Shown here: piece after piece, positions 1 to 48,436 of the stretch
Layout: each line of letters opens with the position of its first letter
Numbering within the stretch: the first letter of the stretch is position 1
From: an uncultured Planctomycetales bacterium
GTDB lineage: Bacteria > Planctomycetota > Phycisphaerae > UBA1845 > JAFGLZ01
Direction of reading: 5' to 3'
Assembly (NCBI GenBank): GCA_964550865.1
Contig: CAZKCX010000001.1
Coordinates: forward strand, 1-48,436
Length of the DNA stretch: 48,436 nt
Made by a program: the position numbers and the translations under genes
Notes under the pieces: model-generated
Databases searched by the model: none
Told to the model about the DNA's origin: nothing
Seen by the model: the letters and a program-made list of their open reading frames with translations, nothing else

Positions 1-359
1 CCAACGAATTCGGAGAGGTGCGGATGCCGATGGAGGTACACCGGGAGCAGCTCTTCCCTTCGTTCGGGGGCGACCTCTTCGGCTCGGCCTGTCGCGGTGA
101 CGGCGATGGCGTTGTGGAAGTCCGTTTCCTGATGGGACCGACTATCGATCAGCATGGCCGCATGGGGCTCGGCCATGAGGTTCGCGTACTTCCGGGTGTT
201 GCGCGAAGTGGCGAACAGCAGGCCGCGGAGATCATTGGTGGCGGCGAAACCGACGAGGGAAGCGTAGGGACATCCCCCGCCGCAGGTCGAAAGAACCGCC
301 AATCCCTGCTCGGAAAACAGCTTGTGCAGTTGTTGGGCCCTGTCTTCGTCGGCTTGCAT
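1..359 (-). CDS. pyridoxamine 5'-phosphate oxidase-like FMN-binding split-barrel protein (3' end outside window)
   Basis: Absent from the ORF track because it runs off the left edge. Manual translation from ATG at 359..357 gives MQADEDRAQQLHKLFSEQGLAVLSTCGGGCPYASLVGFAATNDLRGLLFATSRNTRKYANLMAEPHAAMLIDSRSHQETDFHNAIAVTATGRAEEV... The pattern (P..S.V.F......L.F.T.R.T.K..NL..P.A..L.D) is typical of the PNPOx-like family. Confidence 0.55.
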   Translation of the reverse strand, partial: MQADEDRAQQLHKLFSEQGLAVLSTCGGGCPYASLVGFAATNDLRGLLFATSRNTRKYANLMAEPHAAMLIDSRSHQETDFHNAIAVTATGRAEEVAPERREELLPVYLHRHPHLSEFV

Positions 360-556
360 GTGCCGCTCCTTGCCGCGCTCGCGATGAGGCGATATCGAAA
401 ACGCTCGAATCTAGATGAAGGGGAGGGTATCCTCCTCAATAGAGATGCACCGTCGCGTACTACACTTGCACGTCGTCCGAACGTCAAGCAACGGAAACCT
501 CTCCTGAGCGACGGGGAATCGATCGAAACCCCTGCCCCGCGGCCGGAGCGGACGCC

Positions 557-1183
557 ATGCCAGCGATCGCCCGCTTCACAGTGCACGACACGCCGATCAT
601 CGAACCGCTGCTGCGGAGCGCTTCGCTCGCGTTCCTCGGCATGACGGGTTGGCGCCGCGTCGGTCGGCTTCCCGACCTGCCCAAGTATGTGCTGATCGGA
701 GTGCACCACACCAGCTTCTGGGACGCAATCTATGCCTTGGCCATCGCCTTTGCCTCCCAGTTGAGGCTGCACTGGATGGCCAAGCATACGGTCTTCCGCC
801 GACCGTTCGGGACGGTCTTACGATGGCTGGGCGGCGTTCCCATCGACCGCCGCAGTCGGCATGATGTGGTTTCTCAGTGCATTCGGCAATTCCAAACACA
901 CGAGCAGTTCGCGCTTGGGCTCTTGCCCGAGGGCACGCGCCGCAGGGTCGACGCGTGGAAATCCGGGTTCTACCACATCGCGAAAGGGGCAAACGTCCCC
1001 ATCCTGCTGGCGTTCCTGGACTACCCGAGCAAGACCGGTGGGTTCGGGCCCTTGATCGACCTCACCGACGACCCGCAGGCCGACATGGCGCGCATCGTCG
1101 ACTTCTACTCGACCAAACGAGGCCGGCATCCGGAGCGGACCGGTCCCATGCGGTTGGCGGCATCGCCGCGGGAACCCGCATAG
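557..1183 (+). CDS. 1-acyl-sn-glycerol-3-phosphate acyltransferase family protein (PlsC-like)
   Basis: 208-aa ORF. HX4D acyltransferase motif (VHHTSFWD) and a downstream PEGTR motif (LLPEGTRRR). Confidence 0.85.
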   Translation: MPAIARFTVHDTPIIEPLLRSASLAFLGMTGWRRVGRLPDLPKYVLIGVHHTSFWDAIYALAIAFASQLRLHWMAKHTVFRRPFGTVLRWLGGVPIDRRSRHDVVSQCIRQFQTHEQFALGLLPEGTRRRVDAWKSGFYHIAKGANVPILLAFLDYPSKTGGFGPLIDLTDDPQADMARIVDFYSTKRGRHPERTGPMRLAASPREPA

Positions 1184-1396
1184 ACAAACCGGTTGTCGAA
1201 AGCAGCGCTTCTATCGCTTCGATCACGGCCTCGGTAGCAGGGCATCCAGCGACCATGAGCACAGAGCTCTGAAAGGACGACATCTGTCGGTCATGTTCAA
1301 GGCCTGGGCAATGTCGACGAGCGGCCTGCGATTCTCCGAGATCGCCGTGTCGTGTCCTCATGCATCCGCGAACGGTTTGCGGACGGTCGGCGCGCC

Positions 1397-1708
1397 CTAT
1401 GCCCAATCGAAGGCGATGACCCCGTCCAGGCCGCCGTCGAGCTCCGGGAGGATCATCTTCTTGACGACCTCGTGGTCCGGGTGGGGGAGGTAGTCGTCGC
1501 GCGCGGCGGCGTCCTCGAACGTCATGAGGAACCCGTGCGTGAAGCCCTTGTTCAGCCCTTCGTCACTGGAGTACGCGCCGCCCGAGAAGTCGAGGATGCC
1601 CGGGATCTTGTCCTTGAGTCCGGCGAGGGCGATGAAGATCCCGTCGATCTTCTCCTGGGATGTCGAGGGCTTGAACTTCAGTAAGACGACGTGCTTGATC
1701 TGTGGCAT
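1397..1708 (-). CDS. Dabb (stress-responsive alpha/beta-barrel) domain protein
   Basis: Internal ATG at 1708 of track ORF 1397..1936. The 103-aa product MPQIKHVVLLKFKPSTSQEKIDGIFIALAGLKDKIPGILDFSGGAYSSDEGLNKGFTHGFLMTFEDAAARDDYLPHPDHE matches the Dabb signature (H.V..kfk...s.e.i......l..l...ip.i......G.......g..hgf...F.....l..Y..hp.H). Confidence 0.85.
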   Translation of the reverse strand: MPQIKHVVLLKFKPSTSQEKIDGIFIALAGLKDKIPGILDFSGGAYSSDEGLNKGFTHGFLMTFEDAAARDDYLPHPDHEVVKKMILPELDGGLDGVIAFDWA

Positions 1709-1776
1709 GTTTCGCTCCCTACGTTGGATGGGTGGTCTGGCTTTCGAGAGGCCTTTCTCGGCCGCCTCCGCGGACG

Positions 1777-2604
1777 TCAGAATCGGACGGCCTTGAACCG
1801 CCGCATTTGCTCCTGGATGGCCCGCTCGGTCGGCAGGCGTTCCGTGCTGGAGGCGCCGTAGAACCCGTCGATGCCCTGGGTGTTCTGGAGGACGAATGCA
1901 ACGTCCTCCGGTTCGGCGATCGGCCCGCCGTGACAAAGGCAGATGACATCCGGGTTGACGCCCTTGGCCGCCTCGCAGATCTCCTGCACCTTTGCCGGGG
2001 CCTGCTCGAGGGTGAGGGCCGTGCTCGCGCCAATGGAGCCCTTTGTCGTCAGTCCCATGTGGGCGACGATGAGATCGGCGCCGGCCTTGGCCATCGCCTC
2101 GGCCTCGTCGGGCCGGAAGGCGTAGGGCGTGGTGAACAGATCCATCTCGCGGGCCAGGCGGATCATGTCGACCTCGAGGGCGAATCCCATCCCGGTCTCC
2201 TCGATGTTGGCGCGAAACTGGCCGTCGAACAGGCCCACCGTCGGGAAGTTCTGCACGCCGGAAAATCCCGCCGCCTTGACCTCGCCGAGGAACACATCCA
2301 TCAGGCGGAACGGGTCGGTGCCGCAGACGCCGGCGAGGACGGGCGTGTCTTTGACGACGGGTAGGACCTCCCGCGCCATGTCCATGACGATCGCGTTCGC
2401 ATCGCCGTAGGGCATGAGTCCGGCCAGCGATCCGCGTCCCGCCATGCGGAAGCGGCCCGAGTTGTAGATGACGATCAGGTCTACCCCGCCGGCCTCCTCG
2501 AACTTGGCGGAAATGCCCGTGCCGGCCCCGGCGCCGAGGATGGGCTCCTTGTGGGCGATCTTCTTCTTGAGTCGCTGCAAGACCTGCTCACGTGTGAAGG
2601 CCAT
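1777..2604 (-). CDS. TIM-barrel PEP-hydrolase-like protein (partner of UPF0261; Tm-1 C-terminal-like)
   Basis: Start chosen at ATG 2604, preceded by [54 protein letters not shown] is the hallmark of the PF09370-type TIM barrel that is normally adjacent to UPF0261 genes. Confidence 0.8.
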
Positions 2605-2691
2605 GGCGTTCTCCTGGGCTGAGTGAATAGCTTCCACGATTCCTCTTGCTCGGGCCACGCTCGAAGTTGCGCGGACAGCGTTCGGCGCAAC

Positions 2692-3921
2692 CTAACCGGC
2701 CTCAGCAACCTCTATGAGCTTGGCGAGCATCTCGACGGCCTGGTCCGCGAAGTCCGGGTCGTTGATGTTCGCATCGACCTCGACCACTTCGATGTCGGAC
2801 CGTACGCCTTTGCGGATCGCATCGAAGAGGGCTTCGTTTGCCTCCGGCCACCAGAACAGCTCCCCTTCCTTGTCGAGCATGGACACGCCCCCGCGGGGCA
2901 GCAGGAAGGCGACAGGGCCCGTCGCCGCGTTGGCCTTCTCGGCGAAGATCTCGCCCATGCGTGCGTTCTCCTCGACGTTGGTGCGCATCAGCGTGACCGT
3001 CTGGCTCCAGACGAAGAACGTGCGGTCGTCGTATCGCGCCGGGACGGTCTCGCGCGGACCGAAGTTCGCCATATCCACGCAGCCCGGCACGATGAGGTGG
3101 GGGATGCCCCTCTTGCCGGGGGCGTCCAGCCGGTGGGGACCCGCGGTGAAGACGCCGCCGCAGATTTCGTCGGCCCATTCGGTCGTTGTGATGTCGAGGA
3201 CAGCCTCCACATAACCTTCCTCGACGAGCCCTTCCATCGTTCGCCCGCCGCTGCCGGTGGCATGGAAGACAAGCACCTCGTATCCCCGCTCGATGAGCAG
3301 ACCTCGGCAGCGATCCACGCAGGGCGTCGTGTTGCCGAACATGCTGGTCGCGACGATGGGGCGATCCTCGGCGGCGGGGGTGTAGTCCATCTCCAGCATC
3401 CCGCACACGGCGCCGACGGCCTGCCGGTAGATCTTCTCGCTGATTCGATTCACGCCGGCCACGTCCACGACCGACGGGATCATCGTGATGTCCTTGACGC
3501 CCACGAAGTCCGAAACGTCACTGCTCGCGAGCGTGGAGACCATTACCTTCGGCACCCCGATGGGCAGTTCGCGCATGGCGGCGCAGCCGACGCCCGTGCC
3601 CCCGCTCCCGCCCATGGCGAAGACGGCGTCGAGCTTGCCCTCCGCATGCTCGTTTCGGGTGACCGTCGCGGCCCCCTTGCTCATCACATCTAGCGAGGCC
3701 CCGCGGTCGTTGGCCTGGCGGAGTTGCGCGAGATCGCTCCCGCCCGCTTGCGCGACGGCTTCCGCTGGGATGTCGACGGGGAAGAGATCTGTCTCGCCCT
3801 TCACGCCGATGTTCATCGTGCGAACCTGGTGCCCGCGCTCGAGGAGGAGTCGGCGAACGAACGCGTACTCCTCCGCCTTCACGTCGAACGCGCCGATGAG
3901 GAGGATGGTCTTGCCGTTCAT
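2692..3921 (-). CDS. UPF0261 family protein (Tm-1 N-terminal-like nucleotide-binding protein)
   Basis: Internal ATG at 3921 of track ORF 2692..4332, in an ATGA overlap with the upstream gene stop. The N-terminus MNGKTILLIGAFDVKAEEYAFVRRLLLERGHQVRTMNIGV is typical of UPF0261. Product is 409 aa. Confidence 0.8.
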   Translation of the reverse strand: MNGKTILLIGAFDVKAEEYAFVRRLLLERGHQVRTMNIGVKGETDLFPVDIPAEAVAQAGGSDLAQLRQANDRGASLDVMSKGAATVTRNEHAEGKLDAVFAMGGSGGTGVGCAAMRELPIGVPKVMVSTLASSDVSDFVGVKDITMIPSVVDVAGVNRISEKIYRQAVGAVCGMLEMDYTPAAEDRPIVATSMFGNTTPCVDRCRGLLIERGYEVLVFHATGSGGRTMEGLVEEGYVEAVLDITTTEWADEICGGVFTAGPHRLDAPGKRGIPHLIVPGCVDMANFGPRETVPARYDDRTFFVWSQTVTLMRTNVEENARMGEIFAEKANAATGPVAFLLPRGGVSMLDKEGELFWWPEANEALFDAIRKGVRSDIEVVEVDANINDPDFADQAVEMLAKLIEVAEAG

Positions 3922-5708
3922 TTCTCGATCGTCCACTCGTCGTGGACGTTGCCCTCGGTGTCGTAGGTCCGGCATACGAGACGGTTGCCGTCGATGTCGA
4001 ACTTGACGTACCAGGGCCCGCCCACCAGGAACCTCACGGCGTAGTCGGGCAGCTTTTTCGGCTTCTCGTCTGTGGGCACGCCCGAGGAGATCAGGTAGAT
4101 CGTCCCCTCGGCGGGCGACGAGGCCACGCGACCACTGCGCATGGGGCGCGTGCGAAGATAGCAGTGAATGTGGCCGTGCAGCATCATGTCGAGGTGGTGC
4201 TCGGCGAAGACCTTCTCCCAGCGCCGGCGGATCGGGCCATACTCGTCGTGCTCGGGCCAGACGTACATGGGGAAGTGGTAGATCCCGAACCGCCATGTGG
4301 CGTCGGTCTTGGCGAGCTGCTCGGCCATCCATTCGGCCTGCGCTTCGTAAGGGGAGGCCACGTCGAGGACCAGAAACAGGGCGTCGCCGTAGCGGAAGCT
4401 ATACGTCTTCTCAGGCTTGATGCCCTTGGGGCCGTTGTGGGGGAACTCGAAGAGGGCGAGCGGCATCCAGGCGCCGAGGCCGTCTTGGTCGTCGTGATTG
4501 CCGAGCGAGAACGCCAGCGGCTTCCGCGCGAACACGTCGGCCGAGGAGTGGAGCAGCTCGTCCCATTCGTTTCGAAAGAGCCCGGTGCTGACGAGATCGC
4601 CGCCGATGATGTGGAAGGCTACATCAGAATGTCGGCGGTCGGCCGCCTGGAGCATGCGTCCCCAAATGGGCGAGCGGTGCGTGTCGCCGTGATAGACGAA
4701 CGAGAACGGGGACTTCGCGGCGGGCGCAGTCTTGAAGGTGGCCTCCTCGCTGCGGTTCTCGGTGCCGGGAGGGCCAACGGTATAGACGTACTCCGTGGAC
4801 GGCTTCAGGTCTCGCAACACGGCCGTGAACCCGTGCGTGTACCGATCGTTCATCAGCAGGCGGTCCTCGATGACCACTCGTTTCGCTCGGGCCTCGGCCG
4901 GGGTCCGCCGTTTGGCGTGAAGCGGGCGATAGCGGACGACGCCATCTTGGACGGCGGTGCTTGATCGCCATTGCACGGTCTGCGTCGTGCGGGGGTCGTC
5001 GCTCCACGTCAGGACGATTTGATCGGGCTGCTTCGACGACGGGAACGGCGTCTTGCGGAATCCGCCGACCAGATGGGCCTCTCGGGCTCGGCCGCGAAAA
5101 GTCGTCAGCAGCAGCTGGCCCGCTAGCGATTGGGGCAACTCTTCGATGACCAAGCTGTCCCAGTCGCGGTAGGTCCACGCGCCCTTCTTCATCGTCGTGA
5201 CGGCCTCGCCGGCGGGGAACAGGTTTGAGATCTTCACCTCATCGCCGGGTTTCTGCGGTCCGACACAGACGAAGTAGACCGTGCGGTGCATGCCGAAACC
5301 GTTGATGCCCAACTCGACGCGGCCGGTGTCGAACGCCTTCTGCCAGACCTCGTACGTCCATATCTCGTTCTTGACGCGGAGATCCGTCTTGCGGAACCCG
5401 GCCTCAGGCAGCCAGAACGGCACCGGCTTCTGGCCGGTGTTTCGCATGACCGAGACGACCACGGGCACGTTGACGTCGAAGGTCCAGTACTGCGTGGCCA
5501 GGACCCTTCGCTCTTCGTCCGTGAGGAGTTTGAGGGCGGTTTCGTGATCGATCGAGCCGAGCGCCGTCTCGTCCATGTTCGCATAGAGTCGCGCGACGAC
5601 GCGGTCCATTGTCTCCTTGAGTGACAGGTCGGCGGCGTGAGCACAGCAGGCAAGCGCAGCCGCGAGCAGGAAGGTGAGCTGCAGCTTCGTTGGTGTGCCG
5701 CTTCTCAC
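3918..5708 (-). CDS. secreted calcineurin-like metallophosphoesterase (purple acid phosphatase-like)
   Basis: 596 aa. Signal peptide MRSGTPTKLQLTFLLAAALACCAHAADL. FN3-like PAP N-domain (IVLTWSDDPRTTQTVQWR). Metallophosphoesterase motifs: VYHGDTH, GGDLV, LGNHD, HGHIH. Confidence 0.8.
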   Translation of the reverse strand: MRSGTPTKLQLTFLLAAALACCAHAADLSLKETMDRVVARLYANMDETALGSIDHETALKLLTDEERRVLATQYWTFDVNVPVVVSVMRNTGQKPVPFWLPEAGFRKTDLRVKNEIWTYEVWQKAFDTGRVELGINGFGMHRTVYFVCVGPQKPGDEVKISNLFPAGEAVTTMKKGAWTYRDWDSLVIEELPQSLAGQLLLTTFRGRAREAHLVGGFRKTPFPSSKQPDQIVLTWSDDPRTTQTVQWRSSTAVQDGVVRYRPLHAKRRTPAEARAKRVVIEDRLLMNDRYTHGFTAVLRDLKPSTEYVYTVGPPGTENRSEEATFKTAPAAKSPFSFVYHGDTHRSPIWGRMLQAADRRHSDVAFHIIGGDLVSTGLFRNEWDELLHSSADVFARKPLAFSLGNHDDQDGLGAWMPLALFEFPHNGPKGIKPEKTYSFRYGDALFLVLDVASPYEAQAEWMAEQLAKTDATWRFGIYHFPMYVWPEHDEYGPIRRRWEKVFAEHHLDMMLHGHIHCYLRTRPMRSGRVASSPAEGTIYLISSGVPTDEKPKKLPDYAVRFLVGGPWYVKFDIDGNRLVCRTYDTEGNVHDEWTIEK

Positions 5709-6091
5709 GGCGGATCTCCTCTGGCGGCTCGGGCTAGTACTGCATTTCAGAAGTATTGCGACGATATGCCCGAGCCGCTTGTGGTGCGCTGCGTCGAACC
5801 GCCGGATTCATCCGGCGCGGCCGCGCGGCATGAATGCCGCGGCTCGAGCAGCAACCGTGGCATACATGAACACTGCCATGGTCGCACCACTTGTGAAACA
5901 CGGTACTAGGCATCCGGCTGCAACATCGGGTGTCGCAACCGTCCAATCCGAATGAGTCTACGCGCTTCATGTCGTGCACGCCAGGGGACATGTCTGGCGT
6001 CCGCGCGACCGAGGGGATACGATGACGCCGCCTCGCTTGCGGCCTCGTGGCGACGGACGAGCTCGATTCATTCTGCGGGAGTGTAATCAAG

Positions 6092-7894
6092 ATGATGACC
6101 TACAAGCTGACGGTACTGATGATGGCAATGGTCCTGGGGAGCCTCGGATGCTCCGCCCGCGCGGATTGGTCGCCCGTTCGCGGCGGTCTGATGACGCGCT
6201 GGGCCGAGGAGGTCTCGCCCACCAACGTGCTTCCCGAGTATCCGCGCCCGCAGATGGTGCGCTCCGATTGGCAGAGTCTGAACGGCCTGTGGGAGTACGC
6301 GGTTTTCCCCAAGGACGATCCGCGTCCGGAGAGCATGAGCGGGAAGATCCTCGTGCCGTTCCCGATCGAGTCGGCACTCTCGGGCGTGAAGAAGCCCGTC
6401 AATGGGAAGCAGCGGCTCTGGTACCGGCGAACCTTCGAGGTGCCCGCCGCGTGGAAGAAGGGGCGGCTGCTTTTGCACTTCGAGGGCGTGGACTGGGAGA
6501 CGACGGTCTGGGTCAACGGCAAGGAGGTCGGCTCGCACAAGGGCGGGTACGATCCGTTCACGTTCGACATCACCGAGGCGCTGACGAAAGAGGCGAAGCA
6601 AGAGCTCGTCGTGGGCGTCTGGGATCCGACCGATCGGAGCTTCCAGCCGCGGGGCAAGCAGGTCTCCAAGCCGAAGGGGATCTGGTACACGGCCGTCACC
6701 GGCATCTGGCGGCCTGTCTGGCTGGAGCCCGTGCCGTCCGCGTCCATCGATCGGCTCAAGATGGTTCCCGACATCGATGCGGGCGTGCTGCGGCTGACCG
6801 TGGCGGGCCGGGGAACCTCGTCTGTGACGGGGGTCAAGGCCGTCGCGAAGGGTGCGGGCAAGGTGGTGGCCTCGGCCGAGGGGAAGGTCGGCGCGACGAT
6901 CGACCTGAGGATTCCCAACGCCAAGCTCTGGTCGCCGGATTCGCCGTTTCTCTACGACCTTACCGTTGAGATTCAGGATGATGGCAAGGCGATCGATCAG
7001 GTGACGAGCTACTTCGGCATGCGGAAGATTGCCGTGGGCAAGGATGAGCAGGGTTTCAACCGGCTCCTGCTGAACAACAAGCCGCTGTTTCAGTTGGGTC
7101 CGTTGGATCAGGGCTGGTGGCCCGACGGCCTGTACACGGCGCCGACGGATGAGGCGCTGCGCTATGACATCGAGGTCACGCGGAAGCTCGGCTACAACAT
7201 GGCCCGCAAGCACGTCAAGGTCGAGCCGCGACGGTGGTACTACCACTGCGACAAGCTGGGACTGATGGTCTGGCAGGACATGCCCAGCGGCGACAAGTAC
7301 ATTCGTCGCGATCAGCCGGACATCCAGCGGACGGAGGAATCGGCCACCAACTTCCGTCGCGAGTTCCACGGCGTCATCGAGACCTACTACAACCATCCCT
7401 GCATCGTGGCCTGGGTGCCCTTCAATGAGGGGTGGGGCCAGTTTGAGACGGAGGCGATCCTCGCGTGGACGAAGAAGCTCGACCCGACGCGGCTCGTGGA
7501 CGGGCCGAGCGGCTGGGCCGACCGCGGCACCGGCGACATGCACGACATGCACAAGTATCCCGGTCCGGCCATGCCCAAGCCCGAGCCCAACCGCGCGGTG
7601 GTGCTGGGCGAGTTTGGCGGTCTGGGCCTGCCGATCGAGGGGCATCTCTGGTGGAACAAACGGAACTGGGGCTATCGCAAGTACAAGACGCGCGAGGAGC
7701 TGCAGGCCGCCTATGCGAAGCTCATTGCGAACCTTCGCCCGCTGATCAAGAAGGGGCTGGCGGCGGCCGTGTATACCCAGACCACTGACGTCGAGGGCGA
7801 GGTCAACGGCCTGATGACGTACGACCGGGACGTCGTCAAGTTTGACGCCGACAAGCTCGCTCGGCTGCACCAGACGCTCTACAACCGGCCCTGA
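6092..7894 (+). CDS. glycoside hydrolase family 2 protein (beta-galactosidase/mannosidase-like), secreted
   Basis: Track ORF 6047..7894. The likely start is ATG 6092 (MMTYKLTVLMMAMVLGSLGCSARA signal). GH2 sugar-binding region: LNGLWEYAVFP...LHFEGVDWETTVWVNGKEVGSHKGGYDPFTFDIT. Catalytic region: HPCIVAWVPFNEGWGQ. Confidence 0.8.
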   Translation: MMTYKLTVLMMAMVLGSLGCSARADWSPVRGGLMTRWAEEVSPTNVLPEYPRPQMVRSDWQSLNGLWEYAVFPKDDPRPESMSGKILVPFPIESALSGVKKPVNGKQRLWYRRTFEVPAAWKKGRLLLHFEGVDWETTVWVNGKEVGSHKGGYDPFTFDITEALTKEAKQELVVGVWDPTDRSFQPRGKQVSKPKGIWYTAVTGIWRPVWLEPVPSASIDRLKMVPDIDAGVLRLTVAGRGTSSVTGVKAVAKGAGKVVASAEGKVGATIDLRIPNAKLWSPDSPFLYDLTVEIQDDGKAIDQVTSYFGMRKIAVGKDEQGFNRLLLNNKPLFQLGPLDQGWWPDGLYTAPTDEALRYDIEVTRKLGYNMARKHVKVEPRRWYYHCDKLGLMVWQDMPSGDKYIRRDQPDIQRTEESATNFRREFHGVIETYYNHPCIVAWVPFNEGWGQFETEAILAWTKKLDPTRLVDGPSGWADRGTGDMHDMHKYPGPAMPKPEPNRAVVLGEFGGLGLPIEGHLWWNKRNWGYRKYKTREELQAAYAKLIANLRPLIKKGLAAAVYTQTTDVEGEVNGLMTYDRDVVKFDADKLARLHQTLYNRP

Positions 7895-8553
7895 TCAAGA
7901 TTCGCACGGCATACAAGTAAGGGAACGGCACGCTGCTCGGGTTGCGTCATTCATGTCGCCCAGTGGTGCGGCAGGCGGAACGGGTAGGTACTCTGGTACT
8001 TTCGAAGCTCAGCACGACGGGCGATCGCCGATGACCGCGAGCGAAGCACGCACGCAGGATCGGGCATAGCACATGTCAATGACACGATCACCTTGACGCA
8101 CCTGATTCCCGGACCCTACACACCGCAACCACCTCAACCCGGCATCCTTGCCCGTTGGCCGGAAATGGGACAGAACACGAGTGTCCGTCCGCGGGCGTGT
8201 AGGTGGACATGGCCGGAGAGCGACGCGACATGATACCCTTGGTAGAACAGCGCGGGCGGGTCCGAGGCGTGCTGCGGCGACAGAAGGGCACCACCCGCCT
8301 AAACTACGAGATCCAGCTCGCGGGAAGCACGTCAGTGTGGACGCTTGATTGGGACATGAGCTTGGAGCGCTTCTGGTCGCGGGTCTGCCGCCCGGAACTC
8401 GATCCAAATGCTATGGGATCCTCTACTGTCCAGGACATGGCCATGGAGGCTTGTTATGAAAGAAACGCGGCATACCCCTGAGCACATCATCCACCCGCAG
8501 CTTGGCAAGGTGTTCACCTGTAATCGGTGGTGAGGTCGGCAAGAGCAGCAGTT

Positions 8554-8985
8554 CTAAGTCGCTCGGAAGTGATCGTTCTCGGCGATCACACGTCGGAGTC
8601 GTTCCTTCACGCCCTCCAGCCTGCGCAGGTGGCATTGCCACACGGTCAGGACGTGCCAGCCCTGTCTTCGGAGTTGCCGAGTCGTGCGGGCATCACGCTT
8701 CTTGTTCCTCGCTATCTTGCTGACCCAGAAGTCCGTGTTGGTCTGCGGAAGCTTGGCTCGGTTGCAGTTGGCGTGACCATGCCAAAAGCACCCATTCACG
8801 AAGATGGCTGTCCTTGCAGACTTCACGACGAAATCGGGCTGCCCCGGTAAGGACTTGACGTTGCGCCGGTATCGGATGCCGAGTTTACGCAGTAGCGAAG
8901 CAACTTGTTCTTCGGGCGTAGTGCGGCGATTCCTCACACGAGACATGATCTCGCTGCGTTTGGCTTTGGTATAGACGTCCGTCAT
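8554..8985 (-). CDS. vsr: very short patch repair endonuclease
   Basis: 143 aa. Begins MTDVYTKAKRSEIMSRVRNRRTTPEEQVASLLRKLGIRYRRN and contains PDFVVKSARTAIFVNGCFWHGH, the classic Vsr core. It overlaps the upstream HNH gene by 4 nt. Confidence 0.9.
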   Translation of the reverse strand: MTDVYTKAKRSEIMSRVRNRRTTPEEQVASLLRKLGIRYRRNVKSLPGQPDFVVKSARTAIFVNGCFWHGHANCNRAKLPQTNTDFWVSKIARNKKRDARTTRQLRRQGWHVLTVWQCHLRRLEGVKERLRRVIAENDHFRAT

Positions 8986-9902
8986 CGGATCAGATCCGGC
9001 GGCAACTCGCTTCGTCCGGCGTGAATCTCATCGTGACATCGGCTGCACAGGACAACAAGGTTCTCCGGAGTGTTGCTGCCTCCCGAGGCATATTCGGCTA
9101 CGTGGTGCAGCTCCAGAATACGAGGATCGCTTTTCTTCCACCTACTTCGGTTCCAGCCGCAGAGCTGGCATGCGTTGTCGGCTCGTTCGTATACGACCTT
9201 CTGCACTTCGAGAGGGATCTTCCGGTCGTGCGGATCGGCGATCCTCTCCGAACTCTCCATTACGTACTCACCCATCTTGAGGTCCGGGCGACCCGTGAAC
9301 CTAGTACTTATGGGGTATCCTTCTTCCGTCCTCAACTCACGAATACGCCTACCGAATTCGCTCGCCTTGGCAACGTAGCGCAACTCCTCGCTGGTAACCA
9401 CCTGACCTACGTTCTCCAAGAAGTACTGAAGCAACCTGCCACGGCTCCCGCCGGACTGCTCGTTCCTGATTCTGTTGGCCAGTTTCCACCGTCGGGCTGC
9501 CGTATGGTCAGGCTCGACTTCCAGCAGAAGATATTCACTCGGCTTAAGGGTAACGCCGCTCTCGGGGTCGTTGCTGTATCCCGTCAAGATCTTGTAGCCG
9601 TCCTCTACCCGCAACTCACGGATACGTCGTGCGTATTCGGAGATCCCGGAGACGACCTCAAGTTCTGCTGCTGCGATCACGACGCCGACATGCTCCGTGA
9701 GATACAACCGAATGCGCTCACGTGCGTGAACCCTGGCCGCATTCGGATTGCTCTGCTTGCCGAGTTCCTTAACGCAACCGGCGATTTCTACAAGAAGCAA
9801 CACCTTCTGACGCCAAGAAAGCCCGCTGTGGTCTCGACGATACGCTGATAGCTTCTCGTCCGCCTCAGCGATGAGTGCCTGCAGCTTCTTAGGCTTTGAC
9901 AT
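8982..9902 (-). CDS. HNH-family endonuclease, probable restriction endonuclease partner of the adjacent Dcm methyltransferase
   Basis: 306 aa. C-terminal HNH/zinc motif CQLCGW...LELHHVAEYASGGSNTPENLVVLCSRCHDEIH. Two tandem ~65-aa repeats precede it (..SEYARRIRELRVEDGYKILT.. and ..SEFGRRIRELRTEEGYPIST..). Overlaps the methyltransferase gene by 14 nt and vsr by 4 nt. Confidence 0.7.
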   Translation of the reverse strand: MSKPKKLQALIAEADEKLSAYRRDHSGLSWRQKVLLLVEIAGCVKELGKQSNPNAARVHARERIRLYLTEHVGVVIAAAELEVVSGISEYARRIRELRVEDGYKILTGYSNDPESGVTLKPSEYLLLEVEPDHTAARRWKLANRIRNEQSGGSRGRLLQYFLENVGQVVTSEELRYVAKASEFGRRIRELRTEEGYPISTRFTGRPDLKMGEYVMESSERIADPHDRKIPLEVQKVVYERADNACQLCGWNRSRWKKSDPRILELHHVAEYASGGSNTPENLVVLCSRCHDEIHAGRSELPPDLIR

Positions 9903-11358
9903 TGCTTCGACTCGTCGTCGAGTGTTTGGGGCTTCGTGATCGTCGCTTCGACTTTCGGATCTCTGCGAAAAGCGTCCTTCCTATCTGATGTGCCAGCGGC
10001 GGCGGCACGGCGTTTCCTATCTGGACGCCCACTTCGATTCGCTTTCCGAGGAACTGAAAGTCGTCGGGGAATCCCTGAAGCCGAGCGGCTTCTCTATGTG
10101 TGATCGGGCGATCCTCCTCGGGATGCAGGTACCTTCCTTTTTCCGGCTTGTAGAACTCCGTCCGAATCGTCACGGAAGGTCGATCCCACCAAAGTCGCCC
10201 GAAGAGGTCGGTACCGCCTTTCGTCTTGCGCTTCCAACACTCCGGCATCAGGTCGGGCGGTAGATCCCAGCGGTTTCCTCCCGGCGGGATGCACCGGTAG
10301 CGTCGGAGGGACATCTCGGTCGGGTTGCGACCTATGTGCCAATTCTCCTCGTCGGGCGTCGGAGGAAGATCGCCGATCGCATCTCTAACGGTTCGCCAGG
10401 GCGGCAAATCCTGTGTTTCGAACGTCGGCGGCTCCTCGGGGTCTCGGTGAGTAGGGGCGGGAAAGACGGGGTAGCCGATTCGGCTGCCGACTACGAAGGC
10501 TCGCTTCCTTTGCTGTGGGGCCCCGTAGAAGGCTGCGTTCAAGATCCGTCCTTGCACCTCGTAGCCGAGTTCCACCGCCTCCCCAACGATTTCCTGGTAT
10601 TCGGCGGAGCTGAGCAAGGGAGGCACGTTCTCCATCACGAAAATCAGCGGCTCAGCGTCTTTGATCGCTCGAAGGAAATGCCGCCACAGCTGTCGACGAG
10701 GATCGTTGGGGACACGCTCCCCGAGATTGCTGAAGCCCTGGCATGGCGGCCCGCCGACAAGCAGGTCGCAAGGGGGAAAGGACTCGACCTCCTGAATCGA
10801 GCACTGAAGGATGCGGGGGCTGATGTTCGCCCGATAGGTCTCGCAGCAGGAGGCATCCCATTCGACGGCCAGCAGGGGCTCGAAGCCAGCTTGATGCAGT
10901 CCGTAGGAGAAGCCACCGCAACCTGCGAAGAGATCGACCGCCGTAGGCTTCTTGGGGCGGTGCGACGGCCAATGCTCGGGAATGGTGGATCCGGCTCGCA
11001 GGCTCTTGGTATCGAAAGGGTAGATGCGGTACTCGTACTTATGCCGTCGTTCTATGGCGATTATATCGCCTTCTTGTATTCCATGTTTCTTGAAGAACCG
11101 CCCGACCCAGGCCCGTTTTCGGAAGAAGTTGCGAGGGTGGTTGTTCCCGCCGTTGGTGGCGATGTCCGTCTCCACCGCCTCGGGCAGCCCTTCCACGTGC
11201 AACGTTAGGGGATGTCCGATCCCCTTCCGCTTATTCGATCCGCCGTAGCAGTCCTTCGGGAAGAAGTCGTGGTGGCCGCTGAGGTAGATGTGATTGTGCC
11301 GAAGGTTGCCCTTCCTGATCGCCACCAGCCGCTTCTTGTCGCTGGCATTCCCGCTCAT
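9889..11358 (-). CDS. DNA (cytosine-5)-methyltransferase with ~140-aa N-terminal extension
   Basis: 489 aa. C5-MTase motifs: I DLFAGCGGFS, IV GGPPCQGFS, VI ENVPPL, VIII QRKRAFVVG, X IGNAVPPPLA. Confidence 0.92.
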   Translation of the reverse strand: MSGNASDKKRLVAIRKGNLRHNHIYLSGHHDFFPKDCYGGSNKRKGIGHPLTLHVEGLPEAVETDIATNGGNNHPRNFFRKRAWVGRFFKKHGIQEGDIIAIERRHKYEYRIYPFDTKSLRAGSTIPEHWPSHRPKKPTAVDLFAGCGGFSYGLHQAGFEPLLAVEWDASCCETYRANISPRILQCSIQEVESFPPCDLLVGGPPCQGFSNLGERVPNDPRRQLWRHFLRAIKDAEPLIFVMENVPPLLSSAEYQEIVGEAVELGYEVQGRILNAAFYGAPQQRKRAFVVGSRIGYPVFPAPTHRDPEEPPTFETQDLPPWRTVRDAIGDLPPTPDEENWHIGRNPTEMSLRRYRCIPPGGNRWDLPPDLMPECWKRKTKGGTDLFGRLWWDRPSVTIRTEFYKPEKGRYLHPEEDRPITHREAARLQGFPDDFQFLGKRIEVGVQIGNAVPPPLAHQIGRTLFAEIRKSKRRSRSPKHSTTSRSNVKA

Positions 11359-11604
11359 CGGTGCGTGCCGTCCTCCTTGACTCCTGACCAGAGCATTCTA
11401 CACCTCCGTGACCCGCATGCAAGGTGTTATGCGGTTCCGATTCCCGTGTTCCCGTGTCCCTGATGCTGCCGCCTGCTCGGATAACTACTGGGTAAGCGAA
11501 TTCGACCTACCAGGGGACATCGACCACAAGCGCCTTGTGTGGAAGTCAATCTCTGGCGATTCGGGCGGTGGCCGGCGACGGTCCGCCCAGTGCGACAACG
11601 TCGC

Positions 11605-12714
11605 TCAATCCATGGCGATCTTGCCGATGTAGATGGCGGGGTGCTTGGCCGGCTCGCCCTCGTGGCTTGCGTGATTGCTCACGACGAGCGTGTTGCCCTG
11701 CGCAACCACGCCGGGGTAGCCGTTGAACCAGCTGGACGGAAGCTCGACGAGCTCCACCAAACGCTCCTTCTCAAGGTCGACCCAACACACGCCGGTGTGC
11801 ACCTTTCGGGTGTACATGCGACATGCAGCGATGAGTCGACCGTCGGGAAGGCATATCAGCTCAGGCCCTCCGACGCCTACGCCCAGGTCGATCCATCGCC
11901 ACGTTGTGTAGGGCGGCTTGGCGATGCCCAATTGGGCCGGTTCGATGGCGTGGGGCTTGGCGTAGTCCGTGCATCGGAGCAGACAGTAGCAGGTATCGTC
12001 GGGTCCGAACGCCAAGGCCCCTTCGTTGGGAAACGTCTGGCCCTGGATCATCTGAGGCACGAGGACCTTCCACTTCAGGCCATCGGTGCTTCGGTACAGC
12101 CGCGTGAATGTTGGCTTCTTCTTGTAGTCGTGCCGAAACAGCTTGTGGTATCCGACGCCGTAGCAAACGCCCTTGTGCCATGTGGTGCGCCAGATCCACA
12201 CGTTCGGTTCGCCGATCGGATGCGGACCCTCCCAGCGGGGTCCGTCTGCCGAGAAATACACGAGAGACTGGTGGGTCTTCCCGTTCTCGGCCGGTCTCAG
12301 CCAGACGACGGTGTTGAGCATCAGCCTGCCGTCCGGGGTGATCTCCAGCTTCGGGTCGCGCAGGTCGTGACCTTCGTAGGCCAGCAGGGCCGCGCTCCTC
12401 CAGGTCGTGCAGTCCTTCGAGAGCAGGATGCGGATCTTCCCGTCCTTGGAGGTGTGATGATCCGCCTCGCGGAAGGTGAGGACCCAGATGTCGTTGAAGC
12501 GGACGAGATCGGTGAACTCGTTGTGCGGCGCGCGGTCCCATACCTTCTTGTATTCGAGCAGCCGAGCATTCTGTGCGACGAGCGTAGGTGCGAGCCAGCC
12601 GATGAGGAAAAGCGCCTGGACCCATGCCCCTATTCCGATGGCTCTGTCTTTCCGTCGGTATCGTGCCACGTCTACGCCTCCAAGGTCTCTGGTGCCAGAG
12701 TTCGAACACGTCAT
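11605..12714 (-). CDS. sialidase/BNR-like beta-propeller glycosidase-family protein, membrane-anchored or secreted
   Basis: 369 aa with an N-terminal hydrophobic segment (IGIGAWVQALFLIGWLAPTLVAQ). Beta-rich W/Y/G sequence resembles exo-alpha-sialidase-like propellers (SKDCTTWRS, STDGLKWKV Asp-box-like). The function call is tentative. Confidence 0.55.
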   Translation of the reverse strand: MTCSNSGTRDLGGVDVARYRRKDRAIGIGAWVQALFLIGWLAPTLVAQNARLLEYKKVWDRAPHNEFTDLVRFNDIWVLTFREADHHTSKDGKIRILLSKDCTTWRSAALLAYEGHDLRDPKLEITPDGRLMLNTVVWLRPAENGKTHQSLVYFSADGPRWEGPHPIGEPNVWIWRTTWHKGVCYGVGYHKLFRHDYKKKPTFTRLYRSTDGLKWKVLVPQMIQGQTFPNEGALAFGPDDTCYCLLRCTDYAKPHAIEPAQLGIAKPPYTTWRWIDLGVGVGGPELICLPDGRLIAACRMYTRKVHTGVCWVDLEKERLVELVELPSSWFNGYPGVVAQGNTLVVSNHASHEGEPAKHPAIYIGKIAMD

Positions 12715-12786
12715 CTTGTTATCGCCAGAAACGGCTCCCGTCAGCTAGAACCGGTAGATCTTTGTAACTCGCCGCAGTTCACGTAA

Positions 12787-13230
12787 GATGCGCGACCTAC
12801 CTTCAGCTTACCTCCGCTTCCCGAACGCGCGATACATCTCCCATTGATCGTGCGCGGCGATGTCCGCGTCGATCGGGTCGTGTCGGCCTTTGAATGCGGC
12901 GCGATCGTGAACCCGGACAACGTTGAGAACCAGGTGGTTGGATGCAACATCATGGGTCTCGGCGCTGCCCTCTTCGAGGTCATCGAGTTCGACGAGGGAA
13001 AGATTCTCAATCCAAGGTTCTCGAGCTACCGCGTCCCACGGTTCGGCGATCTCCCGATCTTCGAGACGGTTCTGCTGGACCGAAGGGACGTGACGTCGGT
13101 GGGCGCCGGCGAGACCCCGGTCTTGGGCGTGGCCCCGGCGGTCGGCAACGCCATCTTCGACGCGACCGGCAAACGCCTGCGATCGCTGCCGTTGCTCAAG
13201 GGCGGACTCGGAGCTGCGACGCAGGGGTAG
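12787..13230 (+). pseudogene. C-terminal fragment of a molybdopterin-binding oxidoreductase (aldehyde oxidase/xanthine dehydrogenase, IorB-like beta subunit)
   Basis: The frame opens just after TAA at 12784. The ~125-aa product (VDRVVSAFECGAIVNPDNVENQVVGCNIMGLGAALFEVIEFDEGKILNPRFSSYRVPRFGDLPIFETVLL...VGAGETPVLGVAPAVGNAIFDATGKRLRSLPL) matches only the last part of ~700-aa IorB-type subunits. No upstream portion is present. Confidence 0.6.
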
Positions 13231-13375
13231 AACTCTTTCCTTCCGAGCGTGCATGGTCGGACGGGTGCGCGGGGAGACGCGTTTGCCCGTCTTGCCGAAA
13301 GGTGCTATGACCTCCTGTGACGGTTTGCCCAGGGCCCTGGGCAATGTCGGCCAGCGAATCTTGGGAGGTGTGACT

Positions 13376-14854
13376 ATGCGTGCTTTGCTTTCGGCCGTAG
13401 TGACAGGAATCGTGCTGTGGCAACCGGGCGCTGCCGGCGTCTGCCAAGCAGCCGAGCAGGGGCGGGCCAAGCCGAACATCGTGTTCATCTTGGCCGACGA
13501 CCTGGGGTACACCGACCTCGGTTGTTGCGGCAGCCAATACTACGAGACGCCGAACATCGACCGCCTGGCCTCAGAGGGAATGCGGTTCACTAGCGGTTAC
13601 ACGTCCGCGCCGAACTGCGCGCCCACCCGGGCCGCGTTGATGAGCGGGCAGTACATGCCGCGGACGGGTGTCTACACCGTGGGCAGCATCAATCGTTTTG
13701 ACTGGCAGAGCCGTCCGCTCCGCCCCGTCGACAATGTGACCAAGCTCGATACCCAGAAGACCACCGTCGCCGAGGCGATGAAGAACGCAGGCTATGTCAC
13801 CGGCATGTTCGGCAAGTGGCATCTGGGCAACGACCCGGCGCATCATCCCAGGAAGCAGGGCTTCGATGAGGCGATCATCGCGTCGGGACGACATTTCAAG
13901 TTCCGCACCAACCCAAAGACGGACTATCCCGAGGGGACGTACCTCGCCGACTTCCTCACCGGCAAGGCCGTGGACTTCATCCGCCGACACGCAAAGGAAC
14001 CGTTCTTCCTCTACCTGCCGCACTTCGCGGTACACACCCCGCTCCAGGCGAAAAAGGAGCTGATCGCGAAGTTCAAGGCGAAGCCGCCCGTGGGCGGGCA
14101 CAACAATCCGACGTACGCGGCGATGATCGCCAGTCTCGACGAGAGCGTTGGCCGCGTTCTCGACGCCCTCGACGACCTCAAGCTGTCTTCGAACACGCTG
14201 GTGATCTTCTCCAGCGACAACGGAGGCGTCGGCGGCTATGGGCGAGAGGGCATCAAGGGCAAGGACATCACCGACAACCGGCCGCTCAAGGGCGGCAAGG
14301 GCATGCTCTACGAGGGCGGCATCCGCGTGCCGTACCTGTTTCGCTGGCCCGGTAAGATCGCGCCGCGGAGCGTCTGCGACGAGCCGATCATCAGCGTGGA
14401 CCTCTACCCGACGCTGTTGGAACTCGCCAGCGCCAAACCGCAGCCGGGATACTCCCTCGACGGGGCGAGCTATCTCTCCTTGCTGACGCACGTCGGCAAG
14501 GTCGAGAAGCCTCGCGGACCCTTGTTCTGGCATTTCCCAGGCTACCTGGGTTCGGGCGGCAATACGTGGCGGACGCTCCCCGTGGGCGTCATTCGATCCG
14601 GCGACTTCAAGCTGATGGAGTTCTTCGAGGACGGCCGACTGGAGCTGTACAACCTGAAGAAGGACATCGGGGAGAAACACAACTTGGCGGCCTCGCAGCC
14701 GCAGAAGGTCAAGGAGCTACACGCCCGATTGGTGGCCTGGCGCGACAAGCTCGATGCGCCGATGCCGACGAAGAACGAGGACATCCGCGAGCCACGGGGG
14801 GACCGTCGAGCCAAGCGCGGAAAGCAAGGCCGTCGACGGCGGGCTCCGAGGTAA
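13376..14854 (+). CDS. arylsulfatase (formylglycine-dependent sulfatase family), secreted
   Basis: Internal ATG 13376 preceded by GGGAGG. Signal peptide MRALLSAVVTGIVLWQPGAAGVCQAAE. Sulfatase motifs: NIVFILADDLGY and the FGly site SAPNCAPTRAALMSG (C-x-P-x-R). Confidence 0.9.
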   Translation: MRALLSAVVTGIVLWQPGAAGVCQAAEQGRAKPNIVFILADDLGYTDLGCCGSQYYETPNIDRLASEGMRFTSGYTSAPNCAPTRAALMSGQYMPRTGVYTVGSINRFDWQSRPLRPVDNVTKLDTQKTTVAEAMKNAGYVTGMFGKWHLGNDPAHHPRKQGFDEAIIASGRHFKFRTNPKTDYPEGTYLADFLTGKAVDFIRRHAKEPFFLYLPHFAVHTPLQAKKELIAKFKAKPPVGGHNNPTYAAMIASLDESVGRVLDALDDLKLSSNTLVIFSSDNGGVGGYGREGIKGKDITDNRPLKGGKGMLYEGGIRVPYLFRWPGKIAPRSVCDEPIISVDLYPTLLELASAKPQPGYSLDGASYLSLLTHVGKVEKPRGPLFWHFPGYLGSGGNTWRTLPVGVIRSGDFKLMEFFEDGRLELYNLKKDIGEKHNLAASQPQKVKELHARLVAWRDKLDAPMPTKNEDIREPRGDRRAKRGKQGRRRRAPR

Positions 14855-14947
14855 GGCACGAAGACAGAGGCGTTGAAAGGAGTCGCGGAACCGGACGGTG
14901 AGGGGGCGGTACTCCGTGACGGTAGCCCGTTGGGTTCCTTGGTCCCG

Positions 14948-14968
14948 CACGCTTCCAGCCGGAGCGTG
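14948..14968. terminator. hairpin between convergent genes (possible bidirectional terminator)
   Basis: CACGCT(T)CC-agcc-GGAGCGTG, an imperfect 8-bp stem. It lies between the sulfatase stop (14854) and the stop of the minus-strand gene (14972). No U-tract. Confidence 0.25.
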
Positions 14969-14971
14969 GAG

Positions 14972-15634
14972 CTACTCGCACGATAGGGTATCGGGGGGGA
15001 GCAGATCGGCTTCCAGCGTTCCCCAGACGGCTTTGTGGTTGGCCTTGTCCTCAAGAGGAACCCGGCCGATCTCGAAGCCGAACGGCACCGGATCGCCGTA
15101 GTGGCCGCTCACCAGACAAGGAACGTTGCAGTACAGACCGAGTCCGCCGGAATCCGAATGCCCGAAGAGCGCGAGTCGGCCTCGCTCGCAGTTCGGGCAT
15201 GGCTGACCGACGACGACGTATCCGTCGCGCAGGCCGTTCCGACGCGCGGCCGGCAAGCGATAGACGAGCCCGACCTGTCGAGGGAGAATGCCGTCCCAGC
15301 TACGTTCCACTCTGCGCGCGGCCCACTGGCGTCCCCACCGCCACGACAGGAGTTTCTCCGTCAGTCCCTGGCACACACGCCACTGTGCGATGCGCCTGGC
15401 ACGACCGGTCACCTTGCCACCCGCGGAGATCCGCCCGCGCGTGCTCATCTGACGCAGGGCACCGATCTCCGCGACCACCCGTTCGGGTGTTGCCCCCGGG
15501 GCGATCGAGACGTCTCGTACGTCCAGCTGGAACAGATCTCCCAATTGGGGGACGCGTTGACAGGATCCCCGCCGAATCCAGCACGTGGTTCCGTTCACAG
15601 TTGTATTGGGCTTTGCCGCTACGGTCTTTCGCAT
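14972..15634 (-). CDS. hypothetical protein
   Basis: 220-aa ORF that overlaps the end of the upstream HEAT-like gene by 16 nt (operon-like). No motif recognised. The composition is more protein-like than the competing plus-strand ORFs. Confidence 0.4.
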   Translation of the reverse strand: MRKTVAAKPNTTVNGTTCWIRRGSCQRVPQLGDLFQLDVRDVSIAPGATPERVVAEIGALRQMSTRGRISAGGKVTGRARRIAQWRVCQGLTEKLLSWRWGRQWAARRVERSWDGILPRQVGLVYRLPAARRNGLRDGYVVVGQPCPNCERGRLALFGHSDSGGLGLYCNVPCLVSGHYGDPVPFGFEIGRVPLEDKANHKAVWGTLEADLLPPDTLSCE

Positions 15635-16656
15635 GGGTCGTTCAGCAATTCGGCTGCAATCTCGCGATGGACCCGGGTCGGGCCCGACGTCCGGATGTCC
15701 TCCAGGAGCGAGCGCGTCTCCTCATCCAAGGGAGCGTTCAATTCCAGAAGCGCCCTGAGATACCGCTTCTGTGCGTCTGCGGTGCTTGCGACTAGCCCGC
15801 CCCGGACAGCAGCGAGGACTGTTGTGGGACTGTCACTCGCTGCCCCGGAACGGACATGTGAGAGGCATGCCATGGAAGCCAACTTGGGATCCTCATTCCT
15901 TTGCCAGACGGTTTGGATCAGCTCGCTCGCAGCGATGCGCCAGGGATGGTTGCTCCCGGGTGTTTGTTGGAGTAGGGCGCCGATGGCGTGAAGACAGCCG
16001 ACACGAAATCCCGTCGCAGTCCCCGTCGCGTAGAGATCGATCAGGTCCTCACAGGCGGCCGGATCTCCCGTCGCGGCAAACGCGGCCGGGAGCTCGGCGT
16101 GGAGAATGGAACCCCATCGTCGGTCGCGCCGGAGCGCTCGAAGCCGTTCGAGGGCCTCCGGGCCGCAGCGACCCAGAAGGACAAGGAGTGTGGAGCGCTC
16201 CTCGCCGGACACGCTTGGCTCTCGGACAAGGTGGTCCAAGACCGGTATCGCCGAGAGGAGAACGATCCCACGCGCCGGTTCCCGGAGTGCGGCGATCGCG
16301 CGGGCCGTGCTCCGGATGAGGGCGTGACGAATCAGGGGGCGGTCCTCCGCCCTGAGAGCGTCCAAGAGGGCGAGGGCGGCCGTCTCGCTGGGTACCATCG
16401 AGAGGGCCTGCGCCGCCGCGATGCCTACGTCTTCACTCGTGTCCGTGAGGGATTGGATCAGTCTCTCTTGGAAGGCGGCGCGGGTTTGACCTTCGGCGGT
16501 GCGGTAGCCTTGGATCAGCATCCTTCGCGCCGCGCCGCGAGCGCTGCCTCGAGACTGGGCGACGTCGAGAAGCAGTGCCTCGAGTTCTGCGACCTCTACC
16601 GAGAGCCCGGATCCGACGAGGATCAGAACCACACCTAGCGCCGAGGCGCACATCAT
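15619..16656 (-). CDS. HEAT/ARM-like helical repeat protein with N-terminal hydrophobic anchor
   Basis: 345 aa. N-terminus MMCASALGVVLILVGSGLS, followed by Leu/Ala-rich helical repeats (..AAAQALSMVPSETAALALLDALRAEDRPLIRHALIRS..). Confidence 0.5.
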   Translation of the reverse strand: MMCASALGVVLILVGSGLSVEVAELEALLLDVAQSRGSARGAARRMLIQGYRTAEGQTRAAFQERLIQSLTDTSEDVGIAAAQALSMVPSETAALALLDALRAEDRPLIRHALIRSTARAIAALREPARGIVLLSAIPVLDHLVREPSVSGEERSTLLVLLGRCGPEALERLRALRRDRRWGSILHAELPAAFAATGDPAACEDLIDLYATGTATGFRVGCLHAIGALLQQTPGSNHPWRIAASELIQTVWQRNEDPKLASMACLSHVRSGAASDSPTTVLAAVRGGLVASTADAQKRYLRALLELNAPLDEETRSLLEDIRTSGPTRVHREIAAELLNDPCERP

Positions 16657-16668
16657 TCACACCTTCCT

Positions 16669-17979
16669 TCAGAAGTGGTCAGGGCCGAACGTGCAGCCGC
16701 TGTAGTATTCGCTCTGATCGACGTCGTATCGTGTGTGCTTTCCGCTGCCGAGCGCGCCTGTGCCGCCCCAATTGGGACCGGCGGCCGCCCAGTCGTCGCA
16801 CGCGTCGCTGGTGAAGAGCCAAAGGTCGTCCTCAATCAAGCCGACGGTGTCGTTGATCGAGGTCTCGAGAGCCGATTCGCTCGCCGCAACATGGTCCTCG
16901 ATGGCCGCTCTGGGATCCTCGACCTCATGGACAAGCGCGTATTCAATCCTGCCGAAGTGACCTTCCAAGGACTGCTGCGTCGACGGCGTCCCCCGATACT
17001 CGTGATTCTTCACGGCCTGAACGAAGTCGGCCATATCATCGGCGATGCAACCGTTGGCGTCGTCGTTGTAGTCGTAGAAATTGTCCGCGCCCGTTTCCGG
17101 CGGCGGACCGCCGGACTTGATATAGCGGTTGATTACCGTCTCCCAATCGATCTCCAAGGTCGTGGACCGCACGTACCAGACCCCTTTGTTCGGTCCGCTC
17201 GTGATCGCCGACAACGTCACGCCGTCAGACCAATCCTCCACCGCGGTCTGCGGTACGATGACGCGACTGAGATTCGAGTCCTTGTCGCGGGCCTGGCCGA
17301 GCGCTTCCCCGAGGCCGAGCAGGGGACTTCCCCAGTTCGGGTCGTTGTCCTCCGTGCATGCGCAGGGAGTTTGCCAAGCCCCTCCGCTCCGCGAGGCGAC
17401 GGTGACAGCCAGCGCCTTCGTGCACTCGACTCCCAGCAAGGTCGCAGCGACCTCAATGCTTCCGGAGGCGGCCATGGTGCCGCTCCAAACGCTCCGGTCG
17501 TCGTTGTTGGCGGTGTCGACCCAGTTCGCATCCGTAGCGCTACTGCCGAACGTCCAGTTCCAACTGGTCACACTCAAGTCGTTCGGCAGCGTCTGAGCGA
17601 AGTATCCGGCGGCGCTTCCCCTCGTCGGCTGGGTCGGGCCGATGAGCCGGAGATCTACCACGTCGACGTCGACCGTTCCCTGTTGATCCGGGATGTTCTG
17701 GAAATCGAACGTGGCCGTGACCGTCAGATCTTCCGCATTCGTCCAGTCCATCGTCTTGGTGACTTGGTAGGGGTAAGAGGTGTCCTGATCGGTGGTGGCC
17801 GTCCCCTCGTAGCTGAACGTAACGCCGACCACCGTATCCGTTTCATCCGTAGTGGCCGTAAAGGTGATGGCCTCCCCGTTTTGCACGCCGCTGACGCTCG
17901 CTTGCACCGTCACCGAGCCGAGCGAACACGCCGGCCAAGACAGGAGAGGAATGAGGCCAAAGACGAGCCGAGCGCTCAT
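16669..17979 (-). CDS. secreted hypothetical protein (Ig-like N-terminal region, Cys-containing C-terminal domain)
   Basis: Internal ATG 17979 preceded by AAGGAA. Signal peptide MSARLVFGLIPLLSWPACSLG. T/D/S-rich beta-type sequence. No family recognised. Confidence 0.55.
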   Translation of the reverse strand: MSARLVFGLIPLLSWPACSLGSVTVQASVSGVQNGEAITFTATTDETDTVVGVTFSYEGTATTDQDTSYPYQVTKTMDWTNAEDLTVTATFDFQNIPDQQGTVDVDVVDLRLIGPTQPTRGSAAGYFAQTLPNDLSVTSWNWTFGSSATDANWVDTANNDDRSVWSGTMAASGSIEVAATLLGVECTKALAVTVASRSGGAWQTPCACTEDNDPNWGSPLLGLGEALGQARDKDSNLSRVIVPQTAVEDWSDGVTLSAITSGPNKGVWYVRSTTLEIDWETVINRYIKSGGPPPETGADNFYDYNDDANGCIADDMADFVQAVKNHEYRGTPSTQQSLEGHFGRIEYALVHEVEDPRAAIEDHVAASESALETSINDTVGLIEDDLWLFTSDACDDWAAAGPNWGGTGALGSGKHTRYDVDQSEYYSGCTFGPDHF

Positions 17980-18101
17980 GGTTACGTTCCTTGCTGCTGA
18001 CGGGAGCGAGGGGTACACTGGTTGTGGTAGGGCTCTCCTCCCGCATCCACATAGGAACCAAGTCATCGAGGTCGCCATTGGGCGCAGACGATTTTGGAAA
18101 A

Positions 18102-18632
18102 ATGTGCGATGCCGACGAATCCACGATCGAGGTTCTGGTGGACCGGCACTTCGACGGGGTGCTCAAGCTGTTGACCCGGTTGACGGGCTCGTTCGGCATC
18201 GCCGAGGAAGTCGCCCAGGAGGCGTTTCTCAACCTTGCCAAGGGTTGGAGCAGCCTGGGCAGCCCGGATCAGGATCGCCTCTATCTATACAAGACGGTCT
18301 ACAACGCCTGGCGCAGGTGGTATCGGCGGAGCCGCCGATGGACCTCGGCCGCCCCGGAACTTGCCCTCGACGCAGCCGCGGCCGACCCCAGTCCGGTCGA
18401 TGAGCTGATTGCGCGGGAGAAGGCGTCGACGGTATGGTCCGCGCTCTCGGGCCTGCCCGAGAATCAACGGGCGGCACTCGTGTTCATCGTCCTCGGCGGG
18501 ATGTCGTACAAGGAGGTCGCGGCCATCATGGGGGTCGAGCGAGATACGGTGGCCTCCTGGCGTGCGCGCGGGTTGGAGCGAATGCGTCAAACCATGCTTG
18601 ACGGGAGCTCCAGAGTGGGGAAGACGGGATGA
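18102..18632 (+). CDS. ECF-type RNA polymerase sigma-70 family factor
   Basis: Start at ATG 18102. Region 2-like: IAEEVAQEAFLNLAKGW. Region 4 HTH: LPENQRAALVFIVLGGMSYKEVAAIMGVERDTVASWRARGLERMR. Confidence 0.85.
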   Translation: MCDADESTIEVLVDRHFDGVLKLLTRLTGSFGIAEEVAQEAFLNLAKGWSSLGSPDQDRLYLYKTVYNAWRRWYRRSRRWTSAAPELALDAAAADPSPVDELIAREKASTVWSALSGLPENQRAALVFIVLGGMSYKEVAAIMGVERDTVASWRARGLERMRQTMLDGSSRVGKTG

Positions 18633-19366
18633 TCGACCAGCGACTGGCCGCGTACCATGATGGAGAGTTGGGCGCTTCCGAGGAAGATCGCGTTCGTCGA
18701 ATGGTCGAGACCGATCCTCGGGTTTCGTCGGAGTTGTCGGACTACGCGACGATCGACGATGCCCTGACCGCCGCCCATGAAGCAGATTCGCCGAGCCAGG
18801 AGCAGCTCGCCGGCGCCAAGGCCAAACTCCAGGAGAAGCTACACCGAACTCGACCGATGCGAAGCCGCGTCCTCTTGCCCCTCGGAGTGGCATGCGCGGC
18901 GGCCGCGGCGGCCTTGGTGATCGTCGTCCTGCCCCAAACCGGCCCGGACCGGCTGGGGAGCGTTACGTGGGGGCCTCTCAATGCCTTGGAGACCAGGACC
19001 GAGCGCCCGCTTCATCGGGGTTCTACCGTTCGTTCGGGGGCGAGTGAGACGGCGCGGATCCGTTTGGGGGGAGTTGCGGAGATGGACCTTGGCCCTGAAA
19101 GCGAACTGACCATCTTGGGGGAGTCCCGTCTGCGATTCGCCGACGGTGCCCTCAGGCTGAACGCCTCCAAGGAGACCACCTTATTGCTCGGAAGCTCCGA
19201 CGTCGAGCTCCGGCTGAGCCCCGGAAGCGCCCTGAAGGTCAATATCGCCGGCGAGATCGCGACGATCCGGCATCAGACGGGTCGCATCGTCGTGCTCACG
19301 GGAGAGGGCGAACAGGCGCATGCCGGAGAAGGCAAGATAACCATTGATCTGTCGCCTGGTGGCTGA
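18629..19366 (+). CDS. anti-sigma factor (single TM, FecR-like periplasmic domain)
   Basis: ATGA overlap with the sigma gene. N-terminus LAAYHDGELGASEEDRVRRMVETDPRVSSEL resembles the anti-sigma zf-HC2-type region. TM segment VLLPLGVACAAAAAALVIVVL. Confidence 0.65.
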   Translation: MIDQRLAAYHDGELGASEEDRVRRMVETDPRVSSELSDYATIDDALTAAHEADSPSQEQLAGAKAKLQEKLHRTRPMRSRVLLPLGVACAAAAAALVIVVLPQTGPDRLGSVTWGPLNALETRTERPLHRGSTVRSGASETARIRLGGVAEMDLGPESELTILGESRLRFADGALRLNASKETTLLLGSSDVELRLSPGSALKVNIAGEIATIRHQTGRIVVLTGEGEQAHAGEGKITIDLSPGG

Positions 19367-19368
19367 TC

Positions 19369-20178
19369 GTGACACCCACAGCCAGAGCTTCACGTGCTTA
19401 CACATTGCTGGAAGTTCTCATCGCGGTGGGGATTCTGGCGATTCTGGTGGGCATGCTTGTGCCATCGCTGCAGAAGGCAAAGCGGAGAACAAAACGGACG
19501 CTGTGTCAAAGCAACTTGCGAAGCATGGGAATCGGCTTAGTCTACTACGCCGATGATTCCTCCGGGTATCTCCCTCCGACGGCGCAGAACTTCAACGACG
19601 ACGAACGACTCGATCTATCCGTCAATACCATCCTGCACAGGGAAACAGGCTACGATCTCCGCCGCTTGCTCGGTCCGTACCTATCTTGCGATCACTTGAT
19701 CTGCCCGGAACCCAGGGGCGAGGTCGTCTGTCCCAACGAACTAGGTGCGGACACGATCTATTCAAACTATCTCTTTCTTTGGGGGGCAAAGTGTGACACC
19801 CCTGATCGCGGGTACGAACGCATCGCGAAGGCCCCCGAGCGTGCGGTCTCAGCCGTGGACCTCACGTGGTATTGGGAGCACGGTGGTCAGCCGTGGTTCG
19901 GCGGCAATCATGTCAAGGCGCACGAAGCCATGAGCAGCCCGGAACCGTTTCCTCCAAACAAAAACAGAAAGTTTGGAGGAAAACAGTACTACCAGCCCTC
20001 CATGAAGCCTATCAATGGAATGAACGCGTTGTTTTTCAATGGAAGTGTGGAATGGATCCGTCGCGGCAGGAGGGCCATGGAGACCTGGCGGACCGGCGGC
20101 CCACTCGATCGAGCGGACTACTGCTATTCGGTCGTCTACCTGCCTCGCTGCTACCATTCGACGTCCGTTGGTCGATAG
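19369..20178 (+). CDS. prepilin-type N-terminal domain protein (DUF1559/H-X9-DG-like, planctomycete type)
   Basis: GTG start 3 nt after the anti-sigma stop. N-terminus AYTLLEVLIAVGILAILVGMLVPSLQKAKRR (class III signal/pseudopilin helix with Glu5). C-terminal NALFFNGSVEWI resembles the DUF1559 end motif. Confidence 0.7.
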   Translation: MTPTARASRAYTLLEVLIAVGILAILVGMLVPSLQKAKRRTKRTLCQSNLRSMGIGLVYYADDSSGYLPPTAQNFNDDERLDLSVNTILHRETGYDLRRLLGPYLSCDHLICPEPRGEVVCPNELGADTIYSNYLFLWGAKCDTPDRGYERIAKAPERAVSAVDLTWYWEHGGQPWFGGNHVKAHEAMSSPEPFPPNKNRKFGGKQYYQPSMKPINGMNALFFNGSVEWIRRGRRAMETWRTGGPLDRADYCYSVVYLPRCYHSTSVGR

Positions 20179-20194
20179 GGTTCTAGGGGATGCT

Positions 20195-20884
20195 ATGAAG
20201 GCAATCGCGCTGATGGTTTGTTGTTCCGGCCTCTGGGGGGCCACGCCCGACGACTCGAGAGAAACCGATTCTTCCCTGACAGGGGGACTGCCTCGAGCGG
20301 GGGACGGCTTGGGCCTCCTCGCGGGGGAGGCCGTCTTCGACGAGGGGGCGGAAGAACTCCGTTTCACCTTTACGTTTGCTGACGATGTGTACCCGGCGGA
20401 CGATTGGGGTCACGTGGACCGGCAGCTATGGGGCTACGTCGACATCGACCTGGACGTACCTCCCGTCGAGCAGTGGAATTCGAACAAGTCCGCTCTGAGC
20501 GGGTATTCGAGCGGTCTCGGAATCGAGGCCTTTGTCCATTTGGGTACCTATTCGGGGGGCATGGCGGGTCTCTTTGACTCGGCGGCCAATCGGTGTGCCG
20601 ACGTGCCGGTTTCGTTCACCGGCCCTGAGGTCGTGATCACGGTGGACTTCGACTCCATCCCCGGAGGACCTCCGACGGGGGACTCGATTGCCTACGCGGC
20701 GTACTTCTACGACTTCCTCCAATCGAAAAGCGCCGTATTCCCCGAGGGCGACGGCCATGCGCTGTCTGTCCCGGAGCCGGCCTTGACGGGGCTTCTCGCA
20801 TTCGCTATGGGGACGATAGCTTGCGGGAGGCGCGGGACCTGGAGGTCCCAGCAACAAGGGTGCGATCCACGGGTCTCGATGTGA
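20195..20884 (+). CDS. PEP-CTERM sorting-domain protein
   Basis: Internal ATG 20195. Signal peptide MKAIALMVCCSGLWGA. C-terminus VPEPALTGLLAFAMGTIACGRRG has the PEP motif, a TM helix and a basic tail. Confidence 0.7.
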   Translation: MKAIALMVCCSGLWGATPDDSRETDSSLTGGLPRAGDGLGLLAGEAVFDEGAEELRFTFTFADDVYPADDWGHVDRQLWGYVDIDLDVPPVEQWNSNKSALSGYSSGLGIEAFVHLGTYSGGMAGLFDSAANRCADVPVSFTGPEVVITVDFDSIPGGPPTGDSIAYAAYFYDFLQSKSAVFPEGDGHALSVPEPALTGLLAFAMGTIACGRRGTWRSQQQGCDPRVSM

Positions 20885-21200
20885 GAGCGAGCCCCGCATC
20901 GCAAGAGCACGCGCGTCCTGGATGTCCCGGGAACCCAGCGAACGCCTTCCCCACGACTCTTCACCGATCAGGCAAGCGAGTGAGCACAATGTGGCGGCAG
21001 GTTGCCCGTGTGTCTTGAGAGCCGACAACGGGCCAGTGACCTGCGTATCGATGGTGGCTTGCCAAGTGGGACTGGCATGTCGACGGAAGCGGAGATCCGT
21101 GAGCTGAGTCAGCTGGCGAGGACCGTGGCGGAGCTGATCCTCAAGCAGATGCGGGAGGAGGAGCGCTCCCCCCTCGCACCTGAAGACCGTCCTGGCGAGC

Positions 21201-21720
21201 TCAGTGCGGCCAAGGAGGAAGTAGCGTCGGCTGTCCGATGCCTTCTGCGTGCCGCGGCCGTCCTGGGGCTCGATCAACCTCCGGATCGCTGAAGCAGCGA
21301 GTGCGTTCGTCAGGATCGTGGATGAGGTCCCACGTCGGGACATGATTCCAGGACGCCGGCCGACGACGTTCGATCCCGTTGTCGCTACAGCCCAACCGAC
21401 GCTTCCTCCGCTGCTTCCGACGCGATCGGAATCCCCCGCGACGCCAGAGACGACAGATCCGTTCCCGGTTCACGGTGATCGGTGAGCAGGCCGACGCCCT
21501 CGAGTTGCTGCCGGAGATCCCGCACCCCGAAGACGAGAAAGATTTCCTGCAGGCGACCGGGACGGATGACCTCGTTGCGCATGTTAGTGACGGCGAGAAG
21601 TCGGCCGAAGACTCGGACAGAAACTCGGACAGATTCGGCGTAGTTTCGGTGTGTCGCGGTGAGTCTCAGTGTGAGGAAGATGAAAGCAACGACGACGCGC
21701 AACCTATTGGTGACATGCAC
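21201..21720 (-). pseudogene. decayed IS3-family-like transposase (OrfB/integrase) remnant with frameshift and internal deletion
   Basis: Two overlapping minus-strand frames. 21385..21720 ends ..RLQEIFLVFGVRDLRQQLEGVGLL. 21201..21473 reads NRERICRLWRRGGFRSRRKQRRKRRLG...NHVPTWDLIHDPDERTRCFSDPEVDRA. This resembles the IS3-type pattern (..vN.KRv.RLwReeGL.v..k.rkkr.lg....NhvWs.DfihD....g.....iVDEfTREcLalEVDRs). The match is from memory and was not searched. Confidence 0.4.
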
Positions 21721-21751
21721 GATACCCGCATGAATAGCGGCGATTCTGAAC

Positions 21752-21824
21752 TGAGGGCGCTGGGACTCGAACCCAGGACCTACGGCTTAAAAGGCCGTTG
21801 CTCTACCAACTGAGCTACACCCCC
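21752..21824 (-). tRNA. tRNA-Lys (anticodon UUU)
   Basis: Reverse complement is GGGGGTGTAGCTCAGTTGGTAGAGCAACGGCCTTTTAAGCCGTAGGTCCTGGGTTCGAGTCCCAGCGCCCTCA. Folds as a 7-bp acceptor stem (two G-U pairs), D arm GCTC/GAGC, anticodon stem ACGGC/GCCGT with loop CTTTTAA, and T arm CTGGG-TTCGAGT-CCCAG. CCA is not encoded. Confidence 0.9.
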
Positions 21825-22648
21825 GATGGGCCGTTGCATGCCGTCGGGCAAGAATGAACTCCGGCAGAATCGTACCTTGGCAAAGGTATCCGTTCGCGGG
21901 AACCCGGTCAAGGACCATGGAGCGTGCGTGCGCTTGCCACCGAGCAGGCTGCTTCATGGCATAATGGCTTGGCGAAGAAGGATCGAGGCCCGATCACGAA
22001 GGTTGGTCGAGGCATCCGGAGTACGCTTCGTGAGTGAAGGCGTCGTGCCTGCGCGCCGATCGGCCGTGGTGGGGGCCATCGGCTTGCCAACGGGGTAGGG
22101 AGTGTCCATCCCCCTCGGTAACGGAATCCGCAGCTCAGGGCGCCGGGGGAGCGTAACCTCGCTGGGCCCTCGGTCCGACCTCATCCAACCATAACAGTAG
22201 TTTCGTGGTCGCCTGGGTCCCCATTCTTTCTGTTCCGTCACGCTTCCCTCGTCGTTGGATTCTGCGCGATCGAGCGATCCTCTGCCGGCGATCCGTGGCA
22301 TTCGTACCTCCCCGAGAGAGATACCCTTCCCGTAAGCCAGGACTAATCATGACGGTAGGCTATTGATTTACAAGGGTTAGCGTCACTCCTGTGGGCATCC
22401 TTACGCTGCGCAAATAGAAACGACGCCATATAACGTAGGACTTGTCGCGATATAATGGAAATCCCGCCAAAACAACTGCAACAAAAGCCCCGGCAGAGGT
22501 TATAACCAGAGGGCCCGTCGCCAGGCGAGGCTGCGGAGAATGTACGCTTTGCGGCCTGGGTTGGCCGATCCGTAGGATGGAGGACGGACGGGGGGATCGC
22601 AGGGATGCGTGCAGTATTGTGGCAACGAGTTCTCGTAAGGGGCGTATT

Positions 22649-24349
22649 GTGGCTGGCACCGTAGGCAACGTAGCCGTCAACGTCGGCGAGATCCTCCTGC
22701 AGAAGAACAAGATTACGCAGGAGAATCTGGATGAAGCGATGGCGGCCCGGAAGGGACCGACCGATCGCATCGACAAGATTCTGGTGAAGTTGGGCTTTGT
22801 CGACGAGCGTGACGTGCTCGAGGTGCTCGGAGAGAAGCTGGCGATCCCGTTGGTGGATCTCAGCGAGGCGGACATCGACGTCGAGATGCTGCGCGCCATG
22901 CCCAGCAAGCTCGTGCACCGTCGGGGCCTCATTCCCTTCGAGCGTACTAGCGACACCATGAAAGTAGCCACTTCGGATCCGTTCGACGTCTACGCGTTCG
23001 ACGAGCTGCGGATGATGACCGGTCTGAAGGTCGAGCCGGTGCTGGCCGTCCAGAGCGAGATCGATCGGGTCATCAAGAAGCACTACGGCGTGGGCGGCGA
23101 CGTCGTCGGGGAGATGATCCAGGAGGACGAGGTCGAAATCCTCTCCGACAGCGTCGACGAGAGCGGCGACGTCATCGAGATGGCCCAGGAGGCGAGCGTC
23201 GTTCGGCTCGTCAACGAGATCCTCGAGGAGGCGATCGCCGAGCGGGCGAGCGATATCCACATCGAGCCCTATGAGCACGATCTGAAGATCCGGTATCGCG
23301 TCGACGGGGTGCTGCACAATACGAACGTCCCCGCCCAGATCCGTCGGTTCCAGGCGGCTATCATCAGCCGGATCAAGATCCTGGCCAACATGAACATCGC
23401 CGAGAAGCGGTTGCCGCAAGACGGCGGATTCAAGGTGAAGTTCAAGGGCCGAGAGATCGACTTCCGTGTCAGCGTCGTGCCGACGGCCTTCGGCGAGGGC
23501 GTCGTGCTGCGTATCTTGGATAAGCAAACGTCGCTCGTCGAGTTGTCCGAACTCGGAATGAACGAAAGGCTGCTGGACGACTTCAAGAAGCTGATCTCCA
23601 GCCCCCACGGCATCATCCTCGTCACGGGCCCCACCGGTAGCGGTAAGACGACGACGCTCTATGCCTCGCTCAAGCAAATCGTCAGCGACGAGATCAAGAT
23701 CCTTACCGTAGAGGATCCGGTCGAATACGTGCTGGAGGGCGTCAACCAGGTTCAGGTACTGCCGAAGATCGGGCTGACGTTCGCCTCGGCGTTGCGGTCG
23801 TTCTTGCGGCACGACCCCGATGTCGTGCTTGTGGGCGAGATTCGGGACAAGGAGACGGCGGAGGTCGCCATCAATGCATCGCTGACGGGTCACCTCGTGT
23901 TCAGCACCCTGCACACGAACGATTCGGCCACAGCCCCGACGCGCCTGCTCGATATGGGCGTCGAGCCGTTCCTGATCAGCAGCTCGGTCGAGGGCGTGTT
24001 GGCCCAACGCCTCGTTCGGAAGATCTGTCCGGAGTGCAAGGAGGAATACGAACCGGATCCCGCCGCGCTGCCGCCGGACTTCGAGTATCAACCCGGCCAG
24101 AAGCTCTATCGCGGCAAGGGCTGCCGCCAGTGCCTGAACACGGGGTATCAAGGCCGCGTCGGCGTGTACGAACTCCTGCAGATGAACGAAGAGATCCGGG
24201 AATCGATCGTACAGCGGGAGTCGGCGGGCAGGCTGCTTGACATCGCGCGACGTCACGGGCTGAGGCTGCTTCGCGACGACGGCTTCGGTAAGGTCGTGCA
24301 GGGCCTGACGACGATCGAGGAGGTCTTGCGGCTGACGCGGATCGGATAG
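22649..24349 (+). CDS. gspE: type II secretion / type IV pilus assembly ATPase (GspE/PilB family)
   Basis: Walker A GPTGSGKTT, Asp box ILTVEDPVEY, Walker B PDVVLVGEIRD, His box GHLVFSTLHTN, tetra-Cys CPECK...CRQC, and an N-terminal MshEN/T2SSE_N-like domain. Start set at GTG 22649 (AAGGGG 7 nt upstream). ATG 22577 or the track start 22442 are alternatives. Confidence 0.92.
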   Translation: MAGTVGNVAVNVGEILLQKNKITQENLDEAMAARKGPTDRIDKILVKLGFVDERDVLEVLGEKLAIPLVDLSEADIDVEMLRAMPSKLVHRRGLIPFERTSDTMKVATSDPFDVYAFDELRMMTGLKVEPVLAVQSEIDRVIKKHYGVGGDVVGEMIQEDEVEILSDSVDESGDVIEMAQEASVVRLVNEILEEAIAERASDIHIEPYEHDLKIRYRVDGVLHNTNVPAQIRRFQAAIISRIKILANMNIAEKRLPQDGGFKVKFKGREIDFRVSVVPTAFGEGVVLRILDKQTSLVELSELGMNERLLDDFKKLISSPHGIILVTGPTGSGKTTTLYASLKQIVSDEIKILTVEDPVEYVLEGVNQVQVLPKIGLTFASALRSFLRHDPDVVLVGEIRDKETAEVAINASLTGHLVFSTLHTNDSATAPTRLLDMGVEPFLISSSVEGVLAQRLVRKICPECKEEYEPDPAALPPDFEYQPGQKLYRGKGCRQCLNTGYQGRVGVYELLQMNEEIRESIVQRESAGRLLDIARRHGLRLLRDDGFGKVVQGLTTIEEVLRLTRIG

Positions 24350-24434
24350 GATATCTGAGGCGGCACGCTCAGCGAATGCCCGCCAAGAGTACGGATACTG
24401 GAGTGAGACCTCAGTGGTATTGTGTCGGAGGGCG

Positions 24435-24459
24435 GTGTCCGCAGGCTTGCCTGCGACAC
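24435..24459 (+). terminator. stem-loop downstream of gspE (possible attenuator/terminator or RNA-processing site)
   Basis: GTGTCCGCAGG-cttg-CCTGC(G)GACAC-type hairpin, ~10 bp with one bulge and a tetraloop. It lies 86 nt after the gspE stop and has no U-tract. Confidence 0.25.
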
Positions 24460-24759
24460 GGGACATGCCAGGGAGCGAAGGAACGCGAGCGACTGCGTAT
24501 GGTGACGTAAGGACGGCAACGGTTCTCTCGATCGCGTCTACGCGGCATGGCCGTGTCGACGTCGACCAACCAACCCCGATTCAACCCCCTGAACGAAATA
24601 GAACCGAGAATTCGGGTAGGGTTATGGTAGTGGCCGATGGGTTGCGTGCATCTCGGCCCGTCGGTGTTGGTAGAATAGTTGGATTGAGGGAATTCTGGAG
24701 CGTGACTCGGGAGGTCGTTGAGGTGGGGTCCAAGACGAGACCCGCGGAGGTGATTCTCG

Positions 24760-24787
24760 TTGACTGGACCCCAAGACACTGTAAAAT
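24760..24787 (+). promoter_or_regulatory. sigma70-like promoter candidate upstream of gspF
   Basis: TTGACT (24760-24765), 16-nt spacer, TAAAAT (24782-24787), ~40 nt upstream of the gspF ATG. Bracketed by the inverted repeat CGTTGA...TCAACG (24758-24763 and 24787-24792). Confidence 0.3.
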
Positions 24788-24826
24788 CAACGACTTGTAA
24801 CGAACGCCGAGGTTGCCTACGGAACG

Positions 24827-26044
24827 ATGCCCACATTCAGCTACATCGCCAGGAACCCCCGAGGGGAGCAAGTCACCGGCGTGCTCACCGCGGAGAATCA
24901 GCAGGCCGCCCTCCGGACCCTCGACGATCGGCAGCTCTTTCCGATTGAGGTTCGGGAAGGGGGCATGGCGGCCCAGTCGGCCGTGCCGGGGTTTCGTCGC
25001 CGGATCAAGCTGTCCCACGTGGGTGGCATGTACGGACAGCTGGCCGACCTGCTGCGAGCCGGAGTGCCGGTGCTGCGGAGTCTGGACGTCCTCACCAAGG
25101 CGACGCCCAGCCCGACCCTGGTAGAGATCATTCGCGAGGTTCGAGACGACGTGGCCGGCGGCGAGGGCTTGGCCGACGCGATGCGGAAGCACCCGCAAGC
25201 CTTCAGCGAGCTGCACGTTTCCATGATTGAGGCCGGTGAGCGGGGCGGCTTCCTTGAAGACGTGCTTGCCCGCGTGGCCGGGTTCGTGGAGCGCCAGAAT
25301 GAGCTTCGCAACAAGCTGGTCGGCTCGATGGTCTACCCGATCATCCTGATGTCGGCGGGCATGGGCGTTTTGGTGATGATGCTGACGGTGGTCGTGCCGA
25401 AGATGCGTCCGTTCTTGGAGACGCTGGAGAAGAGGGGGGAGCTGCCGATGCTCACGATCGGCCTCTTCGCCGTGTGCGACTTCCTCTCGGCCTACTGGAT
25501 GTACGTGGGCATGGTCGTGATGGCGGGCATTCTGACGGCACTGCCGTATCTTCGGAGCGACGCGGGCAAGCTGGCCATCGACCGGATCAAGCTCAAGTTG
25601 CCGATGATCGGCAACATCGTGACGCTCGTGGCGATCTGCCGCTTCTGCCGTATTCTCGGGACGATGCTTGCCAACGGCGTGCCGATCCTGCAGTCGCTGA
25701 AGGTCAGCAAGGACTCGGCGGGCAATCGTGTGCTGTCCGAGGAGATCGACAGAGCCGCCGAAAGCGTGCGGCAGGGCGAGACGTTGGCGGGTCCGCTCGG
25801 AGAGAGCGGTCTGTTTCCGCCGGACGTGATCGACATGATCGCCGTCAGCGAAGAGGCGAACACGTTGGATACGGTGCTCGTAACCATTGCGGATACCAAC
25901 GAGGTCCGGGCCGCCCGGGTCATCGACCTGGCCGTTCGGTTGATTGAACCGATTCTGTTGCTCTTCATGGCCGGCATGGTGTTGGTGATCGCCCTGGCGA
26001 TCCTGGTGCCGATCCTGACGTCCAGTTCGGCCATGCGAGGATAA
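24827..26044 (+). CDS. gspF: type II secretion system / T4P platform protein (GspF/PilC family)
   Basis: 405 aa. Two T2SSF repeats (..LADLLRAGVPVLRSLDVL.. and ..LGTMLANGVPILQSLKVS..) and three TM segments. Confidence 0.92.
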   Translation: MPTFSYIARNPRGEQVTGVLTAENQQAALRTLDDRQLFPIEVREGGMAAQSAVPGFRRRIKLSHVGGMYGQLADLLRAGVPVLRSLDVLTKATPSPTLVEIIREVRDDVAGGEGLADAMRKHPQAFSELHVSMIEAGERGGFLEDVLARVAGFVERQNELRNKLVGSMVYPIILMSAGMGVLVMMLTVVVPKMRPFLETLEKRGELPMLTIGLFAVCDFLSAYWMYVGMVVMAGILTALPYLRSDAGKLAIDRIKLKLPMIGNIVTLVAICRFCRILGTMLANGVPILQSLKVSKDSAGNRVLSEEIDRAAESVRQGETLAGPLGESGLFPPDVIDMIAVSEEANTLDTVLVTIADTNEVRAARVIDLAVRLIEPILLLFMAGMVLVIALAILVPILTSSSAMRG

Positions 26045-26170
26045 GCATCGTGGGCGGCGGGTGCTCCGCCGCACGAGGAATTGCGTCATAGGCCCGTGTG
26101 TGCGGGCTCGACAAGAACCTTCGGAGAACAAGCACTACGTGTTGTGCGTGGTCAGACAGGAGAAGACACG

Positions 26171-26623
26171 ATGAGAAGTTACCGGAGAAAGGGATTCACG
26201 CTGTTCGAGGTGTTGCTGGTGATCGCCATCCTCGCGCTGCTCGCGGCGTTCGTCGCGCCGGAGCTCATGCGTACACAGCAGGACTCGAAGATCGACATGG
26301 CCAGGAACGCGCTCGGCCCGACGGGTCCGTTCGCGCAGTCGCTGGACATGTACAAGCTCCACATGGGTCGCTACCCCGAGGGGGAAGAGGGCCTGCGGAT
26401 GCTGCTCGAGCGGCCCGACGACGAGGAGGCCGACAAGAAGTGGCGGGGCCCGTATCTCAAGCGGAAGGAGATGCTCAAGGACCCGTGGGACAACGAGTAC
26501 TTCTACCGCTTCCCCGGCGAGTTCAAGGAGGACAGCTGGGAGATGTGGAGCGCCGGTCCGGATGGCGAGGAAGGCACCGAGGACGACATCAAGAGCTGGG
26601 AGACCGACGAAGACTTCGAATAG
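26171..26623 (+). CDS. gspG: major pseudopilin GspG-like
   Basis: ATG 26171 preceded by AGGAGA. Prepilin site RRKG/FTLFEVLLVIAILALLAAFVAP. GspG core: LDMYKLHMGRYPEGEEGLRMLLERP...WRGPYL...DPWDNEYFYRFPGE...WSAGPDGEEGTEDDI. Confidence 0.9.
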   Translation: MRSYRRKGFTLFEVLLVIAILALLAAFVAPELMRTQQDSKIDMARNALGPTGPFAQSLDMYKLHMGRYPEGEEGLRMLLERPDDEEADKKWRGPYLKRKEMLKDPWDNEYFYRFPGEFKEDSWEMWSAGPDGEEGTEDDIKSWETDEDFE

Positions 26624-26690
26624 GCTTCTGCGGCGTCGCTCTGGCCCGCGGTCGTCGGCCGGGGCCCGGGGCGACCTTGGATCTGTGGCC

Positions 26691-27569
26691 ATGTTCGGCC
26701 AGGCGTCGACAACGCGAAATGCGGGCAAGAATCCGTCGCGCGGCAAGGGATCGCGGGGCGGATTCGCCCTGAATGCACGAGGCGCATGCGCCGGTGCGTT
26801 CACATTGGTCGAGGTCTTGCTGGTGATCTCGCTGATCGGGTTGTTGATGTACTTTGTCGTGCCGGTCTTCACGGGCGAGTTGGAGCGGCGGCGCCTTACC
26901 GACTCGGTCGATCGGATGCGAAACATGGTGGCGCTCACGCGGGCGCATGCCATGAACGACGGGAAGCGCTATCGCATTCGGTGGGAAGACCAGGACATGT
27001 ACGACGAAGCCGAAGAGAACAATACCACGCTTCAGCCTATCATCGAGGTGGAGGACAAGCCCATCGAGGAACCGGCCAACTTCACGCCCGTGAAGGACCT
27101 GTGGTCGCAGGCGGAGGTCCTTCACGAGGGCATCCAGTGCGTCGAGGTCCGCCTGGGCAAGCCGAAGACTCCGGAACAGGAGCTGCGCGAACGCGAGCAG
27201 GAAGAGCGTTACGACGAGCTTGCCTCCCGCGTCGACGACATGTTTGAGGAAGACGACAAGCTCGAGGATATGTTCGAGGACATGGACGTCGACGAGGCGG
27301 GCACGGAGGAAGAGAAGGACCCGGTTCGGCCCGCCATCGTGTTCGAGCCCGACGGCACCGTCGAATGGGCGACCATCTTCCTGACGAACGGCGAGGAGAC
27401 CGACGAGGGTGAGCTGCAGACCTGGGAGATCCTCATCGACGCGCGCACGGGCAAGATCGGGTGGCGCCGGACGCTCACGGAAGCGGAGTACGAGGAGCAG
27501 TTGGCCGAGCGGGAGGAGATCCAGGAAGAGCGCAAGATCGTTCGCGGTCGGGAAGCGGGAGCGCGATGA
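26691..27569 (+). CDS. minor pseudopilin, GspH-like, with long acidic insertion
   Basis: ATG 26691. Prepilin-type N-terminus CAG/AFTLVEVLLVISLIGLLMYFVVP followed by RRRLTDSVDRMRNMVALTRAHAMNDGKRYRIRW (GspH-like). Highly acidic segment: EQELREREQEERYDELASRVDDMFEEDDKLEDMFEDMDVDEAGTEEEKD. Confidence 0.6.
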   Translation: MFGQASTTRNAGKNPSRGKGSRGGFALNARGACAGAFTLVEVLLVISLIGLLMYFVVPVFTGELERRRLTDSVDRMRNMVALTRAHAMNDGKRYRIRWEDQDMYDEAEENNTTLQPIIEVEDKPIEEPANFTPVKDLWSQAEVLHEGIQCVEVRLGKPKTPEQELREREQEERYDELASRVDDMFEEDDKLEDMFEDMDVDEAGTEEEKDPVRPAIVFEPDGTVEWATIFLTNGEETDEGELQTWEILIDARTGKIGWRRTLTEAEYEEQLAEREEIQEERKIVRGREAGAR

Positions 27570-28513
27570 TGCCGTGGGCGCCGTGTCCATCCCAATCTGT
27601 CGTTCGGGGCGCGTCGCGTCGCGCCGCGATGCTGCTCGAGGTGCTGATCTCGATCGCCATCATGGTGTTGGCGATCGCGACGATCGGGGCCCAGGTCAGC
27701 AATTCGCTGAACGCGGCGGACTACACCGACAAGCTCAACCGCGGGCTGATGCTGGCCGAGTGGGTGATGGCCGAGATGGACCTACCGGCAGAGGAAGAGG
27801 ATCGGTTGGTGGACATCCACGGCGAGGAGGGCGAGGGCACGTTCGGCGAGCGTTACCCGGGCTTTGCATGGCGGATTCGCCGCGAGCCCACGGACGTCGA
27901 CAACCTCGACCTGATCTCGTTGGAGATCCTCACCGGGGATCCGGAAGAGCCCGACCTCGACAGCTGGGACGTCTTGCACACGGTCTACGCGTTGCGGCCG
28001 ATCGTGGCCGAGTTCGATCCGACGGATTTCGGCATGCCGAGCGAAGAGGACATCGGTCTGCTGGCTGCTGCCACGCCGCCGACAGGGGAAGACGGGACGG
28101 TCCCCGGGGCGCTCCCTCCGGAGCTGGAGGAGCTGTTGGCGGCCTTGCCCATGCCGATGCAGGAGATCTTCCAGCGGATCCTCGGCGGCGAACCCGTCCC
28201 GATGGACGAGATTCGCACCGCGATCAGCGAACTGACGGCGGAGGACCTGCTGGGATTGCTGACGACGCCGGCGCTCTTTGGCGTGTTGACCGGCGGGATG
28301 GGCGGGATGATGGGAGGCGGGGGTGGTGGCATTCCCGGCCTGGAGCAGCTGCTCGGCGGCGGCGCCGGTGGGGCCGACACGCAGGCCCTTCAGAAGGCGC
28401 TGCAACAAGGGAACCTGCCCAACCAGCAGGCGCTTCCGTCGGCGCTGGGCGGAGAGGACCTGGACACCGGGCAGGCGGAAACCCCGGGACGGCGACGGAG
28501 ATTTCGACGCTGA
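27566..28513 (+). CDS. minor pseudopilin, GspI-like, with Gly/Met-rich C-terminal tail
   Basis: ATGA overlap with the previous gene. N-terminus RRAAMLLEVLISIAIMVLAIATIG...RGLMLAEWVMAEM (GspI-like, no canonical Gly at -1). Tail: GGMGGMMGGGGGGIPGLEQLLGGGAGG. Confidence 0.55.
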   Translation: MMPWAPCPSQSVVRGASRRAAMLLEVLISIAIMVLAIATIGAQVSNSLNAADYTDKLNRGLMLAEWVMAEMDLPAEEEDRLVDIHGEEGEGTFGERYPGFAWRIRREPTDVDNLDLISLEILTGDPEEPDLDSWDVLHTVYALRPIVAEFDPTDFGMPSEEDIGLLAAATPPTGEDGTVPGALPPELEELLAALPMPMQEIFQRILGGEPVPMDEIRTAISELTAEDLLGLLTTPALFGVLTGGMGGMMGGGGGGIPGLEQLLGGGAGGADTQALQKALQQGNLPNQQALPSALGGEDLDTGQAETPGRRRRFRR

Positions 28514-28520
28514 GACGATC

Positions 28521-29669
28521 ATGGCAAGGGTGACGCTTCCATCCGGCTCGCCGAAGACAAGACGTGGCATCCGAGGACGGTTGCCGCGCGGGATGGGGTC
28601 GCGCGCCGGTGTGACGCTCCTCGAGGTCTTGCTGGCGATCAGCCTGTTGGCCGTGCTTCTGGCGATGCTGTTCCAATTTTCGCAGACGACGATGCAGGCC
28701 GAGCAGGTCGGGCGCGAGCTGGCCACGCGCTCGCAGCTCGCGCGCGTCGTGTTGGACCAGATCTCCGAGGAGATCCGACAGGCGGTGGCGTACGGGACCC
28801 CGATCTCGGGCGACAAGAACTCGATTCGCATTCTGACGACGCGGTTGCCGGAGCGAGAGGTGTTCGAGCGCCGCAAGCTGCGGGATCGACTCAAGGCCGT
28901 TCAATACGACCTGGCCGAGGTACGGTATTACCTCAAGATCTACGAGGACGAGTACGTCGAGCTGGAGGACGGCACGGAGGTCCCGAGGGTGGCGGGGCTC
29001 TATCGTCGCGAGTGGCGGATCTTGGGGCACGACGGAAGGCCTTCGCCCGCCCAGGGCATGAGCGCCTTGCCGCAAGCGGTCAAGATCATGGTCGGCTACA
29101 AGGAGCTGGAGCTCGAGCCGGTCGTCGAGGGCGAGGAGCCCGACGTGATCGACCTGAACCCGGGCATCGAGGAGGTCTTCGCGCCGGAGATCAAGGCGAT
29201 CCGCTTCGCCTACCACGACGGCCGCAACTGGGTCGACAAGTGGGCGTACCAGGAAGAGGAGCTTACCGAAGAGGGCGAAGAGGGCTATGAGGTCCAGTCC
29301 GAGACGATGATGGATCGCGACGAATACGAGGAGGAGGACGAGGAGGAGTACCACGAGGATCGCTACACCATGGTCGTGCGGTTGTATCAGTCGGATCCGA
29401 CCGGATTGGGCAGCAAGCTGGTTCGCATCTCGGACGAGCTGCGCGAGCAGTTCGGCGGGATGGGCGACATGATGGGCGGCATGGGGGGGTTGGGCGATCT
29501 GAACTCGCTGACGGGCGGGGGCACGGGTGGCCTGGATTCGTTGAGGAACCTCGGCAACCTCGGTGACCTCAACAACCTGGGTAACCTTCAGAACCTGAGC
29601 GGCGGCGGGGCAAACCGGATACGAGAGCAACTGCAGCAGCTTCAAGGCCAACTGGGTGGCGGGAGCTGA
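28521..29669 (+). CDS. minor pseudopilin, GspJ-like, with acidic insertion and Gly/Met/Leu-Gly-rich tail
   Basis: ATG 28521. N-terminus SRAG/VTLLEVLLAISLLAVLLAMLF. GspJ-like IKAIRFAYHDGRNWVDKW. Acidic block EEELTEEGEEGYEVQSETMMDRDEYEEEDEEEYHED. Tail GGMGDMMGGMGGLGDLNSLTGGGTGGLDSLRNLGNLGDLNNLGNLQNL. Confidence 0.6.
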   Translation: MARVTLPSGSPKTRRGIRGRLPRGMGSRAGVTLLEVLLAISLLAVLLAMLFQFSQTTMQAEQVGRELATRSQLARVVLDQISEEIRQAVAYGTPISGDKNSIRILTTRLPEREVFERRKLRDRLKAVQYDLAEVRYYLKIYEDEYVELEDGTEVPRVAGLYRREWRILGHDGRPSPAQGMSALPQAVKIMVGYKELELEPVVEGEEPDVIDLNPGIEEVFAPEIKAIRFAYHDGRNWVDKWAYQEEELTEEGEEGYEVQSETMMDRDEYEEEDEEEYHEDRYTMVVRLYQSDPTGLGSKLVRISDELREQFGGMGDMMGGMGGLGDLNSLTGGGTGGLDSLRNLGNLGDLNNLGNLQNLSGGGANRIREQLQQLQGQLGGGS

Positions 29670-29712
29670 TCGGCGGACCGGGCGCGCGGCGGGTGCCGTG
29701 CGGAGGTCTTGG

Positions 29713-31269
29713 ATGCGAGGCATGACGGATCGAGCGATACATTCCGGGCGGCGCGGCATCATCCTGCCGGTGGTGCTCGTGATCCTGATGCTGCTTGCGA
29801 TGATGGGCATGGCCTTCTCGCTGGCGACGAGCGCGGAGTTGGGTGCGGCCGGCGCGCGGGCCAACCGTATGCAAACGCGCCTGGCCGCAGAGGCGGGGCT
29901 GCAGCGGATTCTCCTGCTGTTGCGCGAGGACCGTGCCCGCATGAGCATGTGGTGGAACACCCCCGACCTTCGCGCGGTGCAGATCTACCCGCCAAACACG
30001 GAAGGCCAGGAGTTCGGCGAGCGCGACCTGGTGGCCGAAGAGGGCGAGGAGGACGAGAAGCCCCAGCAGGAGCTCGGCATTCGCTGGCGGTATAGCATCG
30101 TCGCGAACGACCTGGACATCCTCGGGGAGAGCGATCGGCCGATTCGCTACGGCATTCAGGACGAGGCCGGCAAGCTGAACATCAACTGGGCGACGCGCGA
30201 CCAGCTTATGGCGTTGTTCATGGCCGTGCTCAGCCCCGAGCTTCCCTTGGAGGAGCTCGTCGACGCGGTGATCGACTGGCGGGACAAGGACTCGATGACG
30301 AGTCCGGCCGGTGCGGAGAGCGACTACTATCGACAACGAATTCCCCCCTATTCCGCGGCCAACGCCCCGTTCAAGACGGTGGAGGAGCTGCTCCTGGTGA
30401 AGGGGTTCGTCGCCCAGGTGCTCTACGGCGAAGACTACAACCGCAACGGGATTCTCGATCCCGCGGAGGACGACGGGAACCTGACGTTCCCGCCGGACAA
30501 CGGCGACGGAGAGCTGAACCGCGGGCTGCTGCCGTACGTCACGGTCTACTCGATGGGACAGGATCGCGCCAGCGACAACAAGCCGCGGATCTACATGAAC
30601 GCCAAGCTCGATCAGATCGAGCCGTTGCTGACGGAGCTCGTCGAGAGCGACCTGGTGGACACGATCCTGCAGCTTCGGGCCCAAGGGTACGTCTTTACGA
30701 GCCCGGCCGATCTTGCGGGGGAGATCACGCTCAAGGGCAGCGAGGAACCGTTGGAGATTCAAGCGGCACCGGAGGATATGTTGATCGTCATGGATCGCTT
30801 GACGACGATCCCGCGTCCGGAGAACATGGGACCGTTGGGGGCGATGGTGGCCATTCCGTTGCCGCATGTGATCAACGTAAACACGGCACCTCCACCGGTT
30901 TTGGCGTGCTTGGGTCTGGACGACGAGCAGATTGAGACCATCGTCTCGACGAGGATGGAACTGAGCGACGAGGAGAAGATCAGTCCCGCGTGGCTGCTAA
31001 ACGCCGGCGTGATGACGGCCGAAGAGTTGGCACGGTTCACCGGTCCGCAGCTCAATACGATCCGCATCGTAACGCAATCGTGGCAGTTCACGGTAGAATC
31101 CGTGGGGTACGGCGACCATGTCGGCATGGTCTGTCGCCTCCAGGCCGTCATCGAGATGCAAGGACAAGTCCCGCTGATCAAGTACATGCGGGACATCACC
31201 AAGCTCGGACCGGGCTGGCCCATCCGAGCCGAAGAGGAAGAACGTGAGATTACCGGGTCCACTGGCTGA
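29713..31269 (+). CDS. gspK: minor pseudopilin GspK-like
   Basis: Start ATG 29713 with GGAGG 7 nt upstream. Hydrophobic N-terminus without Glu5 (GIILPVVLVILMLLAMMGMAF). GspK hallmarks: IQDEAGKLNIN, DWRDKDSMTSPAGAESDYY, YSAANAPFKTVEELLLVKGF, INVNTAP. Confidence 0.8.
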   Translation: MRGMTDRAIHSGRRGIILPVVLVILMLLAMMGMAFSLATSAELGAAGARANRMQTRLAAEAGLQRILLLLREDRARMSMWWNTPDLRAVQIYPPNTEGQEFGERDLVAEEGEEDEKPQQELGIRWRYSIVANDLDILGESDRPIRYGIQDEAGKLNINWATRDQLMALFMAVLSPELPLEELVDAVIDWRDKDSMTSPAGAESDYYRQRIPPYSAANAPFKTVEELLLVKGFVAQVLYGEDYNRNGILDPAEDDGNLTFPPDNGDGELNRGLLPYVTVYSMGQDRASDNKPRIYMNAKLDQIEPLLTELVESDLVDTILQLRAQGYVFTSPADLAGEITLKGSEEPLEIQAAPEDMLIVMDRLTTIPRPENMGPLGAMVAIPLPHVINVNTAPPPVLACLGLDDEQIETIVSTRMELSDEEKISPAWLLNAGVMTAEELARFTGPQLNTIRIVTQSWQFTVESVGYGDHVGMVCRLQAVIEMQGQVPLIKYMRDITKLGPGWPIRAEEEEREITGSTG

Positions 31270-32833
31270 TCGGAAGGTGCTCGCGCTCGACTGGGATCGC
31301 GAGTCGATCCGTATCGTCCATACGTCGACGAGCCGGAAGGGGCCTCGTGGCGTGCGCGGTGTGTTCGTGCCCGTGACGGAAGGGGTCGATATCGACGACC
31401 CGGAGGCGCTCGGCCAGTTCATCGGCCGCGCGCTGAAGCAGCGTCGCATTCGCACGCGACGGGCGATCGTCTCGATTCCCCGTGACCAGGCCGTTCTGCA
31501 CATGCTGAGCCTGCCGAACGTCCCGCCCGACGAGATGCCGTCGGTCGTGCACTTCCAGATCACGAAGGAGCTGCCCTTCGCCTTGGAGGAGGCGAAGATC
31601 GACTTCGCCACCTTCCCGGCCGAGGCGGAGGCCGAGAACGTCGATGTCCTCGTCGCCGCCGTGCGGAACGATGTGCTCGAGCACTACCAGCAGGTCTGCC
31701 AGAACGCCGGGTTGCAGCTCGAGCGGGTGGGCCTCCGGCCGTTCGCGAACACCGTGGCGGCCCTATACGGGCGTGAGGACGAGCAGACCGGCTGTCTCTT
31801 GCTGGTGGATGTCGGGCCGACGTTGACCGAGATCGACCTGATCCGGCAGGGTCGCCTGTCGTTCTCTCGCGCGGCGTCCGTGAATGTGCCGATCCTGCCG
31901 GCCGTTCGCAGTCAGGGCTCACTCGAGGGCGAGGGCGGGCCGGTGATGATCGCCCCGACGGACACCGAGCAGGAGGAGGCCGTCGAGAGCCTCATGGTCG
32001 AGGTGAACCGAACGATCGAGGCGTATCGGGTGACGGATCCCGGGGCCGAGATCGGCTCGGTGGTGATCGGAGGTTCCTGCGGGATCGAGGATCGCCTCTG
32101 TCGCGAGATCGAAGAGCGGTTCGGGGCGCCCGCGCGGCTGTACAACCCGGGTGAGACCATTGCCAAGCTGGCGGATCGCGGGGATGAGTTCGCCGCCTTC
32201 AGCGCTCCGCTGGGGCTGTCGATCGGTCACGGCACCGAAGGGGTCCTGCACTTCGACTTCCTCCATCCGAAGGAGCCCGTCGATCTCGGTCGCGAGCGGG
32301 CACGGCGGATTCCGATGATCGCCGCGTCGGTCCTCTTACTCCTGGTGGCCATGATGGGGTTCCGCTGGCGGGTCGGCAGCATTCGTGACGCCGAGGTCGA
32401 AGTGGTCAAAGAGAAGGCCGAGAAGCTCAAGGAAGAGGCGAAAGAGGTAGACGAGTTCAAGGACCAGGTCATGGCCGCCTCGGCGTGGGCGGAGCGGGAG
32501 CTCGTGTGGCTGGAGGAGCTGGCGACCATCACGAACCTCTTCCCGGATACGAGCGAGGTGTACGCTACGAAGTTCTATGCGAAGGACGAGGGGCGGATCA
32601 GCTTCGAGGTTCGCGCGAAGATCATGCCGCGCCTGGAGAAGCTGCGCATGGAGTTGGAGAAGCTCGGACCCTACATCGCGCGACTCGGCACGGTTAAGCA
32701 AGTCGGTGACGCGCGAGGGTACAACTTCCAGACCGACATCATCCTCCAGCGCAAGCCGGACGAGGACTTCAAGGGATCGGATACGAAAAGCAAGAAGGCC
32801 AAGTCGAATACGAGGTCGAAGCGGCGGCGCTAG
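31244..32833 (+). CDS. PilM-type actin-like assembly protein fused to a PilN-like TM/coiled-coil segment (GspL-equivalent)
   Basis: GTG 31244 after GAGGAAG. PilM-like N-domain: VLALDWDRESIRIVH...AIVSIPRDQAVLHMLSLPNVPPDEMPSVVHFQITKELPFALEEAKIDF...LLLVDVGPTLTEIDL. TM segment IPMIAASVLLLLVAMMGF. Lys/Glu coiled coil and a periplasmic domain follow. Confidence 0.8.
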   Translation: MRLPGPLADRKVLALDWDRESIRIVHTSTSRKGPRGVRGVFVPVTEGVDIDDPEALGQFIGRALKQRRIRTRRAIVSIPRDQAVLHMLSLPNVPPDEMPSVVHFQITKELPFALEEAKIDFATFPAEAEAENVDVLVAAVRNDVLEHYQQVCQNAGLQLERVGLRPFANTVAALYGREDEQTGCLLLVDVGPTLTEIDLIRQGRLSFSRAASVNVPILPAVRSQGSLEGEGGPVMIAPTDTEQEEAVESLMVEVNRTIEAYRVTDPGAEIGSVVIGGSCGIEDRLCREIEERFGAPARLYNPGETIAKLADRGDEFAAFSAPLGLSIGHGTEGVLHFDFLHPKEPVDLGRERARRIPMIAASVLLLLVAMMGFRWRVGSIRDAEVEVVKEKAEKLKEEAKEVDEFKDQVMAASAWAERELVWLEELATITNLFPDTSEVYATKFYAKDEGRISFEVRAKIMPRLEKLRMELEKLGPYIARLGTVKQVGDARGYNFQTDIILQRKPDEDFKGSDTKSKKAKSNTRSKRRR

Positions 32834-32900
32834 ACCGCCTCTGCGCTCGACGCGGAAGCGGTGGGTTCGGCGAATGGGGAAGGCGGATAGGCGATAGAGC

Positions 32901-33962
32901 ATGGAGAAGCGACAACGGTACTTGATGATCGCCGTCGGGGTGCTGCTGGCCTTTGGTGTGGTCAGCCGGCTCGTTCCCTGGCTTCTCGATCCGATCACGA
33001 GCGCCGACAAGCGGATCCGGAGCTATCAGCGGAAGATCAAGGAATACCGAGGCAAGATCGAGCAGAAGCCGTTCTTGCTCGAGAAGTACCGTAGCCTGGC
33101 GAGCAAGACGTTGGGCTTGAGCGAGACCGAGGCCGGACAGGCCCTGCACGCGAAGATGGTCGAGGTGGCTAAAACCAGCAGGCTGCAGAGACCGACGATC
33201 GGACAAGCGTTCTTGCGCTCGTTCACCGATCAGGAGACGCGTTCGCGCATCACGATCGTGAAGGTCGCCATCAGCGGCCAGGGCTCGATCGCCGAGGTGG
33301 TCCGATTCCTGGAGAACTTCTACAAGCTGCCGTACCTCGTCCGGATTCGGACGCTCTCGTTGAACCCCTTCCACCAGCGAAAGGGTATGCTGCTCAAGAT
33401 CAACGCGGACGTTGAAGCGCTGGTGCTCCAGTCCCATCCGCTCGTCGATCCGGAGACCGTCGAGACGGCGGAGCTGGACATGAAGAAGCTCCCGCCGAGC
33501 GACCGCTACAAGCCGGAGAAGGCCAAGTTCTATCAGCAGGTGGTGCAGAAGAACATCTTCGAGCCGGTGGTCAAGGTCGCTTCGGAGCAACCGAAGGAGC
33601 GGACGCCGGTTCGCGGGCGGCCCCCTCGGAGAGGGCGTGACGCCCGGGAGGACGTGATTCTCGTCCTGGCCACCCGCTATCCGTGGGTCGATCCGCAAGA
33701 CGGCACGGAGTATCTGATCCAGGAGGCGGTAACGCGCAATAGCCGGACGAAGGAGAAGCTGGTTCGCCGGGTCGGTGAGGATTTCCATGGTCAAGGCACG
33801 CTAGTGTATGTGGATTCGTACGGCGCGGTCGTGCGAACGCCGCAGAAGCAGTACCTTGTATTCCCGTTGGGCAAGACCCTCAAGGACGGGGAGTCCCTAA
33901 GCCCCGAAATGCACCCCGATCTGTATCGGGCGGTACAAGAAATAGAAACACAGACCAAGTAG
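32901..33962 (+). CDS. PilO/GspM-like inner-membrane assembly protein with C-terminal extension
   Basis: 353 aa. N-terminal TM YLMIAVGVLLAFGVV, a coiled coil, and PilO-like VRFLENFYKLPYLVRIRTLSLNP. An Arg-rich linker and a ~110-aa beta-rich C-terminal domain follow. Confidence 0.6.
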   Translation: MEKRQRYLMIAVGVLLAFGVVSRLVPWLLDPITSADKRIRSYQRKIKEYRGKIEQKPFLLEKYRSLASKTLGLSETEAGQALHAKMVEVAKTSRLQRPTIGQAFLRSFTDQETRSRITIVKVAISGQGSIAEVVRFLENFYKLPYLVRIRTLSLNPFHQRKGMLLKINADVEALVLQSHPLVDPETVETAELDMKKLPPSDRYKPEKAKFYQQVVQKNIFEPVVKVASEQPKERTPVRGRPPRRGRDAREDVILVLATRYPWVDPQDGTEYLIQEAVTRNSRTKEKLVRRVGEDFHGQGTLVYVDSYGAVVRTPQKQYLVFPLGKTLKDGESLSPEMHPDLYRAVQEIETQTK

Positions 33963-34078
33963 GCGTATGCGCCCCTTCGGCAGGGAAGGCCGGGGCGGAG
34001 GCGCTTCGACAACCTCAACACCGCGGGGGTCCGCGTGCGATTCAGGCCCGGGCCGACGAACCGTGGAGGGATGTCCTT

Positions 34079-37000
34079 ATGATCTCTTCGTTACTATGGC
34101 GTCTTCGTAGGCGGTCCGGCGTGGTCGCGCTGGCGATTGGCATGGCCGTCGCGGGGGGCGACGGAGTGCTTGCCGCCGAGGCACCGGCACGGAAAGGAGC
34201 GACGACCCAGTCGGCTCGACGATCTCCCACGACGCTCCCGGCGAAGTCGAAGTCCGCCACCGTGGACAGAGCAAAGTTGGCCGAGGCGATGCGTCGTGCG
34301 CGGACGTCGACCCAACGTGCCGCTGCGACCGCACGGGCCCGCGCCGAGGCCCTGGCACGACAACGCCAGGCGACACAAGCCCGGACCTCGGAAGAATCCA
34401 ACCCGAGCAAAACGGCGCTCAGCGCGGAGGAGCGAAGAAACCGCTTCAAACGCCGCTTGCAGGAGATTCGCGAGCGATCCCGCAAGTCCCCGACCACCTC
34501 GGTGGAGACCCGGCAACTCGCCAAGAACTCCACACCGAAGGCCCCCGCACCCAAGGCGAACAACAAGAACGGGGCGCAGGGCCGGCCGACCCCGCCCCCG
34601 GCCGCCCCGCAGCCACCCCCCGAGGAGCGCAAGTACGTCCTGAGCTTCCAGAAGGCGACCTGGGACGAGATTCTCAACACGTTCTGTCGCTGGAGCGGCC
34701 TGACGATCATGGGCAAGTACCCCACGACGACGGGCGACGGCATTACGTACATCAACCAGCGGCCGCTGACGTACCATGAGGCCTTGCATGAGCTCAATCT
34801 TCTGCTGATGCAGAACATCCCCAGCTACTACCTGATGCGGGAGAAGAACCACCTCATGCTGCGGCGGATGTCGGATTGGCCCCATTACGTGCCGATGGAC
34901 AACCGTTTCTACAGCGTGGAGGAGTTCAAAAAGGCCGAGATCGACGACGACGAGTGGGCGATGGTCTTCTACACGCCCGAGGTCAGCGACGTCGGCGAGG
35001 TGATTACCGAGATCCTCCAGACCATGCCCGACGGCGTGGTCCTGCCGGCGACCATGGGCGAGACCAGGCGCCTCAAGGTCACGGGCATCGTCCACTACAT
35101 CCGCCAGTTTATCCGGCTGGCCGAGAGCGACATGTTCAAGGACGAGGCGGCCGACGCGGCGAAGCTCCGCAAGATCAAGTTCTACAAGATCGAGCGGGCA
35201 CAGGCCTCCTCGGTGCAGCAAGTCCTCGAGCGGATCGTTCTGCCGCCAAAGCGCACCCGGTTCACGAGCGCCGACGAATCGCAGAAGGTCGACATGGTGC
35301 TCGATCAACTCAGCAACACGATCATCGTCAAGGCCCGCGAGGAGCACCATCGCGAGATCGAGGCCATGATCGAGAAGATCGAGAAGGCCGAGCTGGTCTC
35401 GGACGCGCAGGTGACCTTCCTCAAGCTCGAGCACGCCCGGGCGGAAGACCTGGCCAACCTGATGAATCCGCTGCTGCAGCGGCAGGCATCGATGAAGCCG
35501 AGCTTCGATCGACGCCAACGGGAGCGGGAGCAGGTCTATCTCCAGGCGGATCCGGCCAGCAACAGCCTGATCGTGCTGGCGGCGAAGGAGGGGCTCGAGC
35601 GCGTCAAGAAGCTGCTCGAGCAGCTCGACGTCGAGACGCCGGAGGCCCAATACAGACGGATCGAGCTGGAGCACGTCAACGCCGACCAGATCTTCACGGT
35701 CGTCAACAACATCGTCCAGTCGCGTCAGGGGCGGTTCCGAGGCCGTCGCGGCGGCGGGCAGCAACTCCAGGTCATGCCGGATCCGACCGGCAACGCGCTG
35801 TTCGTGATGGGCAACCCGAAGGACATGGAGTTCGTCGAGGAGCTGGTGGCCGAGCTGGACGCCGAGGACGTCGAACGGACCAAGACGCACATCATCAAGC
35901 TCAAGAAGGCGCGGCCGAGCATGGTCTCGCAGGGCTTGCAGGCGATCTTCGGCGGGGACACCGGTGGACGACGACGCCGCACGCCGACGGGGTCCTTCCG
36001 CGCGCTACCGGACGATCAAAGCGGCGTGCTCGTGGTGATCTGCCTCGACAAGGATTGGAAGGAGATCGAGCAGCAGATCAAGGAATTCGACGAGCAATCC
36101 GTCAGCACCGATCCGGTCATGCGGACGATCCCGATCACGCATGGGGATGCCGAGGAGATCGCCACGACGCTGAACAACGCCCTACGAGGGCGTTTGGGTC
36201 GGACTCCCGTGACGGTCGGCGCCGACCGGAAGAACAACATGCTGTTCGTCACGACGCTGGAGCCGGCATTCGAGGAGATCGAGTCGCTGATTGAGAAGCT
36301 CGACAAGCCCAGCAAGGAGGGCAAGCTCGAGGTCATCCCGCTCCAACACGCCAGCGCGACCGACGTGGCCAACCTGATCACGCAGATGTTCACGGTGACA
36401 CGATCGCGCGGCCGATTCGGCGGCGGCGGGACCGCGCCGGTGATCATCCCGGACCAGATCGCCAACGCCTTGGTCGTTCGCGCGACGAAGACCGACCTGG
36501 CGGAGATCGAGCTGCAGGCCGCGCGGATCGACGACGCCGCTCGCGACGAGGGCAACAGGCCCACGATCATCCCGCTCGAGTACGCAGATCCGTCGCAGGT
36601 CGCCAGCATGTGCGAGACGATGTTCATCCGCCGGACGAGCCGGCGGAGCCGGTCCGCGGAGCAGACGACGTTCTTCATGCCGATCCCGACGGGGCTGGTG
36701 GTTCGTGCGCCCTCCCAGCAGATGGGCGAGATCAAGGATTTCATCGAGACGGTCGACTCCCCGGAGTCGGTGAACGTCGAGATCAAGACGGTGCAGCTGC
36801 CGGGCCAGGACGTCGAGCAGATCGCGAGCATCCTGCAGAACATGTTCGCCGGCGAGCGGCGAAGGCGTAGCGGCGGCGGCTCGATCAACTTCCTGCCGAA
36901 CCCGAGCTCGGACATGCTGGTGATCACCGCGCCCAAGAAGCGCTTCGAGGAGATCGACAAGGTCATCCAGCAGTACACCGAGGGTGTGAAGGTCGCGCAG

Positions 37001-40000
37001 GCGTCGATGAAGATGATCGACCTGAACAACGCCCGCGCCGACGAGGTCGCCCAGCTGCTGACGGAGATGCTCGGGGCCAAGCTCGGCCGTCGCGGACGTC
37101 GCAGCGAGATGCGTCAGGTGCAGATCCTTCGAGATCCCCGGCAGAACAAGCTGATCGTCTTCGCGCCGGACGACATCATGCAGCAGGCCGAGGAGATGGT
37201 GAAGCAGCTCGATGTGCCCATCGGCGACGAGGGCGGCGTGCGGTGGATCGAGCTCGAGAACGCCGACGCGAGCTACGTCGCCTCGACCCTCCAGCAGATG
37301 TGGGAGACGAAACAGCGACGTGGCCGTCCGCGCTTCGAGCAGCTGCCCGTGCAGATCTGGGCGGAGGCGATCACGAACTCGGTGCTGGTGATGGCCTCGC
37401 AGGAGGATTACAAGGAGATCGAGAAGCTCGCCAAGGAGCTGGACAGCAAGTTCAAGTCCGCCACGACCCAGCCGACGATCGTCAAGCTCAAGTACGCCGA
37501 GCCGAGCTACGTCATCACCATGTGCCAGGAGATGTTCCTGCCGCGGGCGGGCCAGCGTCCGGGTGCGCGACGGAGCAAGGCCACCGAGAGCATTTCCTTC
37601 ATCCCCATGCGGGACGGCCTGATGGTCCGCGCGCCCCAGTCGCGGATGAAGGACATCCTCGAATTCATCGAGAGGCTCGACGACCCGGGCGAGACCAAGC
37701 TGACCGTCAAACGCTACCACCTCAAGGGCATGGACGTCCAGACGCTGTACACCACGCTGAGCGAGGTCTTCAGCAAGACGGATCTCCAGCGCGATGAACC
37801 GCGCCCGGGCTTCGCCGTCGATCCACCGAACGAGACGGTGACGGTCACGTGTTGGACGTCCCGTCTGCCGGACATCGAGAAGGTCGTCGAGGACTTCAAG
37901 AAGGCCGAGGCCGAGAAGGAGCCCAGCAAGCGGGAGATGATCGAGGTCAAGTACACCCGCGCGACCTATGCGGCCTCGACGTTGGAGAGCCTGCTGCGGA
38001 AGGAACTGGGCGATCGGGCGGCCCGGCTGGGCAGTCGGTTGAGCATCGGCGTGGAGGATCGGTTGAATAGGGTCGTGGTCTTCGCCCCACCGGATGTCAT
38101 GGAGAAGGCCAAGGCGATCCTGGCGACGATCGACGTGAAGATGCCGGGCGCGACGACGCGCGCGTCGGACATCGACTTTCAGGTGGTCAAGTGGATCCCG
38201 ATGGAGAACATCGACGCGTCGTCGGCCGCGAGCACCATCAACCAGATCTGGGAGGCCTCGCAGCCGCCGCGCCGCTCGCAAGAGAACCGCCCGCCGATTC
38301 GGATCTGGCCTGAGACAATCACGAATACCGTGCTGGTGGCCGGGGCGTACGGCAAGGAGTACGAGCTCATAGAGACCATCGCCCAGGACATCGACCAGAA
38401 GGCGATCGAGAACCCCAACAAGCCCATCCTCATCAAGCTGGACTACGCCACGCCCAGCGAGGTGACCAGCATGGTCGAGGCGCTCTTCGTCCCGCCGGGC
38501 CGACGCCGTCAGAAGGAAGTGATGATCTCGACGGTGAGCGGCGGCGTGATCGTCCGGGCGCCGAAGGTCAAGCTGAAAGAGATTCAGGAGTTCATCGACT
38601 CCTACGACGAGCCCGACGCCACAGGCCTGAAGATCCAGACGTTCTACCTGCCGCAGACGAACGTCAGCGAGCTGGCCAGCACGCTGAGCACGATCTTCGG
38701 CTACAAGGAAAGACGACGAAATGAGCCCGGCTGGAGCTTCATCCCGAACACCGACGCCGACATGCTCATGGTGCTCGCTCCCGAGACCCGGATGAAGGAA
38801 ATCGAGGAGGTCATCAAGGAGTACGAGGAAAACGTTCAGAAGATGACCTCCAAGATGCAGATGTTCGACCTGCAGTTCACGCGGGCGGATTACGTCGTCG
38901 GGGTGCTGAACGATCTGCTCCGCGAGAAGCTTCGCCGCACGCGCGGACGGCGGGCCGTCAACCAACTCCAGATATCGTACGAGTCGCGGCAGAACAAGGT
39001 CGTCGTCTTCGCCCCCGACGAGGTGATGAAGCAAGTCGAGGAGATGATCAAGCAGATCGACATCGAGCTTCCGGACGAGGGCGATCGGGTCAAGTGGATC
39101 CAGATCGAGTACGCCGACGCCGGCGAGGTCGCCCAGACGGTCGAGCAGATGTTCGAGCAAAAGCGGGGGAGCCGGCGCCGCCGGGATTCGTACTCCATCC
39201 GCGAGGTCCGCATCTGGCCGGAGCGCGTCACCAACAGCATCCTCGTCAGCGCCGACCAGGAGGATTACGAGGAGATCGAGAAGCTCGCCAAGAAGATCGA
39301 CGAGGAGTACGCCACCAAGGGCCTGGAGCGCGTCAAGATCACGCCCAAGTACGTCAGCGTCAGCCAGATCCAGAGCCTCATCGACAGCCTGTTCTACGCG
39401 CGGACCCACCGGCGCGATGTGCGGCATCAGACCCAACGGATTCGCATCATCCCAGCCGGTGCGTACAGCTTCTTCCTGGAGGCGCCGAAGGACAAGCTTT
39501 CCGAGGTCCAGAAGCTCATTGAGGAGATGGACACTGAAGGCGAGAACGCCCCCATCGTCAAGACGTTCAAGATGGGTGACGTGGATGTCCGCCAGCTCGC
39601 TCAGGCGCTGAGCATGACCACGGGGAACATCGGGTCGTACATGCCGGATCCCCGCCGCGGGGCGCTGATCGTCAGCGCGCCGAAGCACCAGTTCGACCGC
39701 ATCGAAAAGGCGATGGAGCAGCTCAAGGCCGACATCGAGGAGGAGGAGGCCCAGTTCCGTGTCTTCACGCTCAAGCATGCCCAGCCCAACGCCATCGATG
39801 GCCAACTACGATCCCTCATCAGCATGCGCCTGAGCCGTCGCACCCGCTACCGCGGGGAAGACCTGCGGCTTTCGCTGATGGCCGATCGGAGCAACAACCG
39901 GCTGTTCGTCTACGCCGGGCCGGAGGAGATGGCCCTCGTTGAGTCGATGTTGGAAGAGCTCGACGTACCCGGCCTCAGCCAAGAGGCCGTCCTGCGGACG

Positions 40001-43000
40001 CTGCCCCTGGAACGGACCGACTGCGAATACATGGCCAGCGTGATCCAGCAGGTCTTCACACCCGAGGAGCTCAAGCGCCGTCGCGTCCGTCGCGGCATGT
40101 CCTCGCAGGACGCCATCCCGATCCGCGTCGTGCCCGAGCCGACGACGAACACGCTGCTGGTTACCTGCGCGGAGGAGGACTTCCGCGAGATCGAGCTCTT
40201 CGTCGCCCGGCAAGAGGACGCGTATCGGGAGAAGGAGAAGGCCCTCGAGCTGATCACGCCGAAGTACGTGACGGAAAGCCAGCTGATGGCCACGGTGAAC
40301 GCGATCTACAACCCGCCGCGTCGTCGCGGGGAGCGCCAGAAGCGCTATACGGAGATCCGCGCAATCCCGGCCAGTGGCAGCAGCTTCTTCCTGGAGGCGC
40401 CGAAGGACAAGATGGAAGAGCTGAAGGAGCTGATCGCCAAGCTCGACGTCGAAGACCAGAACCGGCCCGTCGTCCGTACCTACAAGCTCAAGGACGTCGA
40501 CGTGCGGCAGCTCACGCGGCTGCTCCAGACCACGATGCAGAACAAGGGAAGCTTCATCGCGGACCCGCGAATGGGCATGGTCATCGTCAGCGCTCGGGAG
40601 TTCCAGTTCCCCGAGATCGAGGAGATGATGACCAAGCTCCAGAAGGACTTCGAGGAGACCCGCCAGCAGTTCGAGATCATCGAGCTCGAGCACGCGCGGC
40701 CGAGCTCGGTCTACAGCACGCTCAGTCAGCTGGTCAGCATTCGCATGAGTGAGCGGCGGAGTCGACGCGGCCAAAGCCTTCAGCTCTCGATGATTCCGGA
40801 CGACAGCAACGGGCGGTTGTTCGTCTATGCCGCCCAGGAGGAGATGGAGCTGGTCAAGGAGATGCTCGGGAAGCTGGACATCCCGGGGATGATCAAGGAG
40901 GCCCAGCTCTTCACGATCGAGTTGGATCGTCTGGATTGCAGCTATATGGCCAGCAAGATCCAGCAGGTCTTCACGCCGGAGGAGCTCAAGCGCCGGCGCG
41001 TCCAGCGCGGCGATTCGGCCCAGGACCTGATCCCGATCCGCGTCGTCCCCGAGGACATGACCAACTCCCTCCTGATTACCTGCGCCGAGGAGGACTTCCA
41101 GGACATCCAGAAGTTCGTCATGGAGCGCGAGGCCGCCTACACGAAGAAGGACAAGGTCCGCGAGCTGATCACGCCGAAGTTCATCAGCCAGAACCAGCTG
41201 ATGGCCACGATCAATGCCATCTACAATCCCCCGCGGCGGCGGGGGGTGCGTCAGAAGGACGTGCCGGACATCCGGGCGATCCCCGCCAGCGGCAGCAGCT
41301 TCTACCTGGAAGCGCCCAAGGACAAGATGCCCGAACTGCTCGAGCTGGTGAAGACGCTCGATGTCGAGGACGAGAACCAGCCCGTCGTGCGGACCTACCG
41401 CGTCAAGGACGTGGACGTCCGCCAGCTCGCGAGCCTGCTGCAACAGACGATGCAGAACAAGGGCAGCTTCTATGCGGACACGCGGATGGAGATGCTCATC
41501 GTCTCGGCCCCGGAGTTCCGGTTCGAGAAGATCGAGCAGACGATGAACGATCTAAAGGAGAACCTTGAGGCCGTCCGTCAGCAGTTCAAGGTCTTCCCGC
41601 TGAAGTTCGCCAAGGCGAGCAACATCTATAGCCAGCTCAGCCAGCTCGTCACGACACGCGTTCGCGGACGTCGGGGCAACGCGGAGCTGACGATTCTGCC
41701 CGACCAGGTGCTCAACCGCCTCTTCGTGTACGCCGGTGACGAGGAGATGAAGGTCGTCGAGGACATGCTCGCCGAGCTGGACGTCGAGGGCGTCGAGCCC
41801 GAGCAGCAGGTCTACTCGATCGAGCTGGAAAACGCCGACTGCAGTTGGGCCGCGTCCATGGTCCAGAACATGTTCACGCAGGAGGAGCTTCGCCGGCGTC
41901 GTCGGGGTCGGACCGGAACCGTCGTCGCGCCCATCCGCGTGCTGGCCGATCAGATGAGCAACCGCCTGCTGATCTGGGCCTCGCCCCGCGACTACGAGGA
42001 CATCGAGAAGTTCGTCATGGAGCTGGACGAGCGCGCGGAGGAGACCAAGATCGAGCGGCGGATCCTCCAGCCGAAGTTCATCCGCGCGAACGAGCTGTAC
42101 GGCATGATCCAGACGCTGTTCCTTCAGCAGCGTCGACGGACCGGCCAGCGCCAAGAGTTCATCGAGACGTTCATGGTGATGAGCGGGGCCGACATCATCC
42201 TAAATGGCCCGAAGGACCGGCTCGACGAGATCGAACAATTCGTCAAGTCGGTCGATACCGAAGAGCGCGCCAAGCTCGAGATCAAGACCTTTGAGCTGCC
42301 CGACGTCGATCTGAACTCGCTCATCTCGATGCTCAACCAGGTCTTCGCGCAGGATGCGCGGCGGCAGCGCGGCAACACGCTCTTCATCCCGGATCCGCAG
42401 AACAACGAGTTGATGGTCTCTGCACCGAAGTCGCTGATGAAGGACATCGAGGAGTTGATCGACAAGAAGCGCGAGGGCGCGGCCAAGCGAAGCCGCAGGC
42501 TCACGATGGTCGAGGTCAAGCACACCGACGCGAACTACCTGGCGAACATGTTGCGCCCCTTAATCGTCGAGAAGGCGCGAAGCCGTCGCGGTCGGTACGT
42601 CCAGCCGGAGGTCACGATCACCCCCGAGCCGCGCATGAACCGGCTGTTGATCATGGCCGCCGAGGCCGAGACGCAGATCGCCATGGAGCTGATCCAGGAG
42701 CTGGACACCGAGGCCATGGCGCTGAAGGGACAGGTCCGGACGATCGAGCTCAAGAAGGCGGAGGCCAGCTACGTCGCCAGTACGCTCCAGACGATGTTCA
42801 GCCGACGGAGCCAGATGCGCCAGTCGTACTCGTCCTCGACGACACCGGTGTACGTGGTGGCCGAGGAGATGACGAATCGGCTCTTCGTGGCGGCCAGTGA
42901 TGCGGACTTCAAGGAGATCGAGAAGCTCGCCCAGGAGATGGACGAGGCCGCCGAGCTGGAAGGCGTGCAGGAAGAGAAGATCGAGATCAAGTTTGCCAAC

Positions 43001-46000
43001 CCGAGCCAGCTCGTCAGCGTGATCCAGCAGATGTTCACGCCGCTCAAGAGCCGCGGCCGTCGGCAGGAGAGCGACGTCCGGTTGAACGTGATGGGCACAA
43101 ACATCATCGCCCAGGCGCCGGCCAAGAAGATGGTCGAGATCAAGCGGTGGATCCAGGAGCTGGACGTCGAGGAATTCGCCGAGACGGTGACGAAGTTCAT
43201 CCCGTTGGAGATCGCCCGCGCGCGGGAGATCGTCGGCATCATCCAGCCGATGCTCCAGGCCAAGGCGCAGGAGCTGGAGCTTCGGCAGGGCCAGCGGAAG
43301 CGTCGCGGCGGGGAGCTTCAGGTGTTGCCGGACGTCCGGAACAACCGCCTGATCATTACCGCGCAGAGCCAGATCGTCACGATGGCCGAGGAGTTGATCA
43401 AGGAGCTCGACGTCGAGGACCCGGCGTGGACGGGGGAGACGGTGGAGATCGTCGACCTCGACAAGGCCGACGCCACACAGGTCGCCCAGGTGCTCGACCA
43501 GATTCTGCGCGACGACGAAGGGGGGCGCCGGCGCCGGCCGAAGAAGGGCAGCAGTCGAGAATACACCGGACTCGCGGTCACGATCGTGCCCGATGCGGCC
43601 AGCAATACCCTCATCCTCAAGGGCCTGCCGCGCGAGCTGGATCGCGTCAAGGAACTGGTCGCGGAGATCGAGGAGAAGGCCGTCGCCGGCGGCGTGCAGT
43701 TCCAGCTCTATCGTTTGGAGGAGTCGGACGCCGAGGAGGTCGCCACCGTCGTCCAGCAGATGGTCACGGCGGCAAGCGGCGCGCGAGGCCGCCGCGCGCC
43801 CGTCCAGGTCACGAGCAACTACATGATGAACGCGGTCTTCGTGGCGGGCACGGCCAAGCAGCAGACGATGGCCAAGGCCGTGATCGACGCGTTCGAGGAG
43901 CCCGCCTACGAGATCGACCCGGTGACCGGTGAGAAGACCCTTATCGAGCGAAAGCCGTTCGAGTTCATCACGCTGGAGTACTCCGACGCGTACGATCTGC
44001 TTTATGACATCGAATCCCTCGTGGAGAAGCGGTTTGGTGAAAAGGGACCAACGCTCGAGACCCTCTGGAATGACTCGTCGGTGCTAATGGTCAGCGGCAA
44101 GCCCGACCAGGTGAAGTACGTCAAGGAGTTGGTCCAGTTCTTCGAGGACAAGAACGCCAAGAAGCCGCCCGTCACGCGGACGTTGGACCTGGGCATGCTC
44201 AGGGCGGAGGATCTCAAACGCCAGCTCGGTGCCTGGGGATTGGCCGATCCGAACAAGGTGACGCTCGTGGGCGAGGAGCCCGTCGGCGAGCTGGTCAAGG
44301 AGATCACGATCAAGCACGCGATGGAGCTTCGCCAGCAGGCAAAGGACCCGAACTTTTCGGAGAAGGAAGGGGGGCGCACGCGATCCAAGAAACTCTATCG
44401 CAAGCCCAAGACGAAGAAGGGCGGTTCGCGGTTCGAGCCGCCGAGCGTACTCGCGGAGTTGCGGGCGGAGTTAAGTGGCATCGTTTGCTCGGCCAAGGCC
44501 ACAACGACGAAGCCCGTGACCACACAGCGGACCAAGACGCTGAAGATCCGCAAGAAGAAGGCGCCGACCACCGCAGCGGTCAAGAACGCGGCGACGGTGA
44601 AGGCCAAGGCCAAACCCAAGTCTCCGCCGGCGACGAAGAAGCAAGATCCCAAGGCGAAGTCGTCGGGCAAGGCCAGGGCCGATGCGGCGAAAGCCGCCGC
44701 CGAGAGGAAGCAGGATCCCAAGGCCAAGAGTGCGCCGAAGAAGGCCGACTCGCCGTCCGCGGCCGACACCAAGAAGATCCTAGGCAAGTCCAAGCCGAGC
44801 AAGTCGACCGCCGAGCCGGTCGTCAGGCAGGCGACGACGGCGCCGCCGAAGGCCATCCAGGTGGCCACGCCCGACAAGTCTGAACCGAAAGCAAAGCAGC
44901 GGTCGTCGCGCAAGCCGGCCGCGAAGTCGAACGCCAAGACCGCCCCAGCGAAGACCAAGCCCGCCAGCGCCAAGAAGGATCCCGAGGCAAAGGCGGCCAA
45001 GACGGAGGCGGCACCTTCGAAGGCGGGCGGCTCGGAGGCTGCGAAAAAGGCCGCCACGGCAGAGGCCACGGAACCCGTAGCGCCGAGGCGCGAGTCCTCG
45101 GACGCCGAGTCCCTTGGCCTCGGGATGCGGCGAACTCGGGGCGATGAGCCAAGGCAGCGAAGGCAGCCGCCGGTTGAGGTCATCATCGACGCGAAGACGG
45201 GCACCATTCAGGTTAAGGGTCCCGACCGCAAGGTGGCGGAGATCGAGGAGTTGATCGGTACGCTCCAGTGGGAGATCGAGCCGCCGGCCGGCAAGGAGAC
45301 CGAGATCCGGGTCTATCAGCCCGAGTACATCGACGTGAACGTAGCGGCGGCGCTGTTGGAACGGGTGTTCAACGAGCGGCGCAAGCGGGTTGTTCCTCCC
45401 AAGCGGACCGCGCAGAAGGGCAAGAAGGAGGAGAAGAAAGAACCGGACGAGGAAGAGCGGATGATGTCGAATCTCCGCGAGATGATGCGAAGCCAAGGGG
45501 CAGCCGCCGCGGCGGCGGGGCTCCGCATCGTGCCGGATTCCCGTACGGGCTATCTCGTGATTCGGGGCCATCCCGAGACGATCGAGGAGGCCCTCGAGCT
45601 GTTGGCGAAGATGGACGTGCCGGGCCTGCCGCCGGGGGATATCCGGTACTTCCACTTGGTGAACCTGGACGCCCAGGAGGTCGAGCAGAGCCTCAAGGCC
45701 GTTCTGAAGCTCGAGACCCGACGGCCGAAGCTGCCGGCGATCCCGAAGGATCAGAACAAGGCCATCAAGGCCCTCCAGCAGCAGATCCAGCAGCTGCAAG
45801 GTGCGACGGGTGGCGTGGCGTTTACAAGCGATCAGGTGACGATCACGTCCAACGCCTCGACGAATACGTTGATCTGCATGGCGCCGGACGAGGTGATGAA
45901 GGAGATCGAGGACTTCATCGACACGCTCGAGACCGAGGCGGGCGGCATCGAGATCGAGACGCTCACGCTCGATGCGGCGGACGCCACGCAGGTCGCCAAG

Positions 46001-48436
46001 TCGATGACGTCCCTGTACAGCCGTCGTGCGGCGGCCGGCAAGGGCAGCGCGGCCGGTGGATTGCTGACGATCACCGCCGACGCGGCGAGCAACACGATCT
46101 TCGTCCGCGGCCCGAGGGACCTCCGCGCCGAGGTGATCGCGCGAGTCAAGGAGCTCGACTCGCAGGCATCTGAGATGGGCAAACCCTTCCGCATCGAGCT
46201 GACGAACGCCGACGCCGAGGTGATTGCCCCGAAGCTGCAGGCCATGTTCGAGACGCGGAAGGCGCGCAAGAGCCAGCAGGTGTCGTTCTTCGGCGACAAC
46301 GCGAGCAATACCCTGGTGGTCCGCGCGCCGGAGACCATGCGCGAGCAGATCATGGAGATGGTCAAGGCGCTGGATGTGGAGTCGGTCGACATCGACTTCC
46401 GCGTGTTCCCGCTCGAGCACGCGATGGCGACCGAGGTCCATCAGGCGCTCACCCAGATGACGATGCAGGTCTTCGCCCAGCTTCGCCAGCAGGGAAAGCG
46501 AAACATGAAGATGGACGTCTTCGCGGCCGTTCCCGATCCGCGGACGAATTCGCTGGTGGTCACGGGCGGCGAGACGACGTTCCTGATCGTCGAGAAGATC
46601 CTCTCCCAGCTGGACGTCGAGCCGCGCGGTGTGACCGAGCAGGTGACCGTGCTCTATCAGCTCCAACAGGCGGATGCCTCACAGGTCGCTCAGGCGATCA
46701 CCCGTCTGTACTCGAGCGGACGTGGCAGCCGGTACCTCAAGAAGACAGGGATGGAACCCCCACAGGCGGAGTACGACAGCATCACCAACACCGTGATCGT
46801 CCGCACCACCGAGAAGCTGCACAAGATGATCAAGAAGGAGATCATCGATAAGCTCGAGGACTTCAGCAAGAACAAGAAGATCAAGGACGTCACGCTCGCG
46901 CTGGAGCACGCCAAGGCCGACGACGTCGCCCAGATCCTGACGGAGTACTTCTCGCAGAAGGAGCGCCGACGGCGGGGCAAGGCGAACCCCAACGACTTCG
47001 TCCTGATCGTCGCGGAGCCCGACACCAACTCCCTCCTCATCCAGGCCAACGAGGAGAATCTGGAGGTCATCCAGGGACTCGTTGCGAAGATGGATCGCGA
47101 GGACGTCGCCGGCCGGAGCGCCCGCAAAACCAAGGTGATCCAGCTCGAGTACGCCGATCCGGGCTCGACGGCGTCGGCGATCCGCCAGGCGTTTGAGGAT
47201 GGGCGGCGGAGTCGTCGCAGTCGCGTGGGCCTTCGGGATCGCGTGGACGCCGTGCCGGAGTACACCACAGGCAGCCTGATCGTGACGGCCAGCGCCGAGA
47301 ACATGAAGGAGGTCGACGCGATCATCGAGCAGCTGGACGTCGAGACCGCCACGAAGCGCGAGACCAAGCAGGTCAAGCTCGAGCACGCCGACGCGACGGA
47401 AGTGGCCCGTCAACTCACGCAGATGTTCTCCCAGACGCGGGGCCGGACGCGACGCGGGATCCTGCCGGTGATCGTGACGGCGGACGAGCGGACGAATTCC
47501 GTGATCGTTTCGGCGAAGGCGAAGGACCTTACCGAGGTCGAGAAGCTCGTCAAGACGTTGGACGTCCCGAGCGACCTGCTGGAACGTCGCAAGCTGCGGA
47601 TCTTCCAGCTCGAGTGGGCCGATCCGTACGGGATGGCCCAGATGATCTCCCAGGCGTTCCGTACCCGAGGTGGGCGGCGGAGCCCCAGCCAGGAGGTCTT
47701 CGCGACGGCGGAGTACTCGACGGGCTCGCTGATCGTCTCGGCCTCGCCGGACAACATGGAGTTGATCGAGCAACTGGTCAAGGACGTGGACCAGGAAGGC
47801 ACGACGGGAAAGAAGATGCACGTGCTGGAGGTCAAGAACGCCGAGGCGGCCGACATCGCCGACGCGCTCGAGGACATGTTCGTCCGCGGTCGCCGCCGAT
47901 CGCGAGGCGGCCAGACGCCGGTCTCCCTCGTCAGCCCGGAGGGCACGAACAAGATCATGGTGATGGCCAGCGAGGCGGAGTACAAGAAGATCGCCGAGGC
48001 CGTGCAGGAGATGGACGTCGGCGCGGCCGATACCGCCGTCCGGTCGATCCGGCTGGTGAACATTGCGCCGGAAGAGGCGCAGACGATCCTCGAGGAGTTC
48101 CTGCGCAAGCCGGGGCGCCGCAGGCGATACGACCCGACGCTCATGGGCAACGTCCGCGTGACGGTGAGTCCGTCGGCGGGATCGCTGATCATCACGGCGC
48201 GGAAGGAGAAGCTCGACGAGCTGGAGGCGCTCATCAAGAAGATCGACGCCGAGGCCGCGGAAGAGGGCGCGGGCGTCCGCAAGATCGCCGTCTTCCGCCT
48301 GGATTTCGCCAATCCGTACTACACCGCTCAAGCGATCAGCACGACGTTCCGGAAGTCCGGGCGGGTGGCCGAGAGCGATCTGGTGACGGCGACCGCCGAG
48401 GCGAGCACGAGCGCGGTGATCGTCGCGGCCAGCGAG
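34079..48436 (+). CDS. giant secretin-family (GspD/PilQ-like) protein: signal peptide + N0-like domain + ~53 tandem secretin N-domains; 3' end outside window
   Basis: Not in the ORF track because the frame never closes. No closed plus-strand ORF is listed in this frame after 34079. Manual codon-by-codon translation found no stop over 14,358 nt, which is exactly 4,786 codons. SD GGAGGG at 34064-34069. Signal peptide MISSLLWRLRRRSGVVALAIGMAVAGGDGVLAAEA. N0-like domain KYVLSFQKATWDEILNTFCRWSGLTIMG...TYHEALHELNLLLMQN. Repeated 70-85 aa units follow the consensus h.h.L..A.A..VA..L..MF-(Arg-rich loop)-h.h..D..TNSLhV.A......IE.Lh..LD. Confidence 0.85.
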   Translation, partial: MISSLLWRLRRRSGVVALAIGMAVAGGDGVLAAEAPARKGATTQSARRSPTTLPAKSKSATVDRAKLAEAMRRARTSTQRAAATARARAEALARQRQATQARTSEESNPSKTALSAEERRNRFKRRLQEIRERSRKSPTTSVETRQLAKNSTPKAPAPKANNKNGAQGRPTPPPAAPQPPPEERKYVLSFQKATWDEILNTFCRWSGLTIMGKYPTTTGDGITYINQRPLTYHEALHELNLLLMQNIPSYYLMREKNHLMLRRMSDWPHYVPMDNRFYSVEEFKKAEIDDDEWAMVFYTPEVSDVGEVITEILQTMPDGVVLPATMGETRRLKVTGIVHYIRQFIRLAESDMFKDEAADAAKLRKIKFYKIERAQASSVQQVLERIVLPPKRTRFTSADESQKVDMVLDQLSNTIIVKAREEHHREIEAMIEKIEKAELVSDAQVTFLKLEHARAEDLANLMNPLLQRQASMKPSFDRRQREREQVYLQADPASNSLIVLAAKEGLERVKKLLEQLDVETPEAQYRRIELEHVNADQIFTVVNNIVQSRQGRFRGRRGGGQQLQVMPDPTGNALFVMGNPKDMEFVEELVAELDAEDVERTKTHIIKLKKARPSMVSQGLQAIFGGDTGGRRRRTPTGSFRALPDDQSGVLVVICLDKDWKEIEQQIKEFDEQSVSTDPVMRTIPITHGDAEEIATTLNNALRGRLGRTPVTVGADRKNNMLFVTTLEPAFEEIESLIEKLDKPSKEGKLEVIPLQHASATDVANLITQMFTVTRSRGRFGGGGTAPVIIPDQIANALVVRATKTDLAEIELQAARIDDAARDEGNRPTIIPLEYADPSQVASMCETMFIRRTSRRSRSAEQTTFFMPIPTGLVVRAPSQQMGEIKDFIETVDSPESVNVEIKTVQLPGQDVEQIASILQNMFAGERRRRSGGGSINFLPNPSSDMLVITAPKKRFEEIDKVIQQYTEGVKVAQASMKMIDLNNARADEVAQLLTEMLGAKLGRRGRRSEMRQVQILRDPRQNKLIVFAPDDIMQQAEEMVKQLDVPIGDEGGVRWIELENADASYVASTLQQMWETKQRRGRPRFEQLPVQIWAEAITNSVLVMASQEDYKEIEKLAKELDSKFKSATTQPTIVKLKYAEPSYVITMCQEMFLPRAGQRPGARRSKATESISFIPMRDGLMVRAPQSRMKDILEFIERLDDPGETKLTVKRYHLKGMDVQTLYTTLSEVFSKTDLQRDEPRPGFAVDPPNETVTVTCWTSRLPDIEKVVEDFKKAEAEKEPSKREMIEVKYTRATYAASTLESLLRKELGDRAARLGSRLSIGVEDRLNRVVVFAPPDVMEKAKAILATIDVKMPGATTRASDIDFQVVKWIPMENIDASSAASTINQIWEASQPPRRSQENRPPIRIWPETITNTVLVAGAYGKEYELIETIAQDIDQKAIENPNKPILIKLDYATPSEVTSMVEALFVPPGRRRQKEVMISTVSGGVIVRAPKVKLKEIQEFIDSYDEPDATGLKIQTFYLPQTNVSELASTLSTIFGYKERRRNEPGWSFIPNTDADMLMVLAPETRMKEIEEVIKEYEENVQKMTSKMQMFDLQFTRADYVVGVLNDLLREKLRRTRGRRAVNQLQISYESRQNKVVVFAPDEVMKQVEEMIKQIDIELPDEGDRVKWIQIEYADAGEVAQTVEQMFEQKRGSRRRRDSYSIREVRIWPERVTNSILVSADQEDYEEIEKLAKKIDEEYATKGLERVKITPKYVSVSQIQSLIDSLFYARTHRRDVRHQTQRIRIIPAGAYSFFLEAPKDKLSEVQKLIEEMDTEGENAPIVKTFKMGDVDVRQLAQALSMTTGNIGSYMPDPRRGALIVSAPKHQFDRIEKAMEQLKADIEEEEAQFRVFTLKHAQPNAIDGQLRSLISMRLSRRTRYRGEDLRLSLMADRSNNRLFVYAGPEEMALVESMLEELDVPGLSQEAVLRTLPLERTDCEYMASVIQQVFTPEELKRRRVRRGMSSQDAIPIRVVPEPTTNTLLVTCAEEDFREIELFVARQEDAYREKEKALELITPKYVTESQLMATVNAIYNPPRRRGERQKRYTEIRAIPASGSSFFLEAPKDKMEELKELIAKLDVEDQNRPVVRTYKLKDVDVRQLTRLLQTTMQNKGSFIADPRMGMVIVSAREFQFPEIEEMMTKLQKDFEETRQQFEIIELEHARPSSVYSTLSQLVSIRMSERRSRRGQSLQLSMIPDDSNGRLFVYAAQEEMELVKEMLGKLDIPGMIKEAQLFTIELDRLDCSYMASKIQQVFTPEELKRRRVQRGDSAQDLIPIRVVPEDMTNSLLITCAEEDFQDIQKFVMEREAAYTKKDKVRELITPKFISQNQLMATINAIYNPPRRRGVRQKDVPDIRAIPASGSSFYLEAPKDKMPELLELVKTLDVEDENQPVVRTYRVKDVDVRQLASLLQQTMQNKGSFYADTRMEMLIVSAPEFRFEKIEQTMNDLKENLEAVRQQFKVFPLKFAKASNIYSQLSQLVTTRVRGRRGNAELTILPDQVLNRLFVYAGDEEMKVVEDMLAELDVEGVEPEQQVYSIELENADCSWAASMVQNMFTQEELRRRRRGRTGTVVAPIRVLADQMSNRLLIWASPRDYEDIEKFVMELDERAEETKIERRILQPKFIRANELYGMIQTLFLQQRRRTGQRQEFIETFMVMSGADIILNGPKDRLDEIEQFVKSVDTEERAKLEIKTFELPDVDLNSLISMLNQVFAQDARRQRGNTLFIPDPQNNELMVSAPKSLMKDIEELIDKKREGAAKRSRRLTMVEVKHTDANYLANMLRPLIVEKARSRRGRYVQPEVTITPEPRMNRLLIMAAEAETQIAMELIQELDTEAMALKGQVRTIELKKAEASYVASTLQTMFSRRSQMRQSYSSSTTPVYVVAEEMTNRLFVAASDADFKEIEKLAQEMDEAAELEGVQEEKIEIKFANPSQLVSVIQQMFTPLKSRGRRQESDVRLNVMGTNIIAQAPAKKMVEIKRWIQELDVEEFAETVTKFIPLEIARAREIVGIIQPMLQAKAQELELRQGQRKRRGGELQVLPDVRNNRLIITAQSQIVTMAEELIKELDVEDPAWTGETVEIVDLDKADATQVAQVLDQILRDDEGGRRRRPKKGSSREYTGLAVTIVPDAASNTLILKGLPRELDRVKELVAEIEEKAVAGGVQFQLYRLEESDAEEVATVVQQMVTAASGARGRRAPVQVTSNYMMNAVFVAGTAKQQTMAKAVIDAFEEPAYEIDPVTGEKTLIERKPFEFITLEYSDAYDLLYDIESLVEKRFGEKGPTLETLWNDSSVLMVSGKPDQVKYVKELVQFFEDKNAKKPPVTRTLDLGMLRAEDLKRQLGAWGLADPNKVTLVGEEPVGELVKEITIKHAMELRQQAKDPNFSEKEGGRTRSKKLYRKPKTKKGGSRFEPPSVLAELRAELSGIVCSAKATTTKPVTTQRTKTLKIRKKKAPTTAAVKNAATVKAKAKPKSPPATKKQDPKAKSSGKARADAAKAAAERKQDPKAKSAPKKADSPSAADTKKILGKSKPSKSTAEPVVRQATTAPPKAIQVATPDKSEPKAKQRSSRKPAAKSNAKTAPAKTKPASAKKDPEAKAAKTEAAPSKAGGSEAAKKAATAEATEPVAPRRESSDAESLGLGMRRTRGDEPRQRRQPPVEVIIDAKTGTIQVKGPDRKVAEIEELIGTLQWEIEPPAGKETEIRVYQPEYIDVNVAAALLERVFNERRKRVVPPKRTAQKGKKEEKKEPDEEERMMSNLREMMRSQGAAAAAAGLRIVPDSRTGYLVIRGHPETIEEALELLAKMDVPGLPPGDIRYFHLVNLDAQEVEQSLKAVLKLETRRPKLPAIPKDQNKAIKALQQQIQQLQGATGGVAFTSDQVTITSNASTNTLICMAPDEVMKEIEDFIDTLETEAGGIEIETLTLDAADATQVAKSMTSLYSRRAAAGKGSAAGGLLTITADAASNTIFVRGPRDLRAEVIARVKELDSQASEMGKPFRIELTNADAEVIAPKLQAMFETRKARKSQQVSFFGDNASNTLVVRAPETMREQIMEMVKALDVESVDIDFRVFPLEHAMATEVHQALTQMTMQVFAQLRQQGKRNMKMDVFAAVPDPRTNSLVVTGGETTFLIVEKILSQLDVEPRGVTEQVTVLYQLQQADASQVAQAITRLYSSGRGSRYLKKTGMEPPQAEYDSITNTVIVRTTEKLHKMIKKEIIDKLEDFSKNKKIKDVTLALEHAKADDVAQILTEYFSQKERRRRGKANPNDFVLIVAEPDTNSLLIQANEENLEVIQGLVAKMDREDVAGRSARKTKVIQLEYADPGSTASAIRQAFEDGRRSRRSRVGLRDRVDAVPEYTTGSLIVTASAENMKEVDAIIEQLDVETATKRETKQVKLEHADATEVARQLTQMFSQTRGRTRRGILPVIVTADERTNSVIVSAKAKDLTEVEKLVKTLDVPSDLLERRKLRIFQLEWADPYGMAQMISQAFRTRGGRRSPSQEVFATAEYSTGSLIVSASPDNMELIEQLVKDVDQEGTTGKKMHVLEVKNAEAADIADALEDMFVRGRRRSRGGQTPVSLVSPEGTNKIMVMASEAEYKKIAEAVQEMDVGAADTAVRSIRLVNIAPEEAQTILEEFLRKPGRRRRYDPTLMGNVRVTVSPSAGSLIITARKEKLDELEALIKKIDAEAAEEGAGVRKIAVFRLDFANPYYTAQAISTTFRKSGRVAESDLVTATAEASTSAVIVAASE
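36322..43170 (+). repeat. in-frame tandem super-repeat of a four-N-domain cassette (period ~900-945 nt, ~7.5 copies) inside the giant secretin gene
   Basis: Type-a domains start at ~36322, 37238, 38181, 39086, 39987, 40901, 41803 and 42728. Three copies are in exact 915-nt register, anchored at 39440, 40355 and 41270. Confidence 0.7.
44340..45170 (+). other. Lys/Ala/Pro/Thr-rich low-complexity spacer (~275 aa) embedded in the giant secretin ORF
   Basis: Translation: ...RSKKLYRKPKTKKGG...TKPVTTQRTKTLKIRKKKAPTTAAVKNAATVKAKAKPKSPPATKKQDPKAKSSGKARADAAKAAAERKQDPKAKSAPKKADSPSAADTKK...KPAAKSNAKTAPAKTKPASAKKDPEAKAAKTEAAPSKAGGSEAAKKAATAEATEP... Confidence 0.8.

Follow-up and report, generated by a model that had tools for sequence, protein, structure and literature searches.

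The window analysed here is an entire contig of 48,436 bp, the 3' end of which falls inside a giant open reading frame (ORF). Ten genes, all co-oriented on the + strand and with a GC3 of 0.82–0.90 throughout, extend from position 22649 to the window end; products of 566, 405, 150, 292, 314, 358, 518, 529 and 353 aa were also obtained from independent gene calls on Logan contigs. The genes and features of the locus are as follows.

22649..24349, + strand: gene 1, GspE-type assembly ATPase, 566 aa, with an N-terminal MshEN domain (Pfam T2SSE 3.9e-142, MshEN 1.2e-19)
24350..24826, + strand: gspE–gspF spacer, 477 nt
24827..26044, + strand: gene 2, GspF-type inner-membrane platform protein, 405 aa (Pfam T2SSF 2.2e-52, two stretches)
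26171..26623, + strand: gene 3, GspG major pseudopilin, 150 aa, prepilin signal KG|FTLFE (Pfam T2SSG 2.9e-27 and N_methyl)
26691..27569, + strand: gene 4, GspH-like minor pseudopilin, 292 aa (top NCBIfam match GspH, 8.1e-10, below cut-off)
27566..28513, + strand: gene 5, GspI-like minor pseudopilin, 315 or 314 aa (NCBIfam GspI 1.7e-3, no other NCBIfam match)
28521..29669, + strand: gene 6, GspJ-like minor pseudopilin, 382 aa, or 358 aa from the start at 28593 (NCBIfam GspJ 1.3e-5; prepilin signal AG|VTLLE)
29713..31269, + strand: gene 7, GspK minor pseudopilin, 518 aa (Pfam T2SSK_1st 1e-16, 62 bits, cut-off 26.2)
31244..32833, + strand: gene 8, PilM-like actin-fold domain with a transmembrane (TM) segment and a periplasmic domain, 529 aa (Pfam PilM_2 6.6e-23)
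32901..33962, + strand: gene 9, bitopic PilO/GspM-like protein with an extra conserved C-terminal β domain, 353 aa (NCBIfam GspM_XpsM 1.3e-4, residues 9–158)
34079..48436, + strand: gene 10, giant secretin-family protein, 4,786 aa in the window, frame open to the window end (Pfam Secretin_N, no PF00263)
34601..34810, + strand: N0-type domain, residues 175–244 of the giant protein (custom N0 HMM, E 9.2e-5)
35174..48436, + strand: array of 54 Secretin_N (ring-building) domains with a four-domain super-repeat
44276..45127, + strand: Lys/Ala/Pro-rich low-complexity insert of ~285 aa in the α1–β2 loop of one N domain

The product of gene 1 exceeds the NCBIfam cut-off for GspE (TIGR02533, 644.1 bits against 630.25) and remains below that for PilB (TIGR02538, 614 bits against 675.65); it also contains an MshE-related c-di-GMP motif scoring above cut-off (NF053729, 43.3 bits against 38). 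Gene 2 passes the Pfam T2SSF cut-off (176.7 bits against 25.2), its top NCBIfam match being GspF (TIGR02120, 350 bits, below the equivalog cut-off of 424), and it is the sole polytopic membrane ORF with coding signal in the window. A long spacer between these two genes is also found in L009 and L011 (375–380 nt), with conservation limited to about 50 nt at the 3' end. The search of the 477-nt spacer for a small ORF or a known RNA yielded no conserved ORF and no Rfam match; a promoter-like sequence, TTGACT-16-TAAAAT at 24760–24787, overlaps the conserved stretch, and its occurrence is no more than chance expectation.

Gene 3 scores above the cut-off of the NCBIfam model TIGR01710 (118.8 bits against 88.85). 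Four minor pseudopilins had been proposed to follow it, and one of them, GspK, is clear: besides T2SSK_1st, gene 7 matches Pfam T2SSK (9.6e-8; 32.7 bits, cut-off 24.2) and NCBIfam GspK (1.8e-23; 83.5 bits, below the cut-off of 130), and its product has no Glu at +5, as is usual for GspK. The H-, I- and J-like assignments come from weak best matches, which stand in the right order, fall short of the curated cut-offs in every case and lie largely in the N-terminal helix. Gene 4 has a weak N_methyl match and a single N-terminal hydrophobic segment, AFTLVEVLL; gene 5 has a hydrophobic N-terminus (AMLLEVLISIAI) and no Pfam match, and its assignment to GspI is weak; gene 6 matches Pfam N_methyl (4.5e-4), and the Logan gene calls give its 358-aa form. 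The tight junctions noticed earlier are real: the start of gene 5 overlaps the preceding stop codon (ATGA, 27566–27569), and the GTG start of gene 8 at 31244 lies 26 nt inside the end of gspK.

Gene 8 passes the Pfam PilM_2 cut-off (81.6 bits against 27) and matches NCBIfam PilM (TIGR01175, 1.2e-29; 103.5 bits, below the cut-off of 133), while the NCBIfam GspL model gives only 1.3e-5; its PDB matches are to PilM only (5eox, 5.4e-14). The Amuc_1101 family is matched at 5.5e-21, over profile positions 61–205 of 608 only and far below the family cut-off. A TM segment (residues 353–377) is followed by a coiled coil and an α/β region, and gene 8 has the architecture of GspL, that is, a cytoplasmic actin-like domain, one TM segment and a periplasmic domain. 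The PilM–PilN fusion of the original prediction stands insofar as a PilM domain is fused to a TM and periplasmic part; the "PilN-like" character of that part is a matter of topology, beside a weak GspL_C match (E 0.11). With that GspL_C match and no PDB sequence match for the C-terminal part, the periplasmic part could be assigned neither to PilN nor to GspL; the PilN and PilP families of Pfam and NCBIfam had no match among the genes tested.

The match of gene 9 to GspM_XpsM amounts to 21.7 bits, below the cut-off of 60. The AlphaFold 2 model of its product predicts a TM helix, a long helix, a ferredoxin-like domain (residues 75–175), a disordered stretch (185–246) and a β domain (250–325), with a pLDDT of 75–90 in the domain that matches PilO. 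Foldseek places PilO at the top (3jc8_O, 5.3e-5; 2rjz, 4.4e-4; 5uvr, 6.3e-3) and also lists crystal structures of Amuc_1100 (2.3e-3), with no entry named GspM or EpsM among the top 50. PilO gave no sequence-family match, and the likeness is at the level of fold only; the PilO-like gene that had been predicted is supported by this PilO fold. The family of gene 9 comprises 1,306 clusters at 50% identity, most of them spanning both domains, and the C-terminal β domain modelled alone reached a pLDDT of 90.6. It was suspected to be an HR domain of PilP/GspC, which would fill the place of GspC; this was not supported, the best Foldseek match against the PDB having an E-value of 0.32 and the profile search of PDB sequences being empty.

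None of the nine genes upstream of the giant ORF fell to an unrelated family in the HMM annotation, though the strength of the assignments differs. The noted gene order, an E-F-G-H-I-J-K block followed by the PilM-type fusion and the PilO-fold protein, holds and is conserved: it is kept in four lineages, the gene 9 products of which are 38–47% identical, and the comparison across Planctomycetota that had been suggested as a check finds the arrangement in several lineages. As stated in the original prediction, GspC and a prepilin peptidase are absent from the window ORFs tested; the GspC and PilP families of Pfam and NCBIfam matched none of these ORFs, no Peptidase_A24 match indicative of GspO/PilD was obtained, and PilT was not found among them.

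The window portion of the giant protein consists of a signal peptide, a basic low-complexity linker, the N0 domain and 54 Secretin_N domains. Pfam Secretin_N covers it in 38 stretches (1172 bits), and a custom HMM resolves 54 repeats of about 78 aa each, starting at residue 366, with regular linkers of 6–10 residues between the domains along 4,000 residues. The mean identity between domains of the array is 0.33 at lag 4 (up to 0.75) versus about 0.22 at other lags. The α1–β2 loops are basic and variable; after the ~285-aa insert in one of them, the interrupted N domain picks up at HMM position 23. Pfam N0 models do not match the giant protein, and the N0 domain was recognised with a custom HMM derived from the segment that precedes N1 in about 60 GspD proteins carrying a PF21305 annotation; this HMM also matches the orthologues (L009, 1.6e-5; L011, 1.6e-11). 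The expectation of an N0 domain at the end of a very long array was therefore correct, the end being the N-terminal one.

The name "giant secretin", by comparison, did not hold, as the pore is missing from this protein and, in related loci, is carried by a separate downstream gene. The pore domain PF00263 is found neither in the 4,786 aa of the window nor in the Pfam lists of the complete 4,974- and 5,414-aa orthologues, which contain Secretin_N only, nor in the last 1,138 aa of the L004 orthologue, which ends 754 aa past the position of the window end. The pore-less end of the giant protein is seen in three related lineages (4,974 aa, 5,414 aa and >4,632 aa), and orthology suggests a full length of about 5,540 aa for the protein of the window. 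Logan contigs likewise end inside the giant gene; repeats break assemblies. With the N-terminal 574 aa of the giant protein as query, no homologue was recovered; the low-complexity linker had probably saturated the word index. The proteins listed for the C-terminal part reached about 1,025 aa at most, so that giant homologues appeared as partial fragments, and full lengths were taken from contig look-ups.

The structure of the region beyond the window end can be judged from L004, which is collinear with the window at 75–80% nucleotide identity. There the giant ORF comes to an end and is followed by a distinct secretin gene, the product of which has 1,868 aa, a signal peptide and the pore domain (PF00263, 2.5e-53) and gives no match with the custom N0 HMM (E 0.29). 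In five related loci (L004, L013, L014, L015 and L052), the next gene encodes a true secretin of 1,500–1,900 aa, with about 10–15 N domains and the PF00263 pore domain and without N0. The N-terminus of this secretin reads as a signal peptide in L004, L014 and L015, followed by a basic linker in L004 and L014. The complete L004 secretin, used as the sole query, retrieved nothing from metagenomes; the metagenome loci were recovered with aligned pore regions as the query. At each of the five junctions, an Arg-rich C-terminus of the giant protein, a gap of 107–216 nt and a new start are present, and complementary half N domains lie at the C-terminus of the giant protein and the N-terminus of the secretin, the matches on the secretin side being weak-scoring. 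The two ORFs are in the same frame in L004, L014 and L015 and in different frames in L013 and L052. Joining of the two genes by read-through or frameshift was considered and is unlikely, because the frames differ in the latter two loci and the secretin N-termini look like signal peptides in the former three. After the true secretin, all five loci have a conserved lipoprotein gene. As the contig of the window ends inside the giant gene, the downstream secretin of this genome is assigned by orthology. In these loci, secretin function is divided over two genes, and the division is conserved; both genes stand at the 3' end of the operon, where secretin genes had been expected.

A comparison with the canonical type II secretion systems (T2SS; Gsp/Eps/Pul/Xcp of Proteobacteria) reveals the order E-F-G-H-I-J-K-L-M common to both. 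Further points of likeness are GspE and GspG above the equivalog cut-offs, the GspK domains, a channel of the secretin family, a bitopic L equivalent with a cytoplasmic actin-like domain and a bitopic M equivalent. Unlike in T2SS, gspC and gspO are not in the window, and the secretin-family genes are located at the 3' end, whereas the T2SS secretin gene lies 5' with gspC. The L equivalent, gene 8, scores far better with PilM (1.2e-29) than with GspL (1.3e-5), and the M equivalent, gene 9, differs from GspM in its PilO fold and extra β domain. The sequence of a PilM-like gene, a PilO-fold gene and secretin-family genes resembles pilMNOPQ, as do the PDB matches of gene 8, restricted to PilM, and the top structural neighbours of gene 9, which are PilO; a separate PilN is lacking, as here the PilM-like domain forms one protein with the TM and periplasmic part. 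In contrast to type IVa pili, PilP was not detected and AMIN domains are absent, the window contains neither PilT nor PilA, the one ATPase is below the PilB cut-off and the major subunit is of the GspG type. The word "hybrid", used in the original prediction, is partly a matter of naming: likeness to PilM and PilO, in sequence or fold, is confined to the L and M equivalents, while E-F-G-H-I-J-K-L-M is the canonical gsp order and the ATPase and major pseudopilin pass T2SS equivalog cut-offs.

The links to the PVC superphylum that had been anticipated are seen in the Amuc_1101 family match of gene 8 and in Amuc_1100 as a structural neighbour of gene 9. In Akkermansia muciniphila, also a PVC bacterium, a secretin gene shares its cluster with PilM-like and Amuc_1100/PilO-like genes (Amuc_1098–Amuc_1102; PMC5332112); that five-gene cluster differs in having no gspE, gspF, gspG or gspK among the listed genes (PMC5332112). 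In Omnitrophota, as here, a conserved T2SS-like locus is followed immediately downstream by a very large gene (bioRxiv 10.1101/2023.11.21.568195), but the giant proteins encoded there are described as having numerous transmembrane regions, SecA DEAD-like domains and domains for carbohydrate binding or adhesion and are not secretin N arrays, and the word "secretin" is absent from the paper (bioRxiv 10.1101/2023.11.21.568195).

Searches also recovered single-gene giant secretins of 3,379–3,915 aa in Verrucomicrobiota MAGs and on unassigned metagenome contigs (L006, L007, L039, L047 and many truncated loci). They share with the proteins described above the N0 domain, an array of 30–43 Secretin_N domains and a pore domain 41–46% identical to that of L004, and differ in being encoded by one ORF, which in L006 and L007 lies away from gsp genes, with ilvC downstream and a divergently oriented gene upstream. 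Long N arrays do end in pores, since these single-gene giants carry N0, the N domains and the pore together. Work on secretins has dealt with single polypeptides that form one to six periplasmic rings, and the six rings of Thermus PilQ have been called "exceptionally long" in the literature. GspD has N0 and three N domains, compared with about 78 N domains in total over the two genes here. A six-ring secretin has its six rings on one 757-residue polypeptide, the extra N domains spanning a wide periplasm (PMC5745081); the roughly 78 N domains here would be distributed over two polypeptides of ~5,540 and ~1,870 residues. In a literature search largely confined to journals outside subscription, no description was found of multi-N-domain giant or split secretins, the single-gene giants included.

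All this suggests that the window probably contains the main operon of a planctomycete envelope machine of the T2SS class and the type IV filament family, with an outer part made of two polypeptides. From the gene content, the domain architecture and the conserved split, we infer the stacking of rings, the docking of the two proteins, a transported cargo and a function, as set out below. The GspE ATPase with its MshEN domain and the GspF platform would assemble a GspG filament, primed by a tip complex of the GspH/I/J/K-like proteins; the platform would be held by the GspL-like PilM fusion, partnered by the PilO-fold, GspM-like protein with its extra periplasmic β domain. The outer part would consist of the giant protein, with N0 and about 63.5 N domains and no pore, and the downstream secretin, with half an N domain, about 14 further N domains, the pore domain and no N0. 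In known systems, N0 is the part of the secretin that contacts the inner-membrane platform. The two proteins may meet end to end and in doing so possibly restore the N domain divided between them, and the docked pair would form a stack or a flexible chain of about 78 ring domains reaching from the inner-membrane platform to the outer-membrane pore, a stack sheathing a long GspG filament or a substrate path. Some of the missing components may be encoded elsewhere, as had been supposed: the conserved lipoprotein after the secretin in related loci is a candidate adaptor or pilotin.

The periplasm of planctomycetes is unusually wide and variable. About 78 stacked rings at ~3 nm each, our own estimate from published secretin structures, would measure 200–250 nm, far beyond a normal periplasm, and a closed tube of this kind would need its substrate to be loaded at the base, which counts against the reading given above. 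A very long closed tube would fit a filament better than it fits periplasmic substrate loading, and the machine could accordingly build a surface fibre (pilus), such as the fibres of crateriform structures, in place of secreting folded proteins, the N array being a periplasmic sheath that guides the fibre. PilM-like and PilO-fold alignment proteins, the ATPase N-terminus of the MshEN type found in MSHA pilus ATPases, with a c-di-GMP motif above cut-off, and the similarity to Amuc_1101 and Amuc_1100, from a cluster proposed to form pili-like structures (PMC5332112), all agree with such a fibre, as do the 12-nm, dextran-binding fibres that planctomycetes carry at large crateriform structures (PMC5394234). 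However, it is the T2SS equivalog cut-offs that the ATPase and major subunit pass, with PilB below its own; gene 7 encodes a GspK with T2SSK domains, the major subunit, of 150 aa, belongs to the GspG type, the window has neither a PilT-type retraction ATPase nor a PilA-type pilin, and the link of the operon to crateriform structures is conjecture. We consider a fibre-building machine possible, with a clearly smaller chance than one of the T2SS class. Slightly more doubtful still is the most specific picture, of a tube about 0.2 µm long between the membranes, composed of a ~5,500-residue subunit with N0 and ~64 N domains and a pore subunit with ~14 N domains, joined via an N domain split by gene fission; such a tube would surpass every known secretin conduit in length and might form the periplasmic portion of the planctomycete crateriform-structure and fibre apparatus that is implicated in binding and uptake of macromolecules.

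Instead of lining a conduit of stacked rings, the giant N-domain protein could act as a flexible, beads-on-a-string tether, spacer or envelope scaffold, keeping the platform attached to the pore as the width of the periplasm changes, or organising the periplasm. The extreme length of the predicted stack would agree with a tether, as would the three long Lys/Ala/Pro-rich linkers (at the N-terminus of the giant protein, in the internal ~285-aa insert and at the N-terminus of the secretin), the basic, variable loops and the variation of the array length by lineage (4,974, 5,414 and ~5,540 aa). Yet Secretin_N domains form stacked rings in every solved secretin (PMC5745081), the N domains are packed with regular short linkers along 4,000 residues, and N0 is placed at the far end, as in functional secretins; a tether is accordingly improbable. 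The split could also be spurious, or mark a pseudogene, if a single gene had been disrupted through an error of assembly or sequencing or through a recent inactivating mutation; this is very improbable: repeats that break assemblies, contig ends inside the gene in Logan data and in the window, the single ORF of the verrucomicrobial relatives and the in-frame ORFs of L004, L014 and L015 would allow it, but the same boundary recurs in five loci from different samples with secretin C-terminal regions 45–69% identical to that of L004, each with the gap, the Arg-rich C-terminus and the new start (and a signal peptide read in three of the five), the frames differ in L013 and L052, and complete 4,974- and 5,414-aa products without PF00263 are called in other genomes.

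With a T2SS-class machine as the preferred reading, the finding implies a conduit or tether in the periplasm of about ten times the length of any secretin described. The periplasmic part exceeds that of described secretins more than tenfold, and its N0 docking end and its pore end are on different proteins. The analysis also defines a large family without a Pfam or NCBIfam name, the PilO-like protein with an extra β domain. If the domains stack as in known secretins, they would set a new scale for trans-envelope machines, give molecular access to the way in which planctomycetes, whose periplasm is enlarged and variable, link inner-membrane motors to outer-membrane pores, and allow the assembly of N-domain rings and the joining of two ring stacks to be tested in a natural case.

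The region from 22649 to the window end encodes a T2SS-class operon with PilM-like and PilO-like equivalents of the L and M components, and the outer part of the machine is encoded as two secretin-family proteins, with the N-terminal secretin domain (N0) located on a pore-less subunit of ~5,540 aa and the pore (PF00263, the C-terminal domain) on a second subunit, as judged from orthologous loci. The G+C content of the window is ~63% and spurious ORFs are therefore frequent; third-position G+C is 0.82–0.90 in all ten plus-strand genes of the region. Independent gene calls on Logan contigs carrying the same DNA (the operon is on contigs of samples SRR7048223-5) gave identical products for genes 1–9 (566, 405, 150, 292, 314, 358, 518, 529 and 353 aa), with an incomplete large ORF after the 353-aa product. 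The window is one whole contig of 48,436 bp, the last ORF being open at the contig end. Two gene junctions lie where the original prediction had placed them, namely the ATGA at 27566–27569 and the GTG start at 31244, 26 nt within the end of gspK. The layout of the region includes the following features:

21752–21824, minus strand: tRNA-Lys (anticodon TTT), between the upstream genes and gspE
24350–24826: gspE–gspF spacer, 477 nt, unusually long
34079–48436, plus strand: giant secretin-family ORF

The tRNA gene probably marks where the operon region begins on its 5′ side. The gspE–gspF spacer is 375–380 nt long in two related lineages and contains neither a conserved ORF nor an Rfam match; only ~50 nt at its 3′ end are conserved, overlapped by a sigma-70-like site (TTGACT-16-TAAAAT, 24760–24787), and gspF and the following genes may have a promoter of their own there.

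Judging from the Pfam and NCBIfam assignments, genes 1–7 are probably a canonical gspE-F-G-H-I-J-K series. Gene 1 matches T2SSE (3.9e-142) and the MshEN domain in Pfam, and it scores above the cut-off of the GspE equivalog TIGR02533 (644 bits, cut-off 630) and below that of the PilB model (614 bits, cut-off 675). GspE residues 1–65 (window 22649–22850) match the model of the MshE-related cyclic di-GMP-binding motif, NF053729 (43.3 bits, cut-off 38), and the second copy of the motif (RIDKILVKLGFVDERDVLEVLGEK) is well preserved; the machine may be under c-di-GMP control. Gene 2 matches T2SSF in Pfam, with GspF as the top NCBIfam match, under the equivalog cut-off, and gene 3 encodes GspG (TIGR01710, 118.8 bits, cut-off 88.85) with the canonical prepilin signal KG|FTLFE. 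The products of genes 4, 5 and 6 have prepilin-like N-termini, and their top matches are GspH (8e-10), GspI (1.7e-3) and GspJ (1.3e-5), respectively, all sub-threshold; gene 7 encodes GspK (T2SSK_1st, 62 bits; T2SSK, 32.7 bits; both over the Pfam cut-offs). None of the window ORFs tested matched a prepilin peptidase, GspC, PilP, PilT or a PilA-type pilin, and no polytopic membrane protein other than GspF is encoded among them.

The upstream part of the window contains the following genes:

1–8000 and 13253–14854: sulfatase, GH2 glycosidase, purple acid phosphatase-like, PEP hydrolase-like and UPF0261 protein genes
8554–11358, minus strand: three adjacent genes for a Vsr very-short-patch endonuclease (2.3e-30), an HNH endonuclease with a winged-helix domain and a C-5 cytosine DNA methyltransferase (4.4e-69)
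18629–19366, plus strand: single-TM protein with an N-terminus that is anti-sigma-like by eye
19369–20178, plus strand: protein with a prepilin-type N-terminus (N_methyl, 2e-5; AYTLLEVLIAVGIL), 2.5 kb upstream of gspE

Hydrolase content of this kind is typical of planctomycetes. The three genes at 8554–11358, where the G+C content falls to 0.58, resemble a restriction-modification or repair island. The product of 19369–20178 may be a further target of the prepilin peptidase that serves the operon.

Gene 8 had been predicted to encode PilM fused to a PilN-like part, of which the PilM assignment and the topology were supported and the PilN assignment was not. Every sequence test indicated a PilM-like protein (Pfam PilM_2, 6.6e-23; NCBIfam PilM, 1.2e-29; the NCBIfam PilM-like model of the Amuc_1101 family, 5.5e-21), and the PDB matches were to PilM only (5eox, 5.4e-14; also 2ych and 3jc8_M), compared with just 1.3e-5 for the GspL model. 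The topology is of the GspL type, with a ~350-aa cytoplasmic domain, a single TM segment (353–377), a periplasmic coiled coil and an alpha/beta region. The periplasmic part had no PilN match and no PDB sequence match, and one weak match to GspL_C (E 0.11) covered most of the profile.

Gene 9 has no Pfam match and a weak GspM match (1.3e-4). AlphaFold modelling with a 10-sequence alignment (mean pLDDT 70.5) predicted, in order, a TM helix, a long helix, a ferredoxin-like domain (75–175), a disordered linker and a C-terminal beta domain. The closest PDB neighbours of the model are PilO of M. xanthus (5.3e-5), PilO of P. aeruginosa (4.4e-4) and Akkermansia Amuc_1100 (2.3e-3), and the prediction of a PilO-like protein therefore holds at the fold level. 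For the C-terminal beta domain, modelled alone with a pLDDT of 90.6, neither structural nor profile searches gave a PDB neighbour, and its identification as the missing HR domain of GspC/PilP is not supported. A search of 1.84 billion representative proteins with the gene 9 profile found 1,306 clusters at a threshold of E <= 1e-3, of which 434 also pass E <= 1e-10, and the majority of clusters span both domains; this is a large family without a name in the Pfam and NCBIfam models.

The 4,786 aa of the giant protein that the window encodes begin with a signal peptide and a basic low-complexity linker of ~150 aa, followed by an N0-type domain and 54 Secretin_N ring-building domains (N domains) spaced ~78 aa apart; one N domain carries a Lys/Ala/Pro-rich insert of ~285 aa within its alpha1-beta2 loop. 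The Pfam N0 model did not match the giant protein; an HMM built from the pre-N1 region of ~60 PF21305-annotated GspD proteins matched residues 175–244 (E 9.2e-5) and two orthologues (1.6e-5 and 1.6e-11). The N domains are old copies, since their mean identity is only ~22%. Identity is highest at a lag of four domains (mean 0.33, maximum 0.75), which indicates that the array grew by duplication of four-domain units; the array (window 35174–48436) has a super-repeat of ~305 aa, most distinct in residues 1750–2650, with identities of up to 75% at this spacing.

The related locus L004 comes from an uncultured Planctomycetales MAG and aligns collinearly with window 36659–48436 (75–80% nucleotide identity). 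Its giant ORF stops 754 aa past the window end point, with N domains right to the end and without PF00263, and a separate gene starts 229 nt later, encoding a protein of 1,868 aa with its own signal peptide, a Lys/Ala/Pro-rich linker, ~14 N domains and a secretin pore domain (2.5e-53); the N0 HMM found no N0 in this secretin. Full-length orthologues of the giant protein from two further lineages (4,974 and 5,414 aa) have Secretin_N as their sole real family. When metagenomes were scanned with the pore region as query, 48 loci were obtained, and the same two-gene arrangement was found in L013, L014, L015 and L052, the four loci closest to the L004 secretin with upstream sequence kept. The original description of the ORF as a giant secretin is not confirmed, the pore being absent from it in L004 and both complete orthologues and located on a separate next gene in five loci. 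In all five split loci, the giant protein breaks off within an N domain, of which the first half (HMM positions 1 to ~33) is present and is followed by an Arg-rich tail. The first folded element of the secretin is the second half of an N domain; it runs to HMM position 69 and starts at position 15 in L013 and at 36–47 in the other four loci, with weak scores on the secretin side. Long basic Lys/Ala/Pro-rich low-complexity segments occur at three places, after the signal peptide of the giant protein (window 34180–34600), inside one of its N domains (window 44276–45127) and after the signal peptide of the secretin (L004 14230–14900); they could be spacers, or peptidoglycan or membrane binders.

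Directly after the secretin, all five split loci contain a conserved lipoprotein gene (e.g., L004 19830–20411, L014 11385–12026), beyond which the genes are unrelated. The lipoprotein (~190–210 aa, lipoboxes LAGC and VVGC) has no Pfam family, is 55–63% identical in three loci and matches at E 1e-8 to 1e-10 in two, and is a candidate pilotin or PilP/GspC-like adaptor.

In three Verrucomicrobiota loci, and in most of the remaining loci of the scan, an array of this kind is encoded as one ORF. Incomplete ORFs have up to 43 N domains, and the complete single-ORF giant secretins measure 3,379–3,915 aa, with N0, 30–38 N domains and the pore:

L006, 2063–13789: single-ORF giant secretin
L007, 2168–13867: single-ORF giant secretin
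L039, 311–11143: single-ORF giant secretin
L047, 791–10927: single-ORF giant secretin

L006 and L007, from Verrucomicrobiota MAGs, have no flanking gsp genes, and ilvC lies downstream. The simplest history is that, in the planctomycete lineage of the window, a single giant secretin was split within one N domain, at its basic alpha1-beta2 loop.

The closest known systems are the canonical T2SS, the T4aP PilMNOPQ module, the Akkermansia Amuc_1098–1102 cluster (PMC5332112) and Thermus PilQ, whose six rings were termed exceptionally long (PMC5745081). The giant genes beside T2SS-like loci in Omnitrophota are loosely comparable, but their proteins differ from the giant N-domain protein. The full-text literature searched, incomplete in coverage, described neither a split secretin nor any secretin-family protein that carries dozens of N domains, so an earlier description may exist.

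We infer an end-to-end docking of the two secretin-family subunits, in which the N domain split between them may be rebuilt. About 78 ring domains would then lie between platform and pore, giving a stack of 200–250 nm at ~3 nm per ring, our own estimate from published secretin structures. Such a tube would fit a long GspG-type filament more readily than the lateral entry of substrates from the periplasm, and a fibre-forming role is therefore kept as the main alternative, possible though rather unlikely; that the giant protein is a flexible tether is more doubtful still, and that the split is an assembly artefact is highly improbable. For the end-to-end stack of two subunits, a length of 200–250 nm is conceivable only where the periplasm is very wide, as it is in planctomycetes (PMC5394234).

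Follow-up and report, generated by a model that had tools for sequence, protein, structure and literature searches.

A giant gene for at least 53 tandem secretin N-domains in a planctomycete type II secretion operon, probably encoding the pore-less arm of a two-polypeptide secretin

The window, i.e. the whole stretch of 48,436 nucleotides of DNA analysed here, ends inside a 14-kb open frame which, judged from its sequence, represents a true gene, part of a type II secretion system (T2SS) operon of a member of the Planctomycetota. No fewer than 53 secretin N-domains are present in the product, about ten times as many as in any secretin characterised so far. It is probably a Planctomycetota (Phycisphaerae-like) gene for D1, the long and pore-less arm of a two-polypeptide secretin belonging to a T2SS-like operon, and the pore most likely comes from another gene, the next one downstream. 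Few outer-membrane machines have been studied as well as secretins, and in the structural literature two to six periplasmic N-rings are treated as the norm. The PilQ of Thermus thermophilus, which has six rings (N0-N5), is 350 Å long and shows the longest N-domain stack in the literature consulted, was described as exceptional; its extra N-rings let it span a wide periplasm (PMC5745081). An expansion of more than 10-fold over characterised secretins had been claimed in an earlier reading made from the letters of the window (the sequence-only reading); the 53 domains counted here bear this out, six rings being exceptional already (PMC5745081).

The frame begins with the ATG at 34079-34081 and on translation no stop was met over 4,786 codons, as far as base 48436; the preceding in-frame stop lies at 33776. 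The 14,358-nt open frame described earlier was recovered on retranslation. The GGAGGG motif that had been noticed ahead of the ATG is also present, at a spacing of 8 nt rather than the 9 nt given. At a GC content of ~64%, stops make up ~2.7% of random codons and the chance of 4,786 open codons is ~e^-127. The off-frame and antisense ORFs across the region, of up to 1,207 aa, gave no Pfam match; they were rejected as genes and are regarded as shadow ORFs, as the sequence-only reading had called them. The gene and its parts are as follows:

34065-34070, + strand: Shine-Dalgarno-like GGAGGG, upstream of the giant-ORF ATG, read directly from the letters
34079-48436, + strand: giant ORF, free of stops in translation; visible part 539 kDa, Secretin_N 1,172 bits
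34079-34177, + strand: signal-peptide-like N-terminus, aa 1-33, read by eye from the translation (basic n-region RLRRR, hydrophobic core, VLA/AE)
34178-34603, + strand: Arg/Ala-rich low-complexity segment, aa 34-175, from composition
34604-35179, + strand: GspD-type N0-N1 module, aa 176-367, from profile, AF2 and Foldseek
35180-44143, + strand: N-domain array 1, 39 consecutive Secretin_N domains, aa 368-3355, from the iterated HMM; gaps mostly of 9-14 residues
36566-42976, + strand: inside array 1, seven tandem four-domain super-repeats of ~305 aa, aa 830-2966, 28 domains
44144-45121, + strand: Lys/Ala/Pro-rich linker, presumably disordered, aa 3356-3681, from composition; no domain match
45122-48436, + strand: N-domain array 2, 14 Secretin_N domains, aa 3682-4786, from the iterated HMM; aligns to residues 3941-5066 of P0003, the nearest orthologue

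Three independent Logan assemblies were found to share 99.99-100% identity with the window over the first 2.9-5.4 kb of the giant gene. Within the gene no exact DNA repeat exceeds 31 nt, DNA similarity between its parts reaches at most 68% and the Secretin_N domains have a mean identity of 27%. Owing to the low domain identity, the shortness of the exact repeats and the agreement of the assemblies, misassembly is unlikely, and it was rejected on repeat length and internal similarity. That the gene is a product of faulty assembly, by repeat expansion or chimera formation, or a pseudogene in decay is thus scarcely credible. Such a reading could draw on the short-read Logan contigs, which break inside the gene at 36973 and 39495, and on a distant relative (L004) which is fragmented by frameshifts in a long-read assembly; it is opposed by domains and repeats of this kind, by a frame that stays open for 14.4 kb and by orthologues that are collinear across several independent assemblies. 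The k-mer of the Logan assembly is 31, and the breaks are read by us as an effect of the 31-nt maximum repeat. The Logan contigs carrying the operon end earlier than the window does, within the giant gene, and neither the JGI metagenome scan nor the public contigs yielded a contig from the same organism extending it 3' of the window. L004 is too frameshifted to be classed as one gene or two.

On inspection, aa 1-33 resemble an export signal, in that a basic n-region is followed by a hydrophobic core and a site of AxA-like type. Residues 1-175 contain 19% Ala and 15% Arg, with a net charge of +26; a signal-peptide-like N-terminus and an Arg/Ala-rich segment, as noticed in the sequence-only reading, are thus visible in the translation. 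A profile of aa 176-367 with homologues matched the N0-N1 structures of GspD/XcpQ (E = 3e-17). The AF2 model of the module (pLDDT 86, pTM 0.76) was compared by Foldseek, and the top 25 matches were to secretins only and to their N0-N1 part (PulD, GspD, XcpQ; 3ezj, 5ngi, 3oss, 6hcg), with TMq 0.57 and an rmsd of 3.7 Å to PulD 6hcg. The N0-like domain suspected earlier is therefore real, and almost every full-length member of the family has this module conserved at its N-terminus.

When the Pfam profile Secretin_N (PF03958) was run on the giant ORF, as had been suggested with the sequence-only reading, 38 stretches passed independently (1,172 bits in all). An HMM iterated on the protein itself found 53 N-domains, all with i-E < 1e-8 and with a median start-to-start period of 78 aa, in agreement with the ~53 parsed manually before. 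The last of them is cut by the window end at model position 53. Mean domain identity is 38.5% at offset 4 vs ~25% at other offsets; the seven super-repeat blocks are collinear and have 24-58% identity to the first, and P0003 differs from the window ORF by an indel of exactly one 306-aa block. The 326-aa linker between the two arrays contains 18% Lys, 18% Ala and 9% Pro and has a net charge of +42. In the AF2 model of a four-domain block a β-α-β-β-α secondary structure repeats, and all of its top 37 Foldseek matches are secretins; the pTM of 0.34 means that the inter-domain geometry is undefined. The PF00263 pore domain was absent by Pfam from the 4,786 visible residues. As it is likewise absent from complete orthologues, the giant protein is filed as a secretin-family N-domain subunit and not as a strict secretin.

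By gene content and order, the giant ORF closes a GspE-F-G-(H/I/J-like)-K-L-M-like operon, where it occupies the gspD position. The genes ahead of it are:

22442-24349, + strand: GspE-type secretion ATPase with an MshEN-type c-di-GMP-binding N-domain; start codon uncertain
24827-26044, + strand: GspF platform protein (PF00482, E = 2.2e-52)
26171-26623, + strand: GspG major pseudopilin (N_methyl and T2SSG on the identical gene in contig L001, from which the coordinates were mapped)
26691-29669, + strand: three pseudopilin-like (H/I/J-like) genes of 292, 314 and 358 aa (L001 gene calls; weak N_methyl, faint T2SSJ)
29713-31269, + strand: GspK minor pseudopilin (T2SSK_1st, E = 1.1e-16; T2SSK, E = 1.1e-7)
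31244-32833, + strand: PilM/GspL-like platform protein (PilM_2, E = 6.6e-23; TIGR01175; weak GspL match)
32901-33962, + strand: GspM-like protein of 353 aa, a weak assignment (NF040576, E = 1.3e-4, below cut-off)

GspE scored 643.6 bits with TIGR02533 (cut-off 630.25) and 43 with NF053729 (cut-off 38), and MshEN and T2SSE are annotated on its identical Logan gene. The set of GspE, GspF, GspG, GspK and GspL/M-like genes is present and co-oriented with the giant gene; the GspM-like member is weak, and its place ahead of the giant gene is conserved in relatives. Together with the Secretin_N matches, these genes support the earlier placement of the ORF in the secretin family and in a T2SS-like operon. 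GspC is the usual partner of the N0 domain. No Pfam or NCBIfam match to it was found in the ORFs of the operon region; it may be too divergent, or encoded elsewhere.

The position of the pore was deduced from relatives. P0003 has 5,437 aa and is 59% identical to the window ORF and collinear with it over 4,655 aa. It stops 371 aa past the equivalent of the window end, without a pore, and is followed by a separate secretin gene of 1,823 aa with its own start, a signal-like peptide and PF00263. At this junction (locus L005) the stop is genuine, and 72 nt containing an RBS-like GGAAC/GGGG stretch separate it from the start of the second gene. A pore-less gene followed by a separate secretin gene was likewise found in L006 and L007, and again in the five closest GTDB relatives (L008-L012, 58-71% identity), which were found by a scan with a two-sequence alignment of the tail. 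In total, the two-gene layout is seen in 7/7 complete loci of the window-ORF type. A crude NJ tree built on the N0-N1 module puts the pore-less proteins into two pure clades, with the window ORF inside one of them. Most of the pore-less relatives have an A/P-rich linker at the position equivalent to that of the window ORF, which shares with this 'D1' type the N0-N1 module, the array, the A/P/K-rich linker, the second array, the gspD position and the clade. The 3' end of the window's own gene lies outside the window, so that its assignment as pore-less depends on orthology and phylogeny.

The junction itself was found to have a conserved form. Of the 44 pore-less representatives, 33 end at a partial N-domain match (model positions ~1-7 to ~24-34), with an Arg-rich tail behind it in most cases; the remainder appear for the most part to be truncated. 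Gene 1 ends with a match to positions 2-30 of the N-domain HMM. In gene 2, a signal peptide and a spacer precede the first segment that can be recognised, which matches positions 30-66, 41-66 or 36-66; joined in a chimera, the two halves match the N-domain over its full length. In five relatives the gene 2 half-domain scored 10.5, 8.8, 7.9, 5.1 and 2.6 bits, with 1,000 shuffles as control (99th percentile 3.5, maximum 6.4), the individual matches being weak (i-E 2e-4 to 0.06). From these alignments, it is concluded that the gene boundary in the pore-less clade falls within an N-domain. In L005 gene 2 is in the same frame as gene 1, and a sequencing error at, or read-through of, the P0003 stop was considered; it was rejected since the half-domain and Arg-rich tail recur in many independent assemblies, the spacers vary from 72 to ~350 nt and the two frames agree in only 3/7 loci, near the ~1 in 3 expected by chance.

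The wider family was collected by an exhaustive HMMER protein search, which gave 463 matches with E < 1e-30, and the counts given here refer to its top 150 representatives; a word-index protein search returned only two weak matches with the N-terminal 500 aa and missed the giants with the last 897 aa. Of the 150, about 100 have 30-58 N-domains and a pore on one giant chain, in the same operon context, for example P0006 (5,532 aa, 58 N-domains and pore) and P0007 (5,063 aa, 53 and pore). They indicate that arrays of such size are physically attached to pores in sister lineages. Given their number and the fact that the end of the window gene is not visible, the ORF might be supposed to run past the window into a PF00263 domain of its own, as a single-chain giant secretin. 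This is improbable, as both P0003 and L008-L012, the closest relatives in GTDB, end pore-less with the conserved half-domain and Arg-rich tail, the window N0-N1 module falls within a purely pore-less clade, and the long A/P/K-rich internal linker is a hallmark of the pore-less type. Judging by P0003 and the complete loci, the secretin with a pore on the same chain that the sequence-only reading had assumed is not supported; the PF00263 domain that it expected downstream does occur in the relatives' loci and is probably not part of the giant polypeptide.

Many giant bacterial proteins are adhesins. This would suit a protein of another kind, a giant secreted or surface protein (an adhesin or fibre) built from secretin-N/KH-like domains and exported as a substrate by the neighbouring T2SS. 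A precedent exists in Omnitrophota, where giant repeat proteins near T2SS-like loci were proposed to be secreted or adhesive factors (bioRxiv 10.1101/2023.11.21.568195). Such a role is very improbable here: the N-terminus is a bona fide GspD N0-N1 module, in sister proteins an array of this kind is joined to a pore, an N-domain common to the downstream secretin is cut by the gene boundary, and the gene sits at the gspD position of the operon.

On comparing the window ORF with GspD/PulD/XcpQ (5wq7, 6hcg, 5wln), it is seen that the N0-N1 module, the β-α-β-β-α N-domains and the last place in a gspE-F-G-...-K-L-M operon are common to both. The known proteins have three N-domains and a pore, whereas the window ORF has at least 53, a 326-aa cationic linker and no visible pore; moreover, its orthologues carry the pore on a second gene and GspC was not recognised. 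Thermus PilQ, in which extra N-rings span a wide periplasm, supplies the functional logic proposed for the window system. However, it has six domains on one 757-aa chain, compared with at least 53 on the chain here and ~72-80 per pair of D1 and D2, the pore-bearing partner; it serves type IV pili and DNA uptake with ring stacking shown, while the present system is T2SS-like and its stacking only inferred. A divided secretin has a parallel in the mitochondrial T2SS of some eukaryotes, where GspD is split into a pore protein and GspDN1-3, and GspDN2 and GspDN3 are the C- and N-terminal halves of an N-domain (PMC8134430). There, too, the parts are separate polypeptides and an N-domain is broken at the same point as between gene 1 and gene 2. 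The mitochondrial pieces are single or half domains and N0 is absent, unlike the window type with its N0-N1 module and dozens of domains, and the window-type systems are bacterial with the two genes adjacent.

From the orthologues, D1 would be expected to stop ~0.3-2.3 kb past the window, in the β1-α1 half of an N-domain that leads into an Arg-rich tail. The gene after it, D2 (~1,800 aa), should encode a signal peptide, a spacer, the β2-β3-α2 half, 14-15 full N-domains and PF00263. D2 would form the outer-membrane pore and the first stretch of periplasmic N-domain rings, and D1 would bind it non-covalently, possibly via the split N-domain completed in trans. In the T2SS, the N0-N1 end of the secretin faces the inner-membrane platform. 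D1 would thus prolong the N-domain assembly inwards until its N0-N1 end meets the GspL/M/F/E platform in the cytoplasmic membrane. In solved secretins each stacked N-ring takes up ~4 nm, and stacked rings of ~72-80 N-domains per protomer pair would give a conduit or tether of ~0.3 µm. The array has grown through tandem duplication of four-domain blocks. Planctomycetes have an enlarged, variable and invaginated periplasm, with envelope complexes that tie both membranes together (PMC5394234), and such a structure could hold the pseudopilus machine coupled to the pore across it. The relatives are Planctomycetota, as the periplasm argument of the sequence-only reading had it, in the case of all named members looked up.

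What physical form the domains take can be stated less firmly. A trans-periplasmic tube of ~0.25-0.3 µm, with ~72-80 stacked rings, two polypeptides joined by the trans N-domain and a length tuned by four-domain blocks, is put forward tentatively. A structure of ~0.3 µm would be a large fraction of the cell diameter, which counts against the tube. With the same genes, the N-array could instead be a flexible, extensible periplasmic tether or scaffold and not a stack of 12-15-fold rings, with the domains as beads on a string or the domains of one chain packed side by side, and its role might be simply to hold the platform of the inner membrane close to the pore, or to give order to the periplasm or cell wall around the machine. 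This alternative is rather unlikely in our estimation, and the evidence divides. The low inter-domain confidence of AF2 (pTM 0.34), an array length that varies freely by whole blocks among close relatives and a variable, invaginated periplasm (PMC5394234) are all in keeping with it. The presumably disordered cationic linker, with similar linkers in most pore-less relatives, lies mid-array, and hence a tether fits at least as well as a rigid tube. Rings are, by comparison, formed by N-domains in every solved secretin (Foldseek neighbours; PMC5745081), the inter-domain linkers are uniformly short (9-14 aa) with a regular 78-aa period, and in single-chain relatives arrays of 40-58 domains run uninterrupted straight into the pore, many without a long A/P-rich linker.

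In one clade, then, a secretin appears to be divided within an N-domain, one part being an arm with N0 and the other a body with the pore. Should the domains stack as elsewhere, the two would make a protein conduit far longer than any other proposed, to our knowledge, in a bacterial envelope. Stacking would bear on how trans-envelope systems work across the enlarged and invaginated planctomycete periplasm, and a tube might form part of the connections between the membranes that cryo-ET has shown. If the domains do not stack, the array would represent a new use of the N-domain as a modular periplasmic spacer.

A search of the literature, including planctomycete and giant-protein reviews and surveys, returned no publication on giant secretins, which is no proof of absence. 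Among public proteins clustered at 50% identity, well over 100 clusters have chains with 30-60 N-domains. The genes are probably under-counted, because they break short-read assemblies and are split by gene callers. All named members looked up come from Phycisphaerae or unclassified Planctomycetota MAGs, and array length differs between close relatives by whole blocks. MFP4104932.1 (4,756 aa), HUW81391.1 (4,066 aa) and MFQ5423301.1 (4,904 aa) are single-chain giants of Phycisphaerae MAGs, which resemble the window ORF in the N0-N1 module, kind of array, operon context and phylum and differ from its type in keeping the pore on the same chain. In the database they are labelled 'secretin N-terminal domain-containing protein', and some in IMG 'type II secretion system protein D'.

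The plus-strand frame that opens at ATG 34079 encodes a secretin N0-N1 module and at least 53 N-domains and takes its place in a T2SS operon; in its orthologues the system is split into a pore-less N-domain arm (D1, gene 1) and a downstream pore-bearing secretin (D2, gene 2). As the sequence-only reading had stated, the frame runs for 4,786 codons without a stop and is still open at the final base of the window. A GGAGGG motif (34065-34070, plus strand) lies upstream of the ATG, and in the same frame the closest preceding stop is at 33776. At ~64% GC, the probability of so many open codons, calculated from composition, is ~e^-127; hence, the frame is not due to chance. The large antisense and off-frame ORFs across the gene gave no Pfam matches and were set aside as shadow ORFs. 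The visible part of the protein amounts to 539 kDa and is organized as follows:

aa 1-33, signal-peptide-like segment (inspection of the translation)
aa 34-175, Arg/Ala-rich segment (composition)
aa 176-367, N0-N1 module (profile, AF2 and Foldseek)
aa 368-3355, array 1: 39 contiguous N-domains, linkers mostly 9-14 residues (iterated HMM)
aa 830-2966 (window 36566-42976, plus strand), inside array 1: seven tandem four-domain super-repeats of ~305 aa each
aa 3356-3681, mid-array gap of 326 aa, Lys/Ala/Pro-rich, net charge +42 (composition)
aa 3682-4786, array 2: 14 N-domains, the last ending at model position 53 at the window end (iterated HMM)

Pfam Secretin_N (PF03958) scored 1,172 bits, with 38 stretches passing individually, and a model iterated on the giant protein itself counted 53 N-domains with a median period of 78 aa, the same number as the approximate count made earlier by hand. 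A profile of the N0-N1 region built from 16 family members matched the GspD/XcpQ N0-N1 structures 4e9j, 5ngi, 5wln, 5wq7 and 3ezj with E values down to 3e-17. The 25 best Foldseek matches of the AF2 model of aa 176-367 (pLDDT 86, pTM 0.76) are all secretin N0-N1 structures, PulD 6hcg among them (TMq 0.57, rmsd 3.7 Å). What had been described as an N0-like domain is a true secretin N0-N1 module.

Repeat mis-assembly, a concern raised in the earlier reading, is unlikely. The N-domains are diverged (mean pairwise identity 27%, maximum 74%), no exact repeat in the DNA of the gene is longer than 31 nt, and internal similarity reaches 68% at best, over 1.8 kb. Moreover, the operon was found in three independent Logan assemblies (SRR7048223, SRR7048224 and SRR7048225), which are 99.99-100% identical to the window over the shared stretch. 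The Logan short-read contigs of these three runs end exactly at 36973 and 39495, inside the giant gene. Logan assemblies use a k-mer of 31, and its coincidence with the 31-nt longest repeat may explain these breaks; giant secretin genes are possibly fragmented systematically, and hence under-counted, in short-read resources.

The giant gene is the last of a co-oriented operon, the place normally held by gspD, and the locus is T2SS-like:

19369-20178, plus strand, prepilin-like protein just upstream of the operon, carrying a methylation motif at its N-terminus and weakly matching DUF1559 (SBP_bac_10)
22442-24349, plus strand, GspE-type ATPase (TIGR02533, 643.6 bits against a cut-off of 630.25)
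then, in order, GspF, GspG, three pseudopilin-like genes, GspK, a PilM/GspL-like gene and a weak GspM-like gene

Profile searches of the operon-region genes recognized no GspC. The N-domain of the ATPase is of the c-di-GMP-binding MshEN type (NF053729, 43 bits against a cut-off of 38), so the secretion machine may be regulated by c-di-GMP. Planctomycetota have prepilin-like proteins of the DUF1559 type in great abundance.

Residues 3587-4786 of the giant protein served as query in an exhaustive HMMER search, which returned 3,649 representatives at E < 1e-3, 463 of them at E < 1e-30. The best 150 of the 3,649 are nearly all 2,500-5,500 aa long, and about 100 of these are single-chain giant secretins with N0-N1, 30-58 N-domains and a C-terminal pore, for example P0006 (5,532 aa, 58 domains), whose gene is preceded by the same type of T2SS operon, and P0007 (5,063 aa, 53 domains). 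The pore is absent in 44 of the 150, and nearly every full-length member carries N0-N1 at its N-terminus. In GTDB, the relatives of the window are MAGs of Planctomycetales and Phycisphaerae, in agreement with the planctomycetotal source assumed earlier. Public data contain many members of the family, all under automatic names such as 'secretin N-terminal domain-containing protein [Phycisphaerae bacterium]' or, in IMG, 'type II secretion system protein D'. Full-text literature searches, a 2025 phylum review and surveys of giant proteins gave no description of giant secretins, which does not prove that none exists. Secretin domains and the T2SS are known; the scale (at least 10-fold), the growth by super-repeats and the D1/D2 split within an N-domain go beyond the secretins described so far. 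A near-complete genome assembled from long reads (ENA ERZ25039495 contig_3253, 4.63 Mb) contains a distant relative (locus L004, 10001-20608), a ~10.6-kb secretin region with ~27 N-domains and PF00263, in which frame switches give at least seven called ORFs. These could be long-read indel errors or mark a pseudogene, and the region does not distinguish one gene from two.

The best match, P0003 (5,437 aa; GCA_964446835.1), aligns collinearly with the window ORF over 4,655 aa, with 59% identity. It runs 371 aa beyond the position of the window end and stops without a pore; 72 nt further on, at its locus L005, there is a separate gene of 1,823 aa, whose product has a signal-like N-terminus and a spacer, followed by 14 N-domains and PF00263. 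The same two-gene layout was found at L006 (3,448 + 1,672 aa), at L007 (3,228 + 1,827 aa) and in all five closest GTDB relatives (L008-L012), which share 58-71% identity with the window tail. The pore-less proteins end alike, in a full N-domain, beta1-alpha1 of the next and usually an Arg/Ser/Gly tail ending RRR; in 33 of the 44 the last HMM match is confined to the first half of the model, and most of the others look truncated. In a crude NJ tree built from the N0-N1 module, the pore-less proteins form two pure clades, one of which includes the window ORF. The two-gene orthologues, the conserved end and the tree position together argue that the window gene is most likely the pore-less partner, with a pore-bearing secretin as the next gene and its true 3' end beyond the window; no public contig from the same organism was found to extend it. 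The expectation of a pore at the C-terminus of the same polypeptide is not supported by P0003 and L006-L012. Of the proposal that the protein is the secretin of the adjacent operon, a secretin-family component with a hugely expanded N-array stands, while the pore most likely belongs to the next gene. The downstream secretins share the extreme C-terminus ...DSYE[HY]YLQQRR behind a Pro-rich 'YGPxKPxYGP' stretch.

The boundary between the two genes lies inside an N-domain:

L005, 26240-26420
L006, 16680-16910
L007, 16420-16580
L008-L012, likewise

The order is first half of the N-domain with the Arg tail, stop, signal peptide, spacer, second half. Gene 1 ends with model positions 2-30, and the first recognizable element of gene 2 is positions 30-66 (L005), 41-66 (L006) or 36-66 (L007), one normal linker ahead of the first full domain. 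Joined into a chimera, the two halves gave a match to the full-length domain. In the five close relatives the second half is strongly conserved (LPEL..LRGRVEIVPTGPDT..IQGDEEAVAALE.IIR.LD) and scored 10.5, 8.8, 7.9, 5.1 and 2.6 bits, where 1,000 shuffles had a 99th percentile of 3.5 and a maximum of 6.4 bits. This pattern points to gene fission within the alpha1-beta2 loop, and both halves might reassemble in trans, joining the two polypeptides. A GspD split within an N-domain has a precedent in the mitochondrial T2SS of some eukaryotes, where GspD is divided into a pore protein and GspDN1-3, GspDN2 and GspDN3 being the C- and N-terminal halves, respectively, of an N-domain (PMC8134430).

Within array 1, identity between N-domains at offset 4 is 38.5% vs ~25% at other offsets, and the seven super-repeat copies align collinearly. 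AF2 modelled one copy as four beta-alpha-beta-beta-alpha units (pLDDT 77), with the relative domain orientation undefined (pTM 0.34); its best 37 Foldseek matches in the PDB were all T2SS or T3SS secretins. The usual pore-less relative has N0-N1, ~10-12 N-domains, an A/P-rich linker of 200-500 aa, ~16-24 N-domains and a half domain. The window lineage has 39 N-domains ahead of the linker, and the excess of 28 equals seven super-repeats. The window protein differs from P0003 by one indel of 306 aa, exactly one super-repeat (P0003 residues 2078-2383), and close relatives reach their stop 114 to 753 aa past the point that corresponds to the window end. Orthologues differ by whole blocks; length therefore evolves as four-domain units are duplicated in tandem or lost, and the array is evolutionarily labile.

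In the proposed arrangement, D2 would supply the pore in the outer membrane together with the first 14-15 rings on the periplasmic side, and D1 would dock on it via the split N-domain and prolong the assembly to the inner-membrane platform, making contact through its N0-N1. The PilQ of Thermus, with six rings and 350 Å, spans a wide periplasm and was termed exceptionally long by its authors (PMC5745081). At ~4 nm per ring, our own estimate from the Thermus PilQ figure, 53 rings would measure ~0.2 µm and the full D1 and D2, with ~72-80 rings, ~0.3 µm. The enlarged, invaginated periplasm of planctomycetes, whose envelope has complexes of unknown molecular identity that link the membranes like a 'press-stud' (PMC5394234), would be a plausible setting for a long N-domain structure. 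Ring stacking is hypothetical, and we consider a tube of stacked rings rather improbable, while the conclusions at gene level are held with much more confidence. The linker in mid-array is cationic and presumably disordered, and so suits a flexible tether no less than a rigid tube. An Arg/Lys cluster (e.g. RGRFRGRRGGG) occupies the alpha1-beta2 loop region in 35 of the 53 N-domains, which are near neutral overall; should the domains assemble into rings, the loops would give regularly spaced basic belts.

Further features of the window are listed below:

2692-7894 and 13253-14854, neighbouring genes, among them those for UPF0261, purple acid phosphatase, GH2 glycosidase and sulfatase
8982-9902, minus strand, HNH endonuclease with a winged-helix domain, adjoining the methylase
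9889-11358, minus strand, C-5 cytosine DNA methylase, adjoining the endonuclease

Such an enzyme repertoire is typical of polysaccharide-degrading planctomycetes, and the phosphatase, GH2 and sulfatase might be the sort of cargo that a T2SS exports. The endonuclease and methylase pair lies in a local GC dip (0.58 vs ~0.63) and is probably a restriction-modification or mobile islet.

Follow-up and report, generated by a model that had tools for sequence, protein, structure and literature searches.

A four-domain super-repeat is evident in a giant secretin-like protein that a Phycisphaerae-type planctomycete encodes within its type II secretion operon, and it is well supported that this part of the protein grew by old tandem duplications of the whole four-domain block. 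Within the window (the entire 48,436-nt stretch of DNA analysed), 31 consecutive secretin N domains, d6 to d36 (36326-43411, plus strand), follow the order A-B-C-D seven times and then A-B-D, with four non-equivalent domain types and a super-repeat unit of about 305 aa, or 915 nt. The seven complete cassettes, all on the plus strand, are c1 (d6-d9, A-B-C-D; 36326-37237), c2 (d10-d13; 37238-38185), c3 (d14-d17; 38186-39088), c4 (d18-d21; 39089-39991), c5 (d22-d25; 39992-40906), c6 (d26-d29; 40907-41809) and c7 (d30-d33; 41810-42733); they are followed by a partial cassette, c8 (42734-43411), in which d34 is type A, d35 type B and d36 type D, without a type C domain. The assignment of d36 to type D is clear (51 bits vs 24 bits for the next type), and the A-B-D ending of the array is present in all relatives. 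A preliminary description had proposed a four-domain cassette iterated some seven to eight times, and both this layout and the lag and type statistics agree with it; the type A starts that we find (36326, 37238, 38186, 39089, 39992, 40907, 41810 and 42734, spaced 903-948 nt apart) are 0-7 nt from the positions it gave.

The periodicity is seen at the protein, DNA and domain levels. Ungapped self-comparison of the protein peaks at a lag of 305 aa (22% identity vs at most 12% at all other lags), and at the DNA level identity at lag 915 is 43.4%, compared with 32.3 +/- 1.0% for other in-frame lags, with lags of 1830 and 2745 likewise raised; the periodicity of about 0.9 kb that had been anticipated is thus borne out. 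Mean identity between domains d6-d35 is 0.41, 0.37, 0.32 and 0.31 at lags of 4, 8, 12 and 16 domains and about 0.23 otherwise, which corresponds to a permutation z-score of 10-12. The domains also group by their position in the cassette, as had been predicted: 27 of 30 domains have a nearest neighbour of their own type (3.8 expected by chance), and type HMMs built with one cassette left out at a time place 30/30 domains in the right type, by 13 bits or more. Type HMMs trained on the window alone recover the ABCD order without error in five other proteins. Similarity peaks at a lag of several domains and its multiples, with position-specific types kept in orthologues. Tandem Repeats Finder did not report the array because its period limit is 500.

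The giant gene (34079-48436, plus strand) comprises at least 4786 codons, with its 3' end beyond the window, and encodes a signal peptide, a head domain, 53 N domains and a spacer. The stop-free frame extends from 33779 to the end of the window; the start at 34079, which gives a signal-peptide-like N-terminus, was also chosen by gene callers on Logan contigs. Comparison with orthologues places some 180-750 aa beyond the window end, and by orthology the full-length protein would be about 5,000-5,500 aa. Long minus-strand ORFs over the array (36182-39805 and 39806-41443) were considered as genes and rejected; they have no Pfam matches, and we attribute them to the GC3 of 0.90 of the giant gene. 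Upstream, on the same strand, lie type II secretion genes (22442-33962): gspE, gspF, gspG, three pseudopilin-like genes, gspK, a PilM_2/GspL-like gene and a weakly GspM-like gene, with GspE scoring 643.6 bits on TIGR02533 (cut-off 630.25). The giant gene is a member of this operon, and in lying with gspE, F, G, K, L and M-type genes it resembles the type II secretin gene gspD.

The identity of the repeated domains is clear from profile and structural comparison. Pfam Secretin_N (PF03958) matches the protein in 38 stretches (E=0, 1172 bits vs a gathering score of 28.2), the count of 53 domains comes from an HMM built iteratively from the giant protein itself, and a PDB profile search matched the GspD N domains at E=7.5e-20. 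An AF2 model of cassette c5 consists of four beta-alpha-beta-beta-alpha units (pLDDT 77.7), and the best Foldseek matches of this model are all secretin N domains (T2SS GspD/XcpQ, Deinococcus 8co1, T3SS InvG), with the Deinococcus radiodurans secretin 8co1 as the best; because the pTM of the monomer is low (0.36), the model does not define how its four domains are placed with respect to one another. No C-terminal secretin pore domain (PF00263) occurs in the 4786 aa available in the window, and the two segments scanned with TIGR02517, the first 749 aa (125 bits) and cassette c5 (64 bits), both score below its cut-off of 351.

The remainder of the protein lies outside the cassette array. A head domain near the N-terminus (aa 184-268; 34628-34882, plus strand) is common to fused giant secretins; phmmer matches it near the N-termini of 74 family members, 48 of which carry a C-terminal secretin domain. 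It may be N0-like; sequence searches of Pfam and PDB gave no match for it, and its AF2 model, made from three sequences only, was unusable (pLDDT 38). N domains d1-d5 (35174-36304, plus strand) have no partner at a lag of four domains, and d37-d39 (43442-44146, plus strand) likewise stand outside the cassettes. They are followed by a low-complexity spacer rich in Lys, Ala and Pro (about 325 aa; 44147-45121, plus strand) without a Pfam match, which splits the domain array, an interruption that we count against the ring-stack model discussed below. The last domains, d40-d53 (45122-48436, plus strand), two of which have long loop insertions, show no four-domain periodicity, and the lag profile is flat from d40 to the end.

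Alignment of the cassettes spans their entire length and takes in the linkers, and third-position identity between copies is about 65% compared with 41% expected by chance, which upholds the earlier suggestion of growth by tandem duplication of a four-domain module. Cassettes c5 and c6, the youngest pair of paralogues, are 64% identical in protein over whole cassettes and 73.8% identical in DNA over the in-register part (dS 0.62, dN 0.26, dN/dS about 0.4); c4, the oldest of the younger c4-c6 subfamily, is 42% identical to each of them. The last two copies had been described as three-quarters identical, a figure that holds for the B/C segment quoted (d23/d27 74%, d24/d28 68%) and not for the whole cassettes. 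The most recent duplication had been placed at 39.4-42.2 kb; the youngest copies do lie there, at about 39.1-41.8 kb, although with a dS near 0.6 they are recent only in relative terms. Similarly, the exact 915-nt register proposed for three copies is real, as a repeat search shows, but only stretches of the cassettes keep it: about 39150-39990 is in register with the next copy, and about 39975-40740 with the copy that follows. Elsewhere, insertions and deletions in domains of types A and D displace the register. Copies share exact matches of 20-31 nt at most, the 31-nt repeat being 39466-39496 and 40381-40411.

In L005 and L009, two other Phycisphaerae-type metagenome-assembled genomes (MAGs), each cassette is matched one-to-one by an orthologue (68-84% identical; 73-79% for c1), and the whole giant proteins are collinear and 66-67% identical over about 4,800 aa. 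Because c5 and c6 are each closer to their L005/L009 orthologues (78-84%) than to each other, the last duplication predates the separation of lineages whose overall identity has since fallen to 66%. Variation in cassette copy number had been suggested for strains; it is seen here among distant relatives: there are seven complete cassettes here, eight in two lineages (L006 and L007/P0016) and possibly six in one fragment (P0017), counts that could be affected by repeat collapse because every relative is a metagenome assembly. All of these changes lie in the c5-c6 zone. In L006 and L007/P0016 it is c5 that has been duplicated again, and this extra copy, 81-82% identical to its partner within a genome and 63-66% between genomes, looks independently gained or homogenised. 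A genome scan with N-terminal peptides as queries found no relative, and a metagenome scan for relatives returned only a duplicate of L006.

We are confident of the evolutionary part of this account. The whole four-domain block was duplicated repeatedly in tandem, probably by unequal crossing-over or slippage between same-type domains of adjacent blocks, a route that preserves both the reading frame and the order of types. There were at least two waves, the first giving c1-c3 and the next c4-c6, with c5/c6 last. The ancestor that this lineage shares with the two other MAG lineages already had the complete set, and cassettes gained or lost since then are restricted to the c5-c6 zone; type-specific conserved residues at each position are kept under purifying selection. 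Structural selection could in principle impose a four-type pattern by convergence, and period-4 arrays do recur in family members with domain types other than A, B, C and D; however, similarity here extends to linkers and synonymous positions and decays stepwise with lag (4 > 8 > 12), as descent predicts, and we regard convergence as very improbable. An assembly artefact is equally hard to credit: short-read contigs do break within the array, one of them stopping exactly at the 31-nt repeat, but no two copies differ by less than 26% in DNA, orthologues from independent assemblies have a collinear array, and up to 39495 Logan contigs match the window without a difference. It is also improbable, if less strongly so, that ongoing gene conversion and unequal recombination keep the cassettes similar and their number hypervariable between strains. 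Such exchange would accommodate the high within-genome identity of the extra c5/c6 pair in L006 and L007 and the confinement of all copy-number differences to one zone, but the cassettes of the window lineage are closer to their orthologues than to any paralogue (at most 64%), exact matches between copies are short, the count is unchanged across three lineages with 66% identity, and Logan contigs from three samples have 0-1 mismatches to the window as far as they extend. Strain-level variation in cassette number looks unlikely.

In complete orthologues (L004, L005, L006 and L009) the giant protein has no pore domain and ends in a conserved half-domain, and in four relatives a separate gene for a GspD of 1823 aa lies directly downstream. 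The absence of a pore domain leaves room for the giant protein to do something other than line the secretin channel. By homology to GspD N1-N3 and to the N domains of PilQ, the subunit probably oligomerises with one ring per N domain; in that case the array would make up a periplasmic stalk or conduit of great length (about 3-4 nm per domain, on the order of 150-250 nm) linking the inner-membrane platform to the outer-membrane secretin, the product of the next gene in relatives. Cassette number would set the length of such a tube, and the four types would give it a four-ring periodicity. We consider this ring-stack function plausible, at slightly less than even odds, and the duplication history combined with the inferred function a likely explanation as a whole. 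A competing possibility, which we find rather unlikely, is that the domains are strung like beads into a fibre, tether or scaffold that stays in the periplasm or is secreted by the adjacent type II system, and to which cassettes only add length or binding sites. The lack of a pore domain, both in the available 4786 aa and in complete orthologues, the low pTM of the AF2 monomer and the Lys/Ala/Pro-rich spacer in mid-array are all in keeping with a fibre; against it, the head domain and domain family are common to 48 fused giant secretins ending in a pore domain, the gene is immediately upstream of the GspD gene in four relatives, and N domains of the Secretin_N family are known only as ring-forming periplasmic secretin modules, the PDB matches all being of this kind.

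The four-ring unit that the preliminary description had envisaged as a possible structural building block is not established as such: the last cassette lacks type C, and other family members have amplified 2-, 3- or 5-domain blocks, or BCD or CD sub-blocks. Ring formation by the N domains of the giant protein is itself inferred. It is doubtful that the cassette is the true structural period of a periplasm-spanning tube or stalk of about 150-250 nm, in which an N-domain-only subunit would dock on the separate secretin through its C-terminal half-domain and cassette gain or loss would tune the length of the type II system to the enlarged planctomycete periplasm; if true, it would amount to a modular ruler for envelope-spanning machines.

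Growth by block duplication is ordinary for repeat proteins: titin and nebulin contain multi-domain-block super-repeats, and domain repeats often expand several units at once. These proteins likewise show periodic similarity at a lag of more than one domain and position-specific types conserved in orthologues, although their fold and biology are unrelated and the units described here are bacterial and presumably ring-forming. To our knowledge, no GspD has been described with a super-repeat organisation. The T2SS GspD (N0-N1-N2-N3 and the secretin domain; PDB 5zdh, 5wq7, 5wln) shares the N-domain family, fold and operon type of the giant protein; it has three N domains on the same chain as the pore, compared with at least 53 here and no pore domain in this polypeptide. 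Thermus thermophilus PilQ has six stacked N rings that span a wide periplasm, with a geometry that varies between rings (PMC5745081). Extra N domains lengthen its periplasmic channel, a possible parallel to the giant array, although PilQ and the Deinococcus secretin have about six rings on the pore chain and the present protein has roughly ten times as many domains, in four-domain cassettes and on a separate chain. N and pore domains are also found on separate polypeptides, some of them half-domains, in the mitochondrial T2SS-derived GspD and GspDN (PMC8134430); GspDN is eukaryotic and consists of single or half-domains, in contrast to the large array here.

The scale is far beyond that of any studied secretin, with 17-72 N domains in the giant family vs three to six periplasmic N rings, and this protein family is uncharacterised and striking; a literature search found no paper describing it. 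Lineages that are one four-domain block apart provide a natural experiment on whether N-domain number sets the reach across a wide periplasm, and could show how a secretin works with its periplasmic part as a separate protein. Giant genes of this type are easily fragmented or mis-counted in MAGs because their internal repeats break short-read assemblies. The giant protein matches 224 representative clusters at E<1e-30, and its 53 tandem N domains and shared head domain place it among the giant multi-N-domain planctomycete secretins. The fused members, so far known from database entries alone (e.g. OQB85541.1, 6805 aa), have the same domain family and head domain, and block-wise periodicity is frequent among them. 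They differ in ending in a secretin domain, where in this clade an N-domain-only protein is paired with the 1823-aa GspD (a split seen in relatives), and in block sizes or domain types, which are not those of the ABCD cassette; blocks of 2, 3, 4 or 5 domains have been amplified in other giant secretins, and four is not a universal unit. The database title of OQB85541.1 is 'Type II secretion system protein D precursor'.

A single dominant periodicity is evident from the ungapped protein self-comparison of 36322-43170: the peak lies at a lag of 305 aa (22% identity) and the second-highest at 610 aa (12%), over a background of ~8-10%. At the DNA level, identity is 43.4% at lag 915 vs 32.3 ± 1.0% for other in-frame lags, and lags 1830 and 2745 are likewise raised. 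The preliminary description had expected a ~0.9-kb repeat in such a comparison, and this 305-aa/915-nt lag bears it out. Among the individual N domains d6-d35, mean pairwise identity is 0.41, 0.37, 0.32 and 0.31 at lags of 4, 8, 12 and 16 domains and ~0.23 at all other lags, with z = 10-12 when domain order is permuted. The nearest neighbour is of the same type for 27 of these 30 domains, vs 3.8 expected by chance; type HMMs built without the tested cassette place all 30 in their own positional type, each by 13 bits or more, and d36 is type D by the type HMMs. The periodicity, nearest-neighbour and type-HMM results therefore establish the array as A-B-C-D seven times (cassettes c1-c7, starting at 36326, 37238, 38186, 39089, 39992, 40907 and 41810), then A-B-D (c8, 42734-43411). 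These starts lie 0-7 nt from the type-a starts of the preliminary description, and UPGMA groups the domains by cassette position, the clustering it had set as a check. The exact 915-nt register that it reported is present (repeats D1, D10, D13 and D15) but covers only parts of the array, namely ~39150-39990 matched to the following copy and ~39975-40740 matched to the copy beyond it; outside those stretches, small insertions or deletions within A and D domains displace it.

The whole repeat region is contained in a frame that is stop-free from 33779 to the window end. The gene starts at 34079, where gene calling on each of three independent Logan contigs also puts it, with the signal-peptide-like N-terminus MISSLLWRLRRRSGVVALAIGMAVAGGDGVLAAEAP; it has at least 4786 codons in the window with no stop before the window end, and alignment with orthologues places the C-terminus 180-750 aa further on. 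A Pfam scan of the protein returns PF03958 (Secretin_N; E=0, 38 stretches) and nothing else substantial, while an HMM built iteratively from the same protein finds 53 N domains in the part within the window. Domains d1-d39 are contiguous (35174-44146) and are separated from d40 by a low-complexity, Lys/Ala/Pro-rich spacer of ~325 aa (44147-45121), which has no Pfam match; the family protein P0016 has a spacer of different sequence at the equivalent position. Domains d40-d53 run from the spacer to the window end, and in the domain-lag analysis they are devoid of four-domain periodicity of the d6-d35 kind. Long insertions are present at 45305-45931 in two N domains (split HMM hits 41+42 and 43+44), in both cases in the loop that follows helix 1; a Gln-rich stretch (QQQIQQLQ) forms part of one insertion. 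Near the N-terminus (aa 184-268; 34628-34882) is a head domain, predicted structurally at a pLDDT of only 38, that is common to 74 giant family members, 48 of them fused to a pore domain; no sequence-level sharing with ordinary GspD N0 regions was found. The genes upstream form a type II secretion operon: gspE (22442-24349; 643.6 bits on TIGR02533, above cut-off), gspF (24827-26044), gspG with three pseudopilin-like genes, gspK, a PilM_2/GspL-like gene and a weakly GspM-like gene (32901-33962).

The AF2 model of cassette c5 consists of four beta-alpha-beta-beta-alpha units (pLDDT 77.7), with inter-domain geometry undefined at a pTM of 0.36. Every significant PDB match, whether from the sequence-profile or the fold search, is a secretin N domain (T2SS GspD/XcpQ, the Deinococcus entry 8co1, T3SS InvG and T4P PilQ). 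In the related locus L004, the orthologue of 5437 aa stops partway through an N domain (beta1-alpha1, then an Arg-rich tail), and 72 nt later a separate gene begins with its own signal-peptide-like start MLPDILLSVLLFAAAG, encoding 1823 aa with 11 N-domain stretches and a pore domain (809 bits on TIGR02517). The giant protein ends in the same way in L005, L006 and L009, where the next gene has a similar start. In these four relatives the conserved half-domain that closes the giant protein (…LKxLxAxxxxxVLDxMMER, then the Arg-rich tail) may be a docking element; the separate GspD gene comes next (L004:26150-26450, and just after the giant ORF in the other three loci). The orthologues' ending, the separate pore gene and the common head domain argue that the window protein is best described as the N-terminal part of a split giant secretin, not as a complete secretin. 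Split secretins also occur in the mitochondrial T2SS-derived system (PMC8134430). Giant planctomycete secretins are present as database annotations, and our literature searches found no description of them; the family is uncharacterised, and unusual in its scale, split architecture and block-wise length changes.

All eight cassettes can be aligned end to end, linkers included. They comprise an older group, c1-c3 (32-39% mutual identity), a younger group, c4-c6, and the isolated c7 and c8. The youngest pair is c5/c6, with a protein identity of 64%; its in-register part has 73.8% DNA identity (dS ~0.62, dN ~0.26), third-position identity reaches ~60-70% in the best-conserved segments vs 41% expected from composition, and the longest exact match is 20 nt, that of c4/c5 being 31 nt. 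Judged from these sequence comparisons, the cassettes share common descent through block duplication, and the duplication is not recent. The tandem duplication proposed earlier, youngest at 39.4-42.2 kb, thus stands as block duplication but not as a recent event, given the dS of c5/c6. Conservation follows position in the cassette, with a consensus motif for each type and a dN/dS of ~0.4 for c5/c6. Growth of repeat proteins through multi-domain duplication is well known, as are super-repeats, for example in titin; the super-repeat is real and well defined here, and it evolved in an ordinary way.

Queried with c5, a full HMMER scan matched 224 representative clusters (E<1e-30), and almost every one is a protein of 2,000-5,500 aa; a local profile finds the secretin pore domain at the end in 105 of the best 150. 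Named members come from Phycisphaerae or Planctomycetota, among them OQB85541.1, a 'Type II secretion system protein D precursor' of 6805 aa with 72 N domains and a pore domain. Genome and metagenome scans yielded four distinct related loci, L005, L006 (= L010), L007 (= L004 = P0016) and L009, in MAGs of Phycisphaerae or 'uncultured Planctomycetales', and a further partial one, L008. The proteins of L009 and L005 align collinearly with that of the window, at 66.8% over 4813 aa and 66.0% over 4759 aa respectively, and for each window cassette both contain a single clear orthologue, at 68-84%. No paralogue pair within the window reaches such identity, so the full cassette set is older than the split of these three lineages.

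Read with type HMMs trained on the window alone, cassette counts differ between relatives, all of them metagenome assemblies: L005 and L009 have ABCD seven times plus ABD, L006 and L007 eight times plus ABD, and the fragment P0017 six times plus ABD. Such a copy-number comparison had been suggested, and all change falls within the c5-c6 zone singled out there. The extra cassette in L006 and L007 is a second c5; since the two copies are 81-82% identical within either locus and 63-66% between genomes, either independent duplications or local gene conversion would account for it. P0017 is without a c5 orthologue, and for its 8.4-kb source contig repeat collapse is possible. Inside the giant gene the only exact repeat of at least 31 nt is 39466-39496/40381-40411, and the Logan short-read contig L001 ends at 39495, the end of its first copy; this fits a k=31 assembly break and shows that assemblers struggle in the array. 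Two further contigs from different sequencing runs, L002 and L003, both end at 36973, where the sequence has no repeat elsewhere in the window; a repeat elsewhere in the genome or strain polymorphism is a possible cause.

Strong periodicity (z of at least 5) is found in 28 of 151 family members, a sample that is skewed by the use of a four-domain query. Thirteen of the 28 have a period of 4 (three of the window's clade), nine a period of 2, three a period of 3 and three a period of 5. For many domains of several members the nearest relative is a same-protein paralogue a whole number of periods away (27 domains in P0019, period 4; 15 in P0036, period 5; 11 in P0043, period 3; 13 in P0047, period 2), and these blocks are lineage-specific expansions. 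Proteins with recognisable A-D types have also amplified the sub-blocks BCD (P0025, P0018) and CD (P0102, P0034). Thus four is the commonest amplified unit, though not an obligatory one.

The N domains of GspD form stacked rings. We build on the block-duplication history, positional conservation and T2SS context, and take ring and stalk from homologous N domains: subunits of the giant protein would oligomerise, each N domain forming one ring, and the array would be a very long stalk or conduit from the inner-membrane platform to the separately encoded outer-membrane secretin, its length set by cassette number. At ~3-4 nm per ring, a value estimated from published structures of secretins, a stack of 53-61 domains would measure roughly 150-250 nm. 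For its function, a fibre or tether that does not consist of rings is the principal alternative, and a possible one.

Elsewhere in the window, 2692-14854 encodes a sulfatase, a GH2 glycosidase, a purple acid phosphatase-like protein and a UPF0261 protein, a content typical of planctomycete polysaccharide degradation; these proteins could be T2SS substrates. Two overlapping minus-strand genes at 8982-11358 may be a restriction-modification pair: one encodes an HNH endonuclease of 306 aa that includes a winged-helix domain, the other a 489-aa C-5 cytosine DNA methylase. Opposite the array (36182-41443, minus strand) are very long antisense ORFs of 1207 and 545 aa that have no Pfam matches; with a GC3 of 0.90 in the giant gene, they are most likely its shadow ORFs.

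What the first reader, a model, noticed from the sequence alone, without database searches (positions are those of the whole stretch)
44340..45170. Histone-H1/TolA-like Lys-Ala-Pro-rich spacer splitting the secretin N-domain array
Seen: about 275 codons of K/A/P/T/S-rich low complexity (..KAKAKPKSPPATKKQDPKAKSSGKARADAAKAAAERKQDPKAKSAPKK..KTAPAKTKPASAKKDPEAKAAKTEAAPSK..). It sits between about 40 N-domains upstream and about 13 downstream, and is flanked by atypical or partial domains (43.95-44.33 kb; VEVIIDAKTGTIQVKGPDRKVAEIEELIGTLQ at ~45.17 kb). The track's 44395..45207 minus ORF is its antisense shadow. Established: K/A/P/E-rich extended segments act as periplasm-spanning or cell-wall-interacting spacers in TolA/TonB-type proteins. 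Inference: the spacer is a flexible hinge or a peptidoglycan/polyanion-binding tether that divides the array into two functional blocks. I know of no such insertion in characterised secretins (memory only, not searched).
Basis: partly seen in the sequence, partly recalled or inferred. Interest (0 to 1): 0.6.

Follow-up and report, generated by a model that had tools for sequence, protein, structure and literature searches.

The report
Giant basic loop in N-domain 40
The lysine/alanine/proline-rich stretch is real and conserved, but it is a 310-residue floppy loop growing out of one ring-building domain of a giant secretin-like periplasmic protein, not a hinge between two domain blocks, and what it does is still untested.

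Summary
Residues 3473-3680 of the open frame 34079..48436(+) are 55% Ala+Lys+Pro, net +35, and AlphaFold2 gives them pLDDT 30-37. All six known orthologue lineages carry an equivalent segment after N-domain 39 or 43, so this is not an assembly chimera.

- The two "partial domains" beside the segment are the halves of a single N-domain, number 40 (beta1-alpha1 at aa 3365-3387, beta2-beta3-alpha2 at aa 3698-3733). The segment is therefore a ~310-aa insertion in the alpha1-beta2 loop, not an inter-block hinge.
- This loop carries a short Arg-rich stretch in most of the other N-domains. It corresponds to the variable N3 loop of studied secretins; a disordered N3 loop points into the channel in the phage secretin pIV.
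- The insert has a conserved amphipathic-helix motif followed by an unalignable, always net-positive Ala/Pro/Lys tail.
- The host protein (~5,540 aa, ~63 N-domains) has no secretin pore domain. A separate 1,831-aa secretin gene follows it.
- There is no TolA, TonB or histone H1 homology.
- Low-complexity inserts occur in 44 of 123 giant Planctomycetota and Verrucomicrobiota secretin-family proteins examined. Neisserial PilQ has basic repeats. This scan has noted comparable loops in giant secretins of other genomes.

Most likely function, by inference only: a charged disordered collar or plug at rings 40-42.

The parts
34079..48436 (+). Giant N-domain array gene, cut by the contig end. It encodes a signal peptide, an Ala/Pro/Lys low-complexity stretch, a conserved head domain at aa ~185-366, and then more than 50 Secretin_N domains. 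It has no secretin pore domain.
   Evidence: The continuation lies on contig C18(-): a 721-aa tail then a stop. About 30 aa are missing between the contigs, judged against orthologue P0004.
43961..44152 (+). N-domain 39 (aa 3295-3358). Complete but divergent.
   Evidence: Own HMM scores 31.9 bits over profile positions 1-70. AlphaFold2 gives beta-alpha-beta-beta-alpha at pLDDT 77-89.
44171..44239 (+). N-half of split N-domain 40 (aa 3365-3387): beta1 VTRTLD and alpha1 AEDLKRQLGAW.
   Evidence: hhalign places it on profile columns 1-19. Joined to the C-half it aligns over 71 of 71 columns with score 58.1, against 49.6 for the C-half alone and 50.6-51.4 for 20 shuffles. pLDDT by 10-residue block is 83/79/71 with the C-half present and 54/54/61 without it.
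44240..44428 (+). Proximal part of the insert (aa 3388-3450): a short strand, a conserved LVxEITI..A helix, and a basic patch.
   Evidence: Alignments. AlphaFold2 predicts a helix at aa 3411-3422, pLDDT about 75. Mean pairwise identity is 30%.
44429..44500 (+). Conserved amphipathic-helix motif R-F-x-P-P-S-x-L-x-E-L-x-A-E-L-x-G-I-V-C-x-A-x-A (aa 3451-3474).
   Evidence: 54% mean pairwise identity with no gaps in five lineages, and present in the sixth. The Cys is found in 5 of 6 lineages and is Ser in P0007. AlphaFold2 predicts a helix at aa 3456-3466, pLDDT about 57.
44501..45118 (+). Disordered Ala/Lys/Pro/Thr/Ser-rich polycationic tail (aa 3475-3680).
   Evidence: pLDDT 30-37. Net charge +35, pI 10.5. 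It lies on the disordered side of the charge-hydropathy line. It aligns poorly between orthologues: 27% identity with 30% gaps.
45119..45169 (+). Standard Arg-rich alpha1-beta2 loop (MRRTRGDEPRQRRQP region, aa 3681-3697).
   Evidence: It aligns to profile positions 22-36, the loop present in most of the other N-domains.
45170..45277 (+). C-half of split N-domain 40 (aa 3698-3733): beta2, beta3, alpha2.
   Evidence: HMM positions 22-71 score 45 bits. hhalign probability is 97%. AlphaFold2 pLDDT is about 82.
45299..45622 (+). N-domain 41, carrying a ~50-aa Lys/Glu-rich insert with a helix in the same alpha1-beta2 loop.
   Evidence: AlphaFold2 element order E452-456, H463-475, H500-523, E526-530, E535-540, H542-555. 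50% identity among orthologues.
45638..45943 (+). N-domain 42, carrying a ~45-aa insert with a Gln-rich helix in the same loop.
   Evidence: AlphaFold2 element order E564-569, H575-585, H602-617, E631-635, E640-645, H647-664. Several columns are invariant.
44395..45207 (-). Antisense shadow ORF. Not a gene.
   Evidence: It shares the wobble position with the plus frame and its product is A/L/F/G-rich. It lies inside a conserved plus-strand gene.

Best explanation
Supported by the computations here: the segment is coding sequence of a periplasmic protein of about 5,540 aa. The protein has a signal peptide, a conserved head domain and about 63 secretin-type N (ring-building) domains, and no pore domain. 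Its gene sits in a T2SS/T4P-like operon directly upstream of a separate 1,831-aa secretin. The segment is a ~310-aa insertion in the alpha1-beta2 loop of N-domain 40, and the two halves of that domain are predicted to fold together. The insert has three parts: a conserved proximal module, which includes an amphipathic helix RFxPPSxLxELxAELxGIV(C/S); a fast-evolving, intrinsically disordered Ala/Pro/Lys-rich tail that is always net positive (124-214 aa, +8 to +35); and the usual Arg-rich loop. Domains 41 and 42 carry smaller helix-containing inserts in the same loop.

Inferred: N-domains of secretins stack as 12-15-mer rings, and a disordered N3 loop points into the channel in pIV. On that basis, rings 40-42 would form a specialised mid-conduit zone in which 12-15 copies of the basic disordered loop make a soft, positively charged collar or plug. 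This zone would contact the strongly acidic pseudopilus or cargo, or seal the tube. It would not be a hinge or a peptidoglycan tether.
For: Domain map: 39 domains, a 322-aa gap, then 14 further HMM hits.

Conservation: the insert is present in six lineages, after domain 39 in four and after domain 43 in two.

Split-domain reading:
- hhalign of the joined halves covers 71 of 71 columns with score 58.1. The C-half alone scores 49.6, and none of 20 column shuffles exceeds 51.4.
- AlphaFold2 secondary-structure order is beta-alpha, then disordered, then beta-beta-alpha, with both halves at pLDDT about 80.
- pLDDT of the N-half falls to about 54 when the C-half is omitted, while domain 39 changes little.

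Disorder: pLDDT 30-37 over aa 3468-3695, plus the charge-hydropathy result.

Loop identity:
- The 54 HMM-detected domains have alpha1-beta2 loops of median 16 aa, mean net charge +3, R:K 190:37.
- The equivalent N3 loop of XcpQ is glycine-rich and expanded.
- PulD loop 288-303 is unresolved and PulD has N3 constriction sites (PMC6882859).
- The disordered N3 loop of pIV points into the pore centre (PMC8563730).

Possible partner: the pseudopilins GspG, H-like, J-like and GspK have net charges of -10 to -30, pI 4.6-5.2, and Asp/Glu-rich inserts.

Host architecture and synteny.
Against: - I could not inspect 3D coordinates or PAE, so packing of the two halves is indirect evidence. The alignment behind the models has only five sequences and mean pLDDT is 58.
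- Plain hmmsearch did not extend into the N-half.
- Ring formation by this protein is assumed, not shown.
- Sterics, by my arithmetic: 15 x 310 aa is about 620 nm3 of chain. In a lumen about 7.5 nm wide that would form a gel tens of nm long and block a 6-nm pseudopilus unless it is displaced.
- Two lineages have only weakly basic tails (+8 and +10), and the Cys is not invariant.
- Pseudopilin acidity does not track the charge of the tail across four lineages.
- Whether PulD 288-303 and the pIV loop are the alpha1-beta2 loop specifically is my inference from the XcpQ alignment.
Confidence: 0.5

Rival explanations
1. The loop projects outward from the array. It acts as a polycationic tether binding peptidoglycan, membrane head groups or another anionic envelope polymer, or uses the conserved amphipathic helix to dock a partner protein. 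This would fix the conduit at a defined depth and functionally divide the array.
For: - Composition is Lys/Ala/Pro-rich with net +35, and Lys is preferred over Arg (44:9) even though the genome is 63% GC.
- A conserved amphipathic helix suited to docking.
- The steric cost of placing 15 such loops in the lumen (my arithmetic).
- Similar basic low-complexity stretches follow the signal peptide of the giant protein and of the secretin, as tethers would.
- The insert sits after 39 domains in four lineages while the number of downstream domains varies from 16 to 24.
Against: - A disordered N3 loop faces the lumen in the phage secretin pIV.
- If the array is an extended stack joined to the secretin, ring 40 would lie more than 100 nm from the outer membrane, far from peptidoglycan (inference).
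- Two lineages have only +8 and +10.
- No peptidoglycan-binding or other Pfam domain is detectable.
Confidence: 0.25
2. A tolerated low-complexity expansion in a permissive loop. It has no specific binding role, and at most acts as an entropic bristle.
For: - 44 of 123 giant N-array proteins have internal low-hydrophobicity segments of at least 80 aa. Their compositions differ widely (Ala/Pro/Glu acidic, Arg/Gly/Ser basic, Gln/Pro/Gly), and some sit in the same loop.
- The tail aligns poorly: 27% identity with 30% gaps.
- Tail length (124-214 aa) and charge (+8 to +35) vary between lineages.
Against: - The insert is retained in all six lineages at the same domain.
- It has a gap-free 54%-identical motif.
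- Its net charge is always positive.
- Domains 41 and 42 carry conserved neighbouring inserts.
Confidence: 0.17
3. A relic of a gene fusion. On this view the RFxPP...IVC motif plus the Ala/Ser/Lys tail is a former lipoprotein-type signal peptide and tether of a once-separate downstream gene.
For: The motif superficially resembles a basic n-region, an h-region and a Cys, followed by a tether-like tail. The neighbouring secretin also starts with a low-complexity stretch followed by a partial domain.
Against: - The 'h-region' contains Glu, Arg and Asp residues, and the -1 and -3 positions do not fit a lipobox.
- The Cys is Ser in P0007.
- The flanks are two halves of one domain, which an end-to-end fusion would not produce.
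- The genuine N-terminal signal peptides look different.
Confidence: 0.04
4. An assembly chimera or a frameshift joining two genes.
For: The genome is a fragmented MAG (972 contigs, 7.9% contamination).
Against: The same architecture appears, in frame, in independent assemblies from NCBI, ENA and JGI, including contigs of 142-171 kb. Codon usage and GC3 in the segment match the rest of the gene.
Confidence: 0.02

Closest known systems
Variable or disordered loop of the secretin N3 domain (PulD loop 288-303, the glycine-rich N3 loop of XcpQ, the disordered N3 loop of pIV, the extended N3 loop of InvG)
   Same: It is an insertion in a loop of a ring-building N-domain. In XcpQ the expanded loop aligns between alpha1 and beta2, the same position as here. 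It is disordered and variable in length. The pIV loop points into the channel, and PulD has N3 constriction sites.
   Different: The known loops appear to be tens of residues long; PulD's unresolved loop is 16. This one is ~310 aa, polycationic, and contains its own conserved helix motif. It sits about 40 rings from the N-terminus of a protein that has no pore domain, not in the N3 ring next to the gate.
Small basic repeats (SBRs) of Neisseria PilQ
   Same: A basic, low-complexity, polymorphic segment in the periplasmic part of a characterised secretin, reported to influence pilus formation (PMC3441751).
   Different: [quoted passage not shown] From memory, they are short tandem octapeptide repeats. 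The segment here contains no sizeable tandem repeat.
TonB Pro-rich region and TolA domain II (periplasm-spanning low-complexity segments)
   Same: A Lys/Ala/Pro/Glu-biased periplasmic segment with low hydrophobicity.
   Different: No detectable homology. It is not anchored by a transmembrane helix. AlphaFold2 predicts coil rather than a long helix. Both ends return to the same domain, so it cannot span a distance.
Giant multi-N-domain secretins of Planctomycetota and Verrucomicrobiota (at least 176 clusters of 3,400-6,000 aa, annotated 'secretin N-terminal domain-containing protein')
   Same: Long arrays of N-domains. About a third of those examined carry internal low-complexity inserts, some in the alpha1-beta2 loop.
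   Different: Nearly all of them contain the PF00263 pore domain in the same polypeptide. The Lys-rich, strongly basic insert and its proximal module are confined to one 50%-identity cluster among 1.84 billion representative proteins.
Lys/Ala/Pro repeat tails of mycobacterial HBHA and Hlp and of histone H1 (from memory only)
   Same: Polycationic Lys/Ala/Pro-rich disordered composition of the kind that binds polyanions.
   Different: No sequence relationship was found, the cellular context is different, and binding has not been tested here.

Membership tests
Secretin (GspD/PilQ/InvG; Pfam PF00263) | C-terminal secretin beta-barrel pore domain | tested here: not met
   There is no PF00263 in the 4786 aa within the window. 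The C18 tail ends at a stop without one. The complete orthologues P0003, P0004, P0005 and P0007 lack it, and a separate downstream gene carries it.
Secretin (GspD/PilQ/InvG) | Periplasmic ring-building N-domains (PF03958) | tested here: met
   PF03958 matches with E=0 in 38 stretches. My own HMM finds 54 hits. Foldseek's best hits are the GspD-family secretins ExeD, GspD and EpsD.
Secretin (GspD/PilQ/InvG) | N0 domain at the N-terminus | tested here: inconclusive
   A conserved ~180-aa head domain exists at aa ~185-366, but it has no Pfam N0 hit even at E<=10.
Secretin N3-type variable loop insertion | Located between alpha1 and beta2 of an N-domain, and disordered | tested here: met
   hhalign of the joined halves with a shuffle control. 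AlphaFold2 secondary-structure order and pLDDT 30-37. Truncation control. Alignment to the XcpQ N3 loop.
TolA / TonB | N-terminal transmembrane anchor, a long helical (TolA) or Pro-rich rod (TonB) region, and a conserved C-terminal domain | tested here: not met
   No Pfam hit for the 310-aa insert at E<=10. AlphaFold2 predicts coil. The segment is internal to an N-domain.
Linker histone H1 / Hc-type histone-like proteins | Sequence homology to H1 or Hc families, and a cytoplasmic or nucleoid location | tested here: not met
   No Pfam hit. The host protein has a signal peptide. The resemblance is compositional only.
Neisseria PilQ small basic repeats | Low-complexity basic repeats between the B1 and B2 beta-domains | tested here: not met
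   Tandem Repeats Finder reports no sizeable repeat in 44000-45400. The location is inside an N-domain, not between B domains.

The most novel reading that the evidence does not exclude
Rings 40-42 of a ~200-nm trans-periplasmic tube, built from the giant N-array protein plus the separate secretin, would carry 12-15 copies of a 310-aa polycationic disordered loop. Together these would form a nuclear-pore-like selective gel barrier inside the conduit. The barrier would gate or guide polyanionic cargo such as an acidic pilus, DNA or sulfated polysaccharides, in planctomycetes with a greatly enlarged periplasm.
Probability: 0.07. Interest if true: 0.8.

Novelty: new variant of a known kind. Interest (0 to 1): 0.35.

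Why it matters
Secretin N-domain loops are known to vary, but a 310-residue conserved disordered polycation inside a single ring-building domain is an extreme case. It marks a specialised three-ring zone (domains 40-42) in a protein family nobody has studied experimentally: giant N-domain arrays that presumably bridge the very wide periplasm of Planctomycetota. Knowing that the segment is a loop rather than a hinge changes how the array should be modelled. The array is continuous, not two blocks. It also tells cryo-ET and biochemistry work where to look for a collar, plug or docking site. On its own, though, the finding is a moderate curiosity. Low-complexity inserts are frequent in this superfamily, and the function remains inferred.

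Tried and rejected
- Plain hmmsearch of the joined halves did not extend into the N-half. The more sensitive profile-profile comparison was needed.
- The alternative beta1 candidate LVKEITI gave no extension.
- A 400-genome sample of the same class held no orthologue of the insert's proximal module. The genome and metagenome contig scans returned only duplicates of lineages already in hand.
- The idea that the motif is a lipobox or relic signal peptide was rejected. The 'h-region' is charged, the Cys is Ser in P0007, and the flanks form one domain.
- A universal inter-subunit disulfide through the motif Cys was rejected, because the Cys is not invariant.
- The test for a correlation between tail charge and pseudopilin acidity across four lineages was inconclusive.
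- The first domain of the secretin showed no evidence of being split in the same way; hhalign aligned only the following full domain.
- Pfam and PDB sequence searches of the insert and its proximal module found nothing.
- Three literature searches found no paper on giant planctomycete N-domain arrays.
Full report
**1. What is there**

The window is one complete contig (C1) of a 972-contig MAG of 6.95 Mb, 92% complete. From ATG 34079 the plus frame stays open for 4786 codons, to the last base of the window. Pfam finds Secretin_N (PF03958) with E=0 in 38 stretches and no secretin pore domain.

An HMM built from the protein's own repeats maps the following:
- 39 N-domains at aa 367-3358, separated by regular 6-19-aa linkers.
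- A 322-aa gap at aa 3359-3680.
- 14 further HMM hits up to the contig end (about 13 domains, since loop-bearing domain 41 is split into two hits).

The upstream genes are GspF, pseudopilins, GspK and a PilM-type protein.

The core of the reported segment, aa 3473-3680, is 55% Ala+Lys+Pro against 19.6% elsewhere in the protein. It has net charge +35, pI 10.5 and 6% hydrophobic residues. K:R is 44:9, against 282:391 in the rest of the protein. GC3 is 0.87, the same as the rest of the gene. There is no sizeable DNA tandem repeat. The minus-strand ORF 44395..45207 shares the wobble position with the plus frame and encodes an A/L/F/G-rich mirror product, so it is a shadow.

**2. It is not an artefact**

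A database search found giant orthologues. These include a complete 4974-aa gene on a 167-kb contig of a Phycisphaerae MAG. Together with contig scans and a search of 1.84 billion representative proteins, there are six distinct lineages: the window's own protein, P0003, P0004, P0005 (=L021), P0002 (=L022=L023) and P0007.

All six carry a 256-335-aa gap rich in Ala, Lys and Pro at the same place. It follows domain 39 in four lineages and domain 43 in two. The number of downstream domains varies from 16 to 24. Independent assemblies from three sources showing the same in-frame architecture make a chimera very unlikely.

**3. The host protein is not a secretin**

- The end of C1 aligns to P0004 residues 4349-4748.
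- The 721-aa open frame at the start of C18(-) aligns to P0004 residues 4779-5490 and ends at a stop.
- The full protein is therefore about 5,540 aa with about 63 N-domains and no PF00263.
- On C18 a separate 1,831-aa gene follows. It encodes a ~230-aa basic low-complexity N-terminus, 14 N-domains and the secretin pore domain.
- The same two-gene arrangement is seen in the P0003 and P0005 loci.

By contrast, nearly all of the at least 176 other giant N-array proteins (3,400-6,000 aa) from Planctomycetota and Verrucomicrobiota have the pore domain in the same chain.

**4. Anatomy of the segment**

The orthologue alignment divides the region into these pieces:
- aa 3365-3387: a conserved beta-alpha unit.
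- aa 3388-3450: a moderately conserved stretch with an LVxEITI..A helix and a basic patch.
- aa 3451-3474: a gap-free motif RFxPPSxLxELxAELxGIVCxAxA with 54% mean identity and a clear hydrophobic face. The Cys is Ser in P0007.
- aa 3475-3680: a poorly alignable tail (27% identity with 30% gaps). In the orthologues it is 124-214 aa, net +8 to +35, and 34-50% Ala+Pro.
- aa 3681-3697: an Arg-rich loop.
- aa 3698-3733: a beta-beta-alpha unit that matches positions 22-71 of the N-domain profile.

**5. The flanks are two halves of one domain**

- Profile-profile alignment places aa 3367-3385 on profile columns 1-19, in register.
- Joining the two flanks gives a full 71-column alignment with score 58.1. 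The C-half alone scores 49.6, 20 column-shuffled N-halves score 50.6-51.4, and an alternative beta1 candidate scores 50.0.
- AlphaFold2 on aa 3291-3955 (five-sequence alignment, mean pLDDT 57.7) gives beta1-alpha1 at pLDDT about 80. About 230 residues follow at pLDDT 30-37, and then beta2-beta3-alpha2 at about 82.
- When the C-half is left out, the 10-residue pLDDT blocks covering beta1-alpha1 fall from 83/79/71 to 54/54/61, while domain 39 changes little.

I could not inspect coordinates, so physical packing of the halves remains an inference. The segment is best described as a ~310-aa insertion in the alpha1-beta2 loop of N-domain 40. Domains 41 and 42 have ~50-aa and ~45-aa helix-containing inserts in the same loop.

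**6. What this loop is elsewhere**

In the 54 HMM-detected domains of this protein the alpha1-beta2 loop has a median length of 16 aa, mean net charge +3, and is Arg-rich (R:K 190:37). The big insert is Lys-rich, so it is not simply an expanded Arg loop.

In characterised secretins the same position in N3 is variable:
- XcpQ has a glycine-rich loop there.
- PulD loop 288-303 is unresolved, and PulD has N3 constriction sites (PMC6882859).

Neisserial PilQ has low-complexity small basic repeats between its B1 and B2 domains (PMC3441751). Among 123 giant N-array proteins, 44 have internal low-hydrophobicity segments of at least 80 aa. Their compositions vary widely, and some are followed directly by a half-domain hit, meaning they sit in the same loop. 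Earlier notes from this scan describe similar loops in giant secretins of other genomes. The strongly Lys-rich version and its proximal module are restricted to a single 50%-identity cluster.

**7. Mechanism**

Supported by the computations: a conserved, disordered, net-positive loop with a conserved amphipathic helix, leaving and re-entering one ring-building domain.

Inferred: if the array stacks as rings as secretin N-domains do, the loops of rings 40-42 form a specialised zone. By homology of loop position they would face the lumen. There they would make a cationic brush or plug that could contact the markedly acidic pseudopilins, which have pI 4.6-5.2 and Asp/Glu-rich inserts.

Against this: by my arithmetic, 15 such loops would fill tens of nm of a 7.5-nm lumen. 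Two lineages are only weakly basic. Pseudopilin acidity does not track tail charge.

The main rival is an outward-facing tether or docking loop that binds peptidoglycan, membrane or a partner. A neutral expansion is the second rival. Gene-fusion relic and chimera readings are disfavoured.

**8. Comparison and verdict**

The insert has no Pfam or PDB sequence match, so 'TolA/H1-like' is compositional only. It is a new, extreme variant of the known variable N-domain loop of secretins, set in an unstudied split form of the giant planctomycete secretins. No literature on these arrays was found. Interest is moderate. The structural reinterpretation is solid, and the function is open.

Noticed in passing
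window 34079-48436 and genome contig C18 (minus strand, 22369-14476): The giant gene continues on contig C18, with about 30 aa missing between the contigs, and ends without a pore domain. A separate 1,831-aa secretin gene follows. This looks like a giant secretin split into two polypeptides, whereas nearly all other giant relatives are single-chain.
   Followed up: partly
C18 secretin N-terminus (rc nt ~2402 onward); L016 25309-30672: The secretin starts with a hydrophobic segment lacking a basic n-region and a conserved helix (IDxLVKQVVSQTRP). A variable basic Lys/Arg/Ala/Thr/Pro low-complexity stretch follows, and then a partial N-domain. No N0 domain was detected.
   Followed up: partly
window 34180-34640 (aa ~35-190 of the giant protein): A second Ala/Pro/Lys/Thr-rich low-complexity stretch follows the signal peptide. 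It contains a conserved AERRNRF...RER helix and precedes a conserved ~180-aa head domain that has no Pfam match.
   Followed up: partly
window 35177-48436 (all N-domains): Most N-domains carry an Arg-rich alpha1-beta2 loop (mean net +3; R:K 190:37 over 54 loops), while the rest of the protein is net acidic.
   Followed up: partly
window 26081-31269: The pseudopilins and GspK are markedly acidic (pI 4.6-5.2) and contain dense Asp/Glu insertions, for example EEDDKLEDMFEDMDVDE and DEYEEEDEEEYHED. Three orthologous operons show similar acidity.
   Followed up: partly
window 45299-45943: Domains 41 and 42 carry conserved helix-containing inserts of about 45-55 aa in the same loop as the big insert. 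Together with domain 40 they form a decorated three-domain zone.
   Followed up: partly
proteins P0009-P0123: At least 176 clusters of giant (3,400-6,000 aa) multi-N-domain secretins exist in Phycisphaerae, other Planctomycetota and Limisphaerales. Of 123 examined, 44 have internal low-complexity inserts, often at about 60-70% of the chain length.
   Followed up: partly
protein P0008, C-terminus: This fragment ends in ...CCLLYTSPSPRDS. From memory, that is the translation of a Nextera adapter read-through, so it looks like adapter contamination at a contig end in a public assembly.
   Followed up: no
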